NCBI GenBank assembly: GCA_905178155.1
Contig: CAJINV010000001.1
Location: 5,985,860 to 6,049,859 of the forward strand
Direction of reading: 5' to 3'
DNA length: 64,000 nucleotides
Source of the DNA: Amoebophrya sp. A120
Taxonomy: Eukaryota > Protista > Dinoflagellata
Shown: piece by piece, positions 1 to 64,000 of the stretch
Position numbering within the stretch: position 1 is the stretch's first letter
How the letters are laid out: every line of letters starts with the position of its first letter
Notes under the pieces: generated by a model
The model's database searches: none
The model's input: only the letters and a program-made list of their open reading frames with translations
What the model was told of the DNA's origin: nothing
Position numbers and translations under genes: made by a program

Positions 1-191
1 CAGAGGTTGTGCGGGATATTCAGTTTTTGTTATCCCGGGACATTTGTGTTCCTTACCCACTTCCTCATTTCCTGGTTGACCAGTTGGTATGGTCGACTAT
101 AGGTGCCACCCTCGTTTCTCACCTCCAGGGGCCCTGGGCTCACCTCACCAGTGATGTTTCACTTGGTGGAAGTTGACAGGGTTCTACGAGC
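1..191. ncRNA. Putative conserved structured RNA (copy A), family unknown
   Basis: Stems CGGGATA 12-18/TATCCCG 31-37, GTTGACCA 75-82/TGGTCGAC 90-97 and CACCA-GTGA 146-154/TCAC-T-TGGTG 159-168. The same positions form stems of different sequence in 16631-16826. Confidence 0.6.
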
Positions 192-213
192 TATTTTGGG
201 TGTCTATTGTCTA
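1..213. mobile_element. Right end of an introner-nested insertion element (copy A), truncated by the window edge
   Basis: Colinear with 16631-16848. ACTTCCTCATTTCCTG (59-74) equals 16688-16703, and GCCACCCTCGTTTCTCACCTCCAGGGG (105-131) matches 16739-16765 at 26/27. Similarity to the introner at 6200-6343 resumes at about 214. Confidence 0.8.
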
Positions 214-359
214 TTCTAATTACGCATGACAAATGCCCTCTCCGCGTGCCAAGAACTGACTCCTCTTGCTGCTCATGCAACACAGATATTTTTAGAATCC
301 GCAGACAGCATTACAAATTCCACTCATCCAGACCCAGACATTTTTGCATTTGATACCGG
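214..359 (+). mobile_element. 3' part of a family-1 introner (non-canonical intron) hosting the nested insert
   Basis: Ends in the TIR CCAGACCCAGACATTTTTGCATTTGATA (to 355). 224-355 aligns with 6211-6343. Confidence 0.85.
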
Positions 360-2310
360 CTACATCCGGTTCAGCAAGCCCGTGATCGTGCGGTCCCTGG
401 TGGTCCAGTGCGGCAAGTACATCTCCTTGGTGGGCGGCCGCAACGGGGACCTGCAAACCGTGTGGATGCGCGCCATGCGCAACCAGGAGAGCTTCCAGCA
501 CCCCATCGTGGTGGATTTGACCGACGACAGCCGCCAGAACATCGGGCTGCAGACCATCACGGAGCTGTTTTTCCTGACCGCGGAGCACGTGAAGCTGATC
601 TCGCTGGAGGTGGTCGAGGCGGCGGGCACCACGGTGAACGTTTTGCTCCTGGGCCAGCAGTCGGAGCTGGTCCGTCAGAGCATCGACGCGGCCGCCACCG
701 CGCACGTGCTCAGTCTGGCGGACCTGATCCGGAAAAAACTGGTGATCAAGACGCGGCAGGCGCAGCCGGGCGACCTGGAGGACGAGGTGATCGTGGAGCT
801 GATCACCGACATGCTCACGCAGCCCACCGCGAAGGGGGAAGACGTGGCCGCGATGCTGAACAGCGGCATGGTGCCGGACCGGCTGCGCACCCAGATCCAG
901 AAGCACGACCTTTTGACCAGCATGGACCACCTGCTGGTGGACTTCGCCCCCGCGGCGGCGGACGCCTCGCCCGAAAAGAAACAGAAGCAGCGGGAACTGG
1001 CGGAGAGCCTGTCGAGGTACAACGATCTGATGATGTCCGCGTGGCTGCACTGGATCCAGGGCATGGCGAACCGCGTCGGAGGGCCCGCCGGCATGATAGT
1101 ACACAACAACGACTACAACCCAGTTGGAGGTTCGAAGACGAACAAGAAGTCCGGGGTACACGGAGGCCGCGGGGGGCCCATGCGGGAGGTGGTACTGCCC
1201 TCCTTTTTCACCAACCCGGTGGAGGAAAGGTTGTGGACCGAGCTCTACACCAAGGCGAAACAGAAAGTCGACCTGCGGGAGCAGGGTCAAGAGCTGGTCG
1301 GCGAGGAGAATTCGCCGCAGCTTCTCACCGACGAATTTGCCGCAGAACTGGACAAAATGCTGAACAAAACGCGGAAAGCGAAGATGAGAAAGAAGGAGAA
1401 GCTGCGCAGTGCTGCCTCAAAAAGTAGTAGGGCGTCCTCCAAGAAGATGCAGAAGGACGAGCAGTCCTCGTCTATTTCTTCACGAGATGATGTTGAATCA
1501 ACTGACAGGAAAGAAGCCAAGCCGGGCCGCAAAGAGATCGTCCGCGAAGATGTCGATGACGAGGACAAATCTTCAGGTGATCTGCTCTCTGATGCGATGG
1601 AGTCGACAGGAACTACGCGAAGGGTCGTGAACGAGGGAAGATCGGATGGCGCACCCGGTTCGGAGGAAAGCGCGACAGAACTAGGTGAAACGTCTAGAGG
1701 AGGCGTTCATAGTGCTCCTAGTGCAAGAACAAGTACTTCTAGGACCACTTCTTCCAGCACTGCGGATGTTGAAACTGGGGCAGCAAGCGGCATGGCTAGC
1801 GAAGACGAGGAGTCCTCTCACTCAGCATCCGATGATGATCGGTTGGGAGGTGGCGAAGATGAATCATCCAAGGGAATAGAAATGAAGCAGCCTCTCTCGG
1901 CCGAGCAAGAAGCGTTGCGGGACCGCGTGCGGGAGGTGATTGAGCAAGTGGAAAACGAATCGGCCGACCTGACGGAATCGACGGAGCTCGTCGTGGACTT
2001 TCTCCTCACTGAGGTACCCGAGGACCAGCAGGATTTCGTGCTCCAGGTCATCCGAAGCGAGGCGCCAGGAGAGTCTCCAGAGGATGTTGTGGTCGAGGTC
2101 GCCGGAAGCGCGGAGGGAAATGAAAATGATCTAAAGAAATTCATTCAGGCCCTAAGCGGCGCGCCGGATGAAGATGAAGTAGACGGCGCGGCTGAAGACC
2201 ACGGGAAGAAAGGCACGGAAGCAGAAGAAGCAGAGCGCGACGCGACAGGAGATTGGCGCATGAGAAGACTGCTGAGAAGACTGGCTCACGATCATGAAGA
2301 TGAGCTATAG
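360..2310 (+). CDS. Last exon of a hypothetical protein, probably ER-lumenal (C-terminal EDEL); paralogue of the next gene
   Basis: GC3-rich ORF after the introner end. YIRFSKPVIVRSLVV...NIGLQTITELFF...LISLEV aligns with SIRFSRPVLVRKLLV...NVGLVAVDELSF...VVALEV of gene 3836-9835. Ends HDHEDEL*. Confidence 0.8.
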
Positions 2311-3835
2311 GAATTTCAATTTTTTCCTTTTCGGGTTCGGCAACAGTCGTGCGGGCCGACAAAGCACGGCCACGCAGTTCGCCGTCTTACATTTACAACA
2401 AGATAGTCATCATAAGTACATTCTCGACATAATTCTGAAGAAGTCGGCGGAATGAAAAAAAGCAGCTGAAAGACGAAGAATTTGAAAGAAGTACACGACC
2501 ACAAAGACATAAAAAAATTTCTGATCCCCTCAAGCTAACCACGAGAACACAAGCAGTAGAGAAGGAATCTGCAACTACAAGGAGACTCTTATCCTGTAGA
2601 GTTCTTACTAGGTGGTTGGTATGAAAGTGGGCGTCACCCTCGAGTAGCTCATCTTCGTTCCTAGGAAATAGGCAAGGACGAGAACTCAGGTGCTTGACAG
2701 ACCAGCGGAGGTTGAACCAATTTCCCCCTTTGACTGAAATCTGACGACACAACTGTAGGACGAAAACGAATTTATAAAGTCCGATCTCTATACCCCACAC
2801 TGAGACAACATAACTACAACTAGCGACACTCGGGGACCCTACTAAGGTCTTTCGCGCACCATTATTTCAAAAACTTTTCACAGACTTGACTCGCGCATCC
2901 CAAAACTTTCCATGTAAGTACGCCTTTATCTCTTTTCGACCTCTATTTCAGATGCAAGCAGCAGCACTCGCGGAGGCAGTCGAAAATGCTGCGCTCATGA
3001 GCTGTGTCTGTGGCGGCGTTCAAGTGCAAATTTAGCAGCGTACAGCATTGATATAGCTGTTAGTCGTTCCGTTCGGTATCTATTTGCTCGTCGCGGCGCG
3101 TGCCACCTGCATGCTTGTAAGTTGTATCTGTAGTCGTGCCTAAAATGGCCTAGCTTTTTCGGTCCATATGAAAGAATAAGAATGTATAGATACGTTTATT
3201 GCCTTTCCGTAGCGTTATTTTCGTGCGTCGGTATCCGTAACGAAAGCATTCTCGGCGCAATCGTGAATAGTGATAGTCATAATGCGAAAAAATCATACTC
3301 ATACGTAGCTATAGGCGCTGTTATGCAGTCTCGGTCATCGTCTTCGGTACGTGATGAGTCGTAAAAGGTTGGAATCAAGCTCGGACTTGCGCCGCTTGCG
3401 TGCATTTGTCGGTCGTCCAAGCGTTTGCACTTTTTGCCCGTGTCCATCGTACATTGCGTCCTTTCGAGATTCGTCCTAGAGACGATTTTATTCCGTCCAA
3501 GAACTGAGAATGACGCTCACCAAAGCTAATATTTGACTCTTTCAAATACAGGAGCCTGTCACCGACCCGTAATTGAGCTTTTGTAGACCGACAAGAATGA
3601 ATTGAAATAGTGAGTAGCGCCGCCATCGTTTTCGCTGCTTGTAGCCCAAGAAAGCGTCCTCGACATGACGTGCATATCGTACATCAGAAATCTCGCATTT
3701 CATTAAGATCAAAAGTCTCTGTCTCCATCGCCGTAGCCCGGAATGGAGTACAGATTTTCCACTTTATTTACTTGTAACCGGAAGAGGAGCTGGCCCTGGT
3801 CGAGTGGAGGTTCTTGCCGAACCACGCGAGGCGAC

Positions 3836-6800
3836 ATGAGGGCTTTTTCTCCGCGTCCCTCCTGTGTAACAACTACACGATCAGTGCTAAAAACAACGGG
3901 TGCTTGTACAGCAACAAATCCTGCTGGATCGAGCAACAAGAGGCATTATTTCCACCCCTTCTTATCTGCTAGTGCCTGCGGCCTTGCGGTGGTCCTCTTT
4001 TTTCCCGACGTATCCCAGGCCGCTATGAACGTCAATTTGAATGGGGTGGAGGAGGAGGTCGGCCGCCTGCGCGAGCGGATTTTATCGTAAGGAAAAATCC
4101 CCCCTCCCCATATCGAAAACGAAACTTGTCATGCTGTATTTGAGTACACAAATGCAAATGCTAGAAGACCGAGAGCCGCAGTTGTGGCCTAGTTTGCAGG
4201 CAATTTGTGATGGTGTTTCCCACTTCCAGCTGCCTCCTGTCATGCTGCAGAAGCAAGGCTTTCCCACGCCACCCAGTAATACAGTCCGCCTCTTTTCCCG
4301 TCTAGCATGACAAAGCTAATTTGTGACCACAGACCTGCATCACAGACTTCCGTTTCGATATGGGGAGGGGGGATTTTTCTTCTTGATAGATTTTCGTCGA
4401 CCGCAAGTTTGTGGCGAAGCGGGGCAGCCGGACCGCGGTCCGTCGCGGCCTGCGGCGGCTGCCCAAGCCCGTGAAGGCCGCCTACGTATCCTGTGCAAAA
4501 GTATCGTACTCGTATTGCAATCATGCATTACAAATCCTGTACCTATGGTCAATCAGCATTACAAATTTTATTTCTCATGCTGAGAAAATTTGTAATGCAT
4601 TTATACGAGTACGATACTTTTGCAGTTCATACTATGCGGTGTCTGGTGATCATGACCTGTACAACAGCGACGTGGATGAAGACGCGGAGAACGGCGGCAT
4701 CGAGGAGGTTTCCGACCACGCGGTGCTGTCCAAGAGCGAGTCCAGCGACGGCAAGATCACGCCGTCGTCGCGCGACGGCGAGCGGACCCGCTCCCTGTTC
4801 GCGGACTTTTTCGGGGAACTGCTGTTCGGTCGCCGCCCGTCGCCGGACGGCGCCGCCTACTACGCCGGGCGTGGGCGCGGAGGTGGTGGGGGTACTAACA
4901 AGGGCCGCGGCAAGGGCGGGAATTATCGGGGCGGCGGGAGTAGTACAAGGCAAGCGGGGCTTTATTCTACTTCCATGGAGTCATCTTCATCGTTCGGCTT
5001 CGGGGCAGACCTAGAGGAGGAGTTGGTGGAGGAGCACTACCGCAAGCAGGACAAGGAGCAGTACCTGTCGTGGCAGGTGAACGCAGCGGAAAAAACGTGC
5101 TCGTCGCTGGACGGCCCACTGTGCAAGGACGACCGCGACGTGGGAGGTGTGGTGCCGGTGTCGGTGGTGGCCGCCGGGATGCGAGTGCGCAAGAAGCCCG
5201 CGGTGCTGGACCTGTACCGGGAGGAGGCCGTGGCGGCGGACCACCGCAACATCCTGGACCTGGAGTACGGCCGCTTCACCAAGGTCGTCGCCAATCTGAC
5301 CGACCTGGCCACGCCCGTGGAGGATGTCTCGAGCTTCGAGGAGGAAGACCGGCCGTACTGGGCGAGGGACTACGGAGACAGGCGCGGGAAAAAACGAGGA
5401 AAAAACGCTGTCAAGGTCGTGAAGAAGAAGCAAATCGACTTCACCTCCGACTCCGCCGGTCGCAACCTTCAGCACATGCAGGTGGCAGATCTGAGTCACG
5501 GTGCCACGCTCCGGCGTACTTCCCTGTCGTACGTGGATGTTGAATCAAGCCGGGTCCTCGCAGGAGATCATGTGGTGGTCACCACGGCGAGGACCCGCGG
5601 CATCAAAGGAGGCGACCGGCTCATTGCTGAGGGAGACGATGCGGCAGCTGGGAACTCAACATCTCTCGCGGGGTCCTTCATCGAAGGCGACGGCGCGAAG
5701 GGCAGAGGAGAAATGAGAGAAAACGAAGAAGATGTTGAACAGCAGCTCCAGAAGAACCACGAACTGCAACAGTATCATTCGTCTGCTTCAGAGTTTCATG
5801 AACCACGGCAATTTGCATCACGGACCTCGACAAATGAAGCCAGTAGCGCAAAGTCAGCGGCAGCGGCCGACCTGATCCGGGTTGCATTCCGAGGAGGCTG
5901 GCGGATTTTTTCAGACATCGACCGTGAGCCGGTCAACGACGTTCTTGCGGACCACGGCCGCGCAGCTCCTGAAAAGAGCATGCTCCTCGCCGGCGGCCAA
6001 TTTGGGTCAATTCGATTCTCCCGGCCCGTTTTGGTGCGGAAGTTGCTGGTTCGCGGCTCCAAAATGCACCAGCACGCCGTGTATCAAATGCAAAAATGTC
6101 TGGGTCTGGAAGATTCCGGGATTTGTGATGCATATTTTGTATGATCCGTGATGCATGTAATGCATGATCTAGCATCACAGATTTTTAGAGGACTTCCTGA
6201 TGCCTATTCCGCATGAGAAATGCCCTCTCCGCGTAACACAAACTGGGCTCCTGTTGCTGGTCACGCAATACAGATTTTTTTGGAATCCAAGGACAGCATG
6301 ACAAGTTGCAATCTTCCAGACCCAGACATTTTTGCAATGCATACCGTGATATCGGGCCGCGCCCGCTTCCGTGAGGGCCGGGAGGTTTTCCGCGCCCCAC
6401 TGTACAACGTATCAAATGTAAACATGTCTGGGTCTGGAAACTTGTGATGCTGGGTGGCGTCTCATGATGAGGCCACAAGTGCTGGCTCAGCATGACAAGT
6501 TTCTGAGCTTCTAGGTGTTGCCTATTCTGCATGACAAACTGCGTTTCTGCATCACGGAAAAATGGAGCTCTTGGGTAAAGTGCATGACAGATTTAAGAGT
6601 CATGCCAGACAAGCATGACAAACATGCATTCTTCCAGACCCAGACATTTTTACATTTGATACAATGTGACCAAGACCGATTTGCTGGCCAGCTACTCGGT
6701 GCCGGGGGGCTGCGGCTCCCATCTGCGCAGCACCTGCCGCGCCGACGCGGACGAACAGCAGTTCCACCGGGGGTTCCACCACGTTCCTGCTGTCGAGGGA

Positions 6801-9800
6801 AGCAGTGGCAGTGGGAGCGCAGAACCTTCTATGCATGAAATTCAGCTCGTCCCGGCGCCGCGCCAAGATCTTGTCGAGGACCACGATCCGGTTATTTGTA
6901 ATGGCAATGGGTCAACACCAGGAACATCAACCTCCACCTGCCAGAACACGGGGACGGGGCACGACGTGGCAGACGAAGAGGCCCACGACCACGCTTTTCT
7001 TGGAGAAAAACCAAAAAATATCGACAAAAATCTGCTGGCGCCGCTGAGCGGGCCCCTGCGCAACTCGCTGGCGAAGTTTGACAGCGGCATTGATTTCGCG
7101 CAGGACAGCCTGCTGAACGTGGGCCTGGTTGCGGTGGACGAGTTGAGTTTCACGGCCGCGCGGAACGTGGAGGTCGTCGCGCTCGAGGTGACGCCGGCTG
7201 CGTACGACGAGGAGCCGCGGGCGGCTTTCGTGCTGTCGCAGGAGGGCACGGTCGTGTTGGACCACGCGGTGAGCCCCAGCGCAGCGCCCTTCCTGATGCC
7301 CCTGAAGCGAGTGCTGGAGGAGGAGTTCGCGCTCACCGAGCCGGACATGCGCTTGCACTTCCTCCCACCCCAGCTGATGATGTTGGCGGAAATAAAGGAG
7401 GAAGAAGAGAGAAAGAAGCGAGCAGCAGACCATGACGCGTACGCGTTGCGAGGAACGACTTCTACATCTGCAGTTGTAGAGCAGGAGGAGTGGATCCGCG
7501 GACAGCTGGACCGGCACAGCCGGGAGGAGGAGGAGCGGCGGCCGGGATTCGGTTCGCAAAAGCCGAACTACCTCGAGATGTTGCAGAAGAAGTCCCTGCA
7601 CAAGCGGCTGCTGGAGCGGCCCTCGTTCTACAAGATGGCTTCCATCATGCGGGAGGACGCGTTCTTTGCGCCGAAGCGGCGGCAGATCGACAAGGACCTC
7701 CACCTGCTGGACTCGGCCTTCCGGGCGCTGGGCAAGCACCAGCGCCGCAACACCGCCTTCTGGCAGGCCGAGGATCGCCTGTTTAACGAGTGGACCCTGT
7801 TCGTGCAAAACTTCGACCGGAGTCTGTACTATTCATCCACCCAAACTGCCACCACCTCGCTCGCGAGCGCTCATGATGGTATTTCGGCAACACCAGTTCA
7901 AGTTCTTGGTCAAGAAGCAGTAGAGCCACAGCTGGCCGCACCCAGCGGAGGACCAGACTACCGCGAGGATGTTGACCAGCAGAAATTATTTTCGACTTCT
8001 GCAACTTCGACTTCTGATTCTGAAAGCATCTTCTTTGGATCGAATGTAGAGGCGGGGACGCAAAATTATGACGACGGTGTTCATCATCATGATGTGGCTC
8101 TATCAGCGTCCTCGACGTCCTATTTTTACGAAGATTCGATTACAAGAACACCAGCAATGTTGGGACCAGTGGAACCACATCATGTTCAAGAGGAACCGAA
8201 GAACCAGCACCAATTACCGAACGCCGACTCGTCGTCTTCAACAAATTTCTTGACGGACGACGGATTCCTGTTCGCAGATCATGATGCGGATCATTCGGAG
8301 GACGAAATCGAAGAAGACGATGAATTTCTGGAGCAAGCACGCCGGAGAGATCCAGACTTCCCGAAAAAAGAAGTCGAGGAGCAGGAGCAGGACAGTTCCG
8401 AGCATGATAGCTGGGGGGACAGCGTCGTGAAACGAGTCACTTCGAGTCTGACACGGATTTTGAAACCGAAAAAGTACGTGAAACGGCCGCGAAAAGTCAA
8501 GCGAGCGCGGTCGAAGATCAAATCTTCTCCCAGGAGGGACATCAGTTTCCACCAGAGCAGTCGTGATCGTGCCGGGATGAAGCAATCGCCGTCGAGTCGG
8601 CCACGAGGGCGGAGCTACGGGGGGGCGCAGAAGAAGCTGACAATTCCTCGAAGAAGCACAACTGGGAGAGCTTTGTCTAAAAATCATGCGAGTACTAGCG
8701 ACGAGGAGCTTGGCGACTCAGTGTCCGATCATTCCGGCACAGACGCTTCCGAAACGTCACGGGATTCCATCTCGGGATCATCCTCCCCCGAGGGATACTG
8801 TGAGGAAAAATCCTCCCTCCCCATACTGCAAACAGGTACGTTGCTCAATTTTTGATGCTGATTTGTGACAACAAATCCTGTCTCTCTTGCAAGAGGTCAA
8901 ATCCAAAGAATCCGCCGCCCTATGCAGGCGACCAAAACAACACCCCTACGCAGGCTGAGGCTTTGCCTGCAGTGCTGCCTCACTGCAAGACAGAGCTGAT
9001 TTGTGTATACCAATCCAGCCGGAGAAGTTCGTCCGTTTCAATATGGGGAGGGGGGATTTTTCACTTTGATAAGGGATCCGCCTCGGGAAGCAGCTCCTCC
9101 GACTTCGAGAGTGACGAAGATGCTGTGGGTATCCTGAGTAAAAACGTCCCCACCCCAGAGTTGTCATGCAAATCTGCATGCCAAAAATGTTCCGCATGCG
9201 GAGCCCCATGAGAAGCATTTTCTAGCCGTGTTTGGAATTTGTGATGCTATAATCAGCATGATATACTAGATCTGTGATGCTGCTGAACTACCTAAACAGG
9301 ATTACACTACGAGGACAAATTTGTCATGCCAATCGACCAAAGCCAGCTGATTTGTCTAGCAGATTTCCCATCTTGATGACTCTGGTGTGGGGACGTTTTT
9401 CCAAATGATAGTGGGCGGCGTGCTTCTGGATAACATGTTCATGAGCGAGGAGGAGACCGGGCGGATGATGCGCGGCGGCGCCGATGATTCGGGGGATGAT
9501 ATCGCACGAAAAAAGTGTTACACTTACACATTTGTTGTCAATTTAGCAACACAGATTTTCTCTGCATGGGAGGAAAAACTTGCAATGCAGGAGAGATCAT
9601 AAGGGAAAACACATGTGAAATGAGCTTGAAAGCATTTTGTGCGGGACAGAGCTTGTCTGCATTGTTGGGCCTGCAACACAATGTGTAACTGTGACACTTT
9701 TTCCTTTGCATAGACGATGGCCAAGGCGTGGCTATGATGGACCTCGCGGATCTCTTGGCGCAAGTTTTCGTGATGGCCCCCGAGGACGGCGGACAAGAAC

Positions 9801-9835
9801 CGGGTGGTGGCCCCGGGTGGCAGGAGCGGCCGTAA
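3836..9835 (+). CDS. Hypothetical secretory protein, 8 exons split by 7 introners
   Basis: Exons 3836-4081, 4393-4485, 4636-6080, 6348-6408, 6666-8794, 9076-9128, 9415-9498 and 9717-9835 join in one open frame (junctions RI^FVDRK, HAV^ISGRAR, YN^VTKTD, PEG^SASG, AV^GGVLL) and end WQERP*. Hydrophobic N-terminal segment. Start codon uncertain. Confidence 0.8.
4082..4392 (+). mobile_element. Introner, TIR family 2
   Basis: TATCGTAAGGAAAAATCCCCCCTCCCCATATCGAAA ... TTTCGATATGGGGAGGGGGGATTTTTCTTCTTGATA. Flanking direct repeat GATTT/GATTT. Removal restores the frame. Confidence 0.9.
4486..4635 (+). mobile_element. Introner, 150 nt, in frame and stop-free
   Basis: TIR TGCAAAAGTATCGTACTCGTAT/ATACGAGTACGATACTTTTGCA, TAT...ATA ends, direct repeat CTACG/CTATG, and an AT-rich island inside GC-rich coding sequence. 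Confidence 0.85.
6081..6347 (+). mobile_element. Introner, TIR family 1
   Basis: TATCAAATGCAAAAATGTCTGGGTCTGGAAG ... CTTCCAGACCCAGACATTTTTGCAATGCATA. Direct repeat CCGTG/CCGTG. Confidence 0.92.
6409..6665 (+). mobile_element. Introner, TIR family 1
   Basis: TATCAAATGTAAACATGTCTGGGTCTGGAA ... TTCCAGACCCAGACATTTTTACATTTGATA. Direct repeat CAACG/CAATG. Confidence 0.92.
8795..9075 (+). mobile_element. Introner, TIR family 2
   Basis: GAAAAATCCTCCCTCCCCATA/TATGGGGAGGGGGGATTTTTC. Direct repeat AGGGA/AGGGA. Left end is TAC instead of TAT. Confidence 0.9.
9129..9414 (+). mobile_element. Introner
   Basis: TIR AAAAACGTCCCCACCCCAGAGT/ACTCTGGTGTGGGGACGTTTTT, TAT...ATA ends, direct repeat GTGGG/GTGGG. 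Confidence 0.9.
9499..9716 (+). mobile_element. Introner, TIR family 3
   Basis: AAAAAGTGTTACACTTACACATT/AATGTGTAACTGTGACACTTTTT. Direct repeat GATGA/GACGA. Confidence 0.9.
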
Positions 9836-11732
9836 GGCAACTACCGGGCGAGAAGTTTGTGCTGACTGGATTTTTTCAGAAAAGTACAGCACTGCGAGGC
9901 GGGTATTTTTTTTTCGTGTTTTTCTACATGGTACGCACTGGCAGAAGTAGATTCTGCGTATTCATCAAGCATGCGTCTTTACTACGCGACTCCCTCGTGA
10001 ATTTCGTTTCCAATCGTATCAGCAACGTACATAATACATAATTCCATAGGTTTTGCAACATGACGAGTAGATGTTCGGCTTTCACTTTTCATTGTTTTTG
10101 TCTACAATTACGGATGCGAATGTAGGCTTTCTTTTTCCGATATTTTTCGCCTCGATTGAATGTTCCGCATCCCATCATGTACTTCAGTCTACTGTTTTTT
10201 TCATACTTTTTTACTTATCCTGTTTCTTCATTCATTCAAGATCTTGACTTTCCTCTGCTCTCGTCTGCATATTATTTAACGATAAACCCTTCACTTTATT
10301 TCAATTTTATGTCGCTGCCAAAATAGGGCAGGGGCACTAAAAATTCGATTCTGAATTACCGAGCTCGAGTAAGTAGCAGTCCTTTACAAATTCAAACGCA
10401 AAAAGTTTTCATTCATAATTTCAGTTTTTGCCGAAATGCGAGTTCACCACGTTTCTGTCGCACGTTCTCGACCACATTGCCCAATATTTTAATACTTGCT
10501 CTATCGAAGTCGAACGTACACGTAGAGGCGGGGTTGGAGCCGATAGCTTTTCTTTCACGAAAGCGAAAAGGCTCATGTCTACTGCGTTCGCTGGTTGACG
10601 GTAACCCCGAAGGAACCAGCGCAACGCCAAGACGACGTGTTGTCCCGCTACCACCGTTTGTCTTTGTGCGCTTTGTGCGTATTCTCGAAAGGCATTGGAA
10701 CTAGAAGAACCACATATGGCTCAGTCGTTGCTAGGCTCGGTAACACTACTTACTTAAGTCGCTCATGATACAGGTATCTCTATCAATATCATGTGTGACG
10801 GTGACGACACCAACTACGACTACTTACTACTACCTCATCGCAGCACGTGAAATTTCATCCTAGAGCTGCTACCATGATGGCCAGAAGGAAATTTCTAGAC
10901 AAAGGGATGGCCGAGTAAAGCGGAGCCAAATTTTATCGAATATTCGTTCCAGCTTGCGAAAAAAAAAATCCTTTCGTGAAAAGTAGCGGTCATTGTTGCC
11001 AAGGATGGCATGATGAAGCGACAAATGAGCTCATTGCTGGCGTGAATCTTGTTCTGAACCAACATAGTTTTAGGAACGACAGAAAACCACATGGGCAAGG
11101 CAAGTCTAAATTGGGATCGTTACAGTAGAAATTTGATCCAGATAGAACACCATGGATTTCGCTGGAAGAGTGAGTGCATGGAGATTTCTTTCCGTGTCGT
11201 TCGCAACGCAGCCTCAGACTGGTGGCTGAATATCAGCACCTCAAGAAGAAAAGACCGTGCTTATCCGTTCGTTGCTGAGATTTTGTGCTTCAGATCCTAA
11301 ATATTTTCAATACACATTCTGCAAACGCCGGATCTGTGTCGTATTTCAGCATTAGACGGGTATAGGATTCGTTCATCGTTTTTGTGAGTAGGATGTATCT
11401 ATTAATAATTGCTTGTGGCAGTTGTATCATTCGTATTAAGATTGATTTGAATCCAATGACAGCGACGACAAATAATACCTGTGTTTGACGAGCGAATAGA
11501 TTTAGATATTGAGACCTTAGAAATCGACTTCGTATTAAATGGCACAGGAAAATGCCGTTGTCACTCCTACGGAACAACAACCAGTAGCGACGCTAGTAGG
11601 GGTCAAGTTGGCTTACGGGAAGCACAAACGAACTGTTTGAATTGTGTCGAGCGACCTAGAACCGTTTAACACGCACTAAGTATTGCTGTGTGTTTCTGCA
11701 AGCATACTTAAAATCTCGCAGAAAACAAGAAC

Positions 11733-12640
11733 ATGGGTCGACGAGCGCGAAGGGCGGCCAAGCAGGCAAAGCCGCGGCCAAAACTCGACACACAATTCGA
11801 TTGCCCCTTCTGCAACTCCGCGAAAAGCGTTGAGGTACTTCATGATTTTATAATTTTAAGTTGGTGAAGTACCAGCCCAAGGCAGGTCTCATTAGGCCTG
11901 TAGTTTTACTTAATTCCCTAGCTCCGGCATCGGCGTCGGCCGACTACGATACAGATTCAAAAGACGACTCTAGTAAAGATTTTTGCAGTAAGCGTGCGAC
12001 GAGGGACTCACTGACAAACTTCGTTTTGGGTGCGCGTTGTACATCAAGTTTGTGAGAAGAAACAAATGAGACAGGAAGATGAGCTATAGTACTATTTGAC
12101 AAAATGAATCAATGAAATACGAATACGAAAGGTAAAAATGTCGAGGCCTGAGACGTTGGGGCAGCTAAAGTGTCGAGTGTGCGGTGTGGGGTACCAGACA
12201 CGTATCAATTATCTAATGGAGCCCGTAGACGTGTACTCAGAATGGATCGACGAGGCGGCGCAAATTGCGAAGCTACGCGACCAAAAGGCAAAGAACGCGC
12301 CCTCCTCTGGAGCGGCCGCCTCATCAAGCGCAGTGCCAAGGAGGTACTTAGTGCAGCCAGTTTGTTTTGTTGGTCCCGTGACCTAGTACCAAAAGCACAT
12401 GTTCTTCTCCTCCAAACGAGCTACCTACGAAAGATTGGTTGTTGAGAATATACAAAAATTATACGAATTTTTCGCTGAAAGAGAAAAATATTTAGTGGAT
12501 TTTTTCTTGTTTGCAGGTCTGCAACAGAAGGGGGAGGCAGCGTAACGGCCGCGAAGAAAGGGGACGACGAGGAGCTAAAATTCATACTGCGGGACGACAA
12601 GAGAATATCGGGACCTGAAATTGAAGACCCGGAGTTCTAG
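11733..12640 (+). CDS. ELF1: Transcription elongation factor Elf1 (ELOF1) zinc-ribbon protein, 145 aa
   Basis: Exons 11733-11834, 12132-12343 and 12517-12640 with canonical GT-AG introns. MGRR...KLDTQFDCPFCN...CRVCG...YQTRINYLMEPVDVYSEWIDE is the Elf1 signature. Confidence 0.93.
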
Positions 12641-13782
12641 CACGAAATAAGAGTACGCCTCCTCTTCATGCTGAGCGCATCGCTGCCAACTTCAGTACCA
12701 CCGCCGCATTGTGTCAAATGAACATGTTCATATTCATTCTTCCATGAACTGCTGCATGCACGTGATCAGACGACCGGGAACTACGTCCTCGCGCGACAAG
12801 AGCACAAAATAGTCCTGTCCTCGCTGCTCTTGCAGAAGCAAAAAATGCTTTGCGGTTCTACTTCGGAAGAGTAAGTGCCCCGGCTCGCTGAGGCACTGGA
12901 TGATCAGCGTCGTGTTCCACTAGCAGCGCCCCTACGTTGGAGTCATCATCTTGGTCGTCGTTCGACTACAAATCACACGAGTGAGAATGAACCTGTGCGG
13001 TCGCAGCTGGTTGACCACGGTCTTGCTTGGCGTGCGTGAAATGTACCAGGGAGCGGATGCTGTGTGTCTCTGTTCCTGTAATGAATTTGAACAATCGACG
13101 CACCTTCTTCAGCGCGACTTGATTTTGATGGCATCGTGCTTTTATTGGGGTGATGGTGTTTGCGATTGCGTTTCCGCGAAGGTGCATGGAAATCGAAATG
13201 CACATATTATTGAACACTGTGTTTCAGGACGGATCCATGTGGCAGACAGATCCGACGGAAAGGAAGCCTGCTGTTGCACCACGCGATGGATCGATAAGGT
13301 CGTGGTAGCTGTTCCCCGACGAAGCAATATTGGTACCTGTCGACAACGAATATCCATTTTCTCGTGGTCTTTGCTCTTCGTTTCGTTTTGCTTTGCAGGA
13401 GTTTTTCGGTTTTCAGTTGTATGCCATCAAAAGAAGGCAACGTAATCTGTTCCTGGCAACATTCTTTCATCTCTCGCGTGATCCTGATTGGGCCCCTTGA
13501 AACGACCTTTTGATGGATAGGAAGTATCTTTCTTCGCTTATTGATTCATTATCCACTACCACTAGCATAAAGTTTAAGTTTTCCTTATCGTTCTGTGTGG
13601 CGATGAGATTGTGCCTTTTGTTCAATTCCCTATCTTGCCGCAACTGATTGGCAAAAAAAAGAAAAATACCGACCATAAAGGAAAAGCTTACTAAAATAAA
13701 TTTTTTACCTTTTCGACCACTAGACGTGGAAATTACAGTTCGTTGTACATTCATAGGAAACGCCAACCTTTGATTCCAGAAA

Positions 13783-16700
13783 ATGTCGGTGTTTCACCTG
13801 GGAATCGTTTGTGCATGCGTCCCGTGGTTTTACGGTCCGTATGGGCAGCAATCTTTGCAACTGGCGCAGTACTTGTACGATACCTACCAGTACCAAATCT
13901 CGTGGTTCGTGTACGAGTCGCAGCCGCTGCCGCAGGACAAGATGGACAAGTACCCCTGGGTCCGGTTTCATCGGATCGGTAAGGCACCTTGGATCTACAT
14001 TTCGGAGCTGAACGCCGAGTTCCGAAAAGCAAGTGCAGTTGCGTCTTCTAGTACTTCTATTTCGGCGAAGAAAAGCCCACCGGCTTCATCCGGCAAGGGC
14101 CGGAAGAACAAGAACGGGGAACTACAAGCTCGAACAACGTTGCCGCCAACTTGGGAAAAAAAGAAAATTGATGCTTTTGTCACGATGATGGACATGAACC
14201 GGATTTTTGTGGACGAGCCCTTCGAGCCGGTGGCCGTGTCCTTATGCATTGCAAATATGTCTGGGTCTGGAAGGTTGCAACTTGTCATGCTACATCTGGA
14301 TCGTGCAAAAATTTGTGTTGCATGATTACCAAAAGAGGTCCACTTTTGAGCAAGTTTAGAGGCCTTTTCTCATGCAGGAACGGCATGATAGAGATCTCAC
14401 AGAACCTGTCATGCTAGGCCGTGCATGCCAGACCGCGTGGGTCATGGAAAACCTGCATGACAAGCCTAGCAATCTTCTACAGAGCCACACATTTTTGCAT
14501 TTGATAGTCCTGGTTTCCCAACCACTGGGAGAAGCTGGACATCCACTCGCGCCACGCGCTGAGCCAGTTCGAGGTCGTATGTCCCTTGGCGCCGTCGGAC
14601 GCCGTTTCGATCCAGGCTATCAACTGTAAAAATGTCTGGGTCTGGAAGAATCCAACTTGTCATGCTGATTTTGAATTCTAAAAAAATATCAATATGTATT
14701 GCATGAGCAGCAAAGAGAGTCCAAGTTTTGCTGCACGGAAAGAGCATTTATCATGCGGTATAGGCATCAGGAAGCCCTCACAAAATCTGTGATGTTAGGG
14801 CATGCATCACAGACATCAGGAGTCATGCAAAATGTGCATTTTGGCTCAAGTGGAGTTTCGCAAGGAAAGTAGATAAACACCCGTACGTGGCGGGTCCTCT
14901 GTGCCCCTTTACAGTAGTACAAGCTAGAGCATCGGCGCCCCGAGCGTCCGTGCGAACACTAAAAACGCACATGGCCTCTCCTCCGACGACAGCCATCGAC
15001 TTACCGTCTTGCCCACGCCCAGAAGCACGGTAAAGGACCGCCACGCCGCCAATGACTGCCGGTGGATTGGGCAGGTGCCATGACAAGCATAGCATGGACC
15101 TCGGCATAAAGCACAACACGAGCGGAAAAAGGGCGCTTCGTTACTATCTTCGATGAGAAGGCTGGTCACCACACGCGGCCCAGCACAATCCCCAGCATGA
15201 GTGGAGTCGGACGCTTTCGGGAAGACATCTTCCGCGCAGGGTCCGCGCATCAGCAGATGCCGCGTGGCGCATCACGGGACGCGAGCGTGCGCTGGAGCCA
15301 CGGCCATGTGATGGCGATCCTCTGGGCGGAGCAAAGTAGTATAGAGCTATTTTTTATTGTGCTTTTTGGTTTCCTCCTCTTATGTCCTTGCATGTGAAGT
15401 AGCTTCGTTGTGTCTCCTTCTCTCTTTCATCATTTGGCCGGTCTGCTACTCTGTTGTTGTGTGCACGGGGGCGGAACATGTCCGTCCCCGTCGTTGCCTC
15501 AATTAAATCACAGGTGCCCGCTCTTCCTGTGGACCCTGGAAGATGATGTTGTCGCTCGACCAAGATTCGCCTGCGCTGTCACCGCATCTCTCCCACCCCC
15601 AGAATCCAGGGCAGACCTGATAGTCTGTGCGCGTAAAGTCCCTGCTGTGACTCTAGCGGCACCCCTGATAGAGCGTGTTTGGATTCTGGGCATTTGCGCA
15701 CAGGACTGCGGCCCAGCAACGCAGGCCAGGGCGGGACCATAGGAGCTTCGCGAGGCGGCGCGGGTACTCCTAAATGGCTTACGGTAGTGGAGTCGGCGGG
15801 CTGCTGGACGTATCTTGAGTTCCCCGCCCCAGATGCGTATGCGAGCGCGCGCGGCATTTCCAGCTCCCTCGTTCGAGGTAGTAGCCATGTCTGGGTTCCC
15901 CACGAGGACGAGATACGAGTGGAAGCCAGTGCCGACCAACATGAACGCGTGGCGACGGATCCCGCAAACGAGATGATGGGTGTTGCTCACCGCCTTCGGT
16001 GTTGGCGACGTGTCTGGATGCTGGATGTCCTATGTCCACCCCTCTCGTGGCCGTTCTGGTGCGCCTTCTCATGTGAGGTCGTTGACATGGCTTGGTGGGA
16101 AATTCCCGTTGCGCGAGGCTCTTGCCTTGCCCTCTGTCTTCGTCCCCAGTGGTGTTGCGACAGTAGAAGCGTCTGTTGTGGCCGTCGGAGCTTGCTCTGG
16201 GTCTTGCGGCTCCTCTTGTCTTCGGTGGAGTACCTGAGTGGCTTCTGCTGCTGCCTCCGTTGACTTTTGGCTGCTGCTTGACTGGCGGTTGGGAACACTT
16301 CAGGCGTCTTTGTGCTGTGCTTCGGCCGCGTGGTCCCCAGTTTTCCCCGGGTCCGGAACTCTGGGTTACCTTGGTCGAGTTGGTGTCACTGTCGGTTCAC
16401 CTATGTCCCTGCCTTTCTGTTCTTGCCACTGGGAACAGTCTGTGCGTTTCTTTCGTCAGCGGCTTCTTGGCGCTGAAGCTCGTTGACGATTGTTTCGGGA
16501 GGTTCCTTACGGCCCCTGAGGACATTGCCTCGCTGCCGACCAGGCCGAACTTAGAGGTCGGCTTCGGGAAGGCTACCCGGAGTTGAGTCTGTTTCGGCAG
16601 GTCTCTTGTGAATGCGAGGGCAGTGGTTGGCTGAGGTTGTTGGAGCGTTCCATAGTGTCGCTCCAGATCATTTCTGATCCTTCTCCAACTTCCTCATTTC

Positions 16701-19700
16701 CTGTGTGGTCTAATGCAGATTGCAGATCACAACACAGGGCCACCCTCGTATCTCACCTCCAGGGGGGGCGCGCGGACCTCGCTTGCCATTTCGTTTGGTC
16801 TCGCGAAAGTTCCAGCTCCCCCGAGCGGTAGTAGGGAATTTCCAAGAGTGCAAAATGTGCATGACAAACCTGGCGATCTTCCAGACCCAGACACTTTTAC
16901 ATTCGATCCAGGAGCAGCTCCCACACAAGGTGGTGCGGCACGTCCCGCACGTCATCCGCCATGTTGAACGAGACAAAGCGAGAGCACACGATAAAGAAGT
17001 AGGATCTCCACGAGAAGAAGATGGAGATCTAAAAAAGGCGGCCTTGCGCAAAAAGTTCGGGGTTCCGCCGCGGGCGTTCATAGTGCTAGTGGTGTTTTCC
17101 AACTACGATCGGCAGCACAACCGCAAGATGCCGGACATGAGTCTCGCCGTGTTTCGTGAACTGTACCGGGAGTCCGTGCGAAACGGCACCGCTGTAGAGG
17201 AGCGGCCCTTTTTGTACGTCCACGCGCTGAAGCATCCGGACCTGCAGAAGGAGCAGGGCAGCGAGGGGATGCCCATGCACCTCATTTGGGATTCGCTACA
17301 GCAGGACGGGGAAATCTTGCCAATCCGCGTCAACGAGGACGAAATGCCCTACGCCGACATTCTGCAGCTCCCGCAGATGGCGGACGTGTTTCTCCATCCC
17401 GCTGTATCACGTGGCGTGAAAACTAGAACCTTAGACCAGATGCTGTCATGGGCTATAATGAACGGATCTCTGTACCAAATATAAATAAACACCGTTGAAA
17501 TTATCATTATGCTAGCACATACAAAATCAATTGCGGAGGCATTTTCTTATGCTAAGAAATATTCAATTCCTCGTGCTTGTGACGGTGAGGATTACACCAG
17601 GTTCTTTTTCACTGCATACGAAAAGGCGGAGGGCTTTGGGCTACCCGTGCTGGAGGCGCAGTTGGGCGGCATTCCGGTCGTCACCACCGCGTTCGGGGCC
17701 ATGCGCGACTACGCGATGTATGGGCGCGCAGTACCTCCAAACGGGCCGCTTTTTATGGAGCTGGGTTTCGCAGCCATGCCGGATTTTCAAGGGACCCTCA
17801 GCGCGCTGCGGGACTTACACTGGAGCCTCACTTCCATTCGGAAGGCGTCGGGAGGAATTGCGGACAGCCAAGGAAGAACTGGGCGGAAGCAAGAAGAGCG
17901 GCAGGAAGAAGTGCTAGCTTGCAAAAGCAGGAGGCCCAGGGAAGGTGAAGGGCGGAGTGCGGAATTGGATATTGAAGACGGGCCTCGGAGTCTCGCTGCG
18001 CCACGCGCTGCATCAAGGCGGGAGGTCCAGGTGGATAGTTTAGGCCTCGTGGTCGATGGCGGTGGTGAAGGGAACAGAACTAGTGCGGAGAGCCACGACG
18101 CCCGCTCGATTGTTCAGCGGCTGCGATGTGAACTCGAAGAGCAAAGGGAGCGTGCGCAAGCATACATTGCCGCCAACATGTCCGCTGCCAGTGTGGGAGA
18201 CGCGTTCCACAGTTATGAATTGTAGAAAGGAAATCTTCCTCACGAGGAGACGATTCAAGTGCAGGAGGTTAGTGAATGCATGCAACTCGAAGTCAAGCGA
18301 CATTTCTTTTTGCTGCACGATGTCACTGCGTTCATCTTCTCCATTCTATATGAATCTTCTATCATCGGAGCGGTTTGTATAGCATTGAAAGCACGAAAGG
18401 CTTGTAGGCGGAAAAACGATGAATGACAACGATGAGGCTCCTCTCCTTTTTTCAAAAATATTTCACTACGTCGTGGTACGAAAGCAAAGTACAAGTACTC
18501 GTGAACATACTTGACTCAATTTCTGCAGTAGCAGGGGGAAGATTCAGTTTTTCTTTCACAGCGTCGTATTCGCGTCCGTCCGGAAGCCCGCCTACGTATC
18601 ACACAGAAAAAAGCTGGCAGGGCATATTTGTAATGCAAAAATAAATACGCAAAAAAATCTGTCATGGGTGGCCCCTTAGCATGCTGTTTCGGATATGCAA
18701 CACAGATCTTTTTGTGTATTTATTTTTGCATTACAAATGTGACCTGCCAGCTTTTTTCTGTGTGATACTACGAGACAACGTTTCGCGTGTTTTCGTACGC
18801 CGAAAAGGTCCCCAAGAACCCGCCGGAAACGTCGCGGAAGGTGAAGTTTTTTGCTAAGAGCATGAAATCTTTTTTCCCATTCCCAATGTGAAGGTGATAC
18901 TTGGTTGTACAACCTATATGCTGGTCCTTTCCGTCGCTGCGCCGGTTTTTACACCTTGCCTGCGGTGCTTGCCTGGGAAAGAAGACGTTTTTAGACAGAG
19001 TTGAGGCCAACGCATGGTAAGTCTTCAGCGTTGTAACCAAAGAGAACGAGACCTCAAAGAGGCTTGTTTTCGGGGAAGGTAAACTTGTAAATGCAGAAAA
19101 CAAAAGCTTTCTTGTTCATACCAATCTTCGTCTCGCCAAATTTCGTCATTGACCGTGACAAAGTAAATTACGTAATCAAGAATTACGTGATCAACAAGAC
19201 TGACCACAATGCGACCACCTCGGAGCTGGCGGTGACAAACAGGAGCACCACGCAAAGCAAAATTGATGGGGAAAATGCAACGCAGCTGGTCGCGACATCG
19301 CAAAACCTAACGTCTTCTAGTGCCGATGCCGAAGGGCCCTTATGCAATATCGCACCGACCCGGCCTTGCGCTAGCGCTTCGCCCTACCGTTGTCTTTCTG
19401 CTGCTTTCCATGATTTGGTTCATTTTTTTTTTTGCATTCTGTTTCTTTTCATTGTCTTTCTATGTCTTCTATCCGCGGTTGTTGTGCCGGGGAGAAGTGT
19501 GCGCATCGAACTGCTCTTGTAATGAAGACCAGCAGAAAAAAAGAAAAACGGATGCCACGTCCCACGTTGCTGTGGTGCTAGTTTTCGTAGTTGTCATGTA
19601 CTTACCTGATTTTTTGTATGAGTACAATCTGACGGAGCAGCAGCAGCCGGCGTCACAGCGGTGGTGGCGGCGCCAGGTGGTCCGTGTTTGCACTTGCATT

Positions 19701-20220
19701 CTGCACGCTGTGGGTGGGATCACATTACGAGCTATCGGGTGGGGAGATGCCACGGTTTTCTTTCGGGAAGGGTGTTGTGCAGAAGAAGGCCGGCTCTCGG
19801 GTGCTCGGGATCCTGGACGGCGGTGGAGCGTCGGGAGAGATGCCGACTCTGATCATGCGCCGCAAGGTGTGGAGAAAAGTCTGGAAGCCGGATGTTCCTG
19901 CGGTGCAGATCTTTCAAAAAATGCACGCAATTAGCCGGGATTTCCGCTACGCCGGCGTGGTCGGTGTACGGCGTCCCATATGCGAAGAAAAAAGTGTTAC
20001 AATTACGCATTGATGTTTTGCGGAACAAGCAAGACAGACCACAACCTTTGTCATGCCACAAATGCTTTCGGCTCTCGTTTCGTAACTGTTTTCCTTTGTG
20101 ATCGCTGCGTTGAAGATGTAGAGCAGCTTAAGGTAGTGGAACTGTAACACTTTTTTGTTGGGATATCCCACACAACAGTGGGGTCAGGGAGATTACGCCC
20201 TTCCGGGCGTGAAACGGTGA
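13783..20220 (+). CDS. GT-B fold glycosyltransferase (GT4 / Glycos_transf_1-like), multi-exon; 3' exons uncertain
   Basis: Spliced motif DVFLHPA^KAEGFGLPVLEAQLGGIPVVTT. Exons 13783-14241, 14511-14616, 16913-17403, 17623-18212, ~18565-18595 and 18772 onward are in frame. Structure between ~18840 and 19680 is unresolved, so the last part could be a separate gene. Confidence 0.75.
14242..14510 (+). mobile_element. Introner, TIR family 1
   Basis: TATGCATTGCAAATATGTCTGGGTCTGGAAG ... CACATTTTTGCATTTGATA. Direct repeat GTCCT/GTCCT. Join gives AVS^WFPNHW. Confidence 0.9.
14840..16848. mobile_element. 2009-bp non-autonomous insertion (copy B) with a 14-bp target-site duplication
   Basis: TGCAAAATGTGCAT occurs at 14826-14839 and 16849-16862, while the intact introner has the site once (TGCAAACTGTGCTTGACAAACC near 59005). 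No TIR and no recognisable ORF. Confidence 0.88.
16631..16826. ncRNA. Putative conserved structured RNA (copy B), family unknown
   Basis: Stems TGGAGCG 16641-16647/CGCTCCA 16659-16665, GATCA 16666-16670/TGATC 16675-16679, CCTGTG 16700-16705/CACAGG 16733-16738 and TCGC 16779-16782/GCGA 16803-16806. They covary with 1-191. Confidence 0.6.
17404..17622 (+). mobile_element. Decayed introner
   Basis: TAT...ATA ends and residual TIR GTGAAAACTAGAACCT/AGGTTCTTTTTCAC. Removal rebuilds the P-x-x-x-EGFG glycosyltransferase motif. Confidence 0.8.
18213..18564 (+). mobile_element. Decayed introner
   Basis: TATGAATTGTAGAAAGGAAATCTTCC/GGAAGATTCAGTTTTTCTTTCACA. In-frame join AFHS^VFASVRK. The 3' end could instead be the AG at 18561. 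Confidence 0.6.
18596..18771 (+). mobile_element. Young, almost fully palindromic introner (MITE-like)
   Basis: About 60-nt TIR starting TATCACACAGAAAAAAGCTGGCAGG/CCTGCCAGCTTTTTTCTGTGTGATA. Direct repeat CTACG/CTACG. Confidence 0.92.
19978..20169 (+). mobile_element. Introner, TIR family 3
   Basis: AAAAAAGTGTTACAATT/AACTGTAACACTTTTTT. Direct repeat TCCCA/TCCCA. Confidence 0.88.
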
Positions 20221-20714
20221 AGCGATTTCCTGTCCGATTGCGAAGAGCAATTTTTCTATCTGCATCTTTGTATGTTTTATTGCAAGTGCAAAGAAATGGA
20301 ATTTCCATTTCGACGAAACTGAATCACAAAATGCCATGATATGTTTCTTCACCTCCGGCTCCGTCCTTCTGCGCCCAAGTTTCGACTCTCAAGTTAATTC
20401 GTTTTTTTTTTTGGATTCCTTGTTTATGTTTTATTCTCGAAATTTGTTCACAACGCCACTGTGCGCCACGTGGTTTTCGAGGTGAGTCAGAGCGTGTGAC
20501 GGATATAAAACTGCGCCCATGAAGATACCTCGAAGATGACGCTTCCATTTTGCGACGAAAAATTATTTGAATCGATAAAGTCAGCAGTAAAAAGTCCGAC
20601 GAAAAAATCTGATGCCAGCGTCGAAACGCTCCGGAGACCTGTCTTCGTCAAAATGCAATCGTTAGCTCCTTGTAATTGTATACGCGGATTTACGATCATT
20701 TTCTTCTGTGGTAT

Positions 20715-21772
20715 TCTACTGAATCGTTTTCGTTCAAGGCTTCGGTCTGGAATAAGTGCTTGCCTTTTTCCTTCAGAACACAGCAAAAAACAACTATCCC
20801 AACTTGATATAACAAAATCCCAACTTGACTCCAGCAACGACCTGAATCCGATCTGCTTCTCTCCTACATTGATTTGGTAAAGAAAAAGAGACAGTAGAGA
20901 GAAAAGTGAAGCCTTGGATCGAAAACCATAGGGGAATTCTGTCGGTTTGGGTTGTTTCTTATGGAAAATCATGAGTTGACACAGCAAAATCCCAAGTTGA
21001 CAGAAAACACGACTACTACACGCTCTCAGAGGAGTGCTTCCACGTTCTCAGACAACTCCTTCATCACCCGGGAGTGCTCCTCAAGTGGATGCGTGGACGT
21101 ATTGCATTGAAAGGACGACGCAGGTGGACGGTGTGGAGGTACTCCACACGGACTATGGACGCAGGGAGACGCGGACGTCACAACTGGACGTCGTGGGTGC
21201 CTCATGCGCGCACGATATATGGGCCATGGGGGCCGCCCTCTTTGCACGATATGGCGGCCCCTTTTTGTGCGAAATATGGGCCTTTTTTGCACGGTGCATG
21301 GGCCTCTTTTGTACGATGCATGGGCCTTTTTTGTACGATATATGGGCCATTTTTGTGCGATATGTGGACCATTTTTGTGCGATATGTGGACCATTTTTGC
21401 ACGATGTGCGGGCCTTTTTCGCACGAAGGTCTAGCACTTTTCGAACGATATTCCGGTCGCGCCGGGACTGCTGCCGAGCCTCTCCGCCTGGAGAAGCCAG
21501 GGCCCTGGGTGGGCAGAATTGGCGATGCTAAACACTACCACTCGGGCAAAAATACCAATATCGTGGAAAATCGCCAACAACGGGAGCGAATTCGCTTGGG
21601 ACAAGGCCAACAGCGCTACCCTGCTCCACCCTAGCGCGGGCTGTATCTACCCGGTAGAAGCAGAGCTCCCAAGCCCCCACAGAAGGCCCCCTAGCTACAG
21701 GCCCCTTAGCTGGAGGCCCCCCAGGAGGCTGTATCTACTGAATCGTTTTCCTTCAAGGCTTCGGTCTGGAAT
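20715..21772. repeat. ~980-bp segment bracketed by a 39-bp direct repeat
   Basis: TCTACTGAATCGTTTTC(G/C)TTCAAGGCTTCGGTCTGGAAT at 20715-20753 and 21734-21772, one mismatch. Confidence 0.8.
21210..21426. repeat. Minisatellite, ~22-nt unit, about 9-10 degenerate copies
   Basis: Consensus approximately TTTTTG(C/T)(A/G)CGATAT(A/G)TGG(G/A)CCA, head to tail with no spacers. Confidence 0.9.
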
Positions 21773-22375
21773 TATGCACGCTCAACGGCACAAACACTGC
21801 TGCGTTCCGTGAGGCTGACTACTAACTTTGGGTTTTTCATCAGCTTGGTAAAACTCGGCTAAATCGTTCTTGTTGTTGCAGTTTCGTGCGTCTCTCATAC
21901 ATCTCGTGTTGTTCTCAACAGAAATAGAACAATGTTGAAATACGCCACTTCGTCCTCGCCTTGACATTCGTGCGTAGGTGATTTGTTTCGAAATTTCCCA
22001 TGTAGTGCAGCCCTGTACGCAGTCGCAAGTGTGCAATGCTTTTTACGGAAGTGAAAATTTCGTTCATACACCATTTTTATCGTAATTATTCATACGTAAA
22101 ATAACTCTTCCCAGGCCCCCCGCGTAGCTTACTAGCTTTTGTCACAAACTCAGGTATCGGCAGTATAGTTTGTACCGCCGAGTAAAAGGGAGAAGTAAGT
22201 TGTCTGTGTGTGGTACGTCGGGCTCGGGACGGACCTGACCATTACGGCTACTGGCACTCGTGTGCGTCAAGTAGTTACAACTTGCTGCTGTAAAGTAATC
22301 GCAGCAGAGAGGCAGTGCCAGTGGCATCTCGAGGTCGACGGGGAGTAGGGTCGTACCCGGGGCAAGTCGAGCGGC

Positions 22376-25300
22376 ATGTCGAAGGTTATTCGCTTTTTCT
22401 TTTTCCCCACGGCGCCGGTGTTCCGCGAGCTGCAGAAGTGGTCCAGGAGTTGCGTCGATGTTGTCGGCACAGCGCAGGCGTACACCCTTACAACGAAGCG
22501 GCGAGAAAAATTGCGAACGGTTCTGCCCGCGCGCCGCGCTCGGAACAGAGTTTTGATGACGATGGACAGGCAGCGCCGCCCGGCTCGGGAGACAAAGGCT
22601 GAGGGGCGACGAGCACGAGTTCATCATCGACGAGCCGATACCATTGTCAAGAATTCCCCGCCCTTGAAAAGACACCACGCTAGCAGTTCGTTCGTGGACG
22701 CGCGGAAAAATCATCAGGGCGACGATAGTCAAGGACAACAAGGAGGTGGATGGAGTACGGCGGCAGAAGTGTTGAACCATGTGGAGGCGGCGCTGCGAAA
22801 TCTAGAAGCGAAGGTGCAGGAGATCGCGACCGTTTGTAAGAAGGACACGGCGAGCCACGCGTTACTGGATGTGTCCGGTAATATGGCCCATCTGGGGGTG
22901 TGCACGGACGACAGCCAGTGCTTGCAGCGGGACGGCCCCGGGGCGCTTACTAAAGTCGATTATACACGCGTTGGAGCGGCTGTCGGCGAGACGGGGAGCG
23001 GTGCGCAGCAAACAGCCGATGTGGACGTAGAGCTGTGCATTCGCAACGGCGTTGCCCAGTTATTTCTCAACCAAACCGGGTCGCACCTGCGGGCGGAACC
23101 GCCGGTCGTCACCGACCCGGCCAGCGGGGAGGGGTACTACGAGCGAACGGAGGGCTTTGCTACGTTCGTTGTCGAGAGAGTCCCGGGAACAAGCGATATC
23201 TCGGTTCAAAAGCAGGCCGCAGACCGGCGGATCATCGTGCAGTGGCCGCATCAACACAGTCGCGCCGAGAAACTGAATGTTGCCGCCGATGGAAATGCGC
23301 AGATGGTCGAGAATCCGCTACTGACGCATGAATCCAAGACCGTAAACGCCCCCTGGTACGTGCGCACGCTCACGGGCGGTGTGCAGAAGAACGTTCTCAT
23401 TGCACTGGACCGCTCACAATCTATGGATGTTCCCCCAAAGAAGCTGCCTGGTGCCAGGCGAGCTGCCATTCAGATCCTGGATAGCCTCGCGGTGACGGAC
23501 ACTTTCTTTGTGATGTCATACCAGCATCCCGTACAGTTTTCGGCGTTCGAATTTGTCCATACGACGGACTCCCACAAGGAGAGCGCCACTGAGTGGCTTA
23601 ATAACATTTACGCTGCCGGTGGATCGACAACCCGTCCGGACGCCGAGTTTGGGTTGGGTACGGCCCTGGTCGTGGGCAGTCTCGGCGTTGTGCCAGAACC
23701 ATGGCGGGACAAGATCACCAGCACAGTGCCCGCAGACGAGAGACCTGCGCAACTTCCGGCCGTCACGGATCCACCAGATTGCCCGTTCGCTGCTAGTCAG
23801 GGTTGCGAGAAGACGGTGCTCGTGATGATGTCGGACGCTCCCCTAAAACAGGGCCAGGAAGATGCAGAAAAGGGACAGTGGCTAAAGGCTGTTCGAACGC
23901 TTCTCGATGCGGATGCGGCGCAGTCACAGGGCATCTATTCGTCATCTAGTGGGGACGGTGGCAGTGGTTCAACACCAGAGCCGGCGGTGCTCGTCAATGT
24001 GTATGCACTCAAAAACCCGTTCGAGTTCTTTGGAACGCCACCGCAGGGCCCGTCGCTAACGCCCTATTACGAAACACTGGCCGGCAAGTTTGGCGGTGAA
24101 GCAATGGCAATGGATGACAGTCAGGACATGATGGCAACAATGTCGCGATACTGGCGCTCATTGGTCCAGGGCGCGAGCGACGCGAGCGGCTCCCGGAGTG
24201 TCGTCTGGACTTGGAATGATGTAGCCACCACGGAAGATGCGACGGGTAGGAGTGAGCTCACAGCCTGCCGTCGCATTGATTTCAACACTGGCAACAACGA
24301 CTTGCAGGGTGTTATGTGTGTGGAACCCAGCGCAGTGCTGCCTCTGACCCTCAACGAGCTGCAGTGCCTCCCGAGGTTTTTGGAAGAAATGCACACTCGG
24401 CTACGGTCGACGAACTGCAGTGTGGAAAACAAAGCAAAATGCCGCGCGGAGGCAGTGGTGTGCGCAGCTGCAGGATGGACTCCATGCGACTGCGACAACA
24501 CCGTACAACTTCGAGTACAACAGCGTACAAAACTACGAGAACAATGGTGGTTACATAGGGACAGTAGCGACTGCAGAGACCCTTTTCGAGGTAATGAAGA
24601 AGGCGATTACTGCAGTACCGGAATCCGAACAAAAAATCACGACCGAGAAGCGCAAGTCAAACCACCCCCACCCGCAATTGTATCGGATACAAGACCCACT
24701 GGATGCCGAGCTGAAGGCTTTGGCCTGCTACTCAAGCCCCGTGCCGTCGCCGGATAGCACACCAGGACCCGGAGGCCTGACCACGGGGAGCCCGCCAGGG
24801 CCGACACCCGGGCCTGCTCCGGGGCCGAGCCCCAGTACTACCCCTGGGCCGAGCCCGGGATCGCCCGGGCCGGGGCCGAGCACAACCGAAACCCCGCCGG
24901 GAGGCCCCGGAAGCCCGTCTGGCACCGATCCTCCAGGGAACCTCGGGCCAGAAGTGGTTTTTTCGGACACAAACACGACTAGCGCTCCCGGATCGAATAG
25001 CACCACCGTGCCGCCCGCGCATGACCGTGCCCCGCCTGACGATGTCGCGAAGACGGGCTTGCTTGCGCCCGCGGCGGGTACTGGTCTGGCGCTGTTGTTG
25101 CTGGCAGCTTTGCTACTCGTTTTTTCCGCCCGCGGTGCTTCTGCGGTGCCCGGGGTAGCGGAGGACGAGGGCGACGACCGGTGGCTGGGCGCGGATGTCC
25201 AGGACCCACTACCGTGGGGCCCCACCGAAGAGGCGCTGCTTTCCATCGGGCTGACTCCGCATTACGCCGCCCAGGTGCTGGCGCAACTCACTGCAGAGGG

Positions 25301-28268
25301 CCCTTCGGGGCCGGGAAATGCAACAGAGAAGGCCGTGGCGGCGCAGCTGCAGACCGGCCTCGCGAAACCGTCCGACGCAAAGGACCTGCGGACGATGCGG
25401 CAGCTCGGGGTGGACTTCGGCTCCCCGGAGCTCGCAACCGTCGGGTTTGCACAGAACCTGGTTCGCAAGGGGATGGCACGGACGAAAAAGACCGGGGTGG
25501 ACCTGCCATTGGCTCTGTTCACGTACCAGCGCGATGTCGAAGCCGCGGAACGGGCCCTCGTCACCGCGGGAATGACCCCGCGGGCAGGGAAGCATTTGGC
25601 GCAGCAGATCGCCGGGCCCGTCGCAGGCCACGCGCCGTTGAAGCTGCCGGAAACCGACGAGGACCTGCAGGTGCTGCGGGACCTAGGAATCGATGCCGCA
25701 GCGGACGGCGGTCCGCTTACTGCCGGGGCCACCCGGAGTGTGATAAGAAAGGCTTTCAAGAGAAGACGACCCGAGCAGCAGAATGTGGCGTTGCTGACCA
25801 CCGCGGCCGCCTGTCCGGATTTTGGCACTGCGGAAACAGCACTGCTTGCGTTGGGCCTTTCCGCCGCGGGGGCTTCGGAAGTGGCGCGGCAGATCGGCGG
25901 GAAAGGGGAGGAGGCCGACCGATTTGAATTTCCCACCGCGGGCGCGGATCGCCGGATCCTGGAGAAGGAGGGTGTGCTCGAGAGCACAAGCGCCAGCGGC
26001 CCCGGTGCTCTCAGCGCAGCGGCCGTGCAGGCCTCGTTGCAAAAGGCCGCGAAAAAGAAGAAGGCGCCAAAGCCGCTCAAGGCGCTCGCGGCCACTACCC
26101 CGGAGACGTGGACGCCCGGTGCGGTCGAGACGGCTTTGCGCGCAGCGGGGTTGAGTCCCGCAGGAGCACGGACGCTGGCCGGCGAGATCGCAGGAAACGT
26201 CACTGGACCTGGTTTGGTGAAGCCGCCTGCAACGGATGCCGACTTGCGCGCAATGCAGGCTTTGGGAGTGACTTTTCAGTCTGGTAGGGAGTCCGCGTTG
26301 AGTGTGGCAACGGTTCGGCAGATGCTTGGTAAAGTCCCGAGCCGGAGCAAAAAACGGCAACTTCACCAAGGACCCCCGGTCGCGGCGGTGGCAACGGCCC
26401 CCGGACCCGATTTCGGCGCCACCGAGGAGGCGATGTTGGGCGCCGGATTTTCCCGTCCGTACGCCGCCCGGGTGGCGCGCTGTGTCGCCGGTTTCGCCGC
26501 CGACGAGACTGCGCTGACGCGCGCAGAAACGGAGCACGACATCCGGCTATGGGAGGACGTCGGGTTTGACAGCGGCAGGCCGATTACTGCAGGGCACGTG
26601 CGACACCTCCTTTTTCCGGCGGCGCCCCGCGCCGACCGGGGATCCGCCTTCGGCCACGGACCCGCCGTGCTGAGCACCCTGCTGTTTGCCGTGAACGAAG
26701 CGGAGCACGCGTTGCTGCAAGCGGGTTTCTCCCCGGCGTTCGCCAAGAAGGCCGCGGAGAATGCGAGCGACCCGTCCCTGGAGTATACCGCGACCGTGCA
26801 GTGCCCCGTGGCCGCTGCCGACGAAATCGCCCTGCGGACCATGGCCACTCTGACTGCCGAGCGCGTCGGCGGCGGCGAGGATGGCACATTATCCGTTGCG
26901 CAGTTGCGCGGCGCCGTCCGGCGGGCGGTGGTCCGGCAGCAGAGCCGCGAGGATCCGGAGCTGGCGGCCGTCTGGGCCGACCGGGGCCTGAGCCCGCGCG
27001 AGGTTGAGCAGGCCTTTCTCTCGGCCGGCGTCACGCCTGCCTACGCCAGGAGGCTCGGACGGCAGGTCGGAACGAAAGCGGTGCCCGGCGATTCCCGCCT
27101 TGTGGAGCCCGGCGACGCGCGGGACAAGCAGATCTTGAGCACCATCGGCCTGGATTTCGCATTGCCCGAGTCCGTGGCCCGGGTTCGGGGGTTTTTCTTA
27201 GCCGTGGAAGCCGCAGCGCCGTCGAAAGACGGGCAGACCCGCGTGGACGTCTCCGTCTTGTCGCAGCCCTCGTTCGGCAACGCGGAACAGGCGGCGACGC
27301 TCGGCGGTTTCACCAAGGCCATGCCTGCGCGCACACGGCACCACGCCCCTGCGCGGCCCAAGATGCTCTGTCTCCAGGACGTGTTGGACCACGACATCGC
27401 CGAGGCGCAGGAACCCGCCTGCGCCTGTTGCAGTTGTTGCGGGGCGGCGGGCGCCGGCGGCGGGAAGACGGCCGACCCGGAGGACGACAGCACGTCGTTC
27501 ACGCACGACGGCAGTGCAGCTCCCGCGGGCACCAGAGACCAGAACGACGCTAGCAAACCCGCAATTATGGCGACGGGTGGCGGGGCTGGTTATTCGGTAG
27601 CAGGTGCGAAGCGTGGCGCGGGGGCGAAGAAGAAGGCTGCGTCGAGCCACAAGAGACTGAGCAAAGGCGGCCGGCGCGACGGCGCCTCGAAAGGCGGGTC
27701 AACGACGTCCTCGGCCGCGTCATCCAGCTCCTCCTCGCGCTCTTCGGAGAAGGACGCGAGTCACCTCAGTCACCGAAGGACCGCAAAGAAATCGCAGGCG
27801 CGCGGCACAACTAGCAGTAAGCAATCGACCGCTAGTGCAGCGCACGCACGGTCGCCGGAACAGGAGGCGCAACTGAACGCTTTGGCGGCCGCGGCAGCCA
27901 AGGCCCTGGAAGAGGTCGGCTTTCCCGCCGCCCGGGCGAAGCTCTTGGCGCAGCGAGTCGCGCAAACCGACACGGCGGACCTGAGCGATCTGGCCCTGGA
28001 CCCCGAGGATCAGGCGATCGCGGAAGCGGGGCTCGGTGGGAAAAAGATCCGCGACCTGCACGACCTTGTGGACGCACTCGTGGAGCAAAAGAAGGACTTT
28101 TTCGACGAGGTGGCACCACCGGAGATGGCGGAAGATGAGGCGGAGGACCAGCAGGCCATGTTGTTGCACAACACCGGCGGACCACAGCCTCTGTCCATTC
28201 TTCAGACCCGCTATCATCACCATGTGGTCCGCAAGAAAAAGCCTGCACATCTTCTAACAAAAAAGTAA
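22376..28268 (+). CDS. Cache-VWA (alpha2delta/CACHD1-like) single-pass membrane protein, array copy 1; intronless, frameshifted near 24428
   Basis: APWYVRTLTGGVQKNVLIALDRSQSM (PWY plus MIDAS DxSxS), MSRYWRSL...VVWT...LTAC...GVMCVEP, a Pro/Gly/Thr stalk, a TM segment LALLLLAALLLVF and cytoplasmic helical repeats. Two overlapping ORFs: 22376-24757 and 24420-28268. Confidence 0.8.
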
Positions 28269-29295
28269 AAGTAGCTCTACTCATGATCTTCGCTGGTCTG
28301 TCAGTCTGATCGAATTATGTCAGCTTCCCTCATTTCTGATAATCTAGGTAAGTACTTAACTATTTCTACTCTTTTTTCGCTATTTGTGACAAGTTGTAAA
28401 CGTTGGAGCGATTGCAGTGCATATAACAAGCAAATGGCGTGGCATAAGCAAGCAGTTATGTTCTTTTTCGACTCACTCTCAATCTCACGTGCGAGCTTCT
28501 GCTTCTTGATTTGTTCTGGAGTTCGTTGTCATCCCGTTCGATAGGAACGAACGTGCGTCGTGCGAGTTCTCGACTAGGCTTCAAGTTTCTGTGTCTTGCG
28601 TGGTGCAGCTCTTCTGCACCGTTCTTGAATCATGATAAAGAGATTGGTTGAATTTGCACCAGCACCCGGCCGACGAACTGTATGTCGTTTCCATATCGTT
28701 TGTATCCTTTCTGCGGCCCACTGGGGCCTCTCGGCCGACTTTTTAACCACTCGTATCGTCCGTGACAAAAAAAATCGTCCTTCATCCCACATGTCGTCTG
28801 GTCGGAGCACTCTTTCTCGTACATTTTCCGCATTTCGTCCATCCAGCGTCTTCCTCTTCGTCGCTTTTCGTTTTTTTTGCCCCGCGTCGCAACACATAAT
28901 TCCACAGAATTACAACTAGTAATTTTGTCCTCAACTCCATCGAACAGGCTAATAACCCTGTTTTTTAATGTGTGGTTGTATCGGCATTGGAGTTGGAGTT
29001 GAACAAAGAAAAATAAAAGATGTCCCCAGAGAAGCAGCATTCTAAAAAACCCCGACCTTCCCGTTTTCGTTTTCACTAGCCGTACCTCGTTGATTGATTA
29101 TTTCGTCGAGATATTTATTCAACATCAACACAGACTCCCCCGAGGAGCGATGCGAGCCCGAGGATCAGATGTATAGCTGGACGAGCGTGTAGAAGTATAG
29201 TAACGGACGCGACGCCGGCACAGGCAACACTAGACACGGGAAAACGACGAGAACGACCCCTGCGTGGTGCCGGCCTCGCAGCTCGGTTGGTGACC

Positions 29296-32200
29296 ATGCC
29301 GAAGGGAGAATCACGAATCTCAATCTCCGACACGAGCGGCGTGGTGCGCGGATCCGGTTCTGGCCGCGGGAAAGATGGTAAGTACGCCGCTCGCGGCGCT
29401 GCCAGTGCGCTGCTGCTGCAACTGGCGGGCCCGTCCATCGTTTTCCACCAGTTGTACCAGGAGGAAGGGCTCGTATGGGGATACACGCTAAAGAAGAAAC
29501 TCTCTCGCCGGAACCTGTCGTCGTCTTCCACGGCACAAACCCGTACACAACTTTTTCCCAGCAAGAGTGGCCGCCGCGGGGCCGGAAGAACGGGTCTCAT
29601 CCACCGAGCGCGTGGTGCGAAGAAGCAAGTTCCGCTGGCCGTGACCGGCGACAAGAGAGCCAGGAGCGTGGAACTGGTGTCGGTATCGAAGCGCATTCCG
29701 GGGTTGCCAAGGCAATCTTGTCAAGCGAATCATGCATATAGTAAAACCTTGCGTGAGTGGGGACGTTCCCCCGCAAAGCCACCTTAGAAACGAAGGCATC
29801 AGCTCTTGCATTTTTTTTGTTAGTGTCTGGGTCTGCTCATATTCTTGTTCATATGAATGATGATATGGACATTTCGCCATTGCGTTTGCTGTTGTGACTG
29901 AGATTGTCTTGGCTTCTCAAGATTTTGGCAGAATAAGTATCCTTGCACACCGCTGATGAGCTAGAGTTTCGCGTGCCAGCGGACGAAGCGACCGAAGATT
30001 CACGCGTCCTACAACAAGATCGGCTGGTTAGGAAGACGTCCCGAGATGTAGGCAATCGTGCAGTTCCCGAAGGCCCGTCTGACGGGTCGCCTTTCGCATT
30101 CCTGGAGCAGCAAAGAGAATTGCGAAAAAAGGAAACAAAGAATAAAAACAGGAGCAAAAGCAAGGAAACAAATAGCGGCACTGAAGACCACACCGATGCG
30201 CAAACGGTGGACGCTTTCCTTCGTGGGACCGAAGAGAAGCTGAAGAGACTGCGGGATGAAATCGTGGGACGAGCAGGAACTTGTCGTGATAGTGATTCGC
30301 TGGAATTTACTGATGTGACAGCGGACAAGCTCGGAGAGATGGGTCACCAGGATTGCGATTCGGATTGCATCACTTTTGACCATCTGCCGGCCTCACCCCC
30401 CTCGGTAGATTACGGCAAGGTCAGCGTGCGTCATCCGACGAGTACCAGTGGTGATTCTCTCGCGAAGAATCTCTGTCTAGAGCGGGCGATCGCAGGCCTC
30501 TTTCTAGAGGAATCGGAGAAAACTGGGGAGTCGCAAGCGAGTGCGAGTAAGCTGTTGCGTTCTCCAATCATAGACGCAGCATCCGACGACGCCGATTTGG
30601 GGTTTGCGTCCGTGGTGCTGGAGCCCGCAACCCTTGAGCCTGAGTCTTCAGTTATGGTTCGCTGGCCCCACACGACCACCGAAAATCTGTCTCTGACTAC
30701 TCTCCCGTCGTATGTACGGACACTTACGGGTGGTGTTACGAAAAATGTGTTGCTTGCTCTCGATCGGTCGGGATCTATGGCCGACCACACATCTGATGGA
30801 GTCGATTTACCAAACGTCTGGCCTGTGGCGGTAGCAGCCGCCAAGGCGGTGCTTGGAGTTCTCGATGTATCTGACCGGTTTTTAGTAACGACGTTTCAGC
30901 ACCCAGTGCAATTTTCTGCGTACGAATTTGTCCAGGCGAGTGCGCAGAACGTGCAACTGGTCGAGGATTGGGTATCCAACAGAAGGCTACTGGCATCTCT
31001 CTCCAGATTCCATTCAAATTTGCATTGATCGGTATATATAAATGAAAATGAAAATCTATGTATATCAATTATGATTTGAGCATTTTATTTTCTCATTCTC
31101 ATGGAGATGGATTGCGATTGCAACGTCTGACTCTGAAGCTGTACCTATGTTCAATTTCTCAGGCGTTGTAGCGTCATAAGTACACAACCATGAATACCCA
31201 CATAATTGCAAGTGTGCAGGCACAGACTTGTGTGTTGCATACGGTTTCGGAAGATGCCTTTATCTGACCTGCATAGTGCTTGAACGACATAGTACCTGCG
31301 GATGGGGCACTGTACAGGAAAGACACGGACGAGGCTGAACGAGATTTCGACGAGCGTCCGGACATGGAATTTGGCATCGGCACTGGACTGATCACCGGCA
31401 CACTCGGCGTCGTTCCGAAAACTTGGCGCGACTACATGAACGATAAACTCACCCCCACAAACGATACTGATACTCCTGTGGAAGACAGATCGCCTATACC
31501 ACCAGAGCCATCGTCGCTTTCTCATGAGTCGGAACAGGTGACTCACGAATGTCGATGGGCTTTTAGCGAAACTTGTGAGAAAACGTTGGTAGTAGTGATG
31601 ACAGACGAGGAGTTTACCGAAAAGCAATATGAGGATCCAGATTACCGAGTCTCAGTAGGAGGAGATGTGGCTGTGGGTCGGGGAGATTGGCTGGCCGAAA
31701 TGCTGCTAGGTGGAAATGGAAACGTGGGTCCATTCGCATATGATCAGGGGGAGGAGCCCGCCGTCCGGTTTAGCCTGTACAGGTTCACCACAGAAGAGAT
31801 TACTTGGAGACAGCCCGCATATCAATGGTAAAATTTTCGTTTTCTATCACAAAGCCATTTTAAGTCAAAAATGGGAAACACATTTTTTTATTTTTGAAAT
31901 ATAGTTGAGGGCCTAGCACCAGGCCGCGGACGATTACATCACGAAGCTGAAATTCAAATTTCTCCTGAAGTCGTGAAGACAGCAACGAAAGTGGATCTTT
32001 AAGCACACCCGGTGTGGCTCACATTTCAAGGATTCACATTCGTCGATGCATCGAACGATCGAACTCAGCGAAATGGTGTTAGTCAGAAGTGGTTTTCCCA
32101 CAAGAAATACTGGAATCAATAGTAGATAGAAGTATGGACGAAAGTCAGTCTAAAATGAGAAGCTGATTGCGTCGCATGTCGTGCAGATCGTTATGCTTGA

Positions 32201-35200
32201 TGCATTTGCCAGGATGTATGCGTCATTGATTGCTCTGCGAAGCGATCAAATGATAAATGATAATCATCCTCATCGGGCGGGTTTTTCAAAACTACAGCTA
32301 CCATTTGATATCTGTTTTTCGATTTTGTTTCTCCTCTTCATTGTGTGTTGACGCTTTTAGAATGGTTGCGAAAACGAAATTTTCCCTTTCATACCTTCGG
32401 CGGTGTCTTCCCCAACATTGCCGCGAAGTTTGATGGCACTACCGAAGCAGTGTCGCGGAACGTACCACAGAATGATCCGCGTGCCTTACCGCAGCGCATG
32501 GGGCAGTATTGGAGGACATTAATGAGCACGGCAGGGGAAGACCAGGAGGCCATTATCTGGTCGGCTTTTCAAGACGAGAGCGAGGGTTATCAGTTGACAG
32601 CCTGTATGACGCTCACGATTCCAACGGGCGGTCAAGAAAGTGAAGAAGAAGACCTGCGTGGCGTTGTATGTCTCGACCCTCGTGCCGCGTTTCCAGTCAG
32701 TCTTGTGCAGCTGCAATGTATGGGTAATGTTGGCGACTTCGACGCGACCGTGCGAGCAAAACTCGACACGGCTTTGTGTAATATGACGGAGCAGAAGGAG
32801 ACACGTTTGAGCTACTGCGAGAAGCTACAAGACGCGTTGAAGTTGAACAGGACAGCAGAGGGCGAGCCGGTAACCACGGAAGTATTGGATTTGTTGACTC
32901 GCTTCCAGGGTATAGAACAACGTGATACTCTTGATGAGGCTATTATGCGGTCTCTGACCGCGATTGAATGCGAGTCTGGAACGTGCGACCATTTACAAAG
33001 AAACACGGCGAAAGCAGAAGATGCACCCACGGGCGCTTCTGACAATTGGACTATGCGCCGTACCATGCATCCGACAGGAACTTTATTCGTGACTGGAGAC
33101 GAGGCTGTCAGCGACACGTTGCCGGAACAAGCTGTATGCAAAAACACTACCGAGCCCGAGCCAGTTCCTGACGTGTGTGTGTGCAACAACGTATCGCAAA
33201 AAGAAAGCAGACCCCCAGCAAGAGAACATTTTTTGGCGGTCAATGTACTGTGCATTCCACGAATACCTCAAAGCATTGATTGAGATACATTAGTCAAATT
33301 GATTCTTTTGCGATCAAAAAAGGGGCAGACGCAGGTCCAGGAGCCGCCCCGAAAAATGATCGCGGGCGAGGTTGCGACGCACTATTTTCTACGCGTCGAG
33401 AAAAACCCGCACAGACGAAGTTCCAGCGATCCTTTTCTGCATGTTGGTCTGGTTGCCCCTTCTGAACGAAGCATATTTTGTGTTGATTGAACAAATTCGT
33501 TGGCTTCCATATGCATTTTGATTTTCCACGCTGCGAGGGACCAAGTCATGTTCTTTTCTGACTGGAAGGGAAACGCTTTTCAACATGACAGAATGGACAG
33601 GTCAACGAGACGGCGAACCTCGTGTCCTGTCCGCTGGGTAACAACAAGCAAAATTGTGTGCTCGATCAGTGTCACGACGGCTACGAAATTCGAATGAACT
33701 GGCCGGACGATGGTGAAGTCGGGTGTTATCCGAGCTGTGGTGGCGCTCAATGTCTCACGCCAGATGGTGACGGCGTGTACCACTGGCGGAACATGGCGAA
33801 GGGGGATAGTGAGTTGTGTGGTCTGGAGAACGCTTCCTCGCCGGTCCTCACCGACGACAAGGCCCTCGTGTTCAACGGTGTCACAGCAGTTCCTGCCGTT
33901 ATCACCGCTTGCCAAGATTCATGCTGCACACAGGGCTGCAAAGCACCCGATGCAGGACAGACGCAGTATTTTGATTTTGTTTTCTTGTCGAGCACCACAG
34001 AAACTACACGCTTATAGCATCCGTCTCAATCAACACCCGAGACCACGGCCGCCTGATCTATGCCATCCCCATGATCCCTATTCTTCTAGGCATAAAACTC
34101 ACATTTACACAATGATAGATAAGTACTAAAAAACCATTACAGGGCCTATAACTTTTCGCTCGTTACGGAGACGGAGTGGAAGCGGTTTCTTACTCTTGAC
34201 GCGATGCTATCCTGCGGAACAGCGCTGGCTTGGAATATTTGCAAATTCAAAAAAGAAACAAGTAAAAGTAGGGGATTGTGGATCCGGAACAGGCGCAATC
34301 CAATCTGAGGAATTGGAAATGTAAAGAAACGTATATATTTGCTGCAGAGATGGTTTAGCCATGTGCTGGAGGTAATCCGAGGTGATTGCAATAAGGACTG
34401 TGGTCAGAAGATGATGTAGTTCGATAAAGCATGTTTCTGTAGGATAGTGCCAGCCCGGTGCGTCGAATGATACCGCGCAATTGGAACAATTGCACAACGC
34501 CAGTTGCAGTATTGGGTACACCGGAGCGCCATTTTTTTACTGCAAGGAATCCGGGATGGAACTACAGAAGGGTGGTTGTGTCGTTCCGCCAGTCACGACC
34601 ATGGCCCCTCCCGTCGGGGGCTGCATTCAGCCGGACGCAGACGCTTTGCCCGGATACGATTTTACCGACGTCGACTGGGCCACTTTTCTCGCACATCCAG
34701 ATATGCAGCCCGGGGCGAACAACACGGAAGACAGCGCAGTGCACGAGAGCAACGCCGTTTGTGCGAAGAATTTCACAGGTACGCCGAAGTTTTGGTGCGT
34801 CGCCACCGGTCAGCCGGTGCAGGTGGCCGGCTGCGTAGTTAGTGAGCATCCTCAACCGACGAGCACAGTGAAACCGACAACGAAAGGCCCGCACGAAATT
34901 AGCACCTATGGAATGCAAACATTGCTGTGGGTCAGGGTTCTGGTTGAAGATACTTACATGCATAAGGAGATGTTTGTATCCGCGCCCTGTTTCTAATTCT
35001 GTCATTTTTGAACGAAGCAGTACTAGTCTAGCAGCCAGCAATTTACTTGTCCAAATGCTAGTACAGACCATGTTGACCACCACGGGTGGCCAAGGGACCA
35101 AACATTTGAGAGGTCCCACGTATCGTGACTCGAATTTCGATCGGGAAATCCGAATCGCAGCACGGCAGCATGACAAAGCACGGGCACTTCTCGTTCTGAT

Positions 35201-38049
35201 TTATTGCCATGATCACAGTCACAGATGACAAAAATATCTTTCTACCAGACCCGGGCATCACAACATTTGTTCCCGTGCATAGCGCGAGTTCCACTACCTC
35301 AACGACTACCGTTCCTGCGGACCCCGGTGGCCCCCTAGCCGCACCTCTGGTCGGCGGCCTCGGGGCCCTCTTGTTGCTGCTCCTGCTTTTGCTGTTGTTG
35401 TGTTGCGGCAAGAAGGAGGAGGAAGCCGCGAGGGAGGCGGCGCCGCTTTCGGCGGGAGAGGAGGGCGACCGGGGGTGGGATTACAACCCCGCGGTCGCGG
35501 CACTGGAGCTGAATCTGGGGGACTGCGAGAAGGCGCTGGTGGGTGCCGGGCTCACGGCGGCGTACGCGGCTTCCGCCGCCCGGCGCCTGGCCGGGGCGGA
35601 CAAGGACCACCAGAAGTTAGAAAAGCCGACGACGGAGGGGGACCTGCACGCCATGCAGCAACTGGGGATGGAGTTTGACCTCGACGACGGCGTGGAGATC
35701 GGGTTTCTGCGCGGCATGATGCGGAAGGCCTACGCGAAGCGGAAGAAAGACAAGGTCAGCCTGGGCACGGCGCTGCTGGACTGCGGGCAGGACGTGAGTG
35801 CAGCGGAGACGGTCCTGCGGTACCACGGCATGACGGCTGCGGGCGCGCGGCGGGTTGCCAAACACGCCGCCAGCCCGGTCCTCGACGCGGAGCTGCTGGA
35901 CCTGGACGACGGCGACCTGAGCGCGGAGGACGCACAGGTGCTGCGTGACCTGGGTCTGCCCGACGCCGCAAGCATATCGGCCGGCGCGCTGCGCAAGATG
36001 TTGCGCAAACACGCGGGGGAGGCGGGGAACAACGACGAGGAAGACGAGTTTTCCACCTTGAAATTTGACTTTGCCGTGGTCGAAACCGCGTTGCGGAGCG
36101 CGGGACTGACGCCCGCGTTTGCCAAGAAGTTGGCGAAGCAGGTGGCGAACAGAGCCGTGGAAAACGATGACGAGCTCCTGAAGCCGGAGAGCAAGCAGGA
36201 CGCGTCTATCCTGGCGCGGGTGGGGCTCGACTTTGGGGAGACCGAGCGCGTCGGACGGGTGCGAGACTTTTTTGACAAGGTTGCCAAAACCCAGGGCAAG
36301 AAAACCCAGACCCTGCGCGCCTGCCCGCTAGAAGAAGCGGAGGAGCGCTTTCTGGAGGCGGGGTTCACGCAACGGTCGGCGGGCTTCCTCGCGGCAACGC
36401 TCGTGCGCAAGGCTCGCGACGCGGAGGACGTGCTGGCGCTGTCGCCGGAGGAGCGGGCGGAACTCGGCGCCGAGGGACAGGACGCGACACTGCTCGGTGA
36501 GATCGAGCAGGCGCACGCGTTTTTTGGTTTCGCGTACCGGACCAAGGGGGGCAAGACGACTCCGGGTGTGCAGGCACGCACCGTGGACGAGGCCCGGGGG
36601 CAACTGATGGAGACCGGGTTCTCCGAGAGGGCCGCGGGCTGGCTGGCCAAGAACATGGTGAAGAAGACGCGCGAGGCCGAGGCGGACCTGGCGCTCTCGG
36701 CGGAGGACCGGCGCGAGCTGAGCGCCGAGGGCAACGACGCGAAGCTGCTCGGCGAGGTGGAGCGGGCCAATGCTTTTACGGGCTTCGTGTACGACAAAGC
36801 GGACCAGAAGGGCGCGCACAAGTTGCAAACCTGCACGGCGGAGGAGTCGCGGGGCCGGTTCGTCGAGGCGGGGTTCTCCAAGCGGGTGGCGGGCCTGCTT
36901 GCGTCCAAGTTGCACAAGAAAGCGGCCCGCACCGGGTTGGACCTGGCGCTGTCGGCGGCGGAGCGGCGCGAGCTTGCCGCGGAAGGGCACGACCTGGAGG
37001 TTCTTCAGGAGGTGGAGCGCGCCAAGGGGTGGGCCGAATTCGCCTACCGCCCCGGCAAGCAAGGCGGCCACAGTCTCGAGGTGCGCACCAAGGAGGAGAG
37101 CCGCGAGCTCCTCGTGGAGGCGGGGTTTTCTGACCGGGCCGCCGGCATTCTGTCCGCGCAACTGATAAAAAAGGCCCGCAAGGTGGATCTGTCCCTGACG
37201 GCGAAGGATCGGAAGGACCTCAACGCGGGGGAGCAGGATCTCCTCCTCCTCGGGAAGCTGGAGAAGGCGGAGTCCTGGCTGAGTTTTGCGTACGCGGAGA
37301 AGCCCGTGGCCCCGGCTATCGATCTCCGGGCGCTCGCAGCGGCGGAGTTCGGCGGCACGGAGACGGTCGCCGCCTTCGCAATGTTTCAAAAGGCCATGCC
37401 GCCCCGGAAGCGGTACCCCAAGGGCGTCAAGCAGGCGGCTGCGTCCGACGGCAGCGAGGAAGACGACGATGACGACGACGACGACGAGGAGGACGAAGCG
37501 AGCTCCGAGGACGAGCGAGACAGCAAAGGGAAAGTGAAGAGCAGCATCGCGAAGAAGAAGGGCAGCAAAAGGGCACAGGCTCGCAGCCGCAGCGGGTCGT
37601 CCACGCGGAGCAAGGGAAAGAAGACCGCGCGGGCACTGCCGAAGAAAAGCCCAGCCAAGCCGAAGGCGAAAGTTGCGGCGCTCCCGCCGGGTCTGCTTGG
37701 CGAGGCGGAGGCCGCGCTGCAGGCGATTGGGTTCACGCGGCGGCAGGCGCAGCTGATCGGGCAGAAGATAGCCGGCACCGCGGCGGACGACTTGGGCTCG
37801 GACGCGGTCACTCTGACCGACGAAGAGCTGCAGATTGCGCAAAAGGGCCTCAACGGGGCCGCAATTCTGGACCTGCAGGACCTGGTGTGCGAGCTGGTGC
37901 AGCAGAAAGCCTCGTTCTTCAAGGAGTACCAAGGTGGAGAGGAAGAAGCGCATGATGAAAACGAAAAAGACGAGGGCCAGCAGATCTCTATTCTAGCGAG
38001 TGCCCGCCGCGGCAAGAAGAAGGCCAAACCGAAGAAACGGGGAAGATAA
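29296..38049 (+). CDS. Cache-VWA membrane protein, array copy 2; intron-rich, with a Cys-rich stalk
   Basis: KNVLLALDRSGSM, FQHPVQFSAYEFV, RPDMEFGIGT, TM GLGALLLLLLLLLLLCCG. Exons end/start at 30971^31280, 31818^32398, 33190^33595, 33965^34143 (GT-AG), 34206^34451 and 34905^35286. The first intron (~29683-29950) is unresolved. Confidence 0.82.
30972..31279 (+). mobile_element. Decayed introner (GT...GC termini)
   Basis: G-TAT...ATA-GTGC. Join EDW^LNDIVPA matches the paralogues (EWLNNI, QWLAGIVP). Confidence 0.75.
31819..32397 (+). mobile_element. Decayed introner
   Basis: TATCAATGGTAAAATTTTCGTTTTC/GAAAACGAAATTTTCCCTTTCATA. In-frame join QPA^GGVFPNI. Confidence 0.8.
33191..33594 (+). mobile_element. 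Decayed introner (alternative canonical AG at 33591)
   Basis: G-TATCGCAAAAAG start. Join CVCNN^GQVNET matches CLCNNGDVNET in copy 4. Confidence 0.65.
34207..34450 (+). mobile_element. Decayed introner
   Basis: TATCCTGCGGAACA/TGTTTCTGTAGGATA. Join DAM^QPGASN matches the internal repeat DMQPGANN. Confidence 0.82.
34906..35285 (+). mobile_element. Decayed introner
   Basis: TAT...ATA ends and residual TIR GGGTTCTGGTTGAAGATA/TATCTTTCTACCAGACCC. Internal GCATGACAAA. In-frame join. Confidence 0.8.
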
Positions 38050-40165
38050 ATTTTTACAACTTGTTGATGTTGATGTCGACAAACACAGCGGCGAGTTCAA
38101 AAGAACGATTCATCGCTACTATGTGACATTCAACTCCAATCCTCGCGGATGTGAGTGATGAGCATGTCAGATTTCAATTTCTTCACAAGACATCATAGAC
38201 ACACGAACTGCCATTTTTTAGTTTTCTTTTCTTTGTATTGTACTGTTCAAGTCGACATGCCGTTCCCTATCTACAAATTCGAGTTCAACACGACCAAAAT
38301 TAGAATATGTAAAATCAATCTAAGTATTTCTACCTTGTAACCCCATAGATAAGATCAATCCTTCGTTACCGTTTTTCTGAAAATCGTAGCACCTTGTTGA
38401 GCGCTGCAGGAGCATAAAGTGAAAAATTAGTAGTATTTTAGAAATACTACTAACAAGCATAAAGTAAAACAAATTTAGCATGCAAGTGTTTCAAGTTTCT
38501 CACATGTCACATGTTGACTTTGAACATGACCCCGAAAAAGTAAAAGAAAAGACAAAGACTAAGATTGCTTGACGCCGCAGAAATTTCTACCCCCACGACC
38601 CACCTGAGATCAAACCCAAAGTGATATTTTTGCCGTTGTGCTTTATTCTCCTTGAGCTTGAGCCCATACGCGCAGGAAACGGAATAGGAAAGCACCGCTC
38701 GCCTTGTAATGGAAAGTGGGCGCGGTGTTTTTTGCTTCGTTTTGTGCCGAAGGACGAGAAAGAAGTCGGCAAGAATGCATCTCCGAAATCCGCCGCGTTT
38801 CACTCATCGGATTTTAATGCAGCTTTGTATAACAGGAAATGGAAAACGAAAAGGATAAGGAATAGGATTAGGAAGCGGAAAAGTTGAGAATGTCGTTCGT
38901 AAGTACAACTTGTCCGTCGTTCTGATGCTCTGAAAATTGACGTCTTTGCAATTTGGTTTTCGTCTTAGTCGTGCAGGATTTCCAAATTCGTGCAAGCAGA
39001 ACATGAAGATAAGACCAAAAAGAACGAGCCCCTCTACTTTCGTCCTGTTTCCATTGCCACTCATTTGTATTATTCGCTTTCTGTTCGTTTCGTCTTCGTA
39101 GTTCGTTTGCAGGCAGTGCGTTTCGTCGTTGTTGGATGCCTTAAATCGTTCACGGACTTCGTGTGTACATGTTCACCAGGAACACTCGGGCCTGTTTATT
39201 GAATGAGCATGACGCCTCTTGCTGCAGTATCGATTTTACTGCAAAACTTCCTGCTTTAGTAACTTTTCGGATATAAAAATCAATGGTTTTAGGTCGTAAA
39301 CTATCGTCGCGAAAAAAGTAAGTCTTACATCTTGTAGAAGTCAGCTTTAGCCAGTCTATCCGCTTTATCTTTCAGTTAGTCTCAGGCAAAGGTCTCACAT
39401 TTTCTTCATTCACTTTGCTGCAGGAGCTCTACCACTGGACGTTTTGTGCTCTCCGCTGCGTCGCCGCTTCGACTTCACGCACTCAGGCCTTCGTCCTGTT
39501 TTTCAAAAAATAAATCTGCCATCAATCTTGAGCACTTACTAATGTTATTCGTTGTAACTCGCATATTTTATTGTGTACACAGCAACATGATGTTCTTTTT
39601 TTCTGGCTTTGACATCTCACCACTCTTCACACTACACGACTCATTGTTACATGTAGTCATGTTCTGGGGCACTTTTACTTGGACTTGGAGTTATAAAGTA
39701 AGACTCTTCGTCGACTGTAGAGGATGGAAAAAAAAATTTTTTGTTGGGGAAATTGTGACTAAACTGTTTAAATTATAAGGACAAGCTGTTGAGTTTGAGT
39801 TTCCTAATGAAAAAATAAAAACCCTCTTCTCAGGTCGTTCTCGTTGATCTATTGGAGCTACGAATAGGCCGACATCGATCCGTGGGGAGTGGACTTCGTA
39901 AAAGGAATTCGCAAGCACTCGGCGTAGTTCTCACAAAAAAAAAGGGGGTCGTGTCTTTCATATGTATGTTGCAGATGCTGAGTTGGTTGTTATGTGGCTT
40001 TTGCCGCTTCGTATTGATGACTCAAAGCCTGCATTTTCTTATCATGCCGCTTCACGCTAGGCACTACATTGTGACGGACTCTCCTTTTTTTTTTTTTTGC
40101 CCTCTTCCTTGCAGACCTGCATTCGGCTCATTCAATGAGAAAATAAAGCGATAAAGAAAAGAACG

Positions 40166-43100
40166 ATGCTAGACCCGGACTACCGCGACGACGCTGACGC
40201 CCCCGAGGACCCCACGTCCGTCGGCATCACCGATTCGGCGATCGTGTTCCGTAGCCTGTACTGGAACATGCGGGGAATAAAAAACCGGAAACGGACGGAC
40301 CGCCTAATTGCCGCAACGGCGCCGCGGTTTGAAGACTACGCCGAGGTGAACTGCTCCGCGGTCCCCAAGTCGGAATTTTCCAAGCAATTCCGGAAATTAA
40401 ACACGTTCTACAAGAAGCTGTACGCGACTGATGTGGATCTGCTGGGGAACATTGTGGTGGGCGGGATTTTCGGCACGGAAGTGGACGCGCCTGGTAGCAA
40501 CGTTGCTCCCACAGCTGTCGACGCCTTCAAATGTTGGAACATCTTGAGCTACGACCAGCAGACTGACGCCATCCAAACCTTCGAAACGGATCCCGACAAT
40601 TTCCTGGCCTTTGCGGCAGCAGGAATCACCTCGGACGAGGTCCTCAAGATTACCATATACACGCCCCCGCGGAAGCGAAAGACCAATAGGTGGGACGCTG
40701 CACACGTGCAGAGACAGTTTACGGAGATGCTACGCGAGTGGACCAAACTGCTCGAACTTTCCAAGCGGATTATCGTTCAGGGCGATTTCAACTTCAACTA
40801 CAGCAGCTTCCCATCTGTCTGCAACCATACAAACTTTTCCAACGACCACTACGAGCTGTACATTGTGCCGCTGATGGAGTGGATCACGATCACCGCAAAC
40901 GCGTCCTTCATCCCATTGAAGGGCCCCACGTGCTACTCTTCTGCAACCTCGCCTTCCACCATCGATGGCATCGCCACCCGGGGTTTTACACATGTCAAGG
41001 CCGAGCGTGTACTCCTCAAAACTGATGGAAACTTCGTATGGCTTGACGACCCGGATGGCGATTACGATGCGGAATTCATCCGCCACTGTTGGGCGGATCA
41101 CATTGCCCTCCTGGGGACGTTTGAGTACGACACCACCGCCACGCCGGGCATGAACACGGGCCCACATCCCGACACGGATCCCGCAGCCGAGCCTGCCCGC
41201 CCCCCCACGCCTGCCATCCCCACAGGAACGGACGCGAGCAACTTCCTCGGTCGCTACGAGGATTGCCAGGTTCATGATGACCAGATCAACTTTTTTTTGA
41301 AAACTCGAGCGGGTGGCGCGCAGAACTTCGCTACAACCATCACGCCCGCTTCTGAAAAAGAAGCCTTCCCTCCGAGTAGCGGTATACGAATAGCTATGAA
41401 GCGGAAAGACGACCGACACGACGCACACACACTACGCCAGGCCCTCTCGGAGTACGCCGCCACACGGCCGCCACCGAGGAACAGCATCCTGGCCTTCGAG
41501 CGGTGGGTTGCTTCTGCCATGTGCGCTAGCAGGCTGGTCAAAAAAGCATCGGGGTACAAGAAAGAGAAGAAGGTAGTTGCGGGGGGAGATGCTGGGGTTG
41601 GGAATGATGAGGCCCCACCATTTCCGGATGGGCCTGTGGACAATCGCGACGACGTTTCCGAGGCCCACTGTGCCGTCCTGCCTTTCGAAGACGACGACCC
41701 GGGCCCAGATCCCGCGGGACGAGACGACTCCGCTGTTGCTGCGCTCGGCGGCAGCGAAGATGTAGATGAGGACTACCGTGAAGCGCGGGAAAGCTTGGCG
41801 TTTTGGGACTGGAGTGTAGGAAGTAACTGTGGTACAGGACAGGACGACGGCCTACAACTTGCAGATGATGAAAAAAGGGAAATACAAAAACTGTTCGGCA
41901 ACACAGCAAAAATCCGGGAGAAAGTCTGCGGCAGCCGCAAGGGGGAGCCGTTACCGCCGCTCCACGAACTTTTCGACGGCGACACCGTGTATACCGGTTT
42001 GGCGAACGTCATCGTGGCTGTGATGCGTTCCCACATCATCAAGGGCGATGTGCTGCGGACCTGGTTTGGCGAGCCCGCCGACATCTCCCCGGATCTCCTC
42101 ACCACCATCAAGGAGCAGCTATCCGCGGTAGCAAAAACGGTCCCCCCACTTACGGTCAGCCTCGCACAGGTCCGTAACTTCCTAGCGGACGCAAACCCGG
42201 AACTGCGAGGGCCTACCGGCGTCCGGCTCAAGTGTTATGCCGCATGCTCCGACGAGGTCTTATTGGCGTACGTTGACGCCGTGAACCATCTCCTACTGCG
42301 GTTTCAATCGGTGGGTGCGAGATACAGCACCGGCCTTATCGATGACGAGCTCAAGATTCTGCTGGTCGAGTTACTGGGTAAAGGAGGCAAAGTTACACAA
42401 CTAAAAAAGGTGCGAACTATCTGCCGCGGGGCACCGGGAATCCGCATCGCCGCTGGTGTCCTCGGGCGTGAGTTATTGCAGCTTGCGGAGGCGTTTTGTG
42501 TGTGGGGCGTAACAGGCGCTGGATCCCGACCGAACTCGGCACTAGCGCTGTCGATCCTTCGTGTCATCGATGTACAACTGCAAGCCACCGCGACCCGCTT
42601 CTACGTCCAAATCAGCGAAGACATATGCAATTACTTTAATTGTATACCACTACTCTACCTGCTGACGACGATGCGGCGCGCGATGCCCCATCCGACACTC
42701 CTACAGTTTTGCTTGTCCCTCAACATCGGAAAAAAAGTTATCGGGCGCAACGGCAGCAGCTTCGCGGTTGTGGACAAATTTAGCGGGGGCATCCAGGGTT
42801 GCACTTTTGTGATGTTCGCGGGCATCGCTCTGCAGGCCCGGGTCAACCACCTCGTCCGGCTCTTCATCCTGGCGTGTTACTCTCCGGCGACGCGCCGCCT
42901 GGAAACCGCGCGGATCCTCCGTGCCGGGAACGCTCTACTGCGCGACCTGCAAAAACTCCATCACGATGCAAAAACCTGGACTCCCTACTCCTCCGCTGAT
43001 GTCGCTGGACACTTTGCAAACCCCGGCTCACCGGCCTCCGTCCGTTTCCCGCACTTCAATATCTTCGATACTTCAGGCACCACCTACCTCGAGAGCATCC

Positions 43101-45205
43101 TTGTTCAGGAAGGGACTTCGGAGACCGCGCTGGCGGACCTCATCGCCGTGGTGGACGACAAGGCCATCCTGATTCTCGCGCACATCGATGACAAGACAAA
43201 TGGCAACCTGGGGCGTTTATTCGAGTTCCTGGCCAAAGCTACAGAGCTCTGCTTTCGACACACCGGGCAGTTCTTCTCGCAATCAAAATACGAGATGGTG
43301 ACCGGGTCGCCGTACTGGAGCGACGAAAAGTGCGAGAAGCACTTAGAGGCGATGCGCGAACTCGCCGTGAAATACCTCAACCCCTTCGGCTGTTGCCCCT
43401 CGGTCAGCCTGTCCACGAAATTTCTCGGCTTCCTGTTCAACGCGGGGCAGACTTCGCGGGCGGTGCTCTATAACCAGATCGCCCACCGCCTAAAGTACTC
43501 ACGTGTTTCGGCCGAGCTCGTCTACAAACACATGCGAAAAATGAACGGGGCGCAGGTGCGGACACTTTGCATCTGGGCATTCCTCTCCTGCGTGCTGCAC
43601 CTCCTTGCTGTGGCTGTTCGGGTGTTCGATGACGCCGCCTGGACCGAGCTACTTTTCAGCCTCTCCCACGCTATCGGCGAATTTGTCGGCTTTACCAGCG
43701 ATGACTTGAAATATTTGCTCCAGGCAAACCAAGTTGCGCGGGACGATTTGCACAAGATTATATTTAGCAAAAAGGTGATGTGCATGGTGGACCCACGCCT
43801 CATGGCGTGCAGGATTCTACGCAAGGGGGCTGCGAAGTGGACGGCGATTAGCCGGTCAGTTTCGGTCGTGCCGTACGCCACTACGTCGGTTTTCGCTTCC
43901 TCCGATCCCCACCGCTGGTCCGGCTTCGATGCGAAGCAGCAAACCGTGCTTCAAGATATCGCCGATGCGGACGCGTACCTGTCCGAGCTCCTCAAGGACG
44001 TTGCGCCCCCTGTCAAGTCATGTGTTGCATTGGGCAGACACTACCCGGACCCTGCGGACGCCGACGCCTCCCTCCGCGCCGCTGAAGACGTTGCAGCGAA
44101 AATTGCCGACCGTCTGCCCTCGCGAAGCCTGCTTGTGCCACTACCTGTTACCTCCGACCCCGCCACCTCCTCACTAGCGCGCAACTACCCCCCACCGAAG
44201 TCCCTTCCGGCTACGTGTGCTCCATTCCGCTGTCCCAAGGGCGCTTTTGAGTTCATCTTGGACAAGGAATGTGAACTTGTCGTCCTGTGTGAAGGGAGGC
44301 CGACTTTGCGGTACACCACGACCGACCACTACGAGATCTGCTGTCCGAAGACGCGAAACGCGGCGCGATACTTGGCCCTGGTTTGCCATGCGATTCATCA
44401 GATCCTGTTGTGTCCGGATGTGCAGATGGGACAGCCACAGCTGTTTATTTACGACCTGTCCACCAACGCCTGCCGCGACCTCGTGAACTACAGACAATTG
44501 TGGTTGCAGCTCTGGTGCTGGCCGGGTGTGGTGAAAATTTTCGATGGGCCGCCACGGGGTGAGCGAAAGCTCGACGCTCCCAGCACGAATGTCCGGAATT
44601 CTCGATCCACCATTTTGGAGCTTGCCGCCAGAGATGTTGGCGTGAGCTGGCCGATTCGCGACTACCCGTCCGTGCCCATCGACTTCAAGACCATCACTGA
44701 CCACCTCCATGCGGCTCATTTCCGGAACCGCGTACACCTGGCATTCAAGAAAACAAAGCCGGACGCGGCGACAAGCGGCGGCGCCACAGGCAGCCAGGCC
44801 GCTGGGTCACAAGATATCGCGTCGTCCACGATTCCCGCTGGACCCGGGCCCCCATCTGCCGCTGCCGACACGGGTCGCAATGTCCAGATCGAGTCGCAGA
44901 CCGAAGCCCCCGCGGATGGCGCATCAGCTGCACATGGACGCGCGCAACCGGTCGCAAGCTCCATCATGCCCCCTCCTTTGCCGGCCGAACCGCTCTCACA
45001 GCCGATGCCCCCCCAAGCCCGACCACAAACCGGCGCACCACGATCACGGAACGTCAAGGCCCCTGCGAAACCGGCCCAGAAGCAGACCAGCGCCAGTACT
45101 AGCACCACAGGAGCCGTGATGAAATCCGATGTCAAAAACAAAACCGGCTCCGCCAGGGCGAAGAAGAATAAGCGGGTGGAGCCCGCTCCACAGCCACTCG
45201 CCTGA
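40166..45205 (+). mobile_element. Non-LTR retrotransposon-like ORF (1679 aa): APE endonuclease + reverse transcriptase + degenerate RNase H-like domain
   Basis: APE motifs YWNMRG, TE, IYTP, GDFN (40781), STIDG and ADH. RT motifs GPTG, LLGKGG...VRTI, GSRP, EDICNYFN, GGIQGC, VVDD (43148) and KFLG. Element ends and a TSD were not found. Confidence 0.85.
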
Positions 45206-47345
45206 CATGGAGTTTCCCTCATCGAAGGATCAACAGTGTAGATGTCGTTTTCGTTCTGCTACTACCGTATTGGTACCCAGTAAGTATTGTGCTAGAGGTC
45301 GGTCTACTTTTACCAGTCGGTCCATCTGCTTCAGTGTCACGTCTAGTCACTTCGTTCCATCGCGCAAATGTATGTACATGGACCAATTACAAACTTCAAG
45401 AAAAACTCAAGAAAGCTCGAAACTGCCTTTATATTTGTCCAAGCAGATGACCACAGTATCTGTTGTAAAGATAAAATCTCGTGACGATCCGCTAGAACTG
45501 CAACGAGTGCCAGCTTCCATGTATCAACCGGTAAGAGAAAAAGCAAAAAAAACAAAAAATTCTGTGGCACGTATGCACTTCAATTTGTGCGTCCATTTCT
45601 CAAAACAAACAAAAACTCACAGGAACAGGGCCTGATGATTGCGAGTTCATATACTACATTTCCAAGACGTCTTTGCTTTGTTGTTGCGTGTGCGCCAGAT
45701 TATGATTATGGGTGTGTCTATTACCAACAAGAGATTTGTAGTGCGGTATATAGTTGCGGTTGCCATCGGACATACACAGGATAGCAATTTTAGCATAGCT
45801 ATGTCTCACATAATTTGCCATATCTATGATAGATTCCGCGCTGTGCTTCATAATGTTTTATTTTCCCATCCTGCTTCTCGCTGATACGTACTGTAGTGCC
45901 ACTTTATTCTGTACCTTATCGCGCGTCCACATCGCATTTGACAGAGTGCATTTATTTCAAGATGATTTCCCCGTCCTTGACCTCTCCGCACCGCTACCTG
46001 AGCCACGGGGATTTCGCGTGGTCTGCTGATGGTTTGCGCTGCTTAGATGTCCGTCCGGTTCGGCGTAGGGCGGAGTACACGACCGGGGAAAAAAAAAACC
46101 ACCTACTCGCCGCACCTTGCACTCAGGCGACCAGGCTCGACCACTTCTGGACATGTTGAGGCGTCGACGGGCCTGTCCCCGCCCCCCACGTTGACTCCCG
46201 CGCAGAGGACTACGACGCCGCGGTTCCCACCTCGACGGTGGCCAGCTCGGAGTTTTGCGCTGCTGCTGGTTCCCACCACGATTCGTAACCAGTTTGAGAT
46301 GATTCAGACCTTCCTCGGCCTCGCTTCACCACCAGGTCCCGCCTCCGGATATTTAGCTCCGACGCCCGGCACTATGGCGATTCCGATAGCTCGCGACACC
46401 TCCTCCCGTCCAGTATCGCGGCACGCTCGCGGAAAAGACAGCTTTCCTACACCAATCATCGCGTCCCCGCTGGTGTCGCGCCCCACACCTCGACCTCGGC
46501 GACATTGGTTCTGCCTTCACACCGTGGTGGCCGATCAGACGAGTGGTTACGACGCCGAGGCTGCGCTCACGGCCCGCCTACGACCCCTCCCGCCATGGAG
46601 CCAAATTTGTGCCGATTTCCATCATCCCAGACACACGAGCCGCTTACCGGCCTCTCTCTCGTCTTGCATTTACTGCTTGACGCCCGGTTCCACTAGGGTA
46701 CCCCCCCTTTTTAAGTATTCTATTTCTGTGTGAGCTGTATGTTGATGGAAATGCATCACAAATGCGGTCTACCAATGCCGTGCACGACGCGGCACCGCCC
46801 GATCTCGATTTTATTTTGCCGGTGATGATGACTGACCTTGATGAGTGAAAAATGACGTGAAATAAAAAGTCTGTTAATAGTTCAACTAGTCGATCCTGCG
46901 CCACATTGTATGTAGTCTGTTGAACCGCTCCTTCAGTGGACCACTTGTATGTCTTGTTCCTCCTCGGCCGGTACCGAATCGCTCCTTCGGGAAACCCGAG
47001 CTTCTGCCACCGTGAGACCGCTTCTCTCACTATAGCATTTTTTTTTCAATTTGTATAAACCCTCCCTCGGCCGTTTTAGATTGTATGACCGGCAGTCTAT
47101 CATATCGGCGTCCGTTACCATTTTCATTTTTTGATATTTTGTAGCTTTCACGCAATTGTTACGACTTACCATACCGCACGCACAGCGAGTTCGAGTCTTT
47201 TGGTTATTGTTTTAGTGCTGAGAGAGGTACCTGGGAACCGCTTCTTCCCACGCGAGGTGAGACGCAAATTTAGGCCTCGGCCCCCCGGTTTACCGGACCT
47301 GACCGCCTCGGCGTTGAGAAGCCTCTTTGGACAATCAAAGAATTT

Positions 47346-47370
47346 TCTGTATCTGTATCTGTATCTGTAT
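47346..47370. repeat. (TCTGTA)4 microsatellite
   Basis: Four perfect hexamer units. Confidence 0.8.
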
Positions 47371-47694
47371 TCCAGTCTCGTAATTTTTGATGCCAGGAAG
47401 ACGAGGAGGACGCCCCGTGGAGCACTTAGCTCTCAAAGAATTTTCAAAGGCTGTGGATATATCCAAACTTCACAAGCGTGTTGCCATGTATGTGCTATAT
47501 GAGATAGTTCATTAATATCATTTGAATCCCGCTTTCAGACCAAATTTTTGTTTTCCTATGAATATGGCGTAATGTTGCCGCCGAAGCCGATGTTGATAGT
47601 GACCGCAGAAGGCAGTTAGGGACAGATTGCTGTGCTTATGAGTGTCTGAGTAAAAGACGCATTGTCTATACCTTTACTCCAGTAGTTCCGCCGG

Positions 47695-50600
47695 ATGTCA
47701 AAAGGAAATCGTCGCCTGTGCGTGCCTCGGGCAGTTTCCCGGCGAATTGCGTCGCCCGCCTGGTTGCGGCTGTATGGTTTTTTTCTGTCTAGTTTGCAAT
47801 TGCATCATCACACGTGCGCTGTTGAGGCCTACACATTCAAGCGCGGCCACCAGGGCACCAGGTCCACCTTTCCTTCGAAACGTCGGCGGGCCCAAGTTTT
47901 GCAGCACAGTATCAATCGGGGTGAACAACATGGGGACCAGCAAACCGGAGCGCTTTTCAAAAAAGTGCGGAAGGTAGGAGAGCAAGAAAAAATGCAGCAG
48001 AACGGGGACGCGGGCACCGGAGATGAAGCCTTTGCGGAGATAACACGGGGACGACAGGATTATCACGCGCAGGAGGGAATAAAGAGCCAAAACCAAAAGA
48101 AAAAGCTTGTTGAACATGATCGGCACCAACAAAATGGCACAGCGTCGCAGCAAGTCGCCAGCCCCAGTGTTAAAGACTACTTTGACGTCGTGGAGAACAA
48201 GCTGTGGCAGTTGCGCCGCAAGGTACAGGAAAGCGCAAACGCCTGCAAAGCTGACCCAGACTACGAGTTCGAGCCCTCGGGCACACCGCCCGCAGATGCA
48301 CAGCTCTTCGGTAAGCTCGGGGAGTGCAATCCGACGGACGCTTGCTTCGCTATGGGAACGAAGAATGCGCGGGTCTCGTACCAGAAGGTCGCTGTCACCG
48401 ACCCCGAAGATTGTCTGTCGCGGGCGAGTATGCAAGGCAAGCGGGGCATCCATCGTGTCGTGTACAAGTTTGAAGTTTGATTTAATTACCATGTAGGTGT
48501 AAACACTACCAAGTCTCGCCAGCGGCAGCGGTATCTGTCAAGTAAGCTGTTGCATTTGCAACTACTTGTGATAGGAAGTACACGGGGTGAAGAATTGGCA
48601 GCACTGGAAAAATACGAGTTATGATACATTGCATGAACTTGAGAGTTTCACACTATGTTGCTTAGTTCTCTGTTGTATCCCAGCCTCGAATACTTGTTGC
48701 AATTTTTGCGATGCTTTTGCCCCGCTATACCTTTTGCTCGGTTGCTTCTTCACGAGTCAAAAAAGACTGCGGAGCAGGACGGCAGCACTAGCACCAAATT
48801 GTTGCGGACGCCAATCACGGAGGACGCGAAAGACGCCACAGGGTCCGATCTGGGCTTCGCAACGGTGGTACTGGAAAAACCGCTCGGCGGCGGTGCCCCC
48901 TTCGTGGCGCGGTGGCCGGTCAGCGACCAGCAGGTGAACACGAACAGCGCCGCGCCGTGGTACGTGAAGACTTTCACGAGCGGGGTTTCCAAGAGCCTGG
49001 TGATCGCCCTGGACCGGTCGGGGTCCATGGGGGAAACCGAATCGTGGGGGGATGCGCGCAAGGCTGCCGCAGCCGTGCTGAACTCCCTCGACGCCACGGA
49101 CCGGTTCTTCCTGATGACGTACCAGCACCCCGTGCAGTTTTCCGCGTTCGAGTTTGTGCACCCCACGGAGGCGCACTTAGAGGCCGCCAACCGCTGGCTG
49201 GAGCTGCAGGTCCCGATCGGGGGAGCGCACGACCGCCCCGACGCAGAGTTTGGAATCGGCACCGCGGTCGCGATCGGCACGCAGGGGGTGGTGCCGAAGG
49301 AGTGGCGCGCGAAGATCCGGGAGACCGTGAAGGACACTGACAACGACGACCGCGAGCTCCCACCGGAGCCGGCGGAGGACGACATCGGGTCAACGACGTC
49401 GTGTCCGCGCGCGGCCCTGAACCGGTGCGAGAAAACAGTCGTGCTGGTGATGTCCGACGAGAACTTTCCGCCAAGCCACCTTGACGACCCCAAATACGGC
49501 AGCTGGCTGCGGGAGGGGCTCCTGGGCGCCACCGCGAAGCTCGCCGAGGGAGAGGACCCCGCGGTGCATTTGAACGTGTACCGGTTCCAGGCCGCGCTCC
49601 GGGACGAAGTGCCCACCGTGGCCGGGCCGTACCAGAGCATCGTCGCCCACTACGACGGCCAGGCGGAGGTGGTCACGGGACACGCGGGCGACCTGGCGGA
49701 ACGCATGGCCCGCTACTGGCGCAAACTGCTAGCCGGCACGGGCGCCGGCGCGGCGCGGGTGGTTTGGACCGCGCACGAGGACGCGGAAGGCCGCCACCTC
49801 ACCGCGTGCGTGCCGTTGGCAAGTGACTACTTCGCTGCTCCCGCCGACCCGACGATGTCCTCGGCGGGGGGACCGCTTCCCCCCGGATTGGTGTGCGTCG
49901 ATCCCCGGGCCGTGCTGTCTCTCAGCATGGTGCAGCTGCAGTGCCAGGACGGGTTCGCGGAGGAGCTTTCGAAACGGCTGACCGGCGGCGGGGCGTGCGA
50001 CGTGCGGGAGCAAAAGGAGCGTCGCGAGCGGTACTGCAAAAATCTGTCGGCGGCGCTGGCGGAGGAGAAAAGCTATCTGACGCAGGTGTACGATTTTCTG
50101 ATCAGCATGAAGGATCTCGAGTGGTCCGCGAAAACGTTGTCCGAGGCCATGGCGAGTGCGCTCACGCTGGTACCGTGCTACGGCTGCGACGTGGACACTG
50201 AGACGACCGCGGAGATGGACGAGCAACTGCAGCAGCACGCGTCGCAGCCGGGAGAAGTCTTTTACTACACACGCTCCTGCCCGGAGGCGAGCACGGGGCA
50301 GTGCTCGGAGCGGCTGGAAGTGGAATGGCGGAAATCATATCCGAGCCCCGACCTGTACAACGAGAGAGTGAACGGCACTTCCGGAGATCTTCATGGGGCG
50401 ATGTCGGCTGAACACGACGTCAACCACATCCTACCCCAGGTAACGACCCTTCCGGGAAATCAGACGTGCGAAAAATCGCGGCCACCCGTGCCGCCACTGG
50501 TGCCTAATGTGGAGGTGAACGACGAGCTGGAAAAAATCGACGTGAACTGGGACGACACGTACAAAGAGGAGCCAGTGGAGAAGGATTCTCCTGTTCCTTC

Positions 50601-52992
50601 CGACGAGCACGACGATTCCGATTTGTGGGCCCGGATTCTTGCGGGCCTCGCGCTGCTGTTCGCGCTTTTGCTGCTGCTGTTGGCGTTCTTGTGCCCTCGG
50701 AACAACGACCAGGAAGACGACCCGGACCTAGCCTCGGGCGGTAAGGCGGACCGCGGTGGTGGAGACGACAAGAAGGTGCGACAGTCCTTGTCTCCCGCCG
50801 CGGCGGATCGATTGAGCAAGGGCGAGGGCAATCCTCGTGCGTCGTTGGTCGGGGAGGCGCTCGCGTACGACTTTGGCGTTGTGGAGACCGCACTTTTGAC
50901 GGCGGGCCTCTCCCGGGGCTTTGCCAAAAAGCTGGCCGAGCAAATCACCGACCGAGCGGTGGAGGAGGAGGCGGAGCTGCTGAAGCCGGAGGACGAGAAG
51001 GATTTGGCGATCCTGGCCCGACTAGGCCTGGACTTCGGCGAGCCGGAGGAGGTAGGCCGGTTTCGCGGGTTTCTGGCGGCGGTCGCCAACGCACAGGCAG
51101 CGCGTTCCCGGCCGGAGCCAACCCTGCGGGCGTGCCCGCTGGAGGAGGCGCGCGCCCGCTTCCTGACGGCGGGATTCTCGGAGGAGACGGCCGGCTTTCT
51201 CGCGGCGTCCATGGGAAAGAAAGCCCGGGAGGCCGAGGTCGCCCTGGCGCTCTCGGCGGAAGAGAAAAAGGAGCTGCGCGCGGAGGGGCGGGACCTGGAG
51301 CTTCTCGGCGAAGTGGAACGGACACAGGGGTTTTATGGCTTCGCGTACCACCCGGGAAAGGGGAAAAAACCGCACGGCCGGATGGAGGCGTGCACCGTGG
51401 ACGAGGCCCTGGACCGGCTCCTGGAGAAGGGATTTTCGGACGACGCCGCGAACTACCTGGCGAAAACCTTCGTGAAGAAAACCGAGGCGGTAGAGACCGG
51501 GCTTTCGCTCTCCGCGGACGACCGGCGCGAGCTTGGTGCCCAGGGGAAAGACTTGAAGCTACTCGACAAGCTCGAGCGAGCCCATGCGTTCGCGGGGTTC
51601 GTTTATGTTCACGAGTACACAACATCAACAAAAGGCGAGAAGAGCCCGACCGTGCAGACGCTCACGGTGGAGCAGGCCCGGGACCGGTTTCTGGACGCCG
51701 GCTTCTCCAAGAAGGTTGCCGGTCTGCTCGCGAAGAAACTGGTGGCGAAAGCGGCCAAAAAGGGGCTAAATCTCGTGCTTTCGGCAGCCGAGCGGGAGGC
51801 CCTCGGTGCGGAGGGGCGCGACCTCGACATTCTCGCGGACATGGAGCGAACGCAGGGGTGGGCGGGCATCGCGTACAAGCAAGGGCAGAGGGGCCCGCCG
51901 GCGGTGGAGGTGTGCACGGAGGAGGAGATGCGTACCCGCCTGGTGCAGGCCGGATTCACCGAGAAGACCGCGGGCGTGTTGGCCGTTAAACTGGCGGAGA
52001 AGGCCCGAAAAGTGGACCTGTCGCTGTCCGCGAAAGAGCAGGCGCAGGTGCTAGGCAAAACGGCCCGAACGCGGGACCGGATGTTGATGGCCCAGCTCGA
52101 GCGGGACGACTGGCTGGGCTTTGCTTACGCGGTCGAGGCACCCCCGGCAATCGATCTGGGCGCAATCGCCGAGCCTGCGTTCGGCGGGACCGAACACGCG
52201 CTTGCGGTTTCGTTCTTCAAGAAGATGATGCCGCCCCGGAAGGTCCGTGCCGGCGGCAAAGAGAAGAGTGCACGACGAGAGACAAAGAAGAGCGCACAGA
52301 TGACTTCGTCAGTCAAAAGGATGAGTGGAATCAAACTGCAGGAGACTACTTCCGGCGGGAAGGACACCAGCAGTTCTGCGGGAGAAGATGGGGAAGACGC
52401 ACCGCACGGAGGCAAGAAGAGTGGCAAGGCCACAGCATCCAAAAAAAGCGGGAAGCAAGGAACTTCCAGCGAAAATAAGGACACCGCGACCAGTTCTGCG
52501 GAAGAAGATGAGGAACAAGCCCCACGAGCAGGTAAGAAGAGTGCCAAGGCCACCTCATCCAAAAAAGGCGGAGGCAGAGCAAACAAACAGGCGGCAGCGC
52601 TGCCGCCCGGACTGCTCGGCAAGGCGGAGGAGGCGCTGCAGGCCATCGGGTTTACGCGTCGGCAGGCAGCCGTGCTCGGGCAAAAAATTGCCGGCACCGC
52701 GGAAGACGCGCTCGGGTCCGACGCCTTTTTGCTGACGGAAGACGAGAAGCGTGTTGCGACGGATGGCTTGAGCGGGGCCACTATCCATGACTTGGAGGAC
52801 TTGGTTGCCGAGCTGGTCCACCAAAAAGCGGATTTTTTCAAAGAGTACCTTGAAAACGCGGACGGCAACATCACTTCGGGCCAAGATAAATCGGCAGAAC
52901 CGCTCTCCCTTCTGGCAGACACCGTTTTAGACCCCAACAAAAAGACGAAGGGGAAACCAAAGAAGCGCGCCGGCGCGGCGGCAAAAAAATAG
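47695..52992 (+). CDS. Cache-VWA membrane protein, array copy 3; two exons
   Basis: Exons 47695-48427 and 48734-52992. APWYVKTFTSGVSKSLVIALDRSGSM, TM ILAGLALLFALLLLLLAFLC, helical repeats and the conserved C-terminal ALPPGLLG.AE.ALQAIGFTRRQA domain. Confidence 0.87.
48428..48733 (+). mobile_element. Decayed introner
   Basis: G-TAT...ATA-CCTT with residual AGCGGGGCA/TGCCCCGCT. Join CLSRA^IARLLLHES matches CLERAIAGLFLEES in copy 2. Confidence 0.8.
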
Positions 52993-54384
52993 GATTAAGT
53001 AGCAGAGCCAGAGCGTCAACGTAGTTTAGTACTCCACTACGGAACTAGAAAGTAAGGTGTGCTTCAAATAGAAACTCGCATTTTCACCCCCAGGAGGTGT
53101 CCTGTCAGCGCCTGGCCAGAATGAAAAAAAATAAGTGAGTAGTTACTACCTAGATTCTCACTTGATAGGCCACTCAATCTCGATACGAATACTACTTGTA
53201 AGATCGTACTAACACTTCCGTGTAGCAGTACCAGCGGCACTCCTCACCCCTGTAATTGGATAGGCATGGTGTGAGGCTCAAGATGACGGTTACTGTTGCA
53301 TTTGTTTTTCCCTTGCACTCGCTCTTCTCGGGTTGACGACTCACTACAAAAAGTCGAAGCGATGGAGATGTTGTAGTGGTAGCCGCGGTTGATCAAATCT
53401 GAAAGTGCCAAATTTAATACCTCAGAGGCAAGGAGAACAAAAGCTGTATAATCCCGACCGTTTTTATTGATTAGCAAGAAGAAAGTCGAAGTGGAGGTCT
53501 ACGTCCAGGAGGATCAAAGAAAAGAGACGGACCACCAAGATCCGTGTCACCGCAGGTGTTTGTGTTTCCCGTCGAGAGGAGGACCAATTAACTTACACTT
53601 TAAACGTAAAGTCAACAAGTACCGAGGTGGTTCTGGTCCTCCATGTCTAGGTAGATGAAGTACGCAGCGCGTCTTTGATTCGGTCCTATTTGCACCTAGC
53701 TGTAGCTTTCCATAGTTTGCATTCGTGCTTCTGCTTTTGGTGTTGTTTTTCTGATCGCGATTTCGTCCTCGTGCACCTGCCAACTCCGTTCCACACGCTT
53801 GTCGTACGTACCGTCGTCTTGATCGTCGTGTTGATCGTCGTGTTAAATTACATCGTGTTGCCTTCTGTGATAGTAATTCCAATTTCGTGCTGGTGCTTCC
53901 GGATCCGGACATCTTTCTGCGCGTCCACTGATGAAGTTGTCTGAACTTGATGGCTGCCCAGGAATAATATTCTCTCCCTAAGTAGTACTTACTATCCTCC
54001 ACTTCTAGAGACAATTACAGTTTCATCCCTAACCCCTTAAAGGTAGTCGATGCATCGTTCCAAGCATCATGTCTGTATAGGTGAAAGTATTTGAAATAAA
54101 AAACAAGTATGTCTTCTCGTTCTGTGCTCTATTGAAGGATTTTGGCTACCGACTTCCCCGGATTCCACTGTTGGTCTTACTGTTCGAAACAAAGAAAAAA
54201 AGAGTAGTGCGCTCACTGCCTTGTGGTACGAACGTATTTAGTAAGTAAAACTAATACACGCACACATCACTAGCACTACTCAGCTGCAGTGCCAGGGAGC
54301 TGCCTCTTCAGAAGCACCGACGGCCGCCAGGACGATCATCGCCACTCTGGGAGATTCCGCTGCGACCTGGTTTTACCGAAACCG

Positions 54385-57300
54385 ATGATGTCTTTATCTA
54401 GCCTCATTTGTTTGGTAGCTGTCGCTGTTCACCTGGGCGGTGGTTCTCTATGGGTCTTCGATTTTTTTGTTGATCAGAGCCGGACGAGGACGAGGTTTGC
54501 GAGTGTTGCGGCCTACACGTTTCACGTTGCAAACACGAGAAATATGCGATCGTCCGAGCCGCGGCTCGGGAAGGTTGGCCATAAGAAGGGTGACAACCTG
54601 CGTCATGATGTTTCCGGGCCAGTCTCCATTTTTCAAAAAGGCAAGCGGCGAAAGCAGGCTGAGCGACAGCAGCGGAAGACGACTCTGAAACCGGCACCGC
54701 AGGGGCGCCGAACAGAAAAACGTCTCCGTGCTCAAGATGTGGAGGAGGTGCTTGCCCGTCGTCTGGACTCCGCAGCCGCGGAAGGTATCAGACTTGACAA
54801 CTTGGCCCGCTGCTGCCTCCTTCGGGGTATCAACAGGCAATTATGTTGCATGAGAGCAGGAAATTTCAATTTTCAATTTATTTAGACCACTATGTTGTCT
54901 TGCAAAGCAAATTGAACGAAACGCAAGACGGGGCCTACGCCTACGTGGCTCGTTTCTAGTCGGCTTGCATGAAAGATCGTTGTGCAATAGATAAGCAAAG
55001 CGACCCACACACGTTGCTTCCATTGCTATCTATATCAATTTTGGTTCGAAGTGATTCATTGGGGGGGATGAGGGCCGGGATTTGTCAAACAGTATAGAGT
55101 ACGAGGAAGGACTGGACATGGACAAACGCAGGTCCCGAGAGAGCTTTCTTGAGCAAAAACAAGGGCTAGACGATCTTGACGAAGCGCAGGCAACAGCGAT
55201 GCCAGTAATGGCAACGAAAGACACAAGGAACACGAAGCCGCAATCCGGTTCAGCGTTCATCGCACAGGAAATACAGCGGGGTCGGACTGGGACGACCGTA
55301 AATGAGCGGATGAAGGCCACAGAGACAGAAGGATCAGGAAAAACCGGCACGAGGAGGACCCGCGCGGCCAGTGGTGCCACCCCTGTGGCGGATTTCCTTG
55401 CACAGGTCGAGAGTAATCTGAAGGGTTTACGGGACAAAATCGTCGAGGAAGTCGCAACACAGTGCGCGGAGGATTCAAGTGAGGACTTTGAATTTGATGG
55501 TATAGCATCGAGTTTGGAAAATCTGGGTGAATGTGGGAGTGACCAATCCTGTTTCGAGATCAAGAACGGTGTTCAAGTAAGCTACAGTCATGTGGGCGTG
55601 CAGAATGCAGCAGCCAGTGGGGCAAACACGAAAAAGTACTGTCTGCAGCGGGGAATTGCGGACCTTTTTCTGCGGGAGTCGCGAAGCACAGCGAGTGGAA
55701 AGCTGCTGAGGAGCCCCATCACAAATGCGAACAAGGACGAGCCAAGCGCTGATTTGGGGTTTGCATCCGTCGTGCTGGAGCCGATTGCGGCCGGTTCGGC
55801 AAACGACCAGGTGATGGTCCGTTGGCCGCTCAGCAGCCACGCGCCTGACATGACCAGCGCTCCGTGGTACGTGCGCACGCTGACCCGCGGGGTTACGAAA
55901 AACGTGTTGATTGCGCTGGATCGGTCCGGATCCATGGACAGCACAGACTCCTGGGGGCACGCGGAAACTGCTGCCAGGCGCGTGCTGGAATCCCTGGGAG
56001 TCACGGATCGCTTTCTAGTGATGACCTACCAACATCCCGTGCAATTTTCTGCGTTTGAGTTTGTGCACGCGACCCAGGAGCATGTCGACGCCGCAAAACA
56101 ATGGCTGGCTGGCATTGTACCAGGCCTCGGGGCTGGTACTGTTGCGGCGAGCGATGATGTTAATGGCGAGGCGCACTCCCGGCCCGACGCGGAATATGGG
56201 ATAGGAGCGGCTATCGTAGTGGGGACGTTGGGTGTGGTCCCGGATTCGTGGCAACAGAAAATCAAGAACAGTGTTGCGGTCGGCCAAGCGGAACGGCAGG
56301 CGGCTTCCCTTGATGTGCCCCCCCACAGGATCGACCTGCCGCCATTTCCGGTGCCACTGACAGACCAGGTGGGTGACTGTCGGCGTGCTGTGGCTACAAG
56401 TTGCGAGGAGACTCTAGTCTTGCTCATGACGGACGAAAACTTTTCCTCCACACAATACAACCATAAATTTGGCAAGTGGTTAAGCCATCTCCTTGGTGCG
56501 ACTACGACAGTGGATCTGGACAGCGGTGCTGACACAACACCAGATTCCCCCGCCGTCCGGATGAACATATACCGTTTCGATACATCACAGTTCGGCACGC
56601 CCTCTGTGGACGGTCCGTTCCAAGCTATTCAGTGCAAAAAAGATATTTGTATCTAAGATCGAAATAGTAATAGTAGGAGGTAAGTCTAAGTGCAAGAACA
56701 ACGCTATGGAAAAAAAAGGCTTCGCTTTCGCTAGCATGACGAGGGCCCGATGTCCGGTATGTATTTAAGTACATAGTTCGAATGCAGCGAAGATGTTGAC
56801 GGATAAGATCGGATCAGCGAGGCCATTTGCGTTTTATTTCCCTGGTCATTATTTGGAAGGACGCTGCTGCTGCGAGACCTAGTTCGGCAGGCAACAAACA
56901 AGGTAGCTAAAGCGAAAATTGGTATTTCGATCTAGATTCAGAGACGTGCGCATTTGATAAGAGACATTGTCGAGCAGTTCCATGGTGAGGCAGAGGTTGT
57001 ACAAAGACAAGGAGATTTACTCGGGGAGCGCATGGCGACCTACTGGCGAAACCTGATTTCGCAAGGCGAAGATAGCGGGGTTGTGTGGACTTCGCACGAG
57101 GATGAAGTCGAAGGCTACCACCTCACAGCTTGCGCACAACTGAATGTTTTCAATGGAGCGTTACGTGGCGTGGTATGTGTGGATCCTCGAGCAGCGCTTT
57201 CGCTAAGCCTCCAACAGCTGCACTGCATGGACGATTTTGCGGATGCAATGAGTGAAAAATTGTCTAGCACCGCCTGCAGTATTGCAACGCAGGCCACGAC

Positions 57301-60300
57301 GCGGCAGACGTACTGCGACAATTTGACGAGCTACGTTGCCCCTGTTGCTCAGACGGAGCTTCGGGTCCAGGATTTTGTTGCTTGGACCTACCTTCGTTCT
57401 CAGGGCGAGACGAACTTGGTGAACCTCCTCAAAGACGCTGTCTCCGTGATTCCCTGTGGGCCTGGTGATCTGGGGCAGTGCTCTGGGTATCAAGCGGGTG
57501 CAGGTAATATACAAGGCTACGGGTATTCTCTGCAAATTATACGTCCGGGTTAGGGAAGTAAGTACATATTTTTGTCATGCCACCTTCCGAGGATAGACAT
57601 AGAAATACAAATAGATGAACAAAATAGACTTTCCTGTACTTGGCGTGTTACGAGGCGTCTGATGAAAGTGGTGACGTAGTTCTAGTTAGTTACACGAAAG
57701 TAGGAAAAGACGAAACTTGGACAAGTCAGTGGAGTGCCGCTACCCTACGTGCACTCCGCTTGATAAAAAGCCAACATCAGTACTATTCACAGTCTTGTGG
57801 CTAGTTGTTCCCCTTTGCATCGTAAACACGCGATGAAGCAGCGCACTGCTGCTGCTTGTGCATCATCTAGCTACGCAGATTCTCATCAACTCCTCCAGAT
57901 TGCATGTGAAATAGGCAAAGCTCAAGCTGCGCAAATTTCCCTGACCCTCACGGATTGCCCCCTCATACCGCGCAGCGCACCTTTGTGTATCCATCGAAGG
58001 ACCTGTTTTCCACTACGCAAATAGAAACGCGCGCACGCCCTTGTCCGCCACAGCTGCAGTAGGCACAGACAGGAACTCTCTTTGCCTGGCATTATTTCTT
58101 GAAAAATGTTCATGTTGGGCATGGTAATGTTACAACTGCCTCTTATTTCAACTTTTCCGCGCCATCACTCAATCATCATGCACCTCCACCAGTGACATTG
58201 CAATGATAATTCTAATTGTAGGCAGCAGCGCAAGTGGAACACTGAGGATAATTTATTGCCGCCTGCCGTGCACGGGAAGTGGAAGTCAAATGAGCTAAGT
58301 AGAAGATGTTGAAAACGAAAAGCAACTGTTGCTGCTGCAGCGACTAAGTTCGTTGCGCGCTTGAAAGCATTGCTGGTCGGCGAGCCAAGCGGGCGCCTTC
58401 GATTATGGCACGACTTTATTCATGCTTGATATTTATGAGTATCACATCAGGCAAAGGCGTGCAGTTGCCACATCTGGACAGGTGTCCGCACAGCTCCCCC
58501 CTAGTCGGGTGCCAGTCTGCGAAGCGCAGCTATTGTGCAGCTGTCGACCGAGGGTTTGAGTAAGAGGCTCAGGTGGGCCACCGAATTCCAGATCGAAAAA
58601 GTGAAAATCCGAATGGCAAAACATAGGCAGAAAAGTGTTTCCTTCCAACTCAAACTGTCTGCATCAGCAATGTTCCGACTGTTGTGGCTTGCAGCGTAGG
58701 AAGTGGCGTGCGCTTTTCCCCACGATATTCGCCGGCGGAGAAAACTACGACCACCATCAGAACACAGGGCCTTCCGGCGTGTGTCCTCCGCCTGTATGAA
58801 TTGCAAAAGTTGTGTCTGGGTCTGGAAGATTGCAACTTGTGATGCTACATTTGGATACTACAAAAATCTGTATTGCGTGAACAGTAAAGGAGGTCCAGTT
58901 TTTGCCACGGCGAGAGGGTATTTCTCATGCGGTATTAGGCATCAGGAAGCCCTCACAGAATGAATCTGTGATGCTAGGGCATGCATCACAGACGTCAAGA
59001 CTCATGCAAACTGTGCTTGACAAACCTTGCATCCTTCCAGACCCAGACATTTTTGCAATCCATAGCCTGTCTGCCTGTGCAACAACGGAGATGTCAACGA
59101 GACACCTTCATCCTGTACCAAGAATGGGCACCAGAACTGCCAGTCTTGCCACTCGGGATACGAACCGCGAAGTGGCTGGCCGTCGGCGCAAGAAACGGGC
59201 TGTCATCCTGTTTGTGGAGGCATGCAAGAATGCCCAGCCCCGGATTCCACCGGCGCGTACCACATTCGGGATGATTCGAAGCCAGCCACGGCGTGGTGCG
59301 ATATGCAGGACGACGTTGCGCTGGTTCTCGGCGGCATGAGCCAGCCGGATAGCACGGCACAAAGCGCCTGTCAAACTACCTGCTGCATAAAAGGATGCAA
59401 GATACCGGCTCAGCAGTAAGACTGGCTTTTTTTTTACTTCGATTATGAATTCATTTTCATTCATTCATGCAGGTGTAGAAGTAGTATTCTGACTCGCAAG
59501 TGCAAGAAGACTCAGAACCCCTATAAAATACAACATACGACGCGTACATTTGCAGCGCATGCGACCCCGGATTTCACCCGACCGATAACGGTACGGCGTG
59601 CGCAGAAAACGTCTGTGCGTGCGAAAACGGCAGCCCTTTGAAGGGACCGCCGATCTGCGCGGTAAACGGGGTGACGCCGGGATGCGCTACTTGCGACGAC
59701 CCGACGTTTGAGCTCATTGACAACACCTGCGTCGCACCGGGCACGACAGCAACACCAAACACTACTGGTGGTTTTTGCATCCAACCGGGCGGTGGATCAG
59801 GCAGTGTCGATGTTGCCTACAATCTCTCTGCGGTTGTGGACTGGGTCGGGTTTCTGTCTTCCCCTGCTATGCAGCCCCCGATGACCGCCGACGCGGGAGA
59901 AATACTTGGGAACGCCTCGTGCGCAGTAGGTTTTGCGGGAGAGCCTACGTTTTGGTGCGCGAACGCCAGTGAGGAGGTGCTGATGACGGGTTGCGCGGCC
60001 GCGCACGTGGTCGTGACGGAGGAGCCTACTGATAATGTAACGCTCACAACCGCACCGCAGGTCGAGCCGGAGCCGAACGCGACCGACACCGAGGGCGGCA
60101 CCCTGGCGGCCCCCCTAATCGGCGGGGGTGCTGGACTTCTCCTCCTGCTCCTCCTGCTGCTTCTGTTTCTGATGAGTTGCGGCGCGGTGGCGGCGGACGA
60201 CGAGGAGGAGCTCGAGGAGGAGGAAGAGGAAGACGCCCGGTGGGATTACAACCCGGAAGTCGAGGCGATCGGGCTCGACTTTGGCGACTGCGAGACGGCT

Positions 60301-63300
60301 TTGCTGGAAACCGGGCTGAGCGCCGCGTACGCCGCGAAATTGGCGCGGCTTCTGGCGGGTCCGGAAAGGAAGGACAAGAAAGTGGAGGCGCCGACCGAAG
60401 ACTCGGACCTCACCGCGATGCAGCACCTCGGCTTCGAATTCGATACCGACGACGGGGTGGAGGTCGGGTTCGTGCGGGGCATGATGCGGCGCGCCGTCGT
60501 CAGGCACAAGGCCGACCCCGAGCACTACACCTTGGGGACGGCGTTGTTGGCCTGCGGGTACGAGTTTGGCGCGGCGGAAACCGCCCTGGTTTACGGCGGG
60601 CTGACGCGGGCGGGTGCCCGCAAGGTTGCGAAACACGCGGCGGGGCCGACCCTAGACACGGAGGTGCTGGACGTCCGCGCGCTGGGCGACGCCGATACAG
60701 AAGCCCTGCGAAGATACTGGGGCTTCGAAGGAGCCGACACAGAAGCCCTACGAAGATACTACGGCTTCGAAGCCGCGAGCAAAAGTACTAAAGGTGGCAG
60801 TGACACTAACGTTTTGACCGCGGGCACGCTGCGCCAGGCGCTGCGGGCCAAAGTCGCCCGCGACGATACACACGAAGACGAGCGACACGTTTCGACCTTC
60901 GCATTCGACGTCGGTCTTGTGGAGACGGCCTTCATCAGTGCCGGCCTCACGCCGGCGTTCGCGAAGAAGATGGCGAGGCAGGTGACGGACCGGGAGACCC
61001 ACGACGATGACGAGCTAACCGACCCGGAGGACGAAAAGGACGCGGAAATCATGAAACAGCTCGGGCTGGAGTTTGCGGGGCCGGAGCGCGTCGGACGCAT
61101 GCGTGGATTTCTGGAGAAGGTGGCCGCACAACAGAACCCGAAGAACGCGTCCTCCTCCAAGAAGCTGCACACCGAGGACCAGATCCGGCAGCGCTTGGAA
61201 GACGCCGGGTTCTCCGAGAAGGCGGTTCGGTTCCTCGCGCCCGCCTTGGTACGGAACGCCAAAGCCGGGAAGTCGGACGATTTGCAGCTGTCTGCGGAGA
61301 CGCGGCAGCAGTTCGAGGAGGTCGCGGAGGGGCACGACCTCGACCTGTTCGGGGGTATCGAGCGCACCAACGCGTGGGCGCCGTTCGCGTACACGAAGGG
61401 CGCCCAACGCGCGTCGCGGTCAAGCAGCCAGTCCGATCTCGCCGTGGCGATCGACCTGCGGGCTCTGATCGCGGGGCAGTTTGGGTCCACCGAACGAACG
61501 AGCGCGGGACCCGGTGGAATTATCCAACACGAAAAAGATGAAGCGTTACAAGACACTCAGCACGATTAATTGACATGTGGTCGGTTTTGCTGTATGATTT
61601 TCATCGTTGACATTTATGCTCAGAGGGTGTAGTTCGCACTTTTGGAATAAATCTGAGTGAATAGGACCACTGGGGCTGAACTAGGCCTGAAGCCAAAGCC
61701 ATTTTTCCGCTGACGACGGTGGAACAAAGACTCTTCATTGGGTACTATCAGTATGAGAGTGAGTACAGGTACACAGTGAAGTGTAGTTCGTCGTGCGGGC
61801 TGGTTTTGTAAACACTTTTTTTTCCTTTTCCATAGCCCTGCTTTTCACCGCGATGCCGGCTCCGAAGCGTTTTCACCGAAAGAAGAAGCCGCCGCCGAGG
61901 GCGCCGGGTTCGGGCGATGGAGGGACCCCCGCCCCGGAAAGTCGAATTGGGACGCTTCCTGCGAAAAAGAAGAGGAAAAAGTCGGCACCGCCCCCGAGGC
62001 TGTGTCCGTGCTTGTTTCCCTCGGTGGCGGAGGATGCAGCACCCGAATCTTGTTTGTCATCCTCTCCGCCAACTAGCGCCGCGAGATCTACTTCCGTGGC
62101 CGCAGCCGCAACCAAAACAGACGGAGCCTCGCCTAACTCCCAAGGCGGGGATGCTGGGGATGCTTCTGCGGCAGCGGGTGCGAAGAATGGTGAAGAGGAG
62201 CAGCACGACGAGAATGAGCACGCCGTTGTTACCGTAAAACGGAACGCCACCGGCCTGGAGTCGTCCGGAGCGTCCTCGGCAGAGAGCGTAAGTTCTGGGG
62301 ACACCGACGACGGGCACATCGGGGGGCCGTCCCCGAAGAAAAAGAAGCAGAAACAAAAGCTGAAGGCGAAGCCAGGCAAATCCAAATCGAAGTCCACCAA
62401 GGTGGGAAGCAGCGAGACGAGCGGCTTTCTCAACCTTGGTAGCGCAGGGACGTCGGATCCCTCGAAGGTGTCAGCGGTGACCGACTCCGCCCAGAGCTCC
62501 GGCTCTTCATTGGATATCCCACTTGAAATTTATTTCACTTTCGTCTCCGAATAGATTTTGGTGTACAAAATGAGTCAATGCTCGTCAGAGTGAAGAAGTC
62601 AGGACGTGGGGCTTTGCATCTTTGACCTGTGGAGGTCCTACTCGTTTTGCATGATATCAACTTGAGTTGTTCATTGTTGAGATACATAGCTGGAAGTCAG
62701 GGTGATTTTTTGAAGTGGGATGTCGGAAGACTCGTCCGGCAGTGGTGACAACGAGACAGGCAAAGGAGAGAAACGCCACGGGAAAAAGCACCCAAAGAAA
62801 AAGAAACCGACTGGAGCAGCCCCGGTCGCCGCGCTTCCCCCCGGGCTGCTTGGCGAAGCGGAGGCCGCGCTGCAGGCGATCGGCTTCACTCGGCGGCAGG
62901 CTCATGCGCTCGGGCAGCAGATTGCTGACACCGCCGAGGGCGAGTTGAAATCCGAGGCAATGCGCCTGAACGACGAAGAACGGTTATCAAATGAAACGAC
63001 GTAAATCCTCGAAAGAGGACGAAACCGCGTGCAGCACGCGATGCGACCAGCTTGTTTCTACTTTAGTTTTTGCATTTCGTTTTCGACAACGTCTCCTTCT
63101 CCTTCTCGCCTAGCCAACACTAAATGCTAAAGTGCCTATGATTGATTCTGATGCTGTGATGTTGAAAAAGCGGGGTGAACATCAAATCGCTGGCTACAAG
63201 TCGAAGCCTGGCGTGCTGCAGCGCAGTATTTTTTCCAACGCATACCGGCAAATCGCGGAAAAGGGACTCGGCGGGGCCACAATCCTCGATTTGCAAGATC

Positions 63301-63503
63301 TGGTGGCCGAATTGGTACACCAAAAGCCGGAATTCTTTCACGAGTACACCGATGGAGACGATGCGGTGAACGCAGACACACAGGCTGCACTCGACCGGGG
63401 AGAGCCGGTTTCCATTCTCGCCCACAAGGTAAAGAAAGCCAAGCACCCCAAAGCCGGCGCAAAACACAAGCCAAAGGCAAAAGCCGCAAAAAAGCACCAT
63501 TAA
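54385..63503 (+). CDS. Cache-VWA membrane protein, array copy 4; intron-rich, with a Cys-rich stalk
   Basis: Signal-like MMSLSSLICLVAVAVHL, APWYVRTLTRGVTKNVLIALDRSGSM and TM GAGLLLLLLLLLLFLMSCG. Junctions 54784^55101, 56624^56964, 58793^59069, 61519^61839, 62513^62727 and 62983^63249. Introns near 57500-58630 and 59416-59530 are unresolved. Confidence 0.82.
54785..55100 (+). mobile_element. Decayed introner
   Basis: TATCAGACTTGACAACTTGGCCC/GGGCCGGGATTTGTCAAACAGTATA. In-frame join AE^DEEGL. Confidence 0.75.
56625..56963 (+). mobile_element. Decayed introner
   Basis: TATTCAGTGCAAAAAA start and AGATCGAAATA/TATTTCGATCT. Join PFQ^DIVEQF matches PYQSIVAHY in copy 3. Confidence 0.8.
58794..59068 (+). 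mobile_element. Introner, TIR family 1 (intact reference for 14617-16912)
   Basis: TGTCTGGGTCTGGAAG/CTTCCAGACCCAGACA. Direct repeat GCCTG/GCCTG. Join CPPP^VCLCNN. Confidence 0.92.
60691..60772 (+). repeat. In-frame 42-nt tandem duplication (ADTEALRRY[W/Y]GFE x2)
   Basis: GCCGA(T/C)ACAGAAGCCCT(G/A)CGAAGATACT(GG/AC)GGCTTCGAAG repeated at 60691 and 60733. Confidence 0.9.
61520..61838 (+). mobile_element. Decayed introner
   Basis: TATCCAACACGAAAAAG ... TTTTTTCCTTTTCCATA. In-frame join to LFTAMP (paralogues FTKAMP, FQKAMP). Confidence 0.65.
62514..62726 (+). mobile_element. Introner
   Basis: TATCCCACTTGAAA/TTTGAAGTGGGATG. Direct repeat TTGGA/TCGGA. In frame. Confidence 0.82.
62984..63248 (+). 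mobile_element. Decayed introner
   Basis: T-TAT...ATA-CCGG. Join DEER^QIAEKG matches DEELQIAQKG in copy 2. Confidence 0.8.
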
Positions 63504-64000
63504 CGACAACTTACTTCCAATGTGGAAAGTTTTTTTATCTGGTTTCTTGCACTTCCAGCACCAAATGCAAAAGCAAATCCGATCTGAAAGGGATGCATTT
63601 ATGGTTACAGCAGATTTTTTGAACATAATTATAATTAACATCTACGTCAGCCACAGCGAAGTCGTTGAGTTTTATCTTCGCTGTTGCTCGCCAGTTTTTT
63701 AGAAAATTTTAAGTTTTACCCATTCTCTCACGTTCCCAAGATGTAGGTCTCATTCTCTTGATGAATTGCAACAACTTTTCTCGCGTCACGAGACGTAGCA
63801 GTAAATTTTTAACTTACTTGTTGCAGAAAACAGTCGTTCCCCGACCCATTCCTACAGGCAAAGTGCCAGTTTCTTTCGTTCCCCTTTCATTCTCTTTCTG
63901 ATTCACGAAGCCCCGGAGTTGAATGACCTGCAGAAGCCAATCTTCAGGGTAAGTATCGATCCTAGAAATCTCGTACTTGATATGACGCCGAATTCGAGCC

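Follow-up and report, generated by a model that had tools for sequence, protein, structure and literature searches.

A compensated multi-stem RNA fold near the right end of insertions, some of them nested in introner-like elements

Two related sequences, here called copies A and B, lie in the window, the 64,000-nucleotide stretch of DNA that was analysed. Do they encode a functional RNA and, if so, how far does it extend, on which strand is it made and what role could it play? An initial annotation had proposed a conserved multi-stem structure with compensated stems at the end of a nested element. This proposal is supported by the present analysis, and the six sequence blocks that it had listed as common to both copies are all found where it placed them. 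The conserved unit is represented in the window by the following features.

1..191, + strand: copy A, helices P5-P9, recognised from the blocks, the pairing model and 190/191 columns shared with copy L001
3-10, 59-74, 105-131, 142-146, 170-174 and 187-191, + strand: conserved blocks of copy A
192..212, + strand: 3' tail of copy A, about 20 nt, the same as that of L001
16561..16826, + strand: copy B, complete 266-nt structure closed by P0, recognised from the pairing model and the similarity to copy L002
16633-16640, 16688-16703, 16739-16765, 16776-16780, 16807-16811 and 16822-16826, + strand: conserved blocks of copy B
16827..16848, + strand: 3' tail of copy B, 22 nt

A 24-nt core occurs twice in the 64-kb window at up to three mismatches and never in 100 shuffles, and an nhmmer search of the whole window with a two-copy profile of A and B returned no third copy. 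Two further copies, L001 and L002, were obtained from a metagenome scan of a public collection with a strict two-block pattern, a pattern stricter than needed that may overlook distant copies. Copies A and B are identical in 124 of 187 aligned columns (66%), and the cores of A and L001 in 190 of 191 (99.5%), of A and L002 in 172 of 188 and of B and L002 in 117 of 186. Because A and L001 are nearly the same sequence, the independent sequences number three; the motif is real but thinly sampled.

The size of about 210 nt given in the initial annotation has to be revised. The multi-stem unit stands, and its true length is about 266 nt (16561-16826), with a start some 72 nt upstream of the earlier one (at 16561 in B). 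Similarity between B and L002 sets in at the closing helix P0, and upstream of it none is detected at E<=1. In copy A, the 5' strands of P0-P4 would fall before window base 1, and, as the left duplication is outside the window, the right junction is placed to within a few bases. Window base 1 is the very base at which the similarity of L001 to the full-length copies starts, which may be a coincidence or may reflect an assembly that broke where repeats branch.

On the + strand the order of elements is P0, P1, P2, P3, a 7-nt bulge, P4, a junction, P5 (with P6 and P7), P8, P9 and the closing strand. In copy B they are located as follows.

16561-16566 with 16822-16826, + strand: closing helix P0
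16576..16582, + strand: 5' strand of P1, pairing with 16757-16764 with one bulged A
16585..16605, + strand: variable hairpin P2, clear in B and weak in L002
16608..16620, + strand: 5' strand of P3, 13 pairs with 16743-16756 and one bulged C
16621..16627, + strand: 7-nt bulge, identical in B and L002
16628..16631, + strand: 5' strand of P4, pairing with 16739-16742; an alternative register is possible
16633..16695, + strand: P5 with a tandem U-U loop, enclosing P6 (16642-16664) and P7 (16666-16679)
16700..16738, + strand: hairpin P8, its sequence replaced between B and the A-type copies and its pairing kept
16765..16819, + strand: long hairpin P9 with a conserved 1x2 internal loop

Pairing of the four variable stems named at the outset was confirmed in both A and B. 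Most of the blocks between them, described as invariant linkers, prove to form the 3' side of long helices, the partner strands being located before the first base of A: when B and L002 are folded separately, the upstream 72 nt or so pair with the supposed linker in each. The outer pair of P1 is C-G in B and G-C in L002, and at the P3 position earlier read as W, B has U-A and L002 has A-U. A conserved partner for the 7-nt bulge was not found in B and L002, and the bulge may be a candidate for a protein or tertiary contact.

Compensatory change was counted between B and L002 in a structure-blind MAFFT alignment, which places 45 model pairs in the same columns (38 of B's 83 pairs were excluded because MAFFT does not align those stems). 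Thirty-seven of these pairs are invariant, seven are changed on both sides and one is broken. Seven of the eight variable pairs thus change on both sides and still pair, two of them in long-range helices, a degree of compensation reached by 2 of 500 shuffles and set against 0-2 in slid registers; the helices were chosen after the sequences had been seen, and only three sequences are independent. The consensus fold of A, B and L002 is more stable than column-shuffled alignments (z -5.33 on the + strand and -3.11 on the - strand, with none of 100 shuffles reaching this stability on + or on -). Single-sequence folding gives a clear signal for copy B (z -3.12 on + and -3.01 on -) and a weak one for copy A (-1.64 and -1.27). 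The long-range duplex alone surpasses shuffles modestly, being bettered in 21 of 1000 for B and 78 of 1000 for L002, and B 16500-16848 reaches z -4.28, whereas the complete insert of L002 is not distinguished from its shuffles by stability (z -0.51). Differences between A and L002 are equally frequent at paired (10/92) and unpaired (9/103) positions.

Three tertiary or local pairings suggested earlier gave way to this model. The pseudoknot between GAGGT and ACCTC is contradicted by a helix in which GAGG pairs with 63-66 (16692-16695 in B) with a probability of 0.90-1.0 in all four copies, and which shows a G-C to U-A change. The strand assigned to a CCCT/AGGG hairpin pairs upstream in B and L002, where a G-to-C change in L002 is matched, and the ACTT-AAGT pairing loses its last base in L002. 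The proposed pseudoknots are unsupported because their bases go to P5, P3 and P1. A GGG run lies 6-10 nt past the closing helix in all three tail types (192-212; 16827-16848; L002 5131-5155). Where the upstream strand is absent, it could pair with CCC in the 3' strand of P3, as predicted in A and L001 with a probability of 0.92-0.98, and this pairing is possibly an alternative fold of truncated copies.

Does the fold belong to a known family? An Rfam check of the window produced 0 matches at the gathering score, and around the copies the best Rfam 15 E-values were 1.1 (B) and 0.54 (L002), with none for A. Covariance models of Rfam 15 for twister, pistol, hatchet, hairpin, GIR1, group I/II, RNase P/MRP, SRP, U3 and IRES gave no match. 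The poor fit to the hammerhead, HDV-like and twister consensus noted at the outset was upheld by motif tests and Rfam 15. The hammerhead core (CUGANGA plus GAAA) is absent from the fold in all four copies on both strands, two CUGANGA words being present only in the upstream flank of B. A loose HDV-like descriptor of our own matched at shuffle level (0-22 in 12 shuffles), and none of its matches is common to B and the A-type copies. The four inserts contain no Pol III B box at one mismatch, no tRNA was detected by ARAGORN, and SRP, RNase P/MRP, U3 and snRNA gave no match. Likenesses to a T-loop, U3 box, RNase P, SRP and IGR-IRES were discarded after the bases concerned proved to be in helices. 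No published description of this RNA was found in open-access main texts.

Scans of viral sequences returned 0, 2, 5 and 1 loci and scans of prokaryotes 0 and 7, and all 15 are attributed to chance (12 without a covariance-model match, 3 at 16 bits). Two of the rejected loci, L013 and L016, are one sequence, situated in a nearly open frame and devoid of P7/P8. A third, L014, consists of three hairpins in new sequence antisense in an open frame, has no P0-P4 or P9, and yields no match to the covariance model anywhere in its record. Its open frame reads like that of a ClpP-type protease.

Kinship of the fold, in permuted form, with the Varkud satellite (VS) ribozyme is extremely improbable. Two stretches of B, 16820-16833 (14 nt) and 16752-16761 (10 nt), match by eye the VS sequence in PMC5393176, with about 0.0016 and 0.39 such matches expected over three sequences and two strands, and natural variants are described from mitoviruses (PMC10162972). 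The matches, noticed after many RNAs had been compared, are not collinear, most of the 14-mer falls in the tail of B and is absent from the other copies, and the matched bases have different pairing partners here. In a comparison by eye, the VS substrate loop, A730/A756 loop and loop I-V kiss, with their generally known roles, and the VS helix order are likewise without counterpart.

Each of the inserts in the window sits within an element bounded by terminal inverted repeats (TIRs).

213..355, + strand: right part of the TIR-bounded element hosting copy A; a GC3-rich host ORF resumes after it
14618..16907, + strand: TIR-bounded introner-like element hosting insert B
14826..14839, + strand: left 14-bp target-site duplication of insert B
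14840..16560, no strand assigned: 5' part of insert B, 1.7 kb, depleted in A on + beginning at about 16040
16849..16862, + strand: right 14-bp target-site duplication of insert B, 59 nt inside the right end of the host element

When 14618-16907 is excised together with one of the direct repeats that flank it, the host frame is open again, and excision of the 504-nt TIR element of L001 likewise rejoins its host frame. The host ORF following copy A's element has a GC content of 0.62/0.37/0.88 by codon position. In the next ORF downstream of 14618-16907 (17485-18225), glycosyltransferase-1 (PF00534) is matched weakly, at E 8.4e-05, short of the curated cut-off. As described for Amoebophrya (PMC7789003, PMC12130899), introners share with these host elements the inverted-repeat bounds, short direct repeats and interrupted reading frames. 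The likeness concerns the target and not the folded RNA, and those papers give inverted repeats of 8-20 nt, shorter than the present ones.

At least four families of inverted-repeat elements occur in the window, many with TATC...GATA-like ends and direct repeats of about 5 bp; several of these introner-like elements interrupt reading frames.

6080-6663, 14243-14506 and 58794-59064; 4082-4389 and 8796-9072; 9130-9410; 9498-9714 and 19985-20167: inverted-repeat elements

At 18596-18768 there is a 67-nt inverted repeat with 94% complementarity and a 39-nt spacer, and a related arm is present at L002 6599-6634. Other parts of the window contain a cluster of paralogous long ORFs (22349-28268, 29937-31028, 35200-38049, 48643-52992, 55055-56656 and 59527-61569), of which three match von Willebrand A weakly, under the cut-off, and three contain an internal repeat of about 85 codons, a tandem array of a 22-nt unit in at least seven copies (21234-21451) and an open frame of 1688 codons without Pfam match (40139-45205). 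An intron-split gene at about 11790-12330 shows two CxxC pairs in its translation, which resembles the transcription elongation factor ELF1.

Insert B spans 14840-16848 (2009 nt) between its duplications. The L001 insert measures 215 nt and has a 16-bp target duplication; that of L002 measures about 350 nt with a duplication of 15/16, a boundary that is less sure because the duplication is T-rich and a third similar word adjoins it. In the three fully seen inserts the right end is fixed, at 22 (B), 20 (L001) and 25 (L002) nt after the closing strand, and the left ends vary when + is read as sense. L001 starts at the P4/P5 junction and carries no 5' strands of P0-P4, which is common under 5' truncation but does not prove a need for the complete fold. 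Tails vary from copy to copy, which is not usual for a LINE or SINE. B and L001 entered the same base of one TIR family: they share the left duplication edge at homologous TIR positions, with right edges differing by 2 nt, and lie 59 and 62 nt from the intron end. A, in an element of this TIR family, is about 143 nt away from its end. B and L001 are separate insertion events, since their cores agree at 66% and L001 agrees at 99.5% with A, which occupies another site. Eight distinct target-like sites were counted in the 84,128 nt examined, two of them occupied (10 motif hits, four of which are duplication halves). This combination of duplications, a fixed right end and a shared target is the anatomy of target-primed reverse transcription.

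With a probability of about 0.55, the fold is the 3'-terminal cis-acting RNA signal of a non-autonomous retroelement, bound by a reverse transcriptase supplied in trans for copying into DNA. Among the functions initially listed for the RNA (a ribozyme, a recognition or priming element for reverse transcriptase, or an IRES), recognition by reverse transcriptase fits the insertion anatomy best, and neither a ribozyme nor an IRES gained positive support.

Two further explanations were considered. The copies could be retro-pseudogenes of an unrecognised host non-coding RNA with read-through flanks, which is very unlikely. The size, the helix closing both ends and a similarity limited exactly to the fold would suit such an RNA, as would the divergent or missing snRNP parts noted for Amoebophrya-type genomes (PMC7789003). 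Yet copies of 63-66% identity with compensated stems imply several functional lineages, the SRP, RNase P/MRP, U3, snRNA and tRNA searches gave no match, and the target site is shared. A role in DNA transposition, as a Fanzor/TnpB-type guide scaffold at an element end or as a single-stranded DNA structure, is highly improbable. It would be in keeping with the fixed right end and a + strand fold near the transposon end, but insert B and the 27 window ORFs scanned contain no TnpB-like protein, the duplications of 14-16 bp go with variable left ends, and a tail of 20-25 nt separates fold and junction.

An enzyme was sought within insert B. Its 5' 1.7 kb has no similarity to the L002 leader and no codon periodicity (chi2 0.9-13.6 in 12 bins, against 11.5-96.8 in seven host bins). 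Neither a reverse transcriptase or endonuclease nor any other Pfam match was found in its six frames, and five single frames or ORFs had no match in large protein sets, the PDB or the Atlas; one PDB lectin match at E 1.1 was disregarded, and word-seeded protein searches are weak on decayed frames. An ORF combining reverse transcriptase and GIY-YIG was not found in insert B, and the copies are non-autonomous or truncated. Neither insert B nor the 27 window ORFs yielded an autonomous partner with the same 3' end. Motifs picked by eye in insert B, namely a DNA methyltransferase C-terminus, an APE endonuclease on - and a restriction-like endonuclease on +, received no support from protein searches. 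A short + frame from the ATG at 154-156 of A runs open through the tail in A, L001 and L002, and in B the frame is open without ATG. The tail codons of A and B score BLOSUM 7 at 5/18 DNA identity, a weak signal (p 0.01) from one frame examined post hoc. Within insert B, a T-rich word at 15345-15370, which marks a switch in strand skew, resembles the closing bases and tail of A, and 22 nt at 15850-15871 weakly resemble the P9 3' strand (E 0.054). Judged by this resemblance, both are possibly remains of an older element end.

The sense strand, left undecided in the initial annotation, is now likely to be +, as judged from consensus energy and G-U pairs in the sequences. The consensus energies are -50.7 on + against -32.7 on -, and -55.0 against -43.9. 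Shuffle z-scores are -5.33 against -3.11 in the short alignment and do not separate the strands in the long one (-3.67 against -3.86). Ten paired changes distinguish A from L002, of which six keep the pair on + through G-U, one favours - and three break it. The model helices hold 16 G-U and 0 A-C among 201 pairs, a count biased by the choice of helices on +. Host frames at B and L001 rejoin on the fold's own strand, and the fold lies on the host sense strand in the three assessable copies (B, L001 and A), which are too few to exclude chance.

The opposite reading takes the RNA to be the - strand and the fold to be the 5' leader of a LINE, an IRES or processing signal with ORF1 starting inside it, the copies being 3'-truncated. 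Several features would suit it: the - strand, in the part upstream of the fold, is rich in A, poor in T and open over long frames; in L002 an ATG stands on - within P2; a few codons match B with synonymous changes; and the mirror fold, too, is more stable than shuffles. The codons in common are confined to the fold, however, and similarity ends at P0; codon periodicity is lacking, the APE-like and methyltransferase-like motifs are unsupported and the G-U pairs favour +. Target-primed reverse transcription, moreover, does not normally leave the 5' end fixed and the 3' ends variable, and we regard this leader as quite unlikely.

A self-cleaving ribozyme of an undescribed class, freeing the element from host pre-mRNA and possibly cutting at the P4/P5 junction, is unlikely. 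Promoterless intron-resident retroelements with ribozymes are known (PMC6765202). The invariant unpaired bases of the fold (7-nt bulge, tandem U-U, 4-nt junction after P5 and 1x2 loop) suggest tertiary structure, and L001 begins at the P4/P5 junction, the same base at which the window begins. On the other side, the fold has no hammerhead core, no shared HDV-like match and no Rfam ribozyme, B and L002 were inserted with the P4/P5 junction intact, and one truncation point makes no pattern. Fast cleavage on the intron sense strand would also be expected to cut the host pre-mRNA. A more elaborate scheme has but a slim chance: a large four-junction catalytic RNA of a new class, maybe protein-assisted, would ride in the host pre-mRNA and excise itself, and a site-specific reverse transcriptase would write it into the next introner. 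If the fold cleaves, it would constitute a new ribozyme class.

If the fold is instead a recognition signal for reverse transcriptase, the + strand would be transcribed, probably as part of host pre-mRNA, because the fold lies on the host sense strand. A putative non-LTR or Penelope-like protein would bind the fold and nick the introner TIR. The cDNA would begin 20-25 nt downstream of the closing helix and stop at varying points, giving 5' truncation, and the insert may be tolerated because it is removed with the intron. This would add an uncatalogued RNA fold and point to a site-specific reverse transcriptase targeting transposon-born introns, which would be a safe harbour that also supplies transcription. 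A defined RNA and a defined target site would then be available for finding and testing the enzyme.

How does the element compare with known systems? Classical SINE membership fails: there is no Pol III head in the inserts. The R2 3' RNA is structured and serves a site-specific retroelement, and in this the present fold is alike. The R2 protein binds the R2 3' UTR RNA, a subject to which PMC12222951 and PMC11601368 are devoted. Here, in contrast, no rDNA target, Rfam R2 match, supported pseudoknot or restriction-like endonuclease was found.

Penelope-like elements provide a second comparison. One Penelope-like reverse transcriptase initiates cDNA within a stem-loop close to the end of the repeat and depends on a defined region of the RNA (PMC11167929). 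The pLTR and tail of such elements, including those of the hammerhead-less Chlamys and Naiad elements (PMC3846280, PMC8557442, PMC11167929), are similar in the terminal unit of about 200-270 nt with a short tail beyond it, in the captured unrelated spacer upstream and in a possible short frame from the last hairpin into the tail, which here is weak (p about 0.01, post hoc). Unlike in those descriptions, no reverse transcriptase, GIY-YIG or hammerhead was found here, the tail has 20-25 nt and not 30-40, and the duplications have 14-16 bp and not 8-10 as in A. vaga. The three fully seen inserts contain no second pLTR-like repeat, tandem or inverted (the best candidate in B being 22 nt at E 0.054). 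The element cannot be filed under Penelope-like elements.

The Tx1 and Tx1-Mar LINEs and SINEU (PMC4494074) involve non-autonomous retroposed RNA, 5' truncation and target duplications, and they enter a non-autonomous DNA transposon time and again at set positions, all of which is seen here; a preference for non-autonomous DNA transposons is described there for both Tx1 and SINEU elements. The present element differs from that account in having no snRNA, tRNA or 5S head and no B box, and in its large compensated 3' fold. Its target is a TIR-bounded intron, and Tx1 is described there from animals (PMC4494074). If the favoured reading of the fold as a signal for reverse transcriptase is true, the pattern of retroelements targeting DNA transposons, exemplified by Tx1 and SINEU, would extend to a probable protist.

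What the first reader, a model, noticed from the sequence alone, without database searches (positions are those of the whole stretch)
4082..63248. One geometric rule defines 25 non-canonical introns: N-TAT...ATA-NNNN, independent of the direct repeat and of GT-AG
Seen: starting the intron 1 nt before the TAT end and stopping 4 nt after the ATA end restores the frame in all 25 complete cases listed, 5 of which have a one-base change in one terminal triplet. In old copies with no direct repeat left it rebuilds paralogue-conserved sequence: EDW^LND (30972-31279), DAM^QPG (34207-34450), CLSRA^IARL (48428-48733) and HPA^KAEGFG (17404-17622). At 62984 the register is constrained, because keeping one more left base creates CGG TAA (stop). 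Terminal dinucleotides are arbitrary (GT-GC, CT-GC, TT-GG, AT-TT and others). Known: Amoebophrya genomes carry many non-canonical IR/DR introners by an unresolved splicing mechanism (recalled, not checked here). Inference: splice sites are measured from the paired TAT/ATA ends with a 1-nt/4-nt stagger, so structure or a bound protein sets them rather than U1/U2AF dinucleotides.
Basis: partly seen in the sequence, partly recalled or inferred. Interest (0 to 1): 0.78.

Follow-up and report, generated by a model that had tools for sequence, protein, structure and literature searches.

The report
Fixed splice code for transposon introns
In this marine parasite, introns made from small transposons are cut out at one fixed position, one base before a TAT at one end and four bases after an ATA at the other, with no GT-AG needed; this replaces the published view that their cut sites are variable, and the cutting is likely done by a rewired spliceosome (untested).

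Summary
Observation confirmed and extended. The window is Amoebophrya sp. A120. I count 30 complete non-canonical introns, and all fit N-TAT...ATA-NNNN; 8 carry a one-base change in a triplet. Transcript-type contigs (one sample, RNA status guessed) skip 15 of 15 covered elements in a register compatible with the rule. Five junctions allow only that register. DNA contigs keep the elements. Splicing by the rule reproduces four public A120 proteins exactly. The elements are known introners: TIR transposons, here with a 5-bp target duplication that makes young junctions slide. That likely explains why the 2021 paper called the sites variable. I found no paper stating the fixed register. The 'measured from paired ends' idea is only partly supported. 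In 233 elements, U+2 and A+3 are invariant while their pairing partners vary (0 vs 12 changes), and strand tests show no selection for RNA pairing. Yet end motif plus end pairing picks the true sites in 13 of 15. Best mechanism (about 50%, inferred): a spliceosome that reads N-U-A as its 5' site and counts to the 3' site from ATA. Rival: a Euglena-like cut-and-ligate enzyme. Lariat versus circle sequencing decides.

The parts
1..358 (+). 3' part of an introner cut by the window start (ATA 352-354, then 4 nt)
   Evidence: sequence; 97% match of 1-232 to locus L069
4082..4392 (+). intron TT..TT, TSD 5/5
4486..4635 (+). intron GT..AT, TSD 4/5
6081..6347 (+). intron GT..GT, TSD 5/5; same family as 58794, opposite orientation
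6409..6665 (+). intron GT..AT, TSD 4/5
8795..9075 (+). intron AT..GG, 5' triplet TAC, TSD 5/5
9129..9414 (+). intron GT..GG, TSD 5/5
9499..9716 (+). intron AT..CG, TSD 4/5
14242..14510 (+). intron TT..CC, TSD 5/5
   Evidence: P0003 reproduced
14617..16912 (+). 2,296-nt intron CT..GG, 3' triplet ATC, with about 2 kb of extra internal sequence
   Evidence: no contig joint across it (began at 15900)
17404..17622 (+). old intron GT..AA, TSD 2/5, DNA-unique placement
   Evidence: P0003 allows registers 1 or 2; not covered by RNA contigs
18213..18564 (+). old intron TT..GT, 3' triplet ACA; a GT..AG pair at 18212-18561 has another frame and is not the annotated intron
18596..18771 (+). intron GT..AC, near-perfect hairpin, TSD 5/5
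18854..19124 (+). old intron CT..AA, 5' triplet TAA; only register 1 gives P0003
19340..19704 (+). old intron TT..GC, 3' triplet ATT
19978..20169 (+). intron AT..CC, TSD 5/5
29683..29939 (+). old intron GT..TA, TSD 0/5, unique junction
   Evidence: joint 29682->29940, both=0
30972..31279 (+). old intron GT..GC, unique junction
31819..32397 (+). old intron AT..TT, unique junction
33191..33594 (+). intron GT..AT, 3' triplet ACA; registers 1 or 0
34207..34450 (+). intron CT..GC; registers 1 or 0
34906..35285 (+). intron CT..GC; registers 2 or 1; an inner G-TAT at 35120 is not used
48428..48733 (+). old intron GT..TT, unique junction
   Evidence: intact in DNA contig X4
54785..55100 (+). old intron GT..GT, unique junction
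56625..56963 (+). intron CT..AG; registers 3, 2, 1
57523..57971 (+). intron GT..GC; registers 1 or 0
58013..58731 (+). intron CT..CG, 5' triplet TAC; registers 1 or 0
58794..59068 (+). young intron GT..CT, high-copy family, slides over 7 placements
61520..61838 (+). intron TT..CC; registers 1 or 0
62514..62726 (+). intron AT..GG, 3' triplet ATG
   Evidence: inferred from contig piece coordinates; P0001 reproduced
62984..63248 (+). intron TT..GG; registers 4-1, 0/5 gives a stop; no predicted end stem
   Evidence: (piece table)

Best explanation
These are Amoebophrya A120 introners, small TAT...ATA transposons with a 5-bp target duplication, removed from mRNA at one fixed register (one base before TAT, four after ATA), likely by a rewired spliceosome that reads N-U-A as its 5' site and would count to the 3' site from the ATA end. 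Insertion turns target abcde into abcde-TAT...ATA-abcde (repeat shown; insertion event inferred). Splicing removes e + element + abcd and leaves abcd|e, so the mRNA is restored at any site and in either orientation (geometry shown). Inferred steps: the terminal inverted repeats fold the intron so its ends meet, replacing U1 and U2AF bridging. The weak three-pair tip opens. U+2/A+3 (and +4/+5) are read as in a normal 5' site that has lost its G. The 3' cut falls 7 nt after the first A of ATA, the best candidate branch nucleotide. Selection keeps TAT, ATA and the A/T runs long after the repeat has decayed.
For: Register: 15 of 15 contig junctions compatible, 5 unique; four public proteins reproduced residue for residue: P0001 2027/2027, P0002 2134/2134, P0003 765/765, P0005 1440/1440. 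TSD: exact 5-nt repeat abutting the triplets in 178 of 222 paired elements, 0 of 222 for 6-8 nt (9 of the 222 are window copies). Old copies (17 of 30 with TSD <=3/5): repeat identity 32/85, TAT 49/51, ATA 48/51. T+2 and A+3 in 30 of 30 window and 203 of 203 oriented outside elements; partners -5/-6 changed in 12. All 9 top A120 motifs in Farhat Table S4 are NT-NN; the 9 top A25 motifs are TT-NN and A25 repeats start TTA, which would again put U at +2 and A at +3 (my inference). A near-complete spliceosome is reported in A120. GT-AG introns are removed in the same contigs. Fritillaria uses the U2 spliceosome for non-GT/AG introns. A-7 is present in 30 of 30 window elements. Motif plus end pairing ranks the true pair first in 13 of 15, motif alone 6, pairing alone 1, among 205-2144 candidates each.
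Against: No preference for G+1 (66 vs 64.5 expected), A-2 or G-1; all 16 first/last base pairs occur in 203 elements. The spliceosome normally needs a first/last-base interaction. A-7 is changed in 3 of 203 outside elements (GTA x2, CTA; splicing unverified). Elements sit in both orientations (1707 same, 1699 opposite homologous pairs), so no internal branch site is available outside the repeat. U1 snRNA was not found in A120. The closest look-alike, Euglena introns, leave as circles without lariats (review passage). No excised intron or intermediate was observed here. One dropped element of ambiguous orientation would have TGT at the 5' end (L018).
Confidence: 0.5

Rival explanations
1. A dedicated, spliceosome-independent endonuclease plus RNA ligase recognises the end hairpin, reads U-A beside the 5' cut and cuts with a 1/4 stagger, like the unknown machine of Euglena nonconventional introns.
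For: Free +1, -2, -1; orientation independence; cognate ends pair better than non-cognate in 13 of 14 old elements, P=0.0009; pairing improves site ranking; Euglena code N3-CDG...CH'G-N5-6 with a required stem; U1 not found.
Against: The invariant bases are those of a spliceosomal 5' site, and the A25 data point the same way. No G.U excess (73 vs 62 young inner arms; 39 vs 29 old), so end pairing may be a relic of the TIR. 62984 lacks an end stem. No candidate enzyme was searched for: no genome is held.
Confidence: 0.35
2. Two-site sequence recognition with no role for RNA pairing: proteins read TAT-S-N6-AAA at one end and TTT-N6-S-ATA at the other, each at a fixed distance, whatever the catalyst.
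For: +5/-8 pair no better than chance (0.59 vs 0.59); triplets predicted paired in 11 of 26; null G.U test; motif alone ranks the true pair first in 6 of 15, with median rank 2.
Against: Adding pairing raises first ranks from 6 to 13 of 15; both ends keep complementary triplets and A/T runs in old copies.
Confidence: 0.1
3. The junctions are reverse-transcription template-switch artefacts at hairpins, or the elements are removed from DNA.
For: Hairpins flanked by direct repeats are the usual setting for such artefacts (own knowledge). X1-X3 are one sample, contigs only, RNA status guessed. X4 may be the assembly's source.
Against: 5 junctions have no microhomology. 24 of 25 tested elements would break the ORF if kept. 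Contigs also skip GT-AG introns. DNA contigs of X4 run unbroken over 47378-58841 and 59039-64000 at about 43x.
Confidence: 0.03

Closest known systems
Amoebophrya A120 introner elements (Farhat et al. 2021, PMC7789003; read abstract, sections 10-12 and 16, passages, supplement part 3 and figure legends; figures not visible)
   Same: Same organism and elements: inverted repeat starting TAT + 7 nt + AAA, short direct repeats, thousands of copies.
   Different: [quoted passage not shown] Here the repeat is 5 bp and the register is fixed at 1/4.
Euglena nonconventional introns, code 5'-N3CDG-/-CH'GN5-6|R (Nomura et al. 2025, PMC12501133; read parts 1-4 of 6)
   Same: Complementary triplets at fixed staggered distances from the cuts, free terminal bases, end stem, MITE-like origin proposed, slidable junctions that hid the code, coexistence with GT-AG introns.
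   Different: TAT/ATA instead of CAG/CTG; spacers 1 and 4 instead of 3 and 5-6; no purine needed at the first exon base (12 of 30 pyrimidine); single triplet changes tolerated here; unrelated lineage.
Fritillaria borealis non-GT/AG introns (PMC13326754; read abstract, introduction, section 30)
   Same: Majority non-canonical introns (transposon origin per review PMC11282704), with a conserved U2 spliceosome.
   Different: Fritillaria has preferred termini (AG-AC, AG-AT) and keeps U1; here +1, -2, -1 are free target DNA.
Introners that co-opt both splice sites from the TSD (PMC9860276, passages; PMC12130899, passages and 21 of 58 A120 rows of Dataset S2)
   Same: One TSD copy is removed with the element so that the mRNA is unchanged.
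   Different: Those still need GT/AG-like bases in the target. The automated A120 rows give mixed mechanisms and TSDs of 2-5 nt; one row (fam160) shows a 1/4 offset with a 5-nt TSD, but no general rule appears in what I read.
Hemistasiid diplonemid non-canonical introns (PMC12621601; abstract and discussion)
   Same: Paired intron ends, mechanism open (RNase III-like, tRNA-like or spliceosomal proposed).
   Different: G/C-rich repeats; no fixed triplet register in what I read.

Membership tests
Amoebophrya A120 introner element | Host is A120 | tested here: met
   rule-spliced genes identical to proteins named Amoebophrya sp. A120
Amoebophrya A120 introner element | Terminal inverted repeat TAT + 7 nt + A run | tested here: met
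Amoebophrya A120 introner element | Short direct repeat at the exon/intron border | tested here: met
   5 nt in 178 of 222 pairs; decayed in 17 of 30 window copies
Amoebophrya A120 introner element | Repeated family, removed from transcripts | tested here: met
   151 matching stretches; joints. Old copies had no match among fetched loci
Non-autonomous TIR DNA transposon (MITE) | TIR, TSD, no coding capacity | tested here: met
   7 ORFs inside the 2.3-kb copy gave no transposase family
Non-autonomous TIR DNA transposon (MITE) | Known cognate transposase | not testable with these tools
   no whole genome held
U2 spliceosomal intron | GT(GC)..AG termini | tested here: not met
   0 of 30 GT-AG in window; 4 of 203 outside
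U2 spliceosomal intron | U at +2, purine at +3 | tested here: met
   233 of 233
U2 spliceosomal intron | Branch adenosine with U2-pairing motif | tested here: inconclusive
   A-7 in 30/30 and 200/203; flanks variable
U2 spliceosomal intron | Lariat intermediate, snRNP dependence | not testable with these tools
   contigs only
Euglenid nonconventional intron | CDG/CH'G triplets with 3 and 5-6 nt spacers | tested here: not met
   TAT/ATA with 1 and 4
Euglenid nonconventional intron | Purine at first base of 3' exon | tested here: not met
   G9 A9 T7 C5
Euglenid nonconventional intron | Pairing of intron ends needed | tested here: inconclusive
Euglenid nonconventional intron | Excised as full-length circle | not testable with these tools
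   no intron-product data

The most novel reading that the evidence does not exclude
Amoebophrya A120 runs a second nuclear mRNA splicing machine, independent of the spliceosome and convergent with Euglena's, that removes any TAT...ATA hairpin transposon at a 1/4 stagger and so licenses tens of thousands of harmless exon insertions.
Probability: 0.35. Interest if true: 0.9.

Novelty: new variant of a known kind. Interest (0 to 1): 0.7.

Why it matters
More than 60% of A120 introns are non-canonical, and their splicing was left as an open question with 'variable' borders. A single register turns this into a splice code that fixes annotation and specifies reporter and lariat tests. It also explains how the element can invade any exon in either orientation. 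Either outcome is notable: a spliceosome indifferent to the first and last two intron bases, or a second lineage, far from euglenozoans, with a staggered-triplet splicing machine.

Tried and rejected
No whole genome is held for the window or for locus L014, so there was no genome-wide count and no search for snRNAs, ligases or a transposase. Short-sided joints inside 58832-59035 (X4, one also in X1/X3; sides 20-26 nt) were set aside as other copies of the high-copy family; 7 joint rows were not shown. 'A-7 is invariant' held in the window but failed in 3 of 203 outside elements. Selection for G+1 or AG: none. G.U over A.C excess: none. Pairing energy alone finds the true ends in 1 of 15. A tRNA-type bulge-helix-bulge was rejected by inspection: the 4 nt after ATA copy the upstream exon rather than complement it (motif geometry recalled). 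The 2.3-kb copy as an autonomous element: no transposase hit in 7 ORFs. Earlier scan findings: none. Literature searches found no statement of the fixed register; subscription papers, the figures of PMC7789003 (Fig. 3, S19-S25) and 37 of 58 A120 rows of PMC12130899 Dataset S2 were not seen and may bear on novelty.
Full report
Identity. The window is Amoebophrya sp. A120. Three protein searches returned 5 proteins, 4 of them named A120. The annotation is probably built on the same study's RNA, so it is a consistency check, not independent proof. The genes include a weak glycosyltransferase-1 match and weak VWA matches, all below Pfam cut-offs.

Observation. I catalogue 30 complete elements (median 284 nt), three of them (18213, 18854, 19340) found only through P0003. 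T+2 and A+3 occur in 30 of 30, A-7 in 30 of 30; eight elements have one changed triplet base. Terminal dinucleotides give 23 combinations, none GT-AG. Of 25 tested, 24 would break the reading frame if kept.

Transcript evidence. Runs X1-X3 (one sample, contigs, RNA status guessed) hold 0.68 of the words of 28.0-37.9 kb; X4 holds 1.00. On 15900-35800, X1 and X2 gave 7 joints: 6 non-canonical and one GT-AG; raw runs X7 and X8 laid nothing. On 44001-64000, X1 and X3 gave 7 listed non-canonical joints at element borders and one GT-AG, and contig coordinates give two more. Sliding every joint over all equivalent placements, the 1/4 register is possible in 15 of 15 and the only one in 5. X4 contigs cross these elements unbroken at even depth. 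Contigs show the dominant form only, so minor registers are not excluded. The other 15 elements rest on ORF and annotation.

Origin. A 20-nt pattern found 151 stretches in metagenome contigs (scan cut at 15 of 64 parts; 148 loci held). Anchoring on inner motifs without requiring the triplet, 544 of 584 ends had TAT and 178 of 222 pairs had an exact 5-nt repeat, none of 6-8 nt. So the element is TAT...ATA with a 5-bp duplication, and splicing removes the element plus one copy split 1+4. In 203 young elements none has a unique placement, and 98 can slide to an AG end while only 18 end in AG by the rule. This likely explains 'variable' sites in Farhat et al. and the mixed mechanisms in Dataset S2 of PMC12130899. 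Farhat's Table S4 already shows T at +2 in all 9 top A120 motifs.

What the machine reads. I oriented 203 of 280 outside elements with a codon model (TSD >=4/5 required; 77 dropped as ambiguous or non-coding; window controls 9 of 10 right, 6 of 6 among those passing the filter). Their splicing is inferred, not observed. Bases at the five repeat positions follow codon background (P 0.17-0.89), all 16 first/last pairs occur, and elements lie in both orientations. Triplet changes, window plus outside: +2 0, +3 0, +4 8, -5 8, -6 4, -7 3. Thus 0 vs 12 for the two outer pairs (P=0.0005); one dropped element could be a 5' TGT. In 17 old copies the repeat is 38% identical while TAT and ATA keep 49/51 and 48/51 bases, so both triplets are under selection.

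Role of pairing. For: cognate arms pair better than non-cognate in 13 of 14 old elements, and motif plus duplex energy (weights set once) ranks the true ends first in 13 of 15 against 6 for motif and 1 for energy. Against: triplets are predicted paired in 11 of 26, 62984 has no end stem, +5/-8 is C.C or G.G in 70 of 203, and G.U does not exceed A.C. Pairing probably helps choose partners; it is not shown to be the ruler.

Mechanism. I favour (0.5) a rewired U2-type spliceosome: N-U-A-U-S is a 5' site without its G, A25 appears to show the same U+2/A+3 from a different repeat (inference), the spliceosome is nearly complete though U1 snRNA was not found, and Fritillaria is a precedent. Short fixed branch-to-3'-site distances in some protists and yeasts are recalled, not checked. 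The rival (0.35) is a Euglena-like machine: that code has the same design with other triplets and spacers and needs the stem, and its introns leave as circles. Free +1, -2 and -1 favour the rival.

Novelty. The elements are published; the fixed register was not found in seven searches and contradicts the Fig. 3 legend of PMC7789003. Figures and subscription papers were not visible. Verdict: real, a new variant of a known kind, with a clear deciding experiment. Interest 0.7.

Noticed in passing
window 14617-16912 and 1-232: Introners carrying extra internal sequence: about 2 kb inside 14617, of which 16039-16825 matches another copy at 96% in X1/X2 contigs; the window-start element shares a 99-nt piece with it and matches L069 at 97%. 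No transposase hit.
   Followed up: partly
window 22349-28265: Intron-free paralogue of the three VWA-like genes, with two long ORFs overlapping in different frames (22349-24754, 24348-28265); an X2 contig is colinear over 24228-24727. Frameshifted gene or assembly error.
   Followed up: partly
window 40139-45202: Single-exon 1688-aa ORF with a weak endonuclease-RT domain hit (PF14529, E=0.017); contig depth about 220 over 44001-47332. Possibly a non-LTR retroelement.
   Followed up: partly
loci L001-L148 (203 oriented elements): Intron phase under the 1/4 rule is skewed: 93 phase 0, 48 phase 1, 62 phase 2 (P=0.0004), although target base composition follows codon background. Unexplained; may be a frame-calling bias.
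   Followed up: no
element ends, e.g. window 4087-4092, 9134-9139: The 7-nt spacer between TAT and the A run often differs between the two ends even when the inner repeat is perfect; +5 is C or G independently at each end.
   Followed up: partly
window 18212-18561: A GT..AG pair lies one and three bases from the rule sites of an old element but has another frame; the annotated protein follows the rule. No RNA cover here.
   Followed up: partly
window 11700-12640: Small multi-exon gene that looks like transcription elongation factor Elf1 (name recalled, not tested), apparently with GT-AG introns.
   Followed up: no
window 47275-47332 and 39425: A short repeat: X1/X3 contigs have a 26-nt loose end before 47303 that matches sequence near 39425.
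   Followed up: no

Follow-up and report, generated by a model that had tools for sequence, protein, structure and literature searches.

A probable non-LTR retroelement family at a shared motif within introners of Amoebophrya sp. A120

In the 64,000-nucleotide stretch of Amoebophrya sp. A120 DNA analysed here (the window), two introners carry related inserts next to the same short motif, which raises the question of what kind of element these inserts represent and whether it selects its sites. The complete insert, copy B, was described in the initial annotation as 2009 bp (14840-16848) between perfect 14-bp duplications, followed by GACAAA, inside a family-1 introner. This description is borne out: TGCAAAATGTGCAT occurs exactly twice in the window, at 14826-14839 and 16849-16862, with GACAAA to the right of the second copy. 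Copy B has no LTR, terminal inverted repeat or other terminal repeat within 14840-16848 and is likely 5'-truncated; a full-length element was not seen. The features of this locus are as follows.

14617..16912, + strand: composite intron of 2.3 kb, family-1 introner plus insert, seen with an RNA-like contig
14617..14839, no strand assigned: left part of the family-1 introner hosting copy B, with TIR arm 14619-14649
14826..14839, + strand: left copy of the 14-bp target-site duplication, with GCAT as its last four bases; single in uninterrupted sibling introners
14840..16848, + strand: copy B, a 2009-bp mobile element without terminal repeats or recognisable protein
14840..14848, + strand: nine bases at the left junction of copy B, possibly added at insertion; absent from a copy running further left (loose end before 14849)
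16615..16826, + strand: conserved structured 3' domain with outer helix, three hairpins and a terminal stem with CGAGC at its end
16827..16848, + strand: subfamily-specific 22-nt tail of copy B
16849..16862, + strand: right copy of the 14-bp target-site duplication
16859..16867, + strand: target motif GCATGACAA, the duplication ending between GCAT and GACAA
16863..16912, no strand assigned: right part of the introner hosting copy B, with TIR arm 16877-16907

Judged by alignment, removal of the insert restores a TIR introner of family 1. After excision of 14840-16862 in silico, the host aligned to the family-1 introners at 6082-6344, 14243-14506 and 58795-59069 with no gap where its two parts meet, and its TIR arms (14619-14649 and 16877-16907) are 90% complementary. 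The host elements show the features by which Amoebophrya introners are recognised, namely TIRs starting TAT, a flanking direct repeat, membership of a repeated family and removal from mRNA, the last through a junction deduced from one RNA-like contig. This contig (run X4, record 17) covers 14000-14237 and 16902-17400 with 99 nt between them, the length of 14507-14605, and the exons joined across the composite intron form one frame without stops. The previously proposed junction 14616^16913 is consistent with this contig in that the whole 2.3-kb composite is skipped, but the exact cut is ambiguous because an 11-bp repeat (14606-14616 and 16902-16912) lies at both edges, and X4 is a guessed RNA run: none of the runs containing the locus is on record as RNA, and the presence of the insert at the locus in X4 cells is an assumption. 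The glycosyltransferase label given to the host gene is weak, resting on a Glycos_transf_1 match at 17485-18222 (E 8e-5) below the Pfam cut-off.

A diverged homologue of the right end of copy B had also been noted at the start of the window, in another family-1 introner, and alignments confirm it: window positions 41-131 match 16669-16765 at 75% identity (E 1e-5), and the whole of 1-195 aligns to 16612-16830. The two hosts have opposite internal orientations, as had been stated, with copy A at the central motif and copy B at the TIR-proximal motif. Only the right junction of copy A is inside the window, and its duplication and left introner arm lie beyond.

1..215, + strand: copy A, right end only in the window; a second subfamily, 97% identical to the L001 copy (see below), with two units of a 7-nt repeat in its tail
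216..~356-360, + strand: right part of the family-1 introner hosting copy A, the insert joining it 12 nt ahead of the GCAT/GACAA boundary in the central motif at 224-232

Further copies were sought blind, using an internal 21-nt pattern of the element without consulting flanks, and two true copies (L001 and L002) were recovered from another public assembly. Random flanks around other copies had been named beforehand as the outcome that would count against site preference; instead, 2/2 further copies lie inside TIR introners, with duplications of 14 and 15 bp that end in GCAT and precede GACAA or CAGAA. L001 occupies the family-1 TIR-proximal motif, the same position as copy B, while L002 is in an introner family other than family 1 (TIRs at L002 5096-5118 and 5574-5596). 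A third metagenome match, L003, was set aside as chance and left out of the 2/2 count, because a seed block of 24-26 nt is its sole homology to the element. The right end is common to all four copies, whereas the measurable lengths (n=3) are 2009, 351 and 217 nt; duplications flank 3/3 complete insertions (14, 14 and 15 bp, with one mismatch in L002), ending in GCAT each time, and the right junction of copy A is in the same register. Contigs of run X2 reveal other copies extending at least 130 nt beyond the left end of copy B; among the matches listed, which cover 6 of 22 loose ends, none supplied the right-hand flank of a further copy. Summed contig depth over the insert was 96-646 against 21-31 over its flanks in X1, and 171-1445 against 43-54 in X2, values that do not translate into a copy number. 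These observations show that the element is a multi-copy family.

The motif proved looser than first annotated. A shared site at GCAT stands, but what follows is [G/C]A[C/G]AA rather than the fuller GCATGACAAA. Likewise, the spacing of 37 nt from CGAGC to the site holds in copies A and B but is 35 nt in L001 and 41 nt in L002, and is therefore not fixed. The stretch after CGAGC had been noted as differing between the copies; its 22 nt belong to the element, since they are common to A and L001 although the flanks differ. For the same reason we reject a TnpB/Fanzor guide-RNA reading of this variable tail. Within the window, GCATGACAA occurs 16 times against 0.72 expected, repeated several times per introner and across introner families. 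The hosts themselves vary, comprising the family-1 TIR-proximal motif (B, L001), the family-1 central motif (A) and another family (L002). Inside the window's introners, 1.55% of site-orientations are preceded by GCAT; for two blind matches at GCAT this gives p ~2e-4, even with an introner location taken as given. In the available text of PMC4494074, a retroelement counts as target-specific once a single sequence type holds >20% of its copies; here 4/4 copies seen are so placed, a small sample rather than a genome-wide count.

The shared 215-nt end points to an RNA. Its hairpins are kept with compensatory changes: hairpin 1 has 7/7 Watson-Crick pairs in B and in A/L002, five of these pairs differing by changes in both partners. 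On the + strand, B, A and L002 together contain eight G-U pairs in hairpins 2 and 3, in helices chosen by hand allowing G-U and on a T-rich strand whose composition favours such pairs. Consensus energy is -47.4 on the + strand versus -32.7 on the - strand, and the + strand is lower in 9/9 segments. Folding each sequence singly gives modest z-scores (+/-) by which the strands cannot be told apart (B -2.7/-2.8, A -2.0/-1.9, L002 -0.7/+0.2). Taken as a model, the 3'-end structure favours a + strand RNA. By eye, a short tandem repeat closes A, L001 and L002, after which come 12 bases of the target (ambiguous in a T run of L002); the 7-nt repeat tail has at most two units in these three copies, and no tandem-repeat or poly(A) tail is evident in B. 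Read cover of X4 inside the insert is patchy and was not counted as expression evidence, and the raw RNA run X12 is uninformative, matching only an introner at <90% identity.

No RT, endonuclease or other Pfam family scored above cut-off in the 12 insert ORFs or six read-through frames of copy B, each of which has at least 10 stops, and reading the insert with reassigned stop codons, as in another Amoebophrya, gave no Pfam match in six frames. Protein searches for longer relatives, a weak test, found none. Over 14500-17000, which lacks the true 5' end of the element, Rfam gave no match near its gathering score, no snRNA head and no ribozyme; two matches, one located in the host, scored well under the gathering thresholds. 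The term "non-autonomous" applies to the copies seen but extends no further, as other copies continue leftward for at least another 130 nt. The window's 1679-aa endonuclease/RT-like ORF (40139-45205) was considered as a partner and rejected: it shares no DNA or translated similarity with the element, does not match the 3'-end HMM or covariance model, and has no flanking duplication at the motif (exact 10-mers).

We consider it probable that these four copies, at GCAT/[GC]A[CG]AA inside TIR introners, represent a non-LTR retroelement family that inserts by target-primed reverse transcription and consists either of LINE copies with 5' truncations or of a non-autonomous element that depends on a LINE. 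The duplications fall within the ~7-20 bp typical of such elements and differ between sites, and a common 3' end accompanies variable 5' truncation; as sequence features, the common right end, the left ends that vary and the RNA-like structure of the end agree with non-LTR retroposition. Together with the blind copies, they support the earlier interpretation of a site-preferring retroelement in introners. The insertion mechanism is one that we infer, because searches for an RT or endonuclease came back empty. A partner RT would bind a + strand RNA whose 3' end is structured; 12-15 nt upstream of the GCAT boundary, an endonuclease would nick the bottom strand, and the RNA tail would prime there with 2-3 nt of microhomology; cDNA synthesis would halt at variable points; and cutting of the top strand after GCAT would yield the 14-15-bp duplication. 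The insert would then leave the mRNA together with its carrier introner, given that the motif clusters within several introner families and that the host terminal repeats are intact. In this way the element likely escapes harming the host gene, and a "safe haven" may be its evolved purpose. A counterpoint to this model is that the most exact boundary here would be the 5' junction, whereas in Utopia the precise boundary is the 3' and the variable one the 5' (PMC4640811, available text).

An unlikely variant changes only the targeting step: the RT complex of the same retroelement would be tethered to a protein bound on the introners' repeated GCATGACAA, perhaps their transposase, or would use its nicks. 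The recurrence of the motif within each introner and across families resembles a sub-terminal protein-binding site, and the 10 duplication bases upstream of GCAT differ between sites. However, the boundary lies exactly after GCAT in 3/3 complete insertions, which suits a sequence-reading nuclease; the R1Bm endonuclease cuts both strands of its target specifically (PMC1919474), and in the available text of PMC7789003 no introner transposase was found in strain A120.

An improbable reading reverses the element, such that the conserved right end is a 5' structured leader or ribozyme, the exact cut after GCAT is the first nick, and the copies differ at their 3' ends. The left end does have the most exact junction, the - strand is A-rich with stop-free stretches of 98-205 codons, and substitutions among copies are skewed to one codon phase (15/26, p ~0.01 before correction for the choice of phase). 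Target-primed insertion normally proceeds without variable 3' ends, however, and such ends would be atypical of it; the + strand is the one favoured by G-U pairs and energies, the tandem-repeat tail stands at the right end, Rfam finds no ribozyme, and all six frames have ten or more stops.

We regard as very improbable a DNA-based element with one fixed end (a rolling-circle or single-strand transposon), whose hairpins would be ssDNA signals and GCAT a tetranucleotide target. The right end is fixed, the left end varies, other copies have internal deletions, the conserved target is four bases long and hairpin 1 is purely Watson-Crick, all of which would agree with it; the G-U pairs in hairpins 2 and 3 would not, and exact-pattern scans of prokaryote genomes and viral contigs found no relative. 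To our knowledge, IS200/605-type elements make no target duplication. Helitrons likewise make none (PMC12130899), whereas the duplications here are 14-15 bp. The absence of any targeting, with ordinary retroelement copies surviving in abundant harmless introners or one insertion hitchhiking with an amplifying introner, was already disfavoured and is scarcely credible: introners make up 17% of one Amoebophrya assembly (PMC7789003) and, with a rough caller, 27-30% of L001/L002, and B and L001 share one family-1 position, but survival cannot fix a base-level register at GCAT (p ~2e-4), and a single hitchhiking event is excluded, since the copies have three lengths, occupy three host positions spread over two families and differ in their duplicated or adjoining sequences, of which there are four.

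Returning to the target-primed retroelement, we tentatively suggest a broader scenario in which a protist retrotransposon lineage evolved specificity for a motif common to Amoebophrya introner families, likely the binding site of their mobilising protein, thereby gaining tens of thousands of landing sites in expressed genes at no coding cost; it may be transcribed within the excised intron, and it would mark a site for finding the introner mobilisation machinery. With the carrier spliced out, an introner offers a haven inside coding genes. The enzyme that mobilises introners is described as unknown in the available text of PMC7789003, and a short internal motif common to introner families provides a handle on it. 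Any partner enzyme with a 9-bp insertion motif and a 14-bp stagger would count as a new site-specific RT/endonuclease.

The hosts agree with Amoebophrya introners as described: TIRs starting TAT, seven variable bases, an A run and short direct repeats (Farhat 2021, PMC7789003; Gozashti 2025, PMC12130899). The available portions of these papers describe neither an element nested at a fixed introner site nor an internal GCATGACAA motif, and four 13-14-nt element motifs are absent from files 1-12 of the 14 introner-paper supplement files. An origin from non-LTR or LTR elements is assigned to some A120 introner families, and among 21/58 A120 rows of supplement 8 some TIR-family rows carry retroelement matches (PMC12130899, in the parts available); we infer that some catalogued "retrotransposon-derived" or hybrid TIR/retro families could be TIR introners with nested inserts.

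The initial annotation knew of no description of such a "parasite of a parasite". Targeting of introners by a retroelement was not found in a literature search short on subscription journals and excluding Repbase, and the introner target appears new, but the principle has precedents in Tx1L/Tx1D and SINEU/Tx1-Mar. Like Utopia, Keno, R1 and R2, the element has a fixed register in repeated sequence and duplications within the range of up to ~20 bp, whereas the targets of those elements are conserved host RNA genes or microsatellites rather than a transposon motif (PMC4640811, PMC1919474, available text). Tx1 (Tx1L) of Xenopus laevis resides in Tx1D, a non-autonomous piggyBac (cited in PMC4494074 and PMC6719617), and likewise uses a fixed site inside a non-autonomous TIR transposon, which has been discussed as a safe-haven strategy. 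Unlike the copies here, in which none was found, Tx1L encodes an APE endonuclease and RT, and the portions available of both papers do not describe Tx1D as an introner. SINEU-3 and Tx1-Mar of crocodilians lie in the DNA transposon Mariner-N4_AMi (Kojima 2015, PMC4494074), with 313/347 near-full-length SINEU-3 copies at one site and a 16-bp duplication that also ends in GCAT, a sharing that may be coincidence. As here, SINEU-3 copies are non-coding, some are 5'-truncated, and they arose by independent insertions into a single site of a DNA transposon that is itself abundant. The head of SINEU derives from U1/U2; our element, whose true 5' end is missing, showed no snRNA head. A single family is targeted by SINEU/Tx1-Mar, and Mariner-N4_AMi is not reported as an intron in the available text; here the motif is common to at least two introner families. 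With the Tx1 clade described as animal (PMC4494074, available text), the present copies carry the targeting of one transposon by another beyond a few animal Tx1 cases, into a protist and onto introners.

Short elements with terminal inverted repeats (TIRs) are numerous in the window and start with TAT, seven variable bases and an A run; introner ends of Amoebophrya strain A120 are described likewise in the covered part of PMC7789003, and the window is on this ground termed Amoebophrya-like. The 14-mer TGCAAAATGTGCAT occurs only twice in the 64 kb, at 14826 and 16849, on either side of the 2009-bp insert at 14840-16848 (copy B). Once the 2009 bases and one repeat copy are excised, the remaining element aligns with three uninterrupted family-1 introners, with no gap at the junction; each of these has the target site in single copy, confirming a 14-bp-duplicated insertion into a family-1 introner. 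Alignment likewise confirms diverged homology between window positions 1-195 and the right end of copy B. Downstream of this second copy (copy A), whose left side falls beyond the window's edge, lies the right part of another family-1 introner. The element entered this host at the central motif, and the host's orientation is opposite to that of the copy B host, as the initial annotation had proposed.

To assess motif targeting blindly, a metagenome collection was searched with a 21-nt internal pattern of the common right end, which had three matches. One of these (contig L003) was rejected as an element copy, its similarity being confined to the seed. In the second (L001, JACKZZ010011804.1), the minus strand carries a 217-nt copy (5856-6072) with 97% identity to copy A. 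This copy sits in a family-1 introner, at the TIR-proximal motif, and is flanked by exact 14-bp duplications with GCAT at the end, then GACAAG. In the third (L002, JACKZZ010013787.1), a 351-nt copy spans 5199-5549 and is flanked by 15-bp duplications with one mismatch and GCAT at the end, then CAGAAA. The host introner belongs to a different family; its TIRs are at 5096-5118 and 5574-5596, and a sibling at 9107-9348 carries GCATGACAAA at the insertion position. Both true blind-found copies are therefore in TIR introners with duplications ending in GCAT, in support of the claimed targeting. Because GCAT lies upstream of only 1.55% of site-orientations within the window's introners, two blind GCAT matches have a p of about 2e-4, introner location being taken as given. 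We consider it very probable that the insertions in introners are real and motif-targeted. Hitchhiking of one single insertion is excluded by three host positions, two introner families and three copy lengths.

The exact 9-mer GCATGACAA is found 16 times in the window (0.72 expected), and a looser consensus, GCAT/[GC]A[CG]AA, set post hoc once the L002 copy was known, 29 times versus 2.1 in shuffles. By a rough caller, which overlooks interrupted hosts and makes 6 calls on a shuffled window, 17 of 29 occurrences in the window, 29 of 33 in L001 and 9 of 13 in L002 are inside introners. GCAT[GC]A[CG]AA is repeated internally, in both orientations, and is common to introner families with different TIRs; these repeats resemble sub-terminal protein-binding sites.

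Introners with the repeated internal motif (also present in L001 and L002)
4083-4388, introner
6082-6661, introner
9130-9410, introner
14243-14506, introner
19979-20165, introner
58795-59069, introner

The right end is common to all copies and comprises an invariant CGAGC followed by a 20-25-nt tail, which is part of the element because copies A and L001 have it in common. The spacing from CGAGC to the site, earlier thought fixed at 37 nt, is 37, 37, 35 and 41 across four copies. By eye, the tail in A, L001 and L002 is made of a 7-nt repeat in two units at most, with 12 target bases after it (ambiguous in L002 owing to a T run), and no such repeat was seen in copy B; given this arrangement, a 12-bp core and 2-3 nt of microhomology could together account for the 14-15-bp duplication. 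Structure in the last 215 nt is kept despite sequence drift, as judged from author-chosen helices in just three distinct sequences, which represent two subfamilies. In each subfamily, 7 of 7 pairs of hairpin 1 are Watson-Crick, and five of these pairs are altered at both positions. Hairpins 2 and 3 include eight G-U pairs on the + strand across B, A and L002, and an outer helix of 10 pairs is invariant in B and L002. Consensus energy is -47.4 on the + strand versus -32.7 on the - strand, and is lower on the + strand in 9 of 9 segments, but single-sequence folding z-scores are modest and similar for both strands, which counts against + strand structure.

Target-primed reverse transcription typically leaves copies with a structured 3' end that is fixed, 5' ends that vary, a tail of repeats and a long duplication, as in this family. 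We favor, with fair confidence, a non-LTR target-primed process in + orientation, the site being chosen by the endonuclease or in a manner as yet undecided. The first nick would fall 12-15 nt upstream of the GCAT boundary, the exact end of the duplication, and the second at the boundary itself. An element in reverse orientation would better match Utopia, whose precise boundary is the 3' one in the covered part of PMC4640811, whereas the exact GCAT cut here is the second nick in the + reading; this parallel keeps reverse orientation as an improbable alternative.

The insert represents a multi-copy family. In two DNA sequencing runs (X1 and X2), its coverage is several-fold above that of flanking exons and climbs toward the right end, contig depth not being equal to copy number; some contigs have 0-2 mismatches to the insert and others are diverged. 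Element-like sequence extends ~130 nt left of 14849-14862 in two X2 contigs, so the left end of copy B is a truncation point, and nine bases at its left junction are not shared with the further-reaching copies. X2 contigs also contain six joints suggestive of internal deletion in some copies; for joints at 14907-15466, 15044-15596, 16122-16497 and 16645-16743, internal deletion or replacement is suggested.

Pfam searches of 12 ORFs and six read-through frames of copy B gave no family above cut-off, each frame has at least 10 stops, and protein searches, here weak evidence, returned no longer protein relatives. Substitutions among insert copies (14921-16533) favor one codon phase (15 of 26 in the rows shown, p 0.009 uncorrected), a lean that may mark a decayed ORF despite stops in all frames. 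A long open frame lies elsewhere in the window:

40139-45205, + strand, 1688-codon open frame (1679-aa ORF 40166-45202), weak Exo_endo_phos_2 match (E 0.017)

It has RT-like motifs by eye, one relative (44%) and no Pfam RT match, and is likely a very divergent LINE; no link to the insert family was found, and it was rejected as a partner.

In a run guessed to be RNA (X4), a 2788-nt contig is identical to the window over 14000-14237 and 16902-17400, and the 99 nt between these two matches equal the length of 14507-14605. The contig thus lacks both introners, the 2296-nt composite among them; the middle exon is deduced from gap length, and the exons joined across both introners form an open frame. 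This contig supports the proposed splicing of the composite insofar as X4 is RNA and its cells carry the insert, as assumed. The L002 host introner also seemingly, if weakly, interrupts an open frame, and harmlessness of a spliced-out carrier may drive the targeting. Separately, 17485-17612, AT-rich and following an in-frame stop in the glycosyltransferase-like gene, is probably a further intron.

Other features of the window include a tandem paralogue family whose DxSxS motif may mark a VWA domain:

22349-24757, 29937-33283, 48643-52992 and 55055-57553, tandem paralogues, DxSxS motif, then repetitive Ala/Glu-rich tails
18596-18768, near-palindromic element, TAT start, 67-nt arms at 94%, 39-nt loop
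20715-21772, 39-nt direct repeat ~1 kb apart (20715-20753, 21734-21772) around a degenerate tandem array

In the literature searched, which lay outside subscription journals and Repbase, we found no report of introner targeting by a retroelement, of a protist retroelement aimed at DNA transposons, or of a target motif common to several transposon families; none of these appears in the covered passages of PMC7789003 and PMC12130899, the latter with 21 of its 58 A120 rows. The novelty initially claimed accordingly holds for the introner target and not for the general kind, since retroelement targeting of DNA transposons is already known, in the covered part of PMC4494074, from Tx1 in Tx1D, Tx1-Mar and SINEU in Mariner-N4_AMi (313 of 347 SINEU-3 copies) and Tx1-9_AMi in Harbingers. 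Transposon-aimed retroelements are reviewed as safe-haven strategies in the covered part of PMC6719617. The SINEU-3 target duplication likewise ends in GCAT (PMC4494074), a similarity of interest should the partner prove Tx1-like but probably coincidental.
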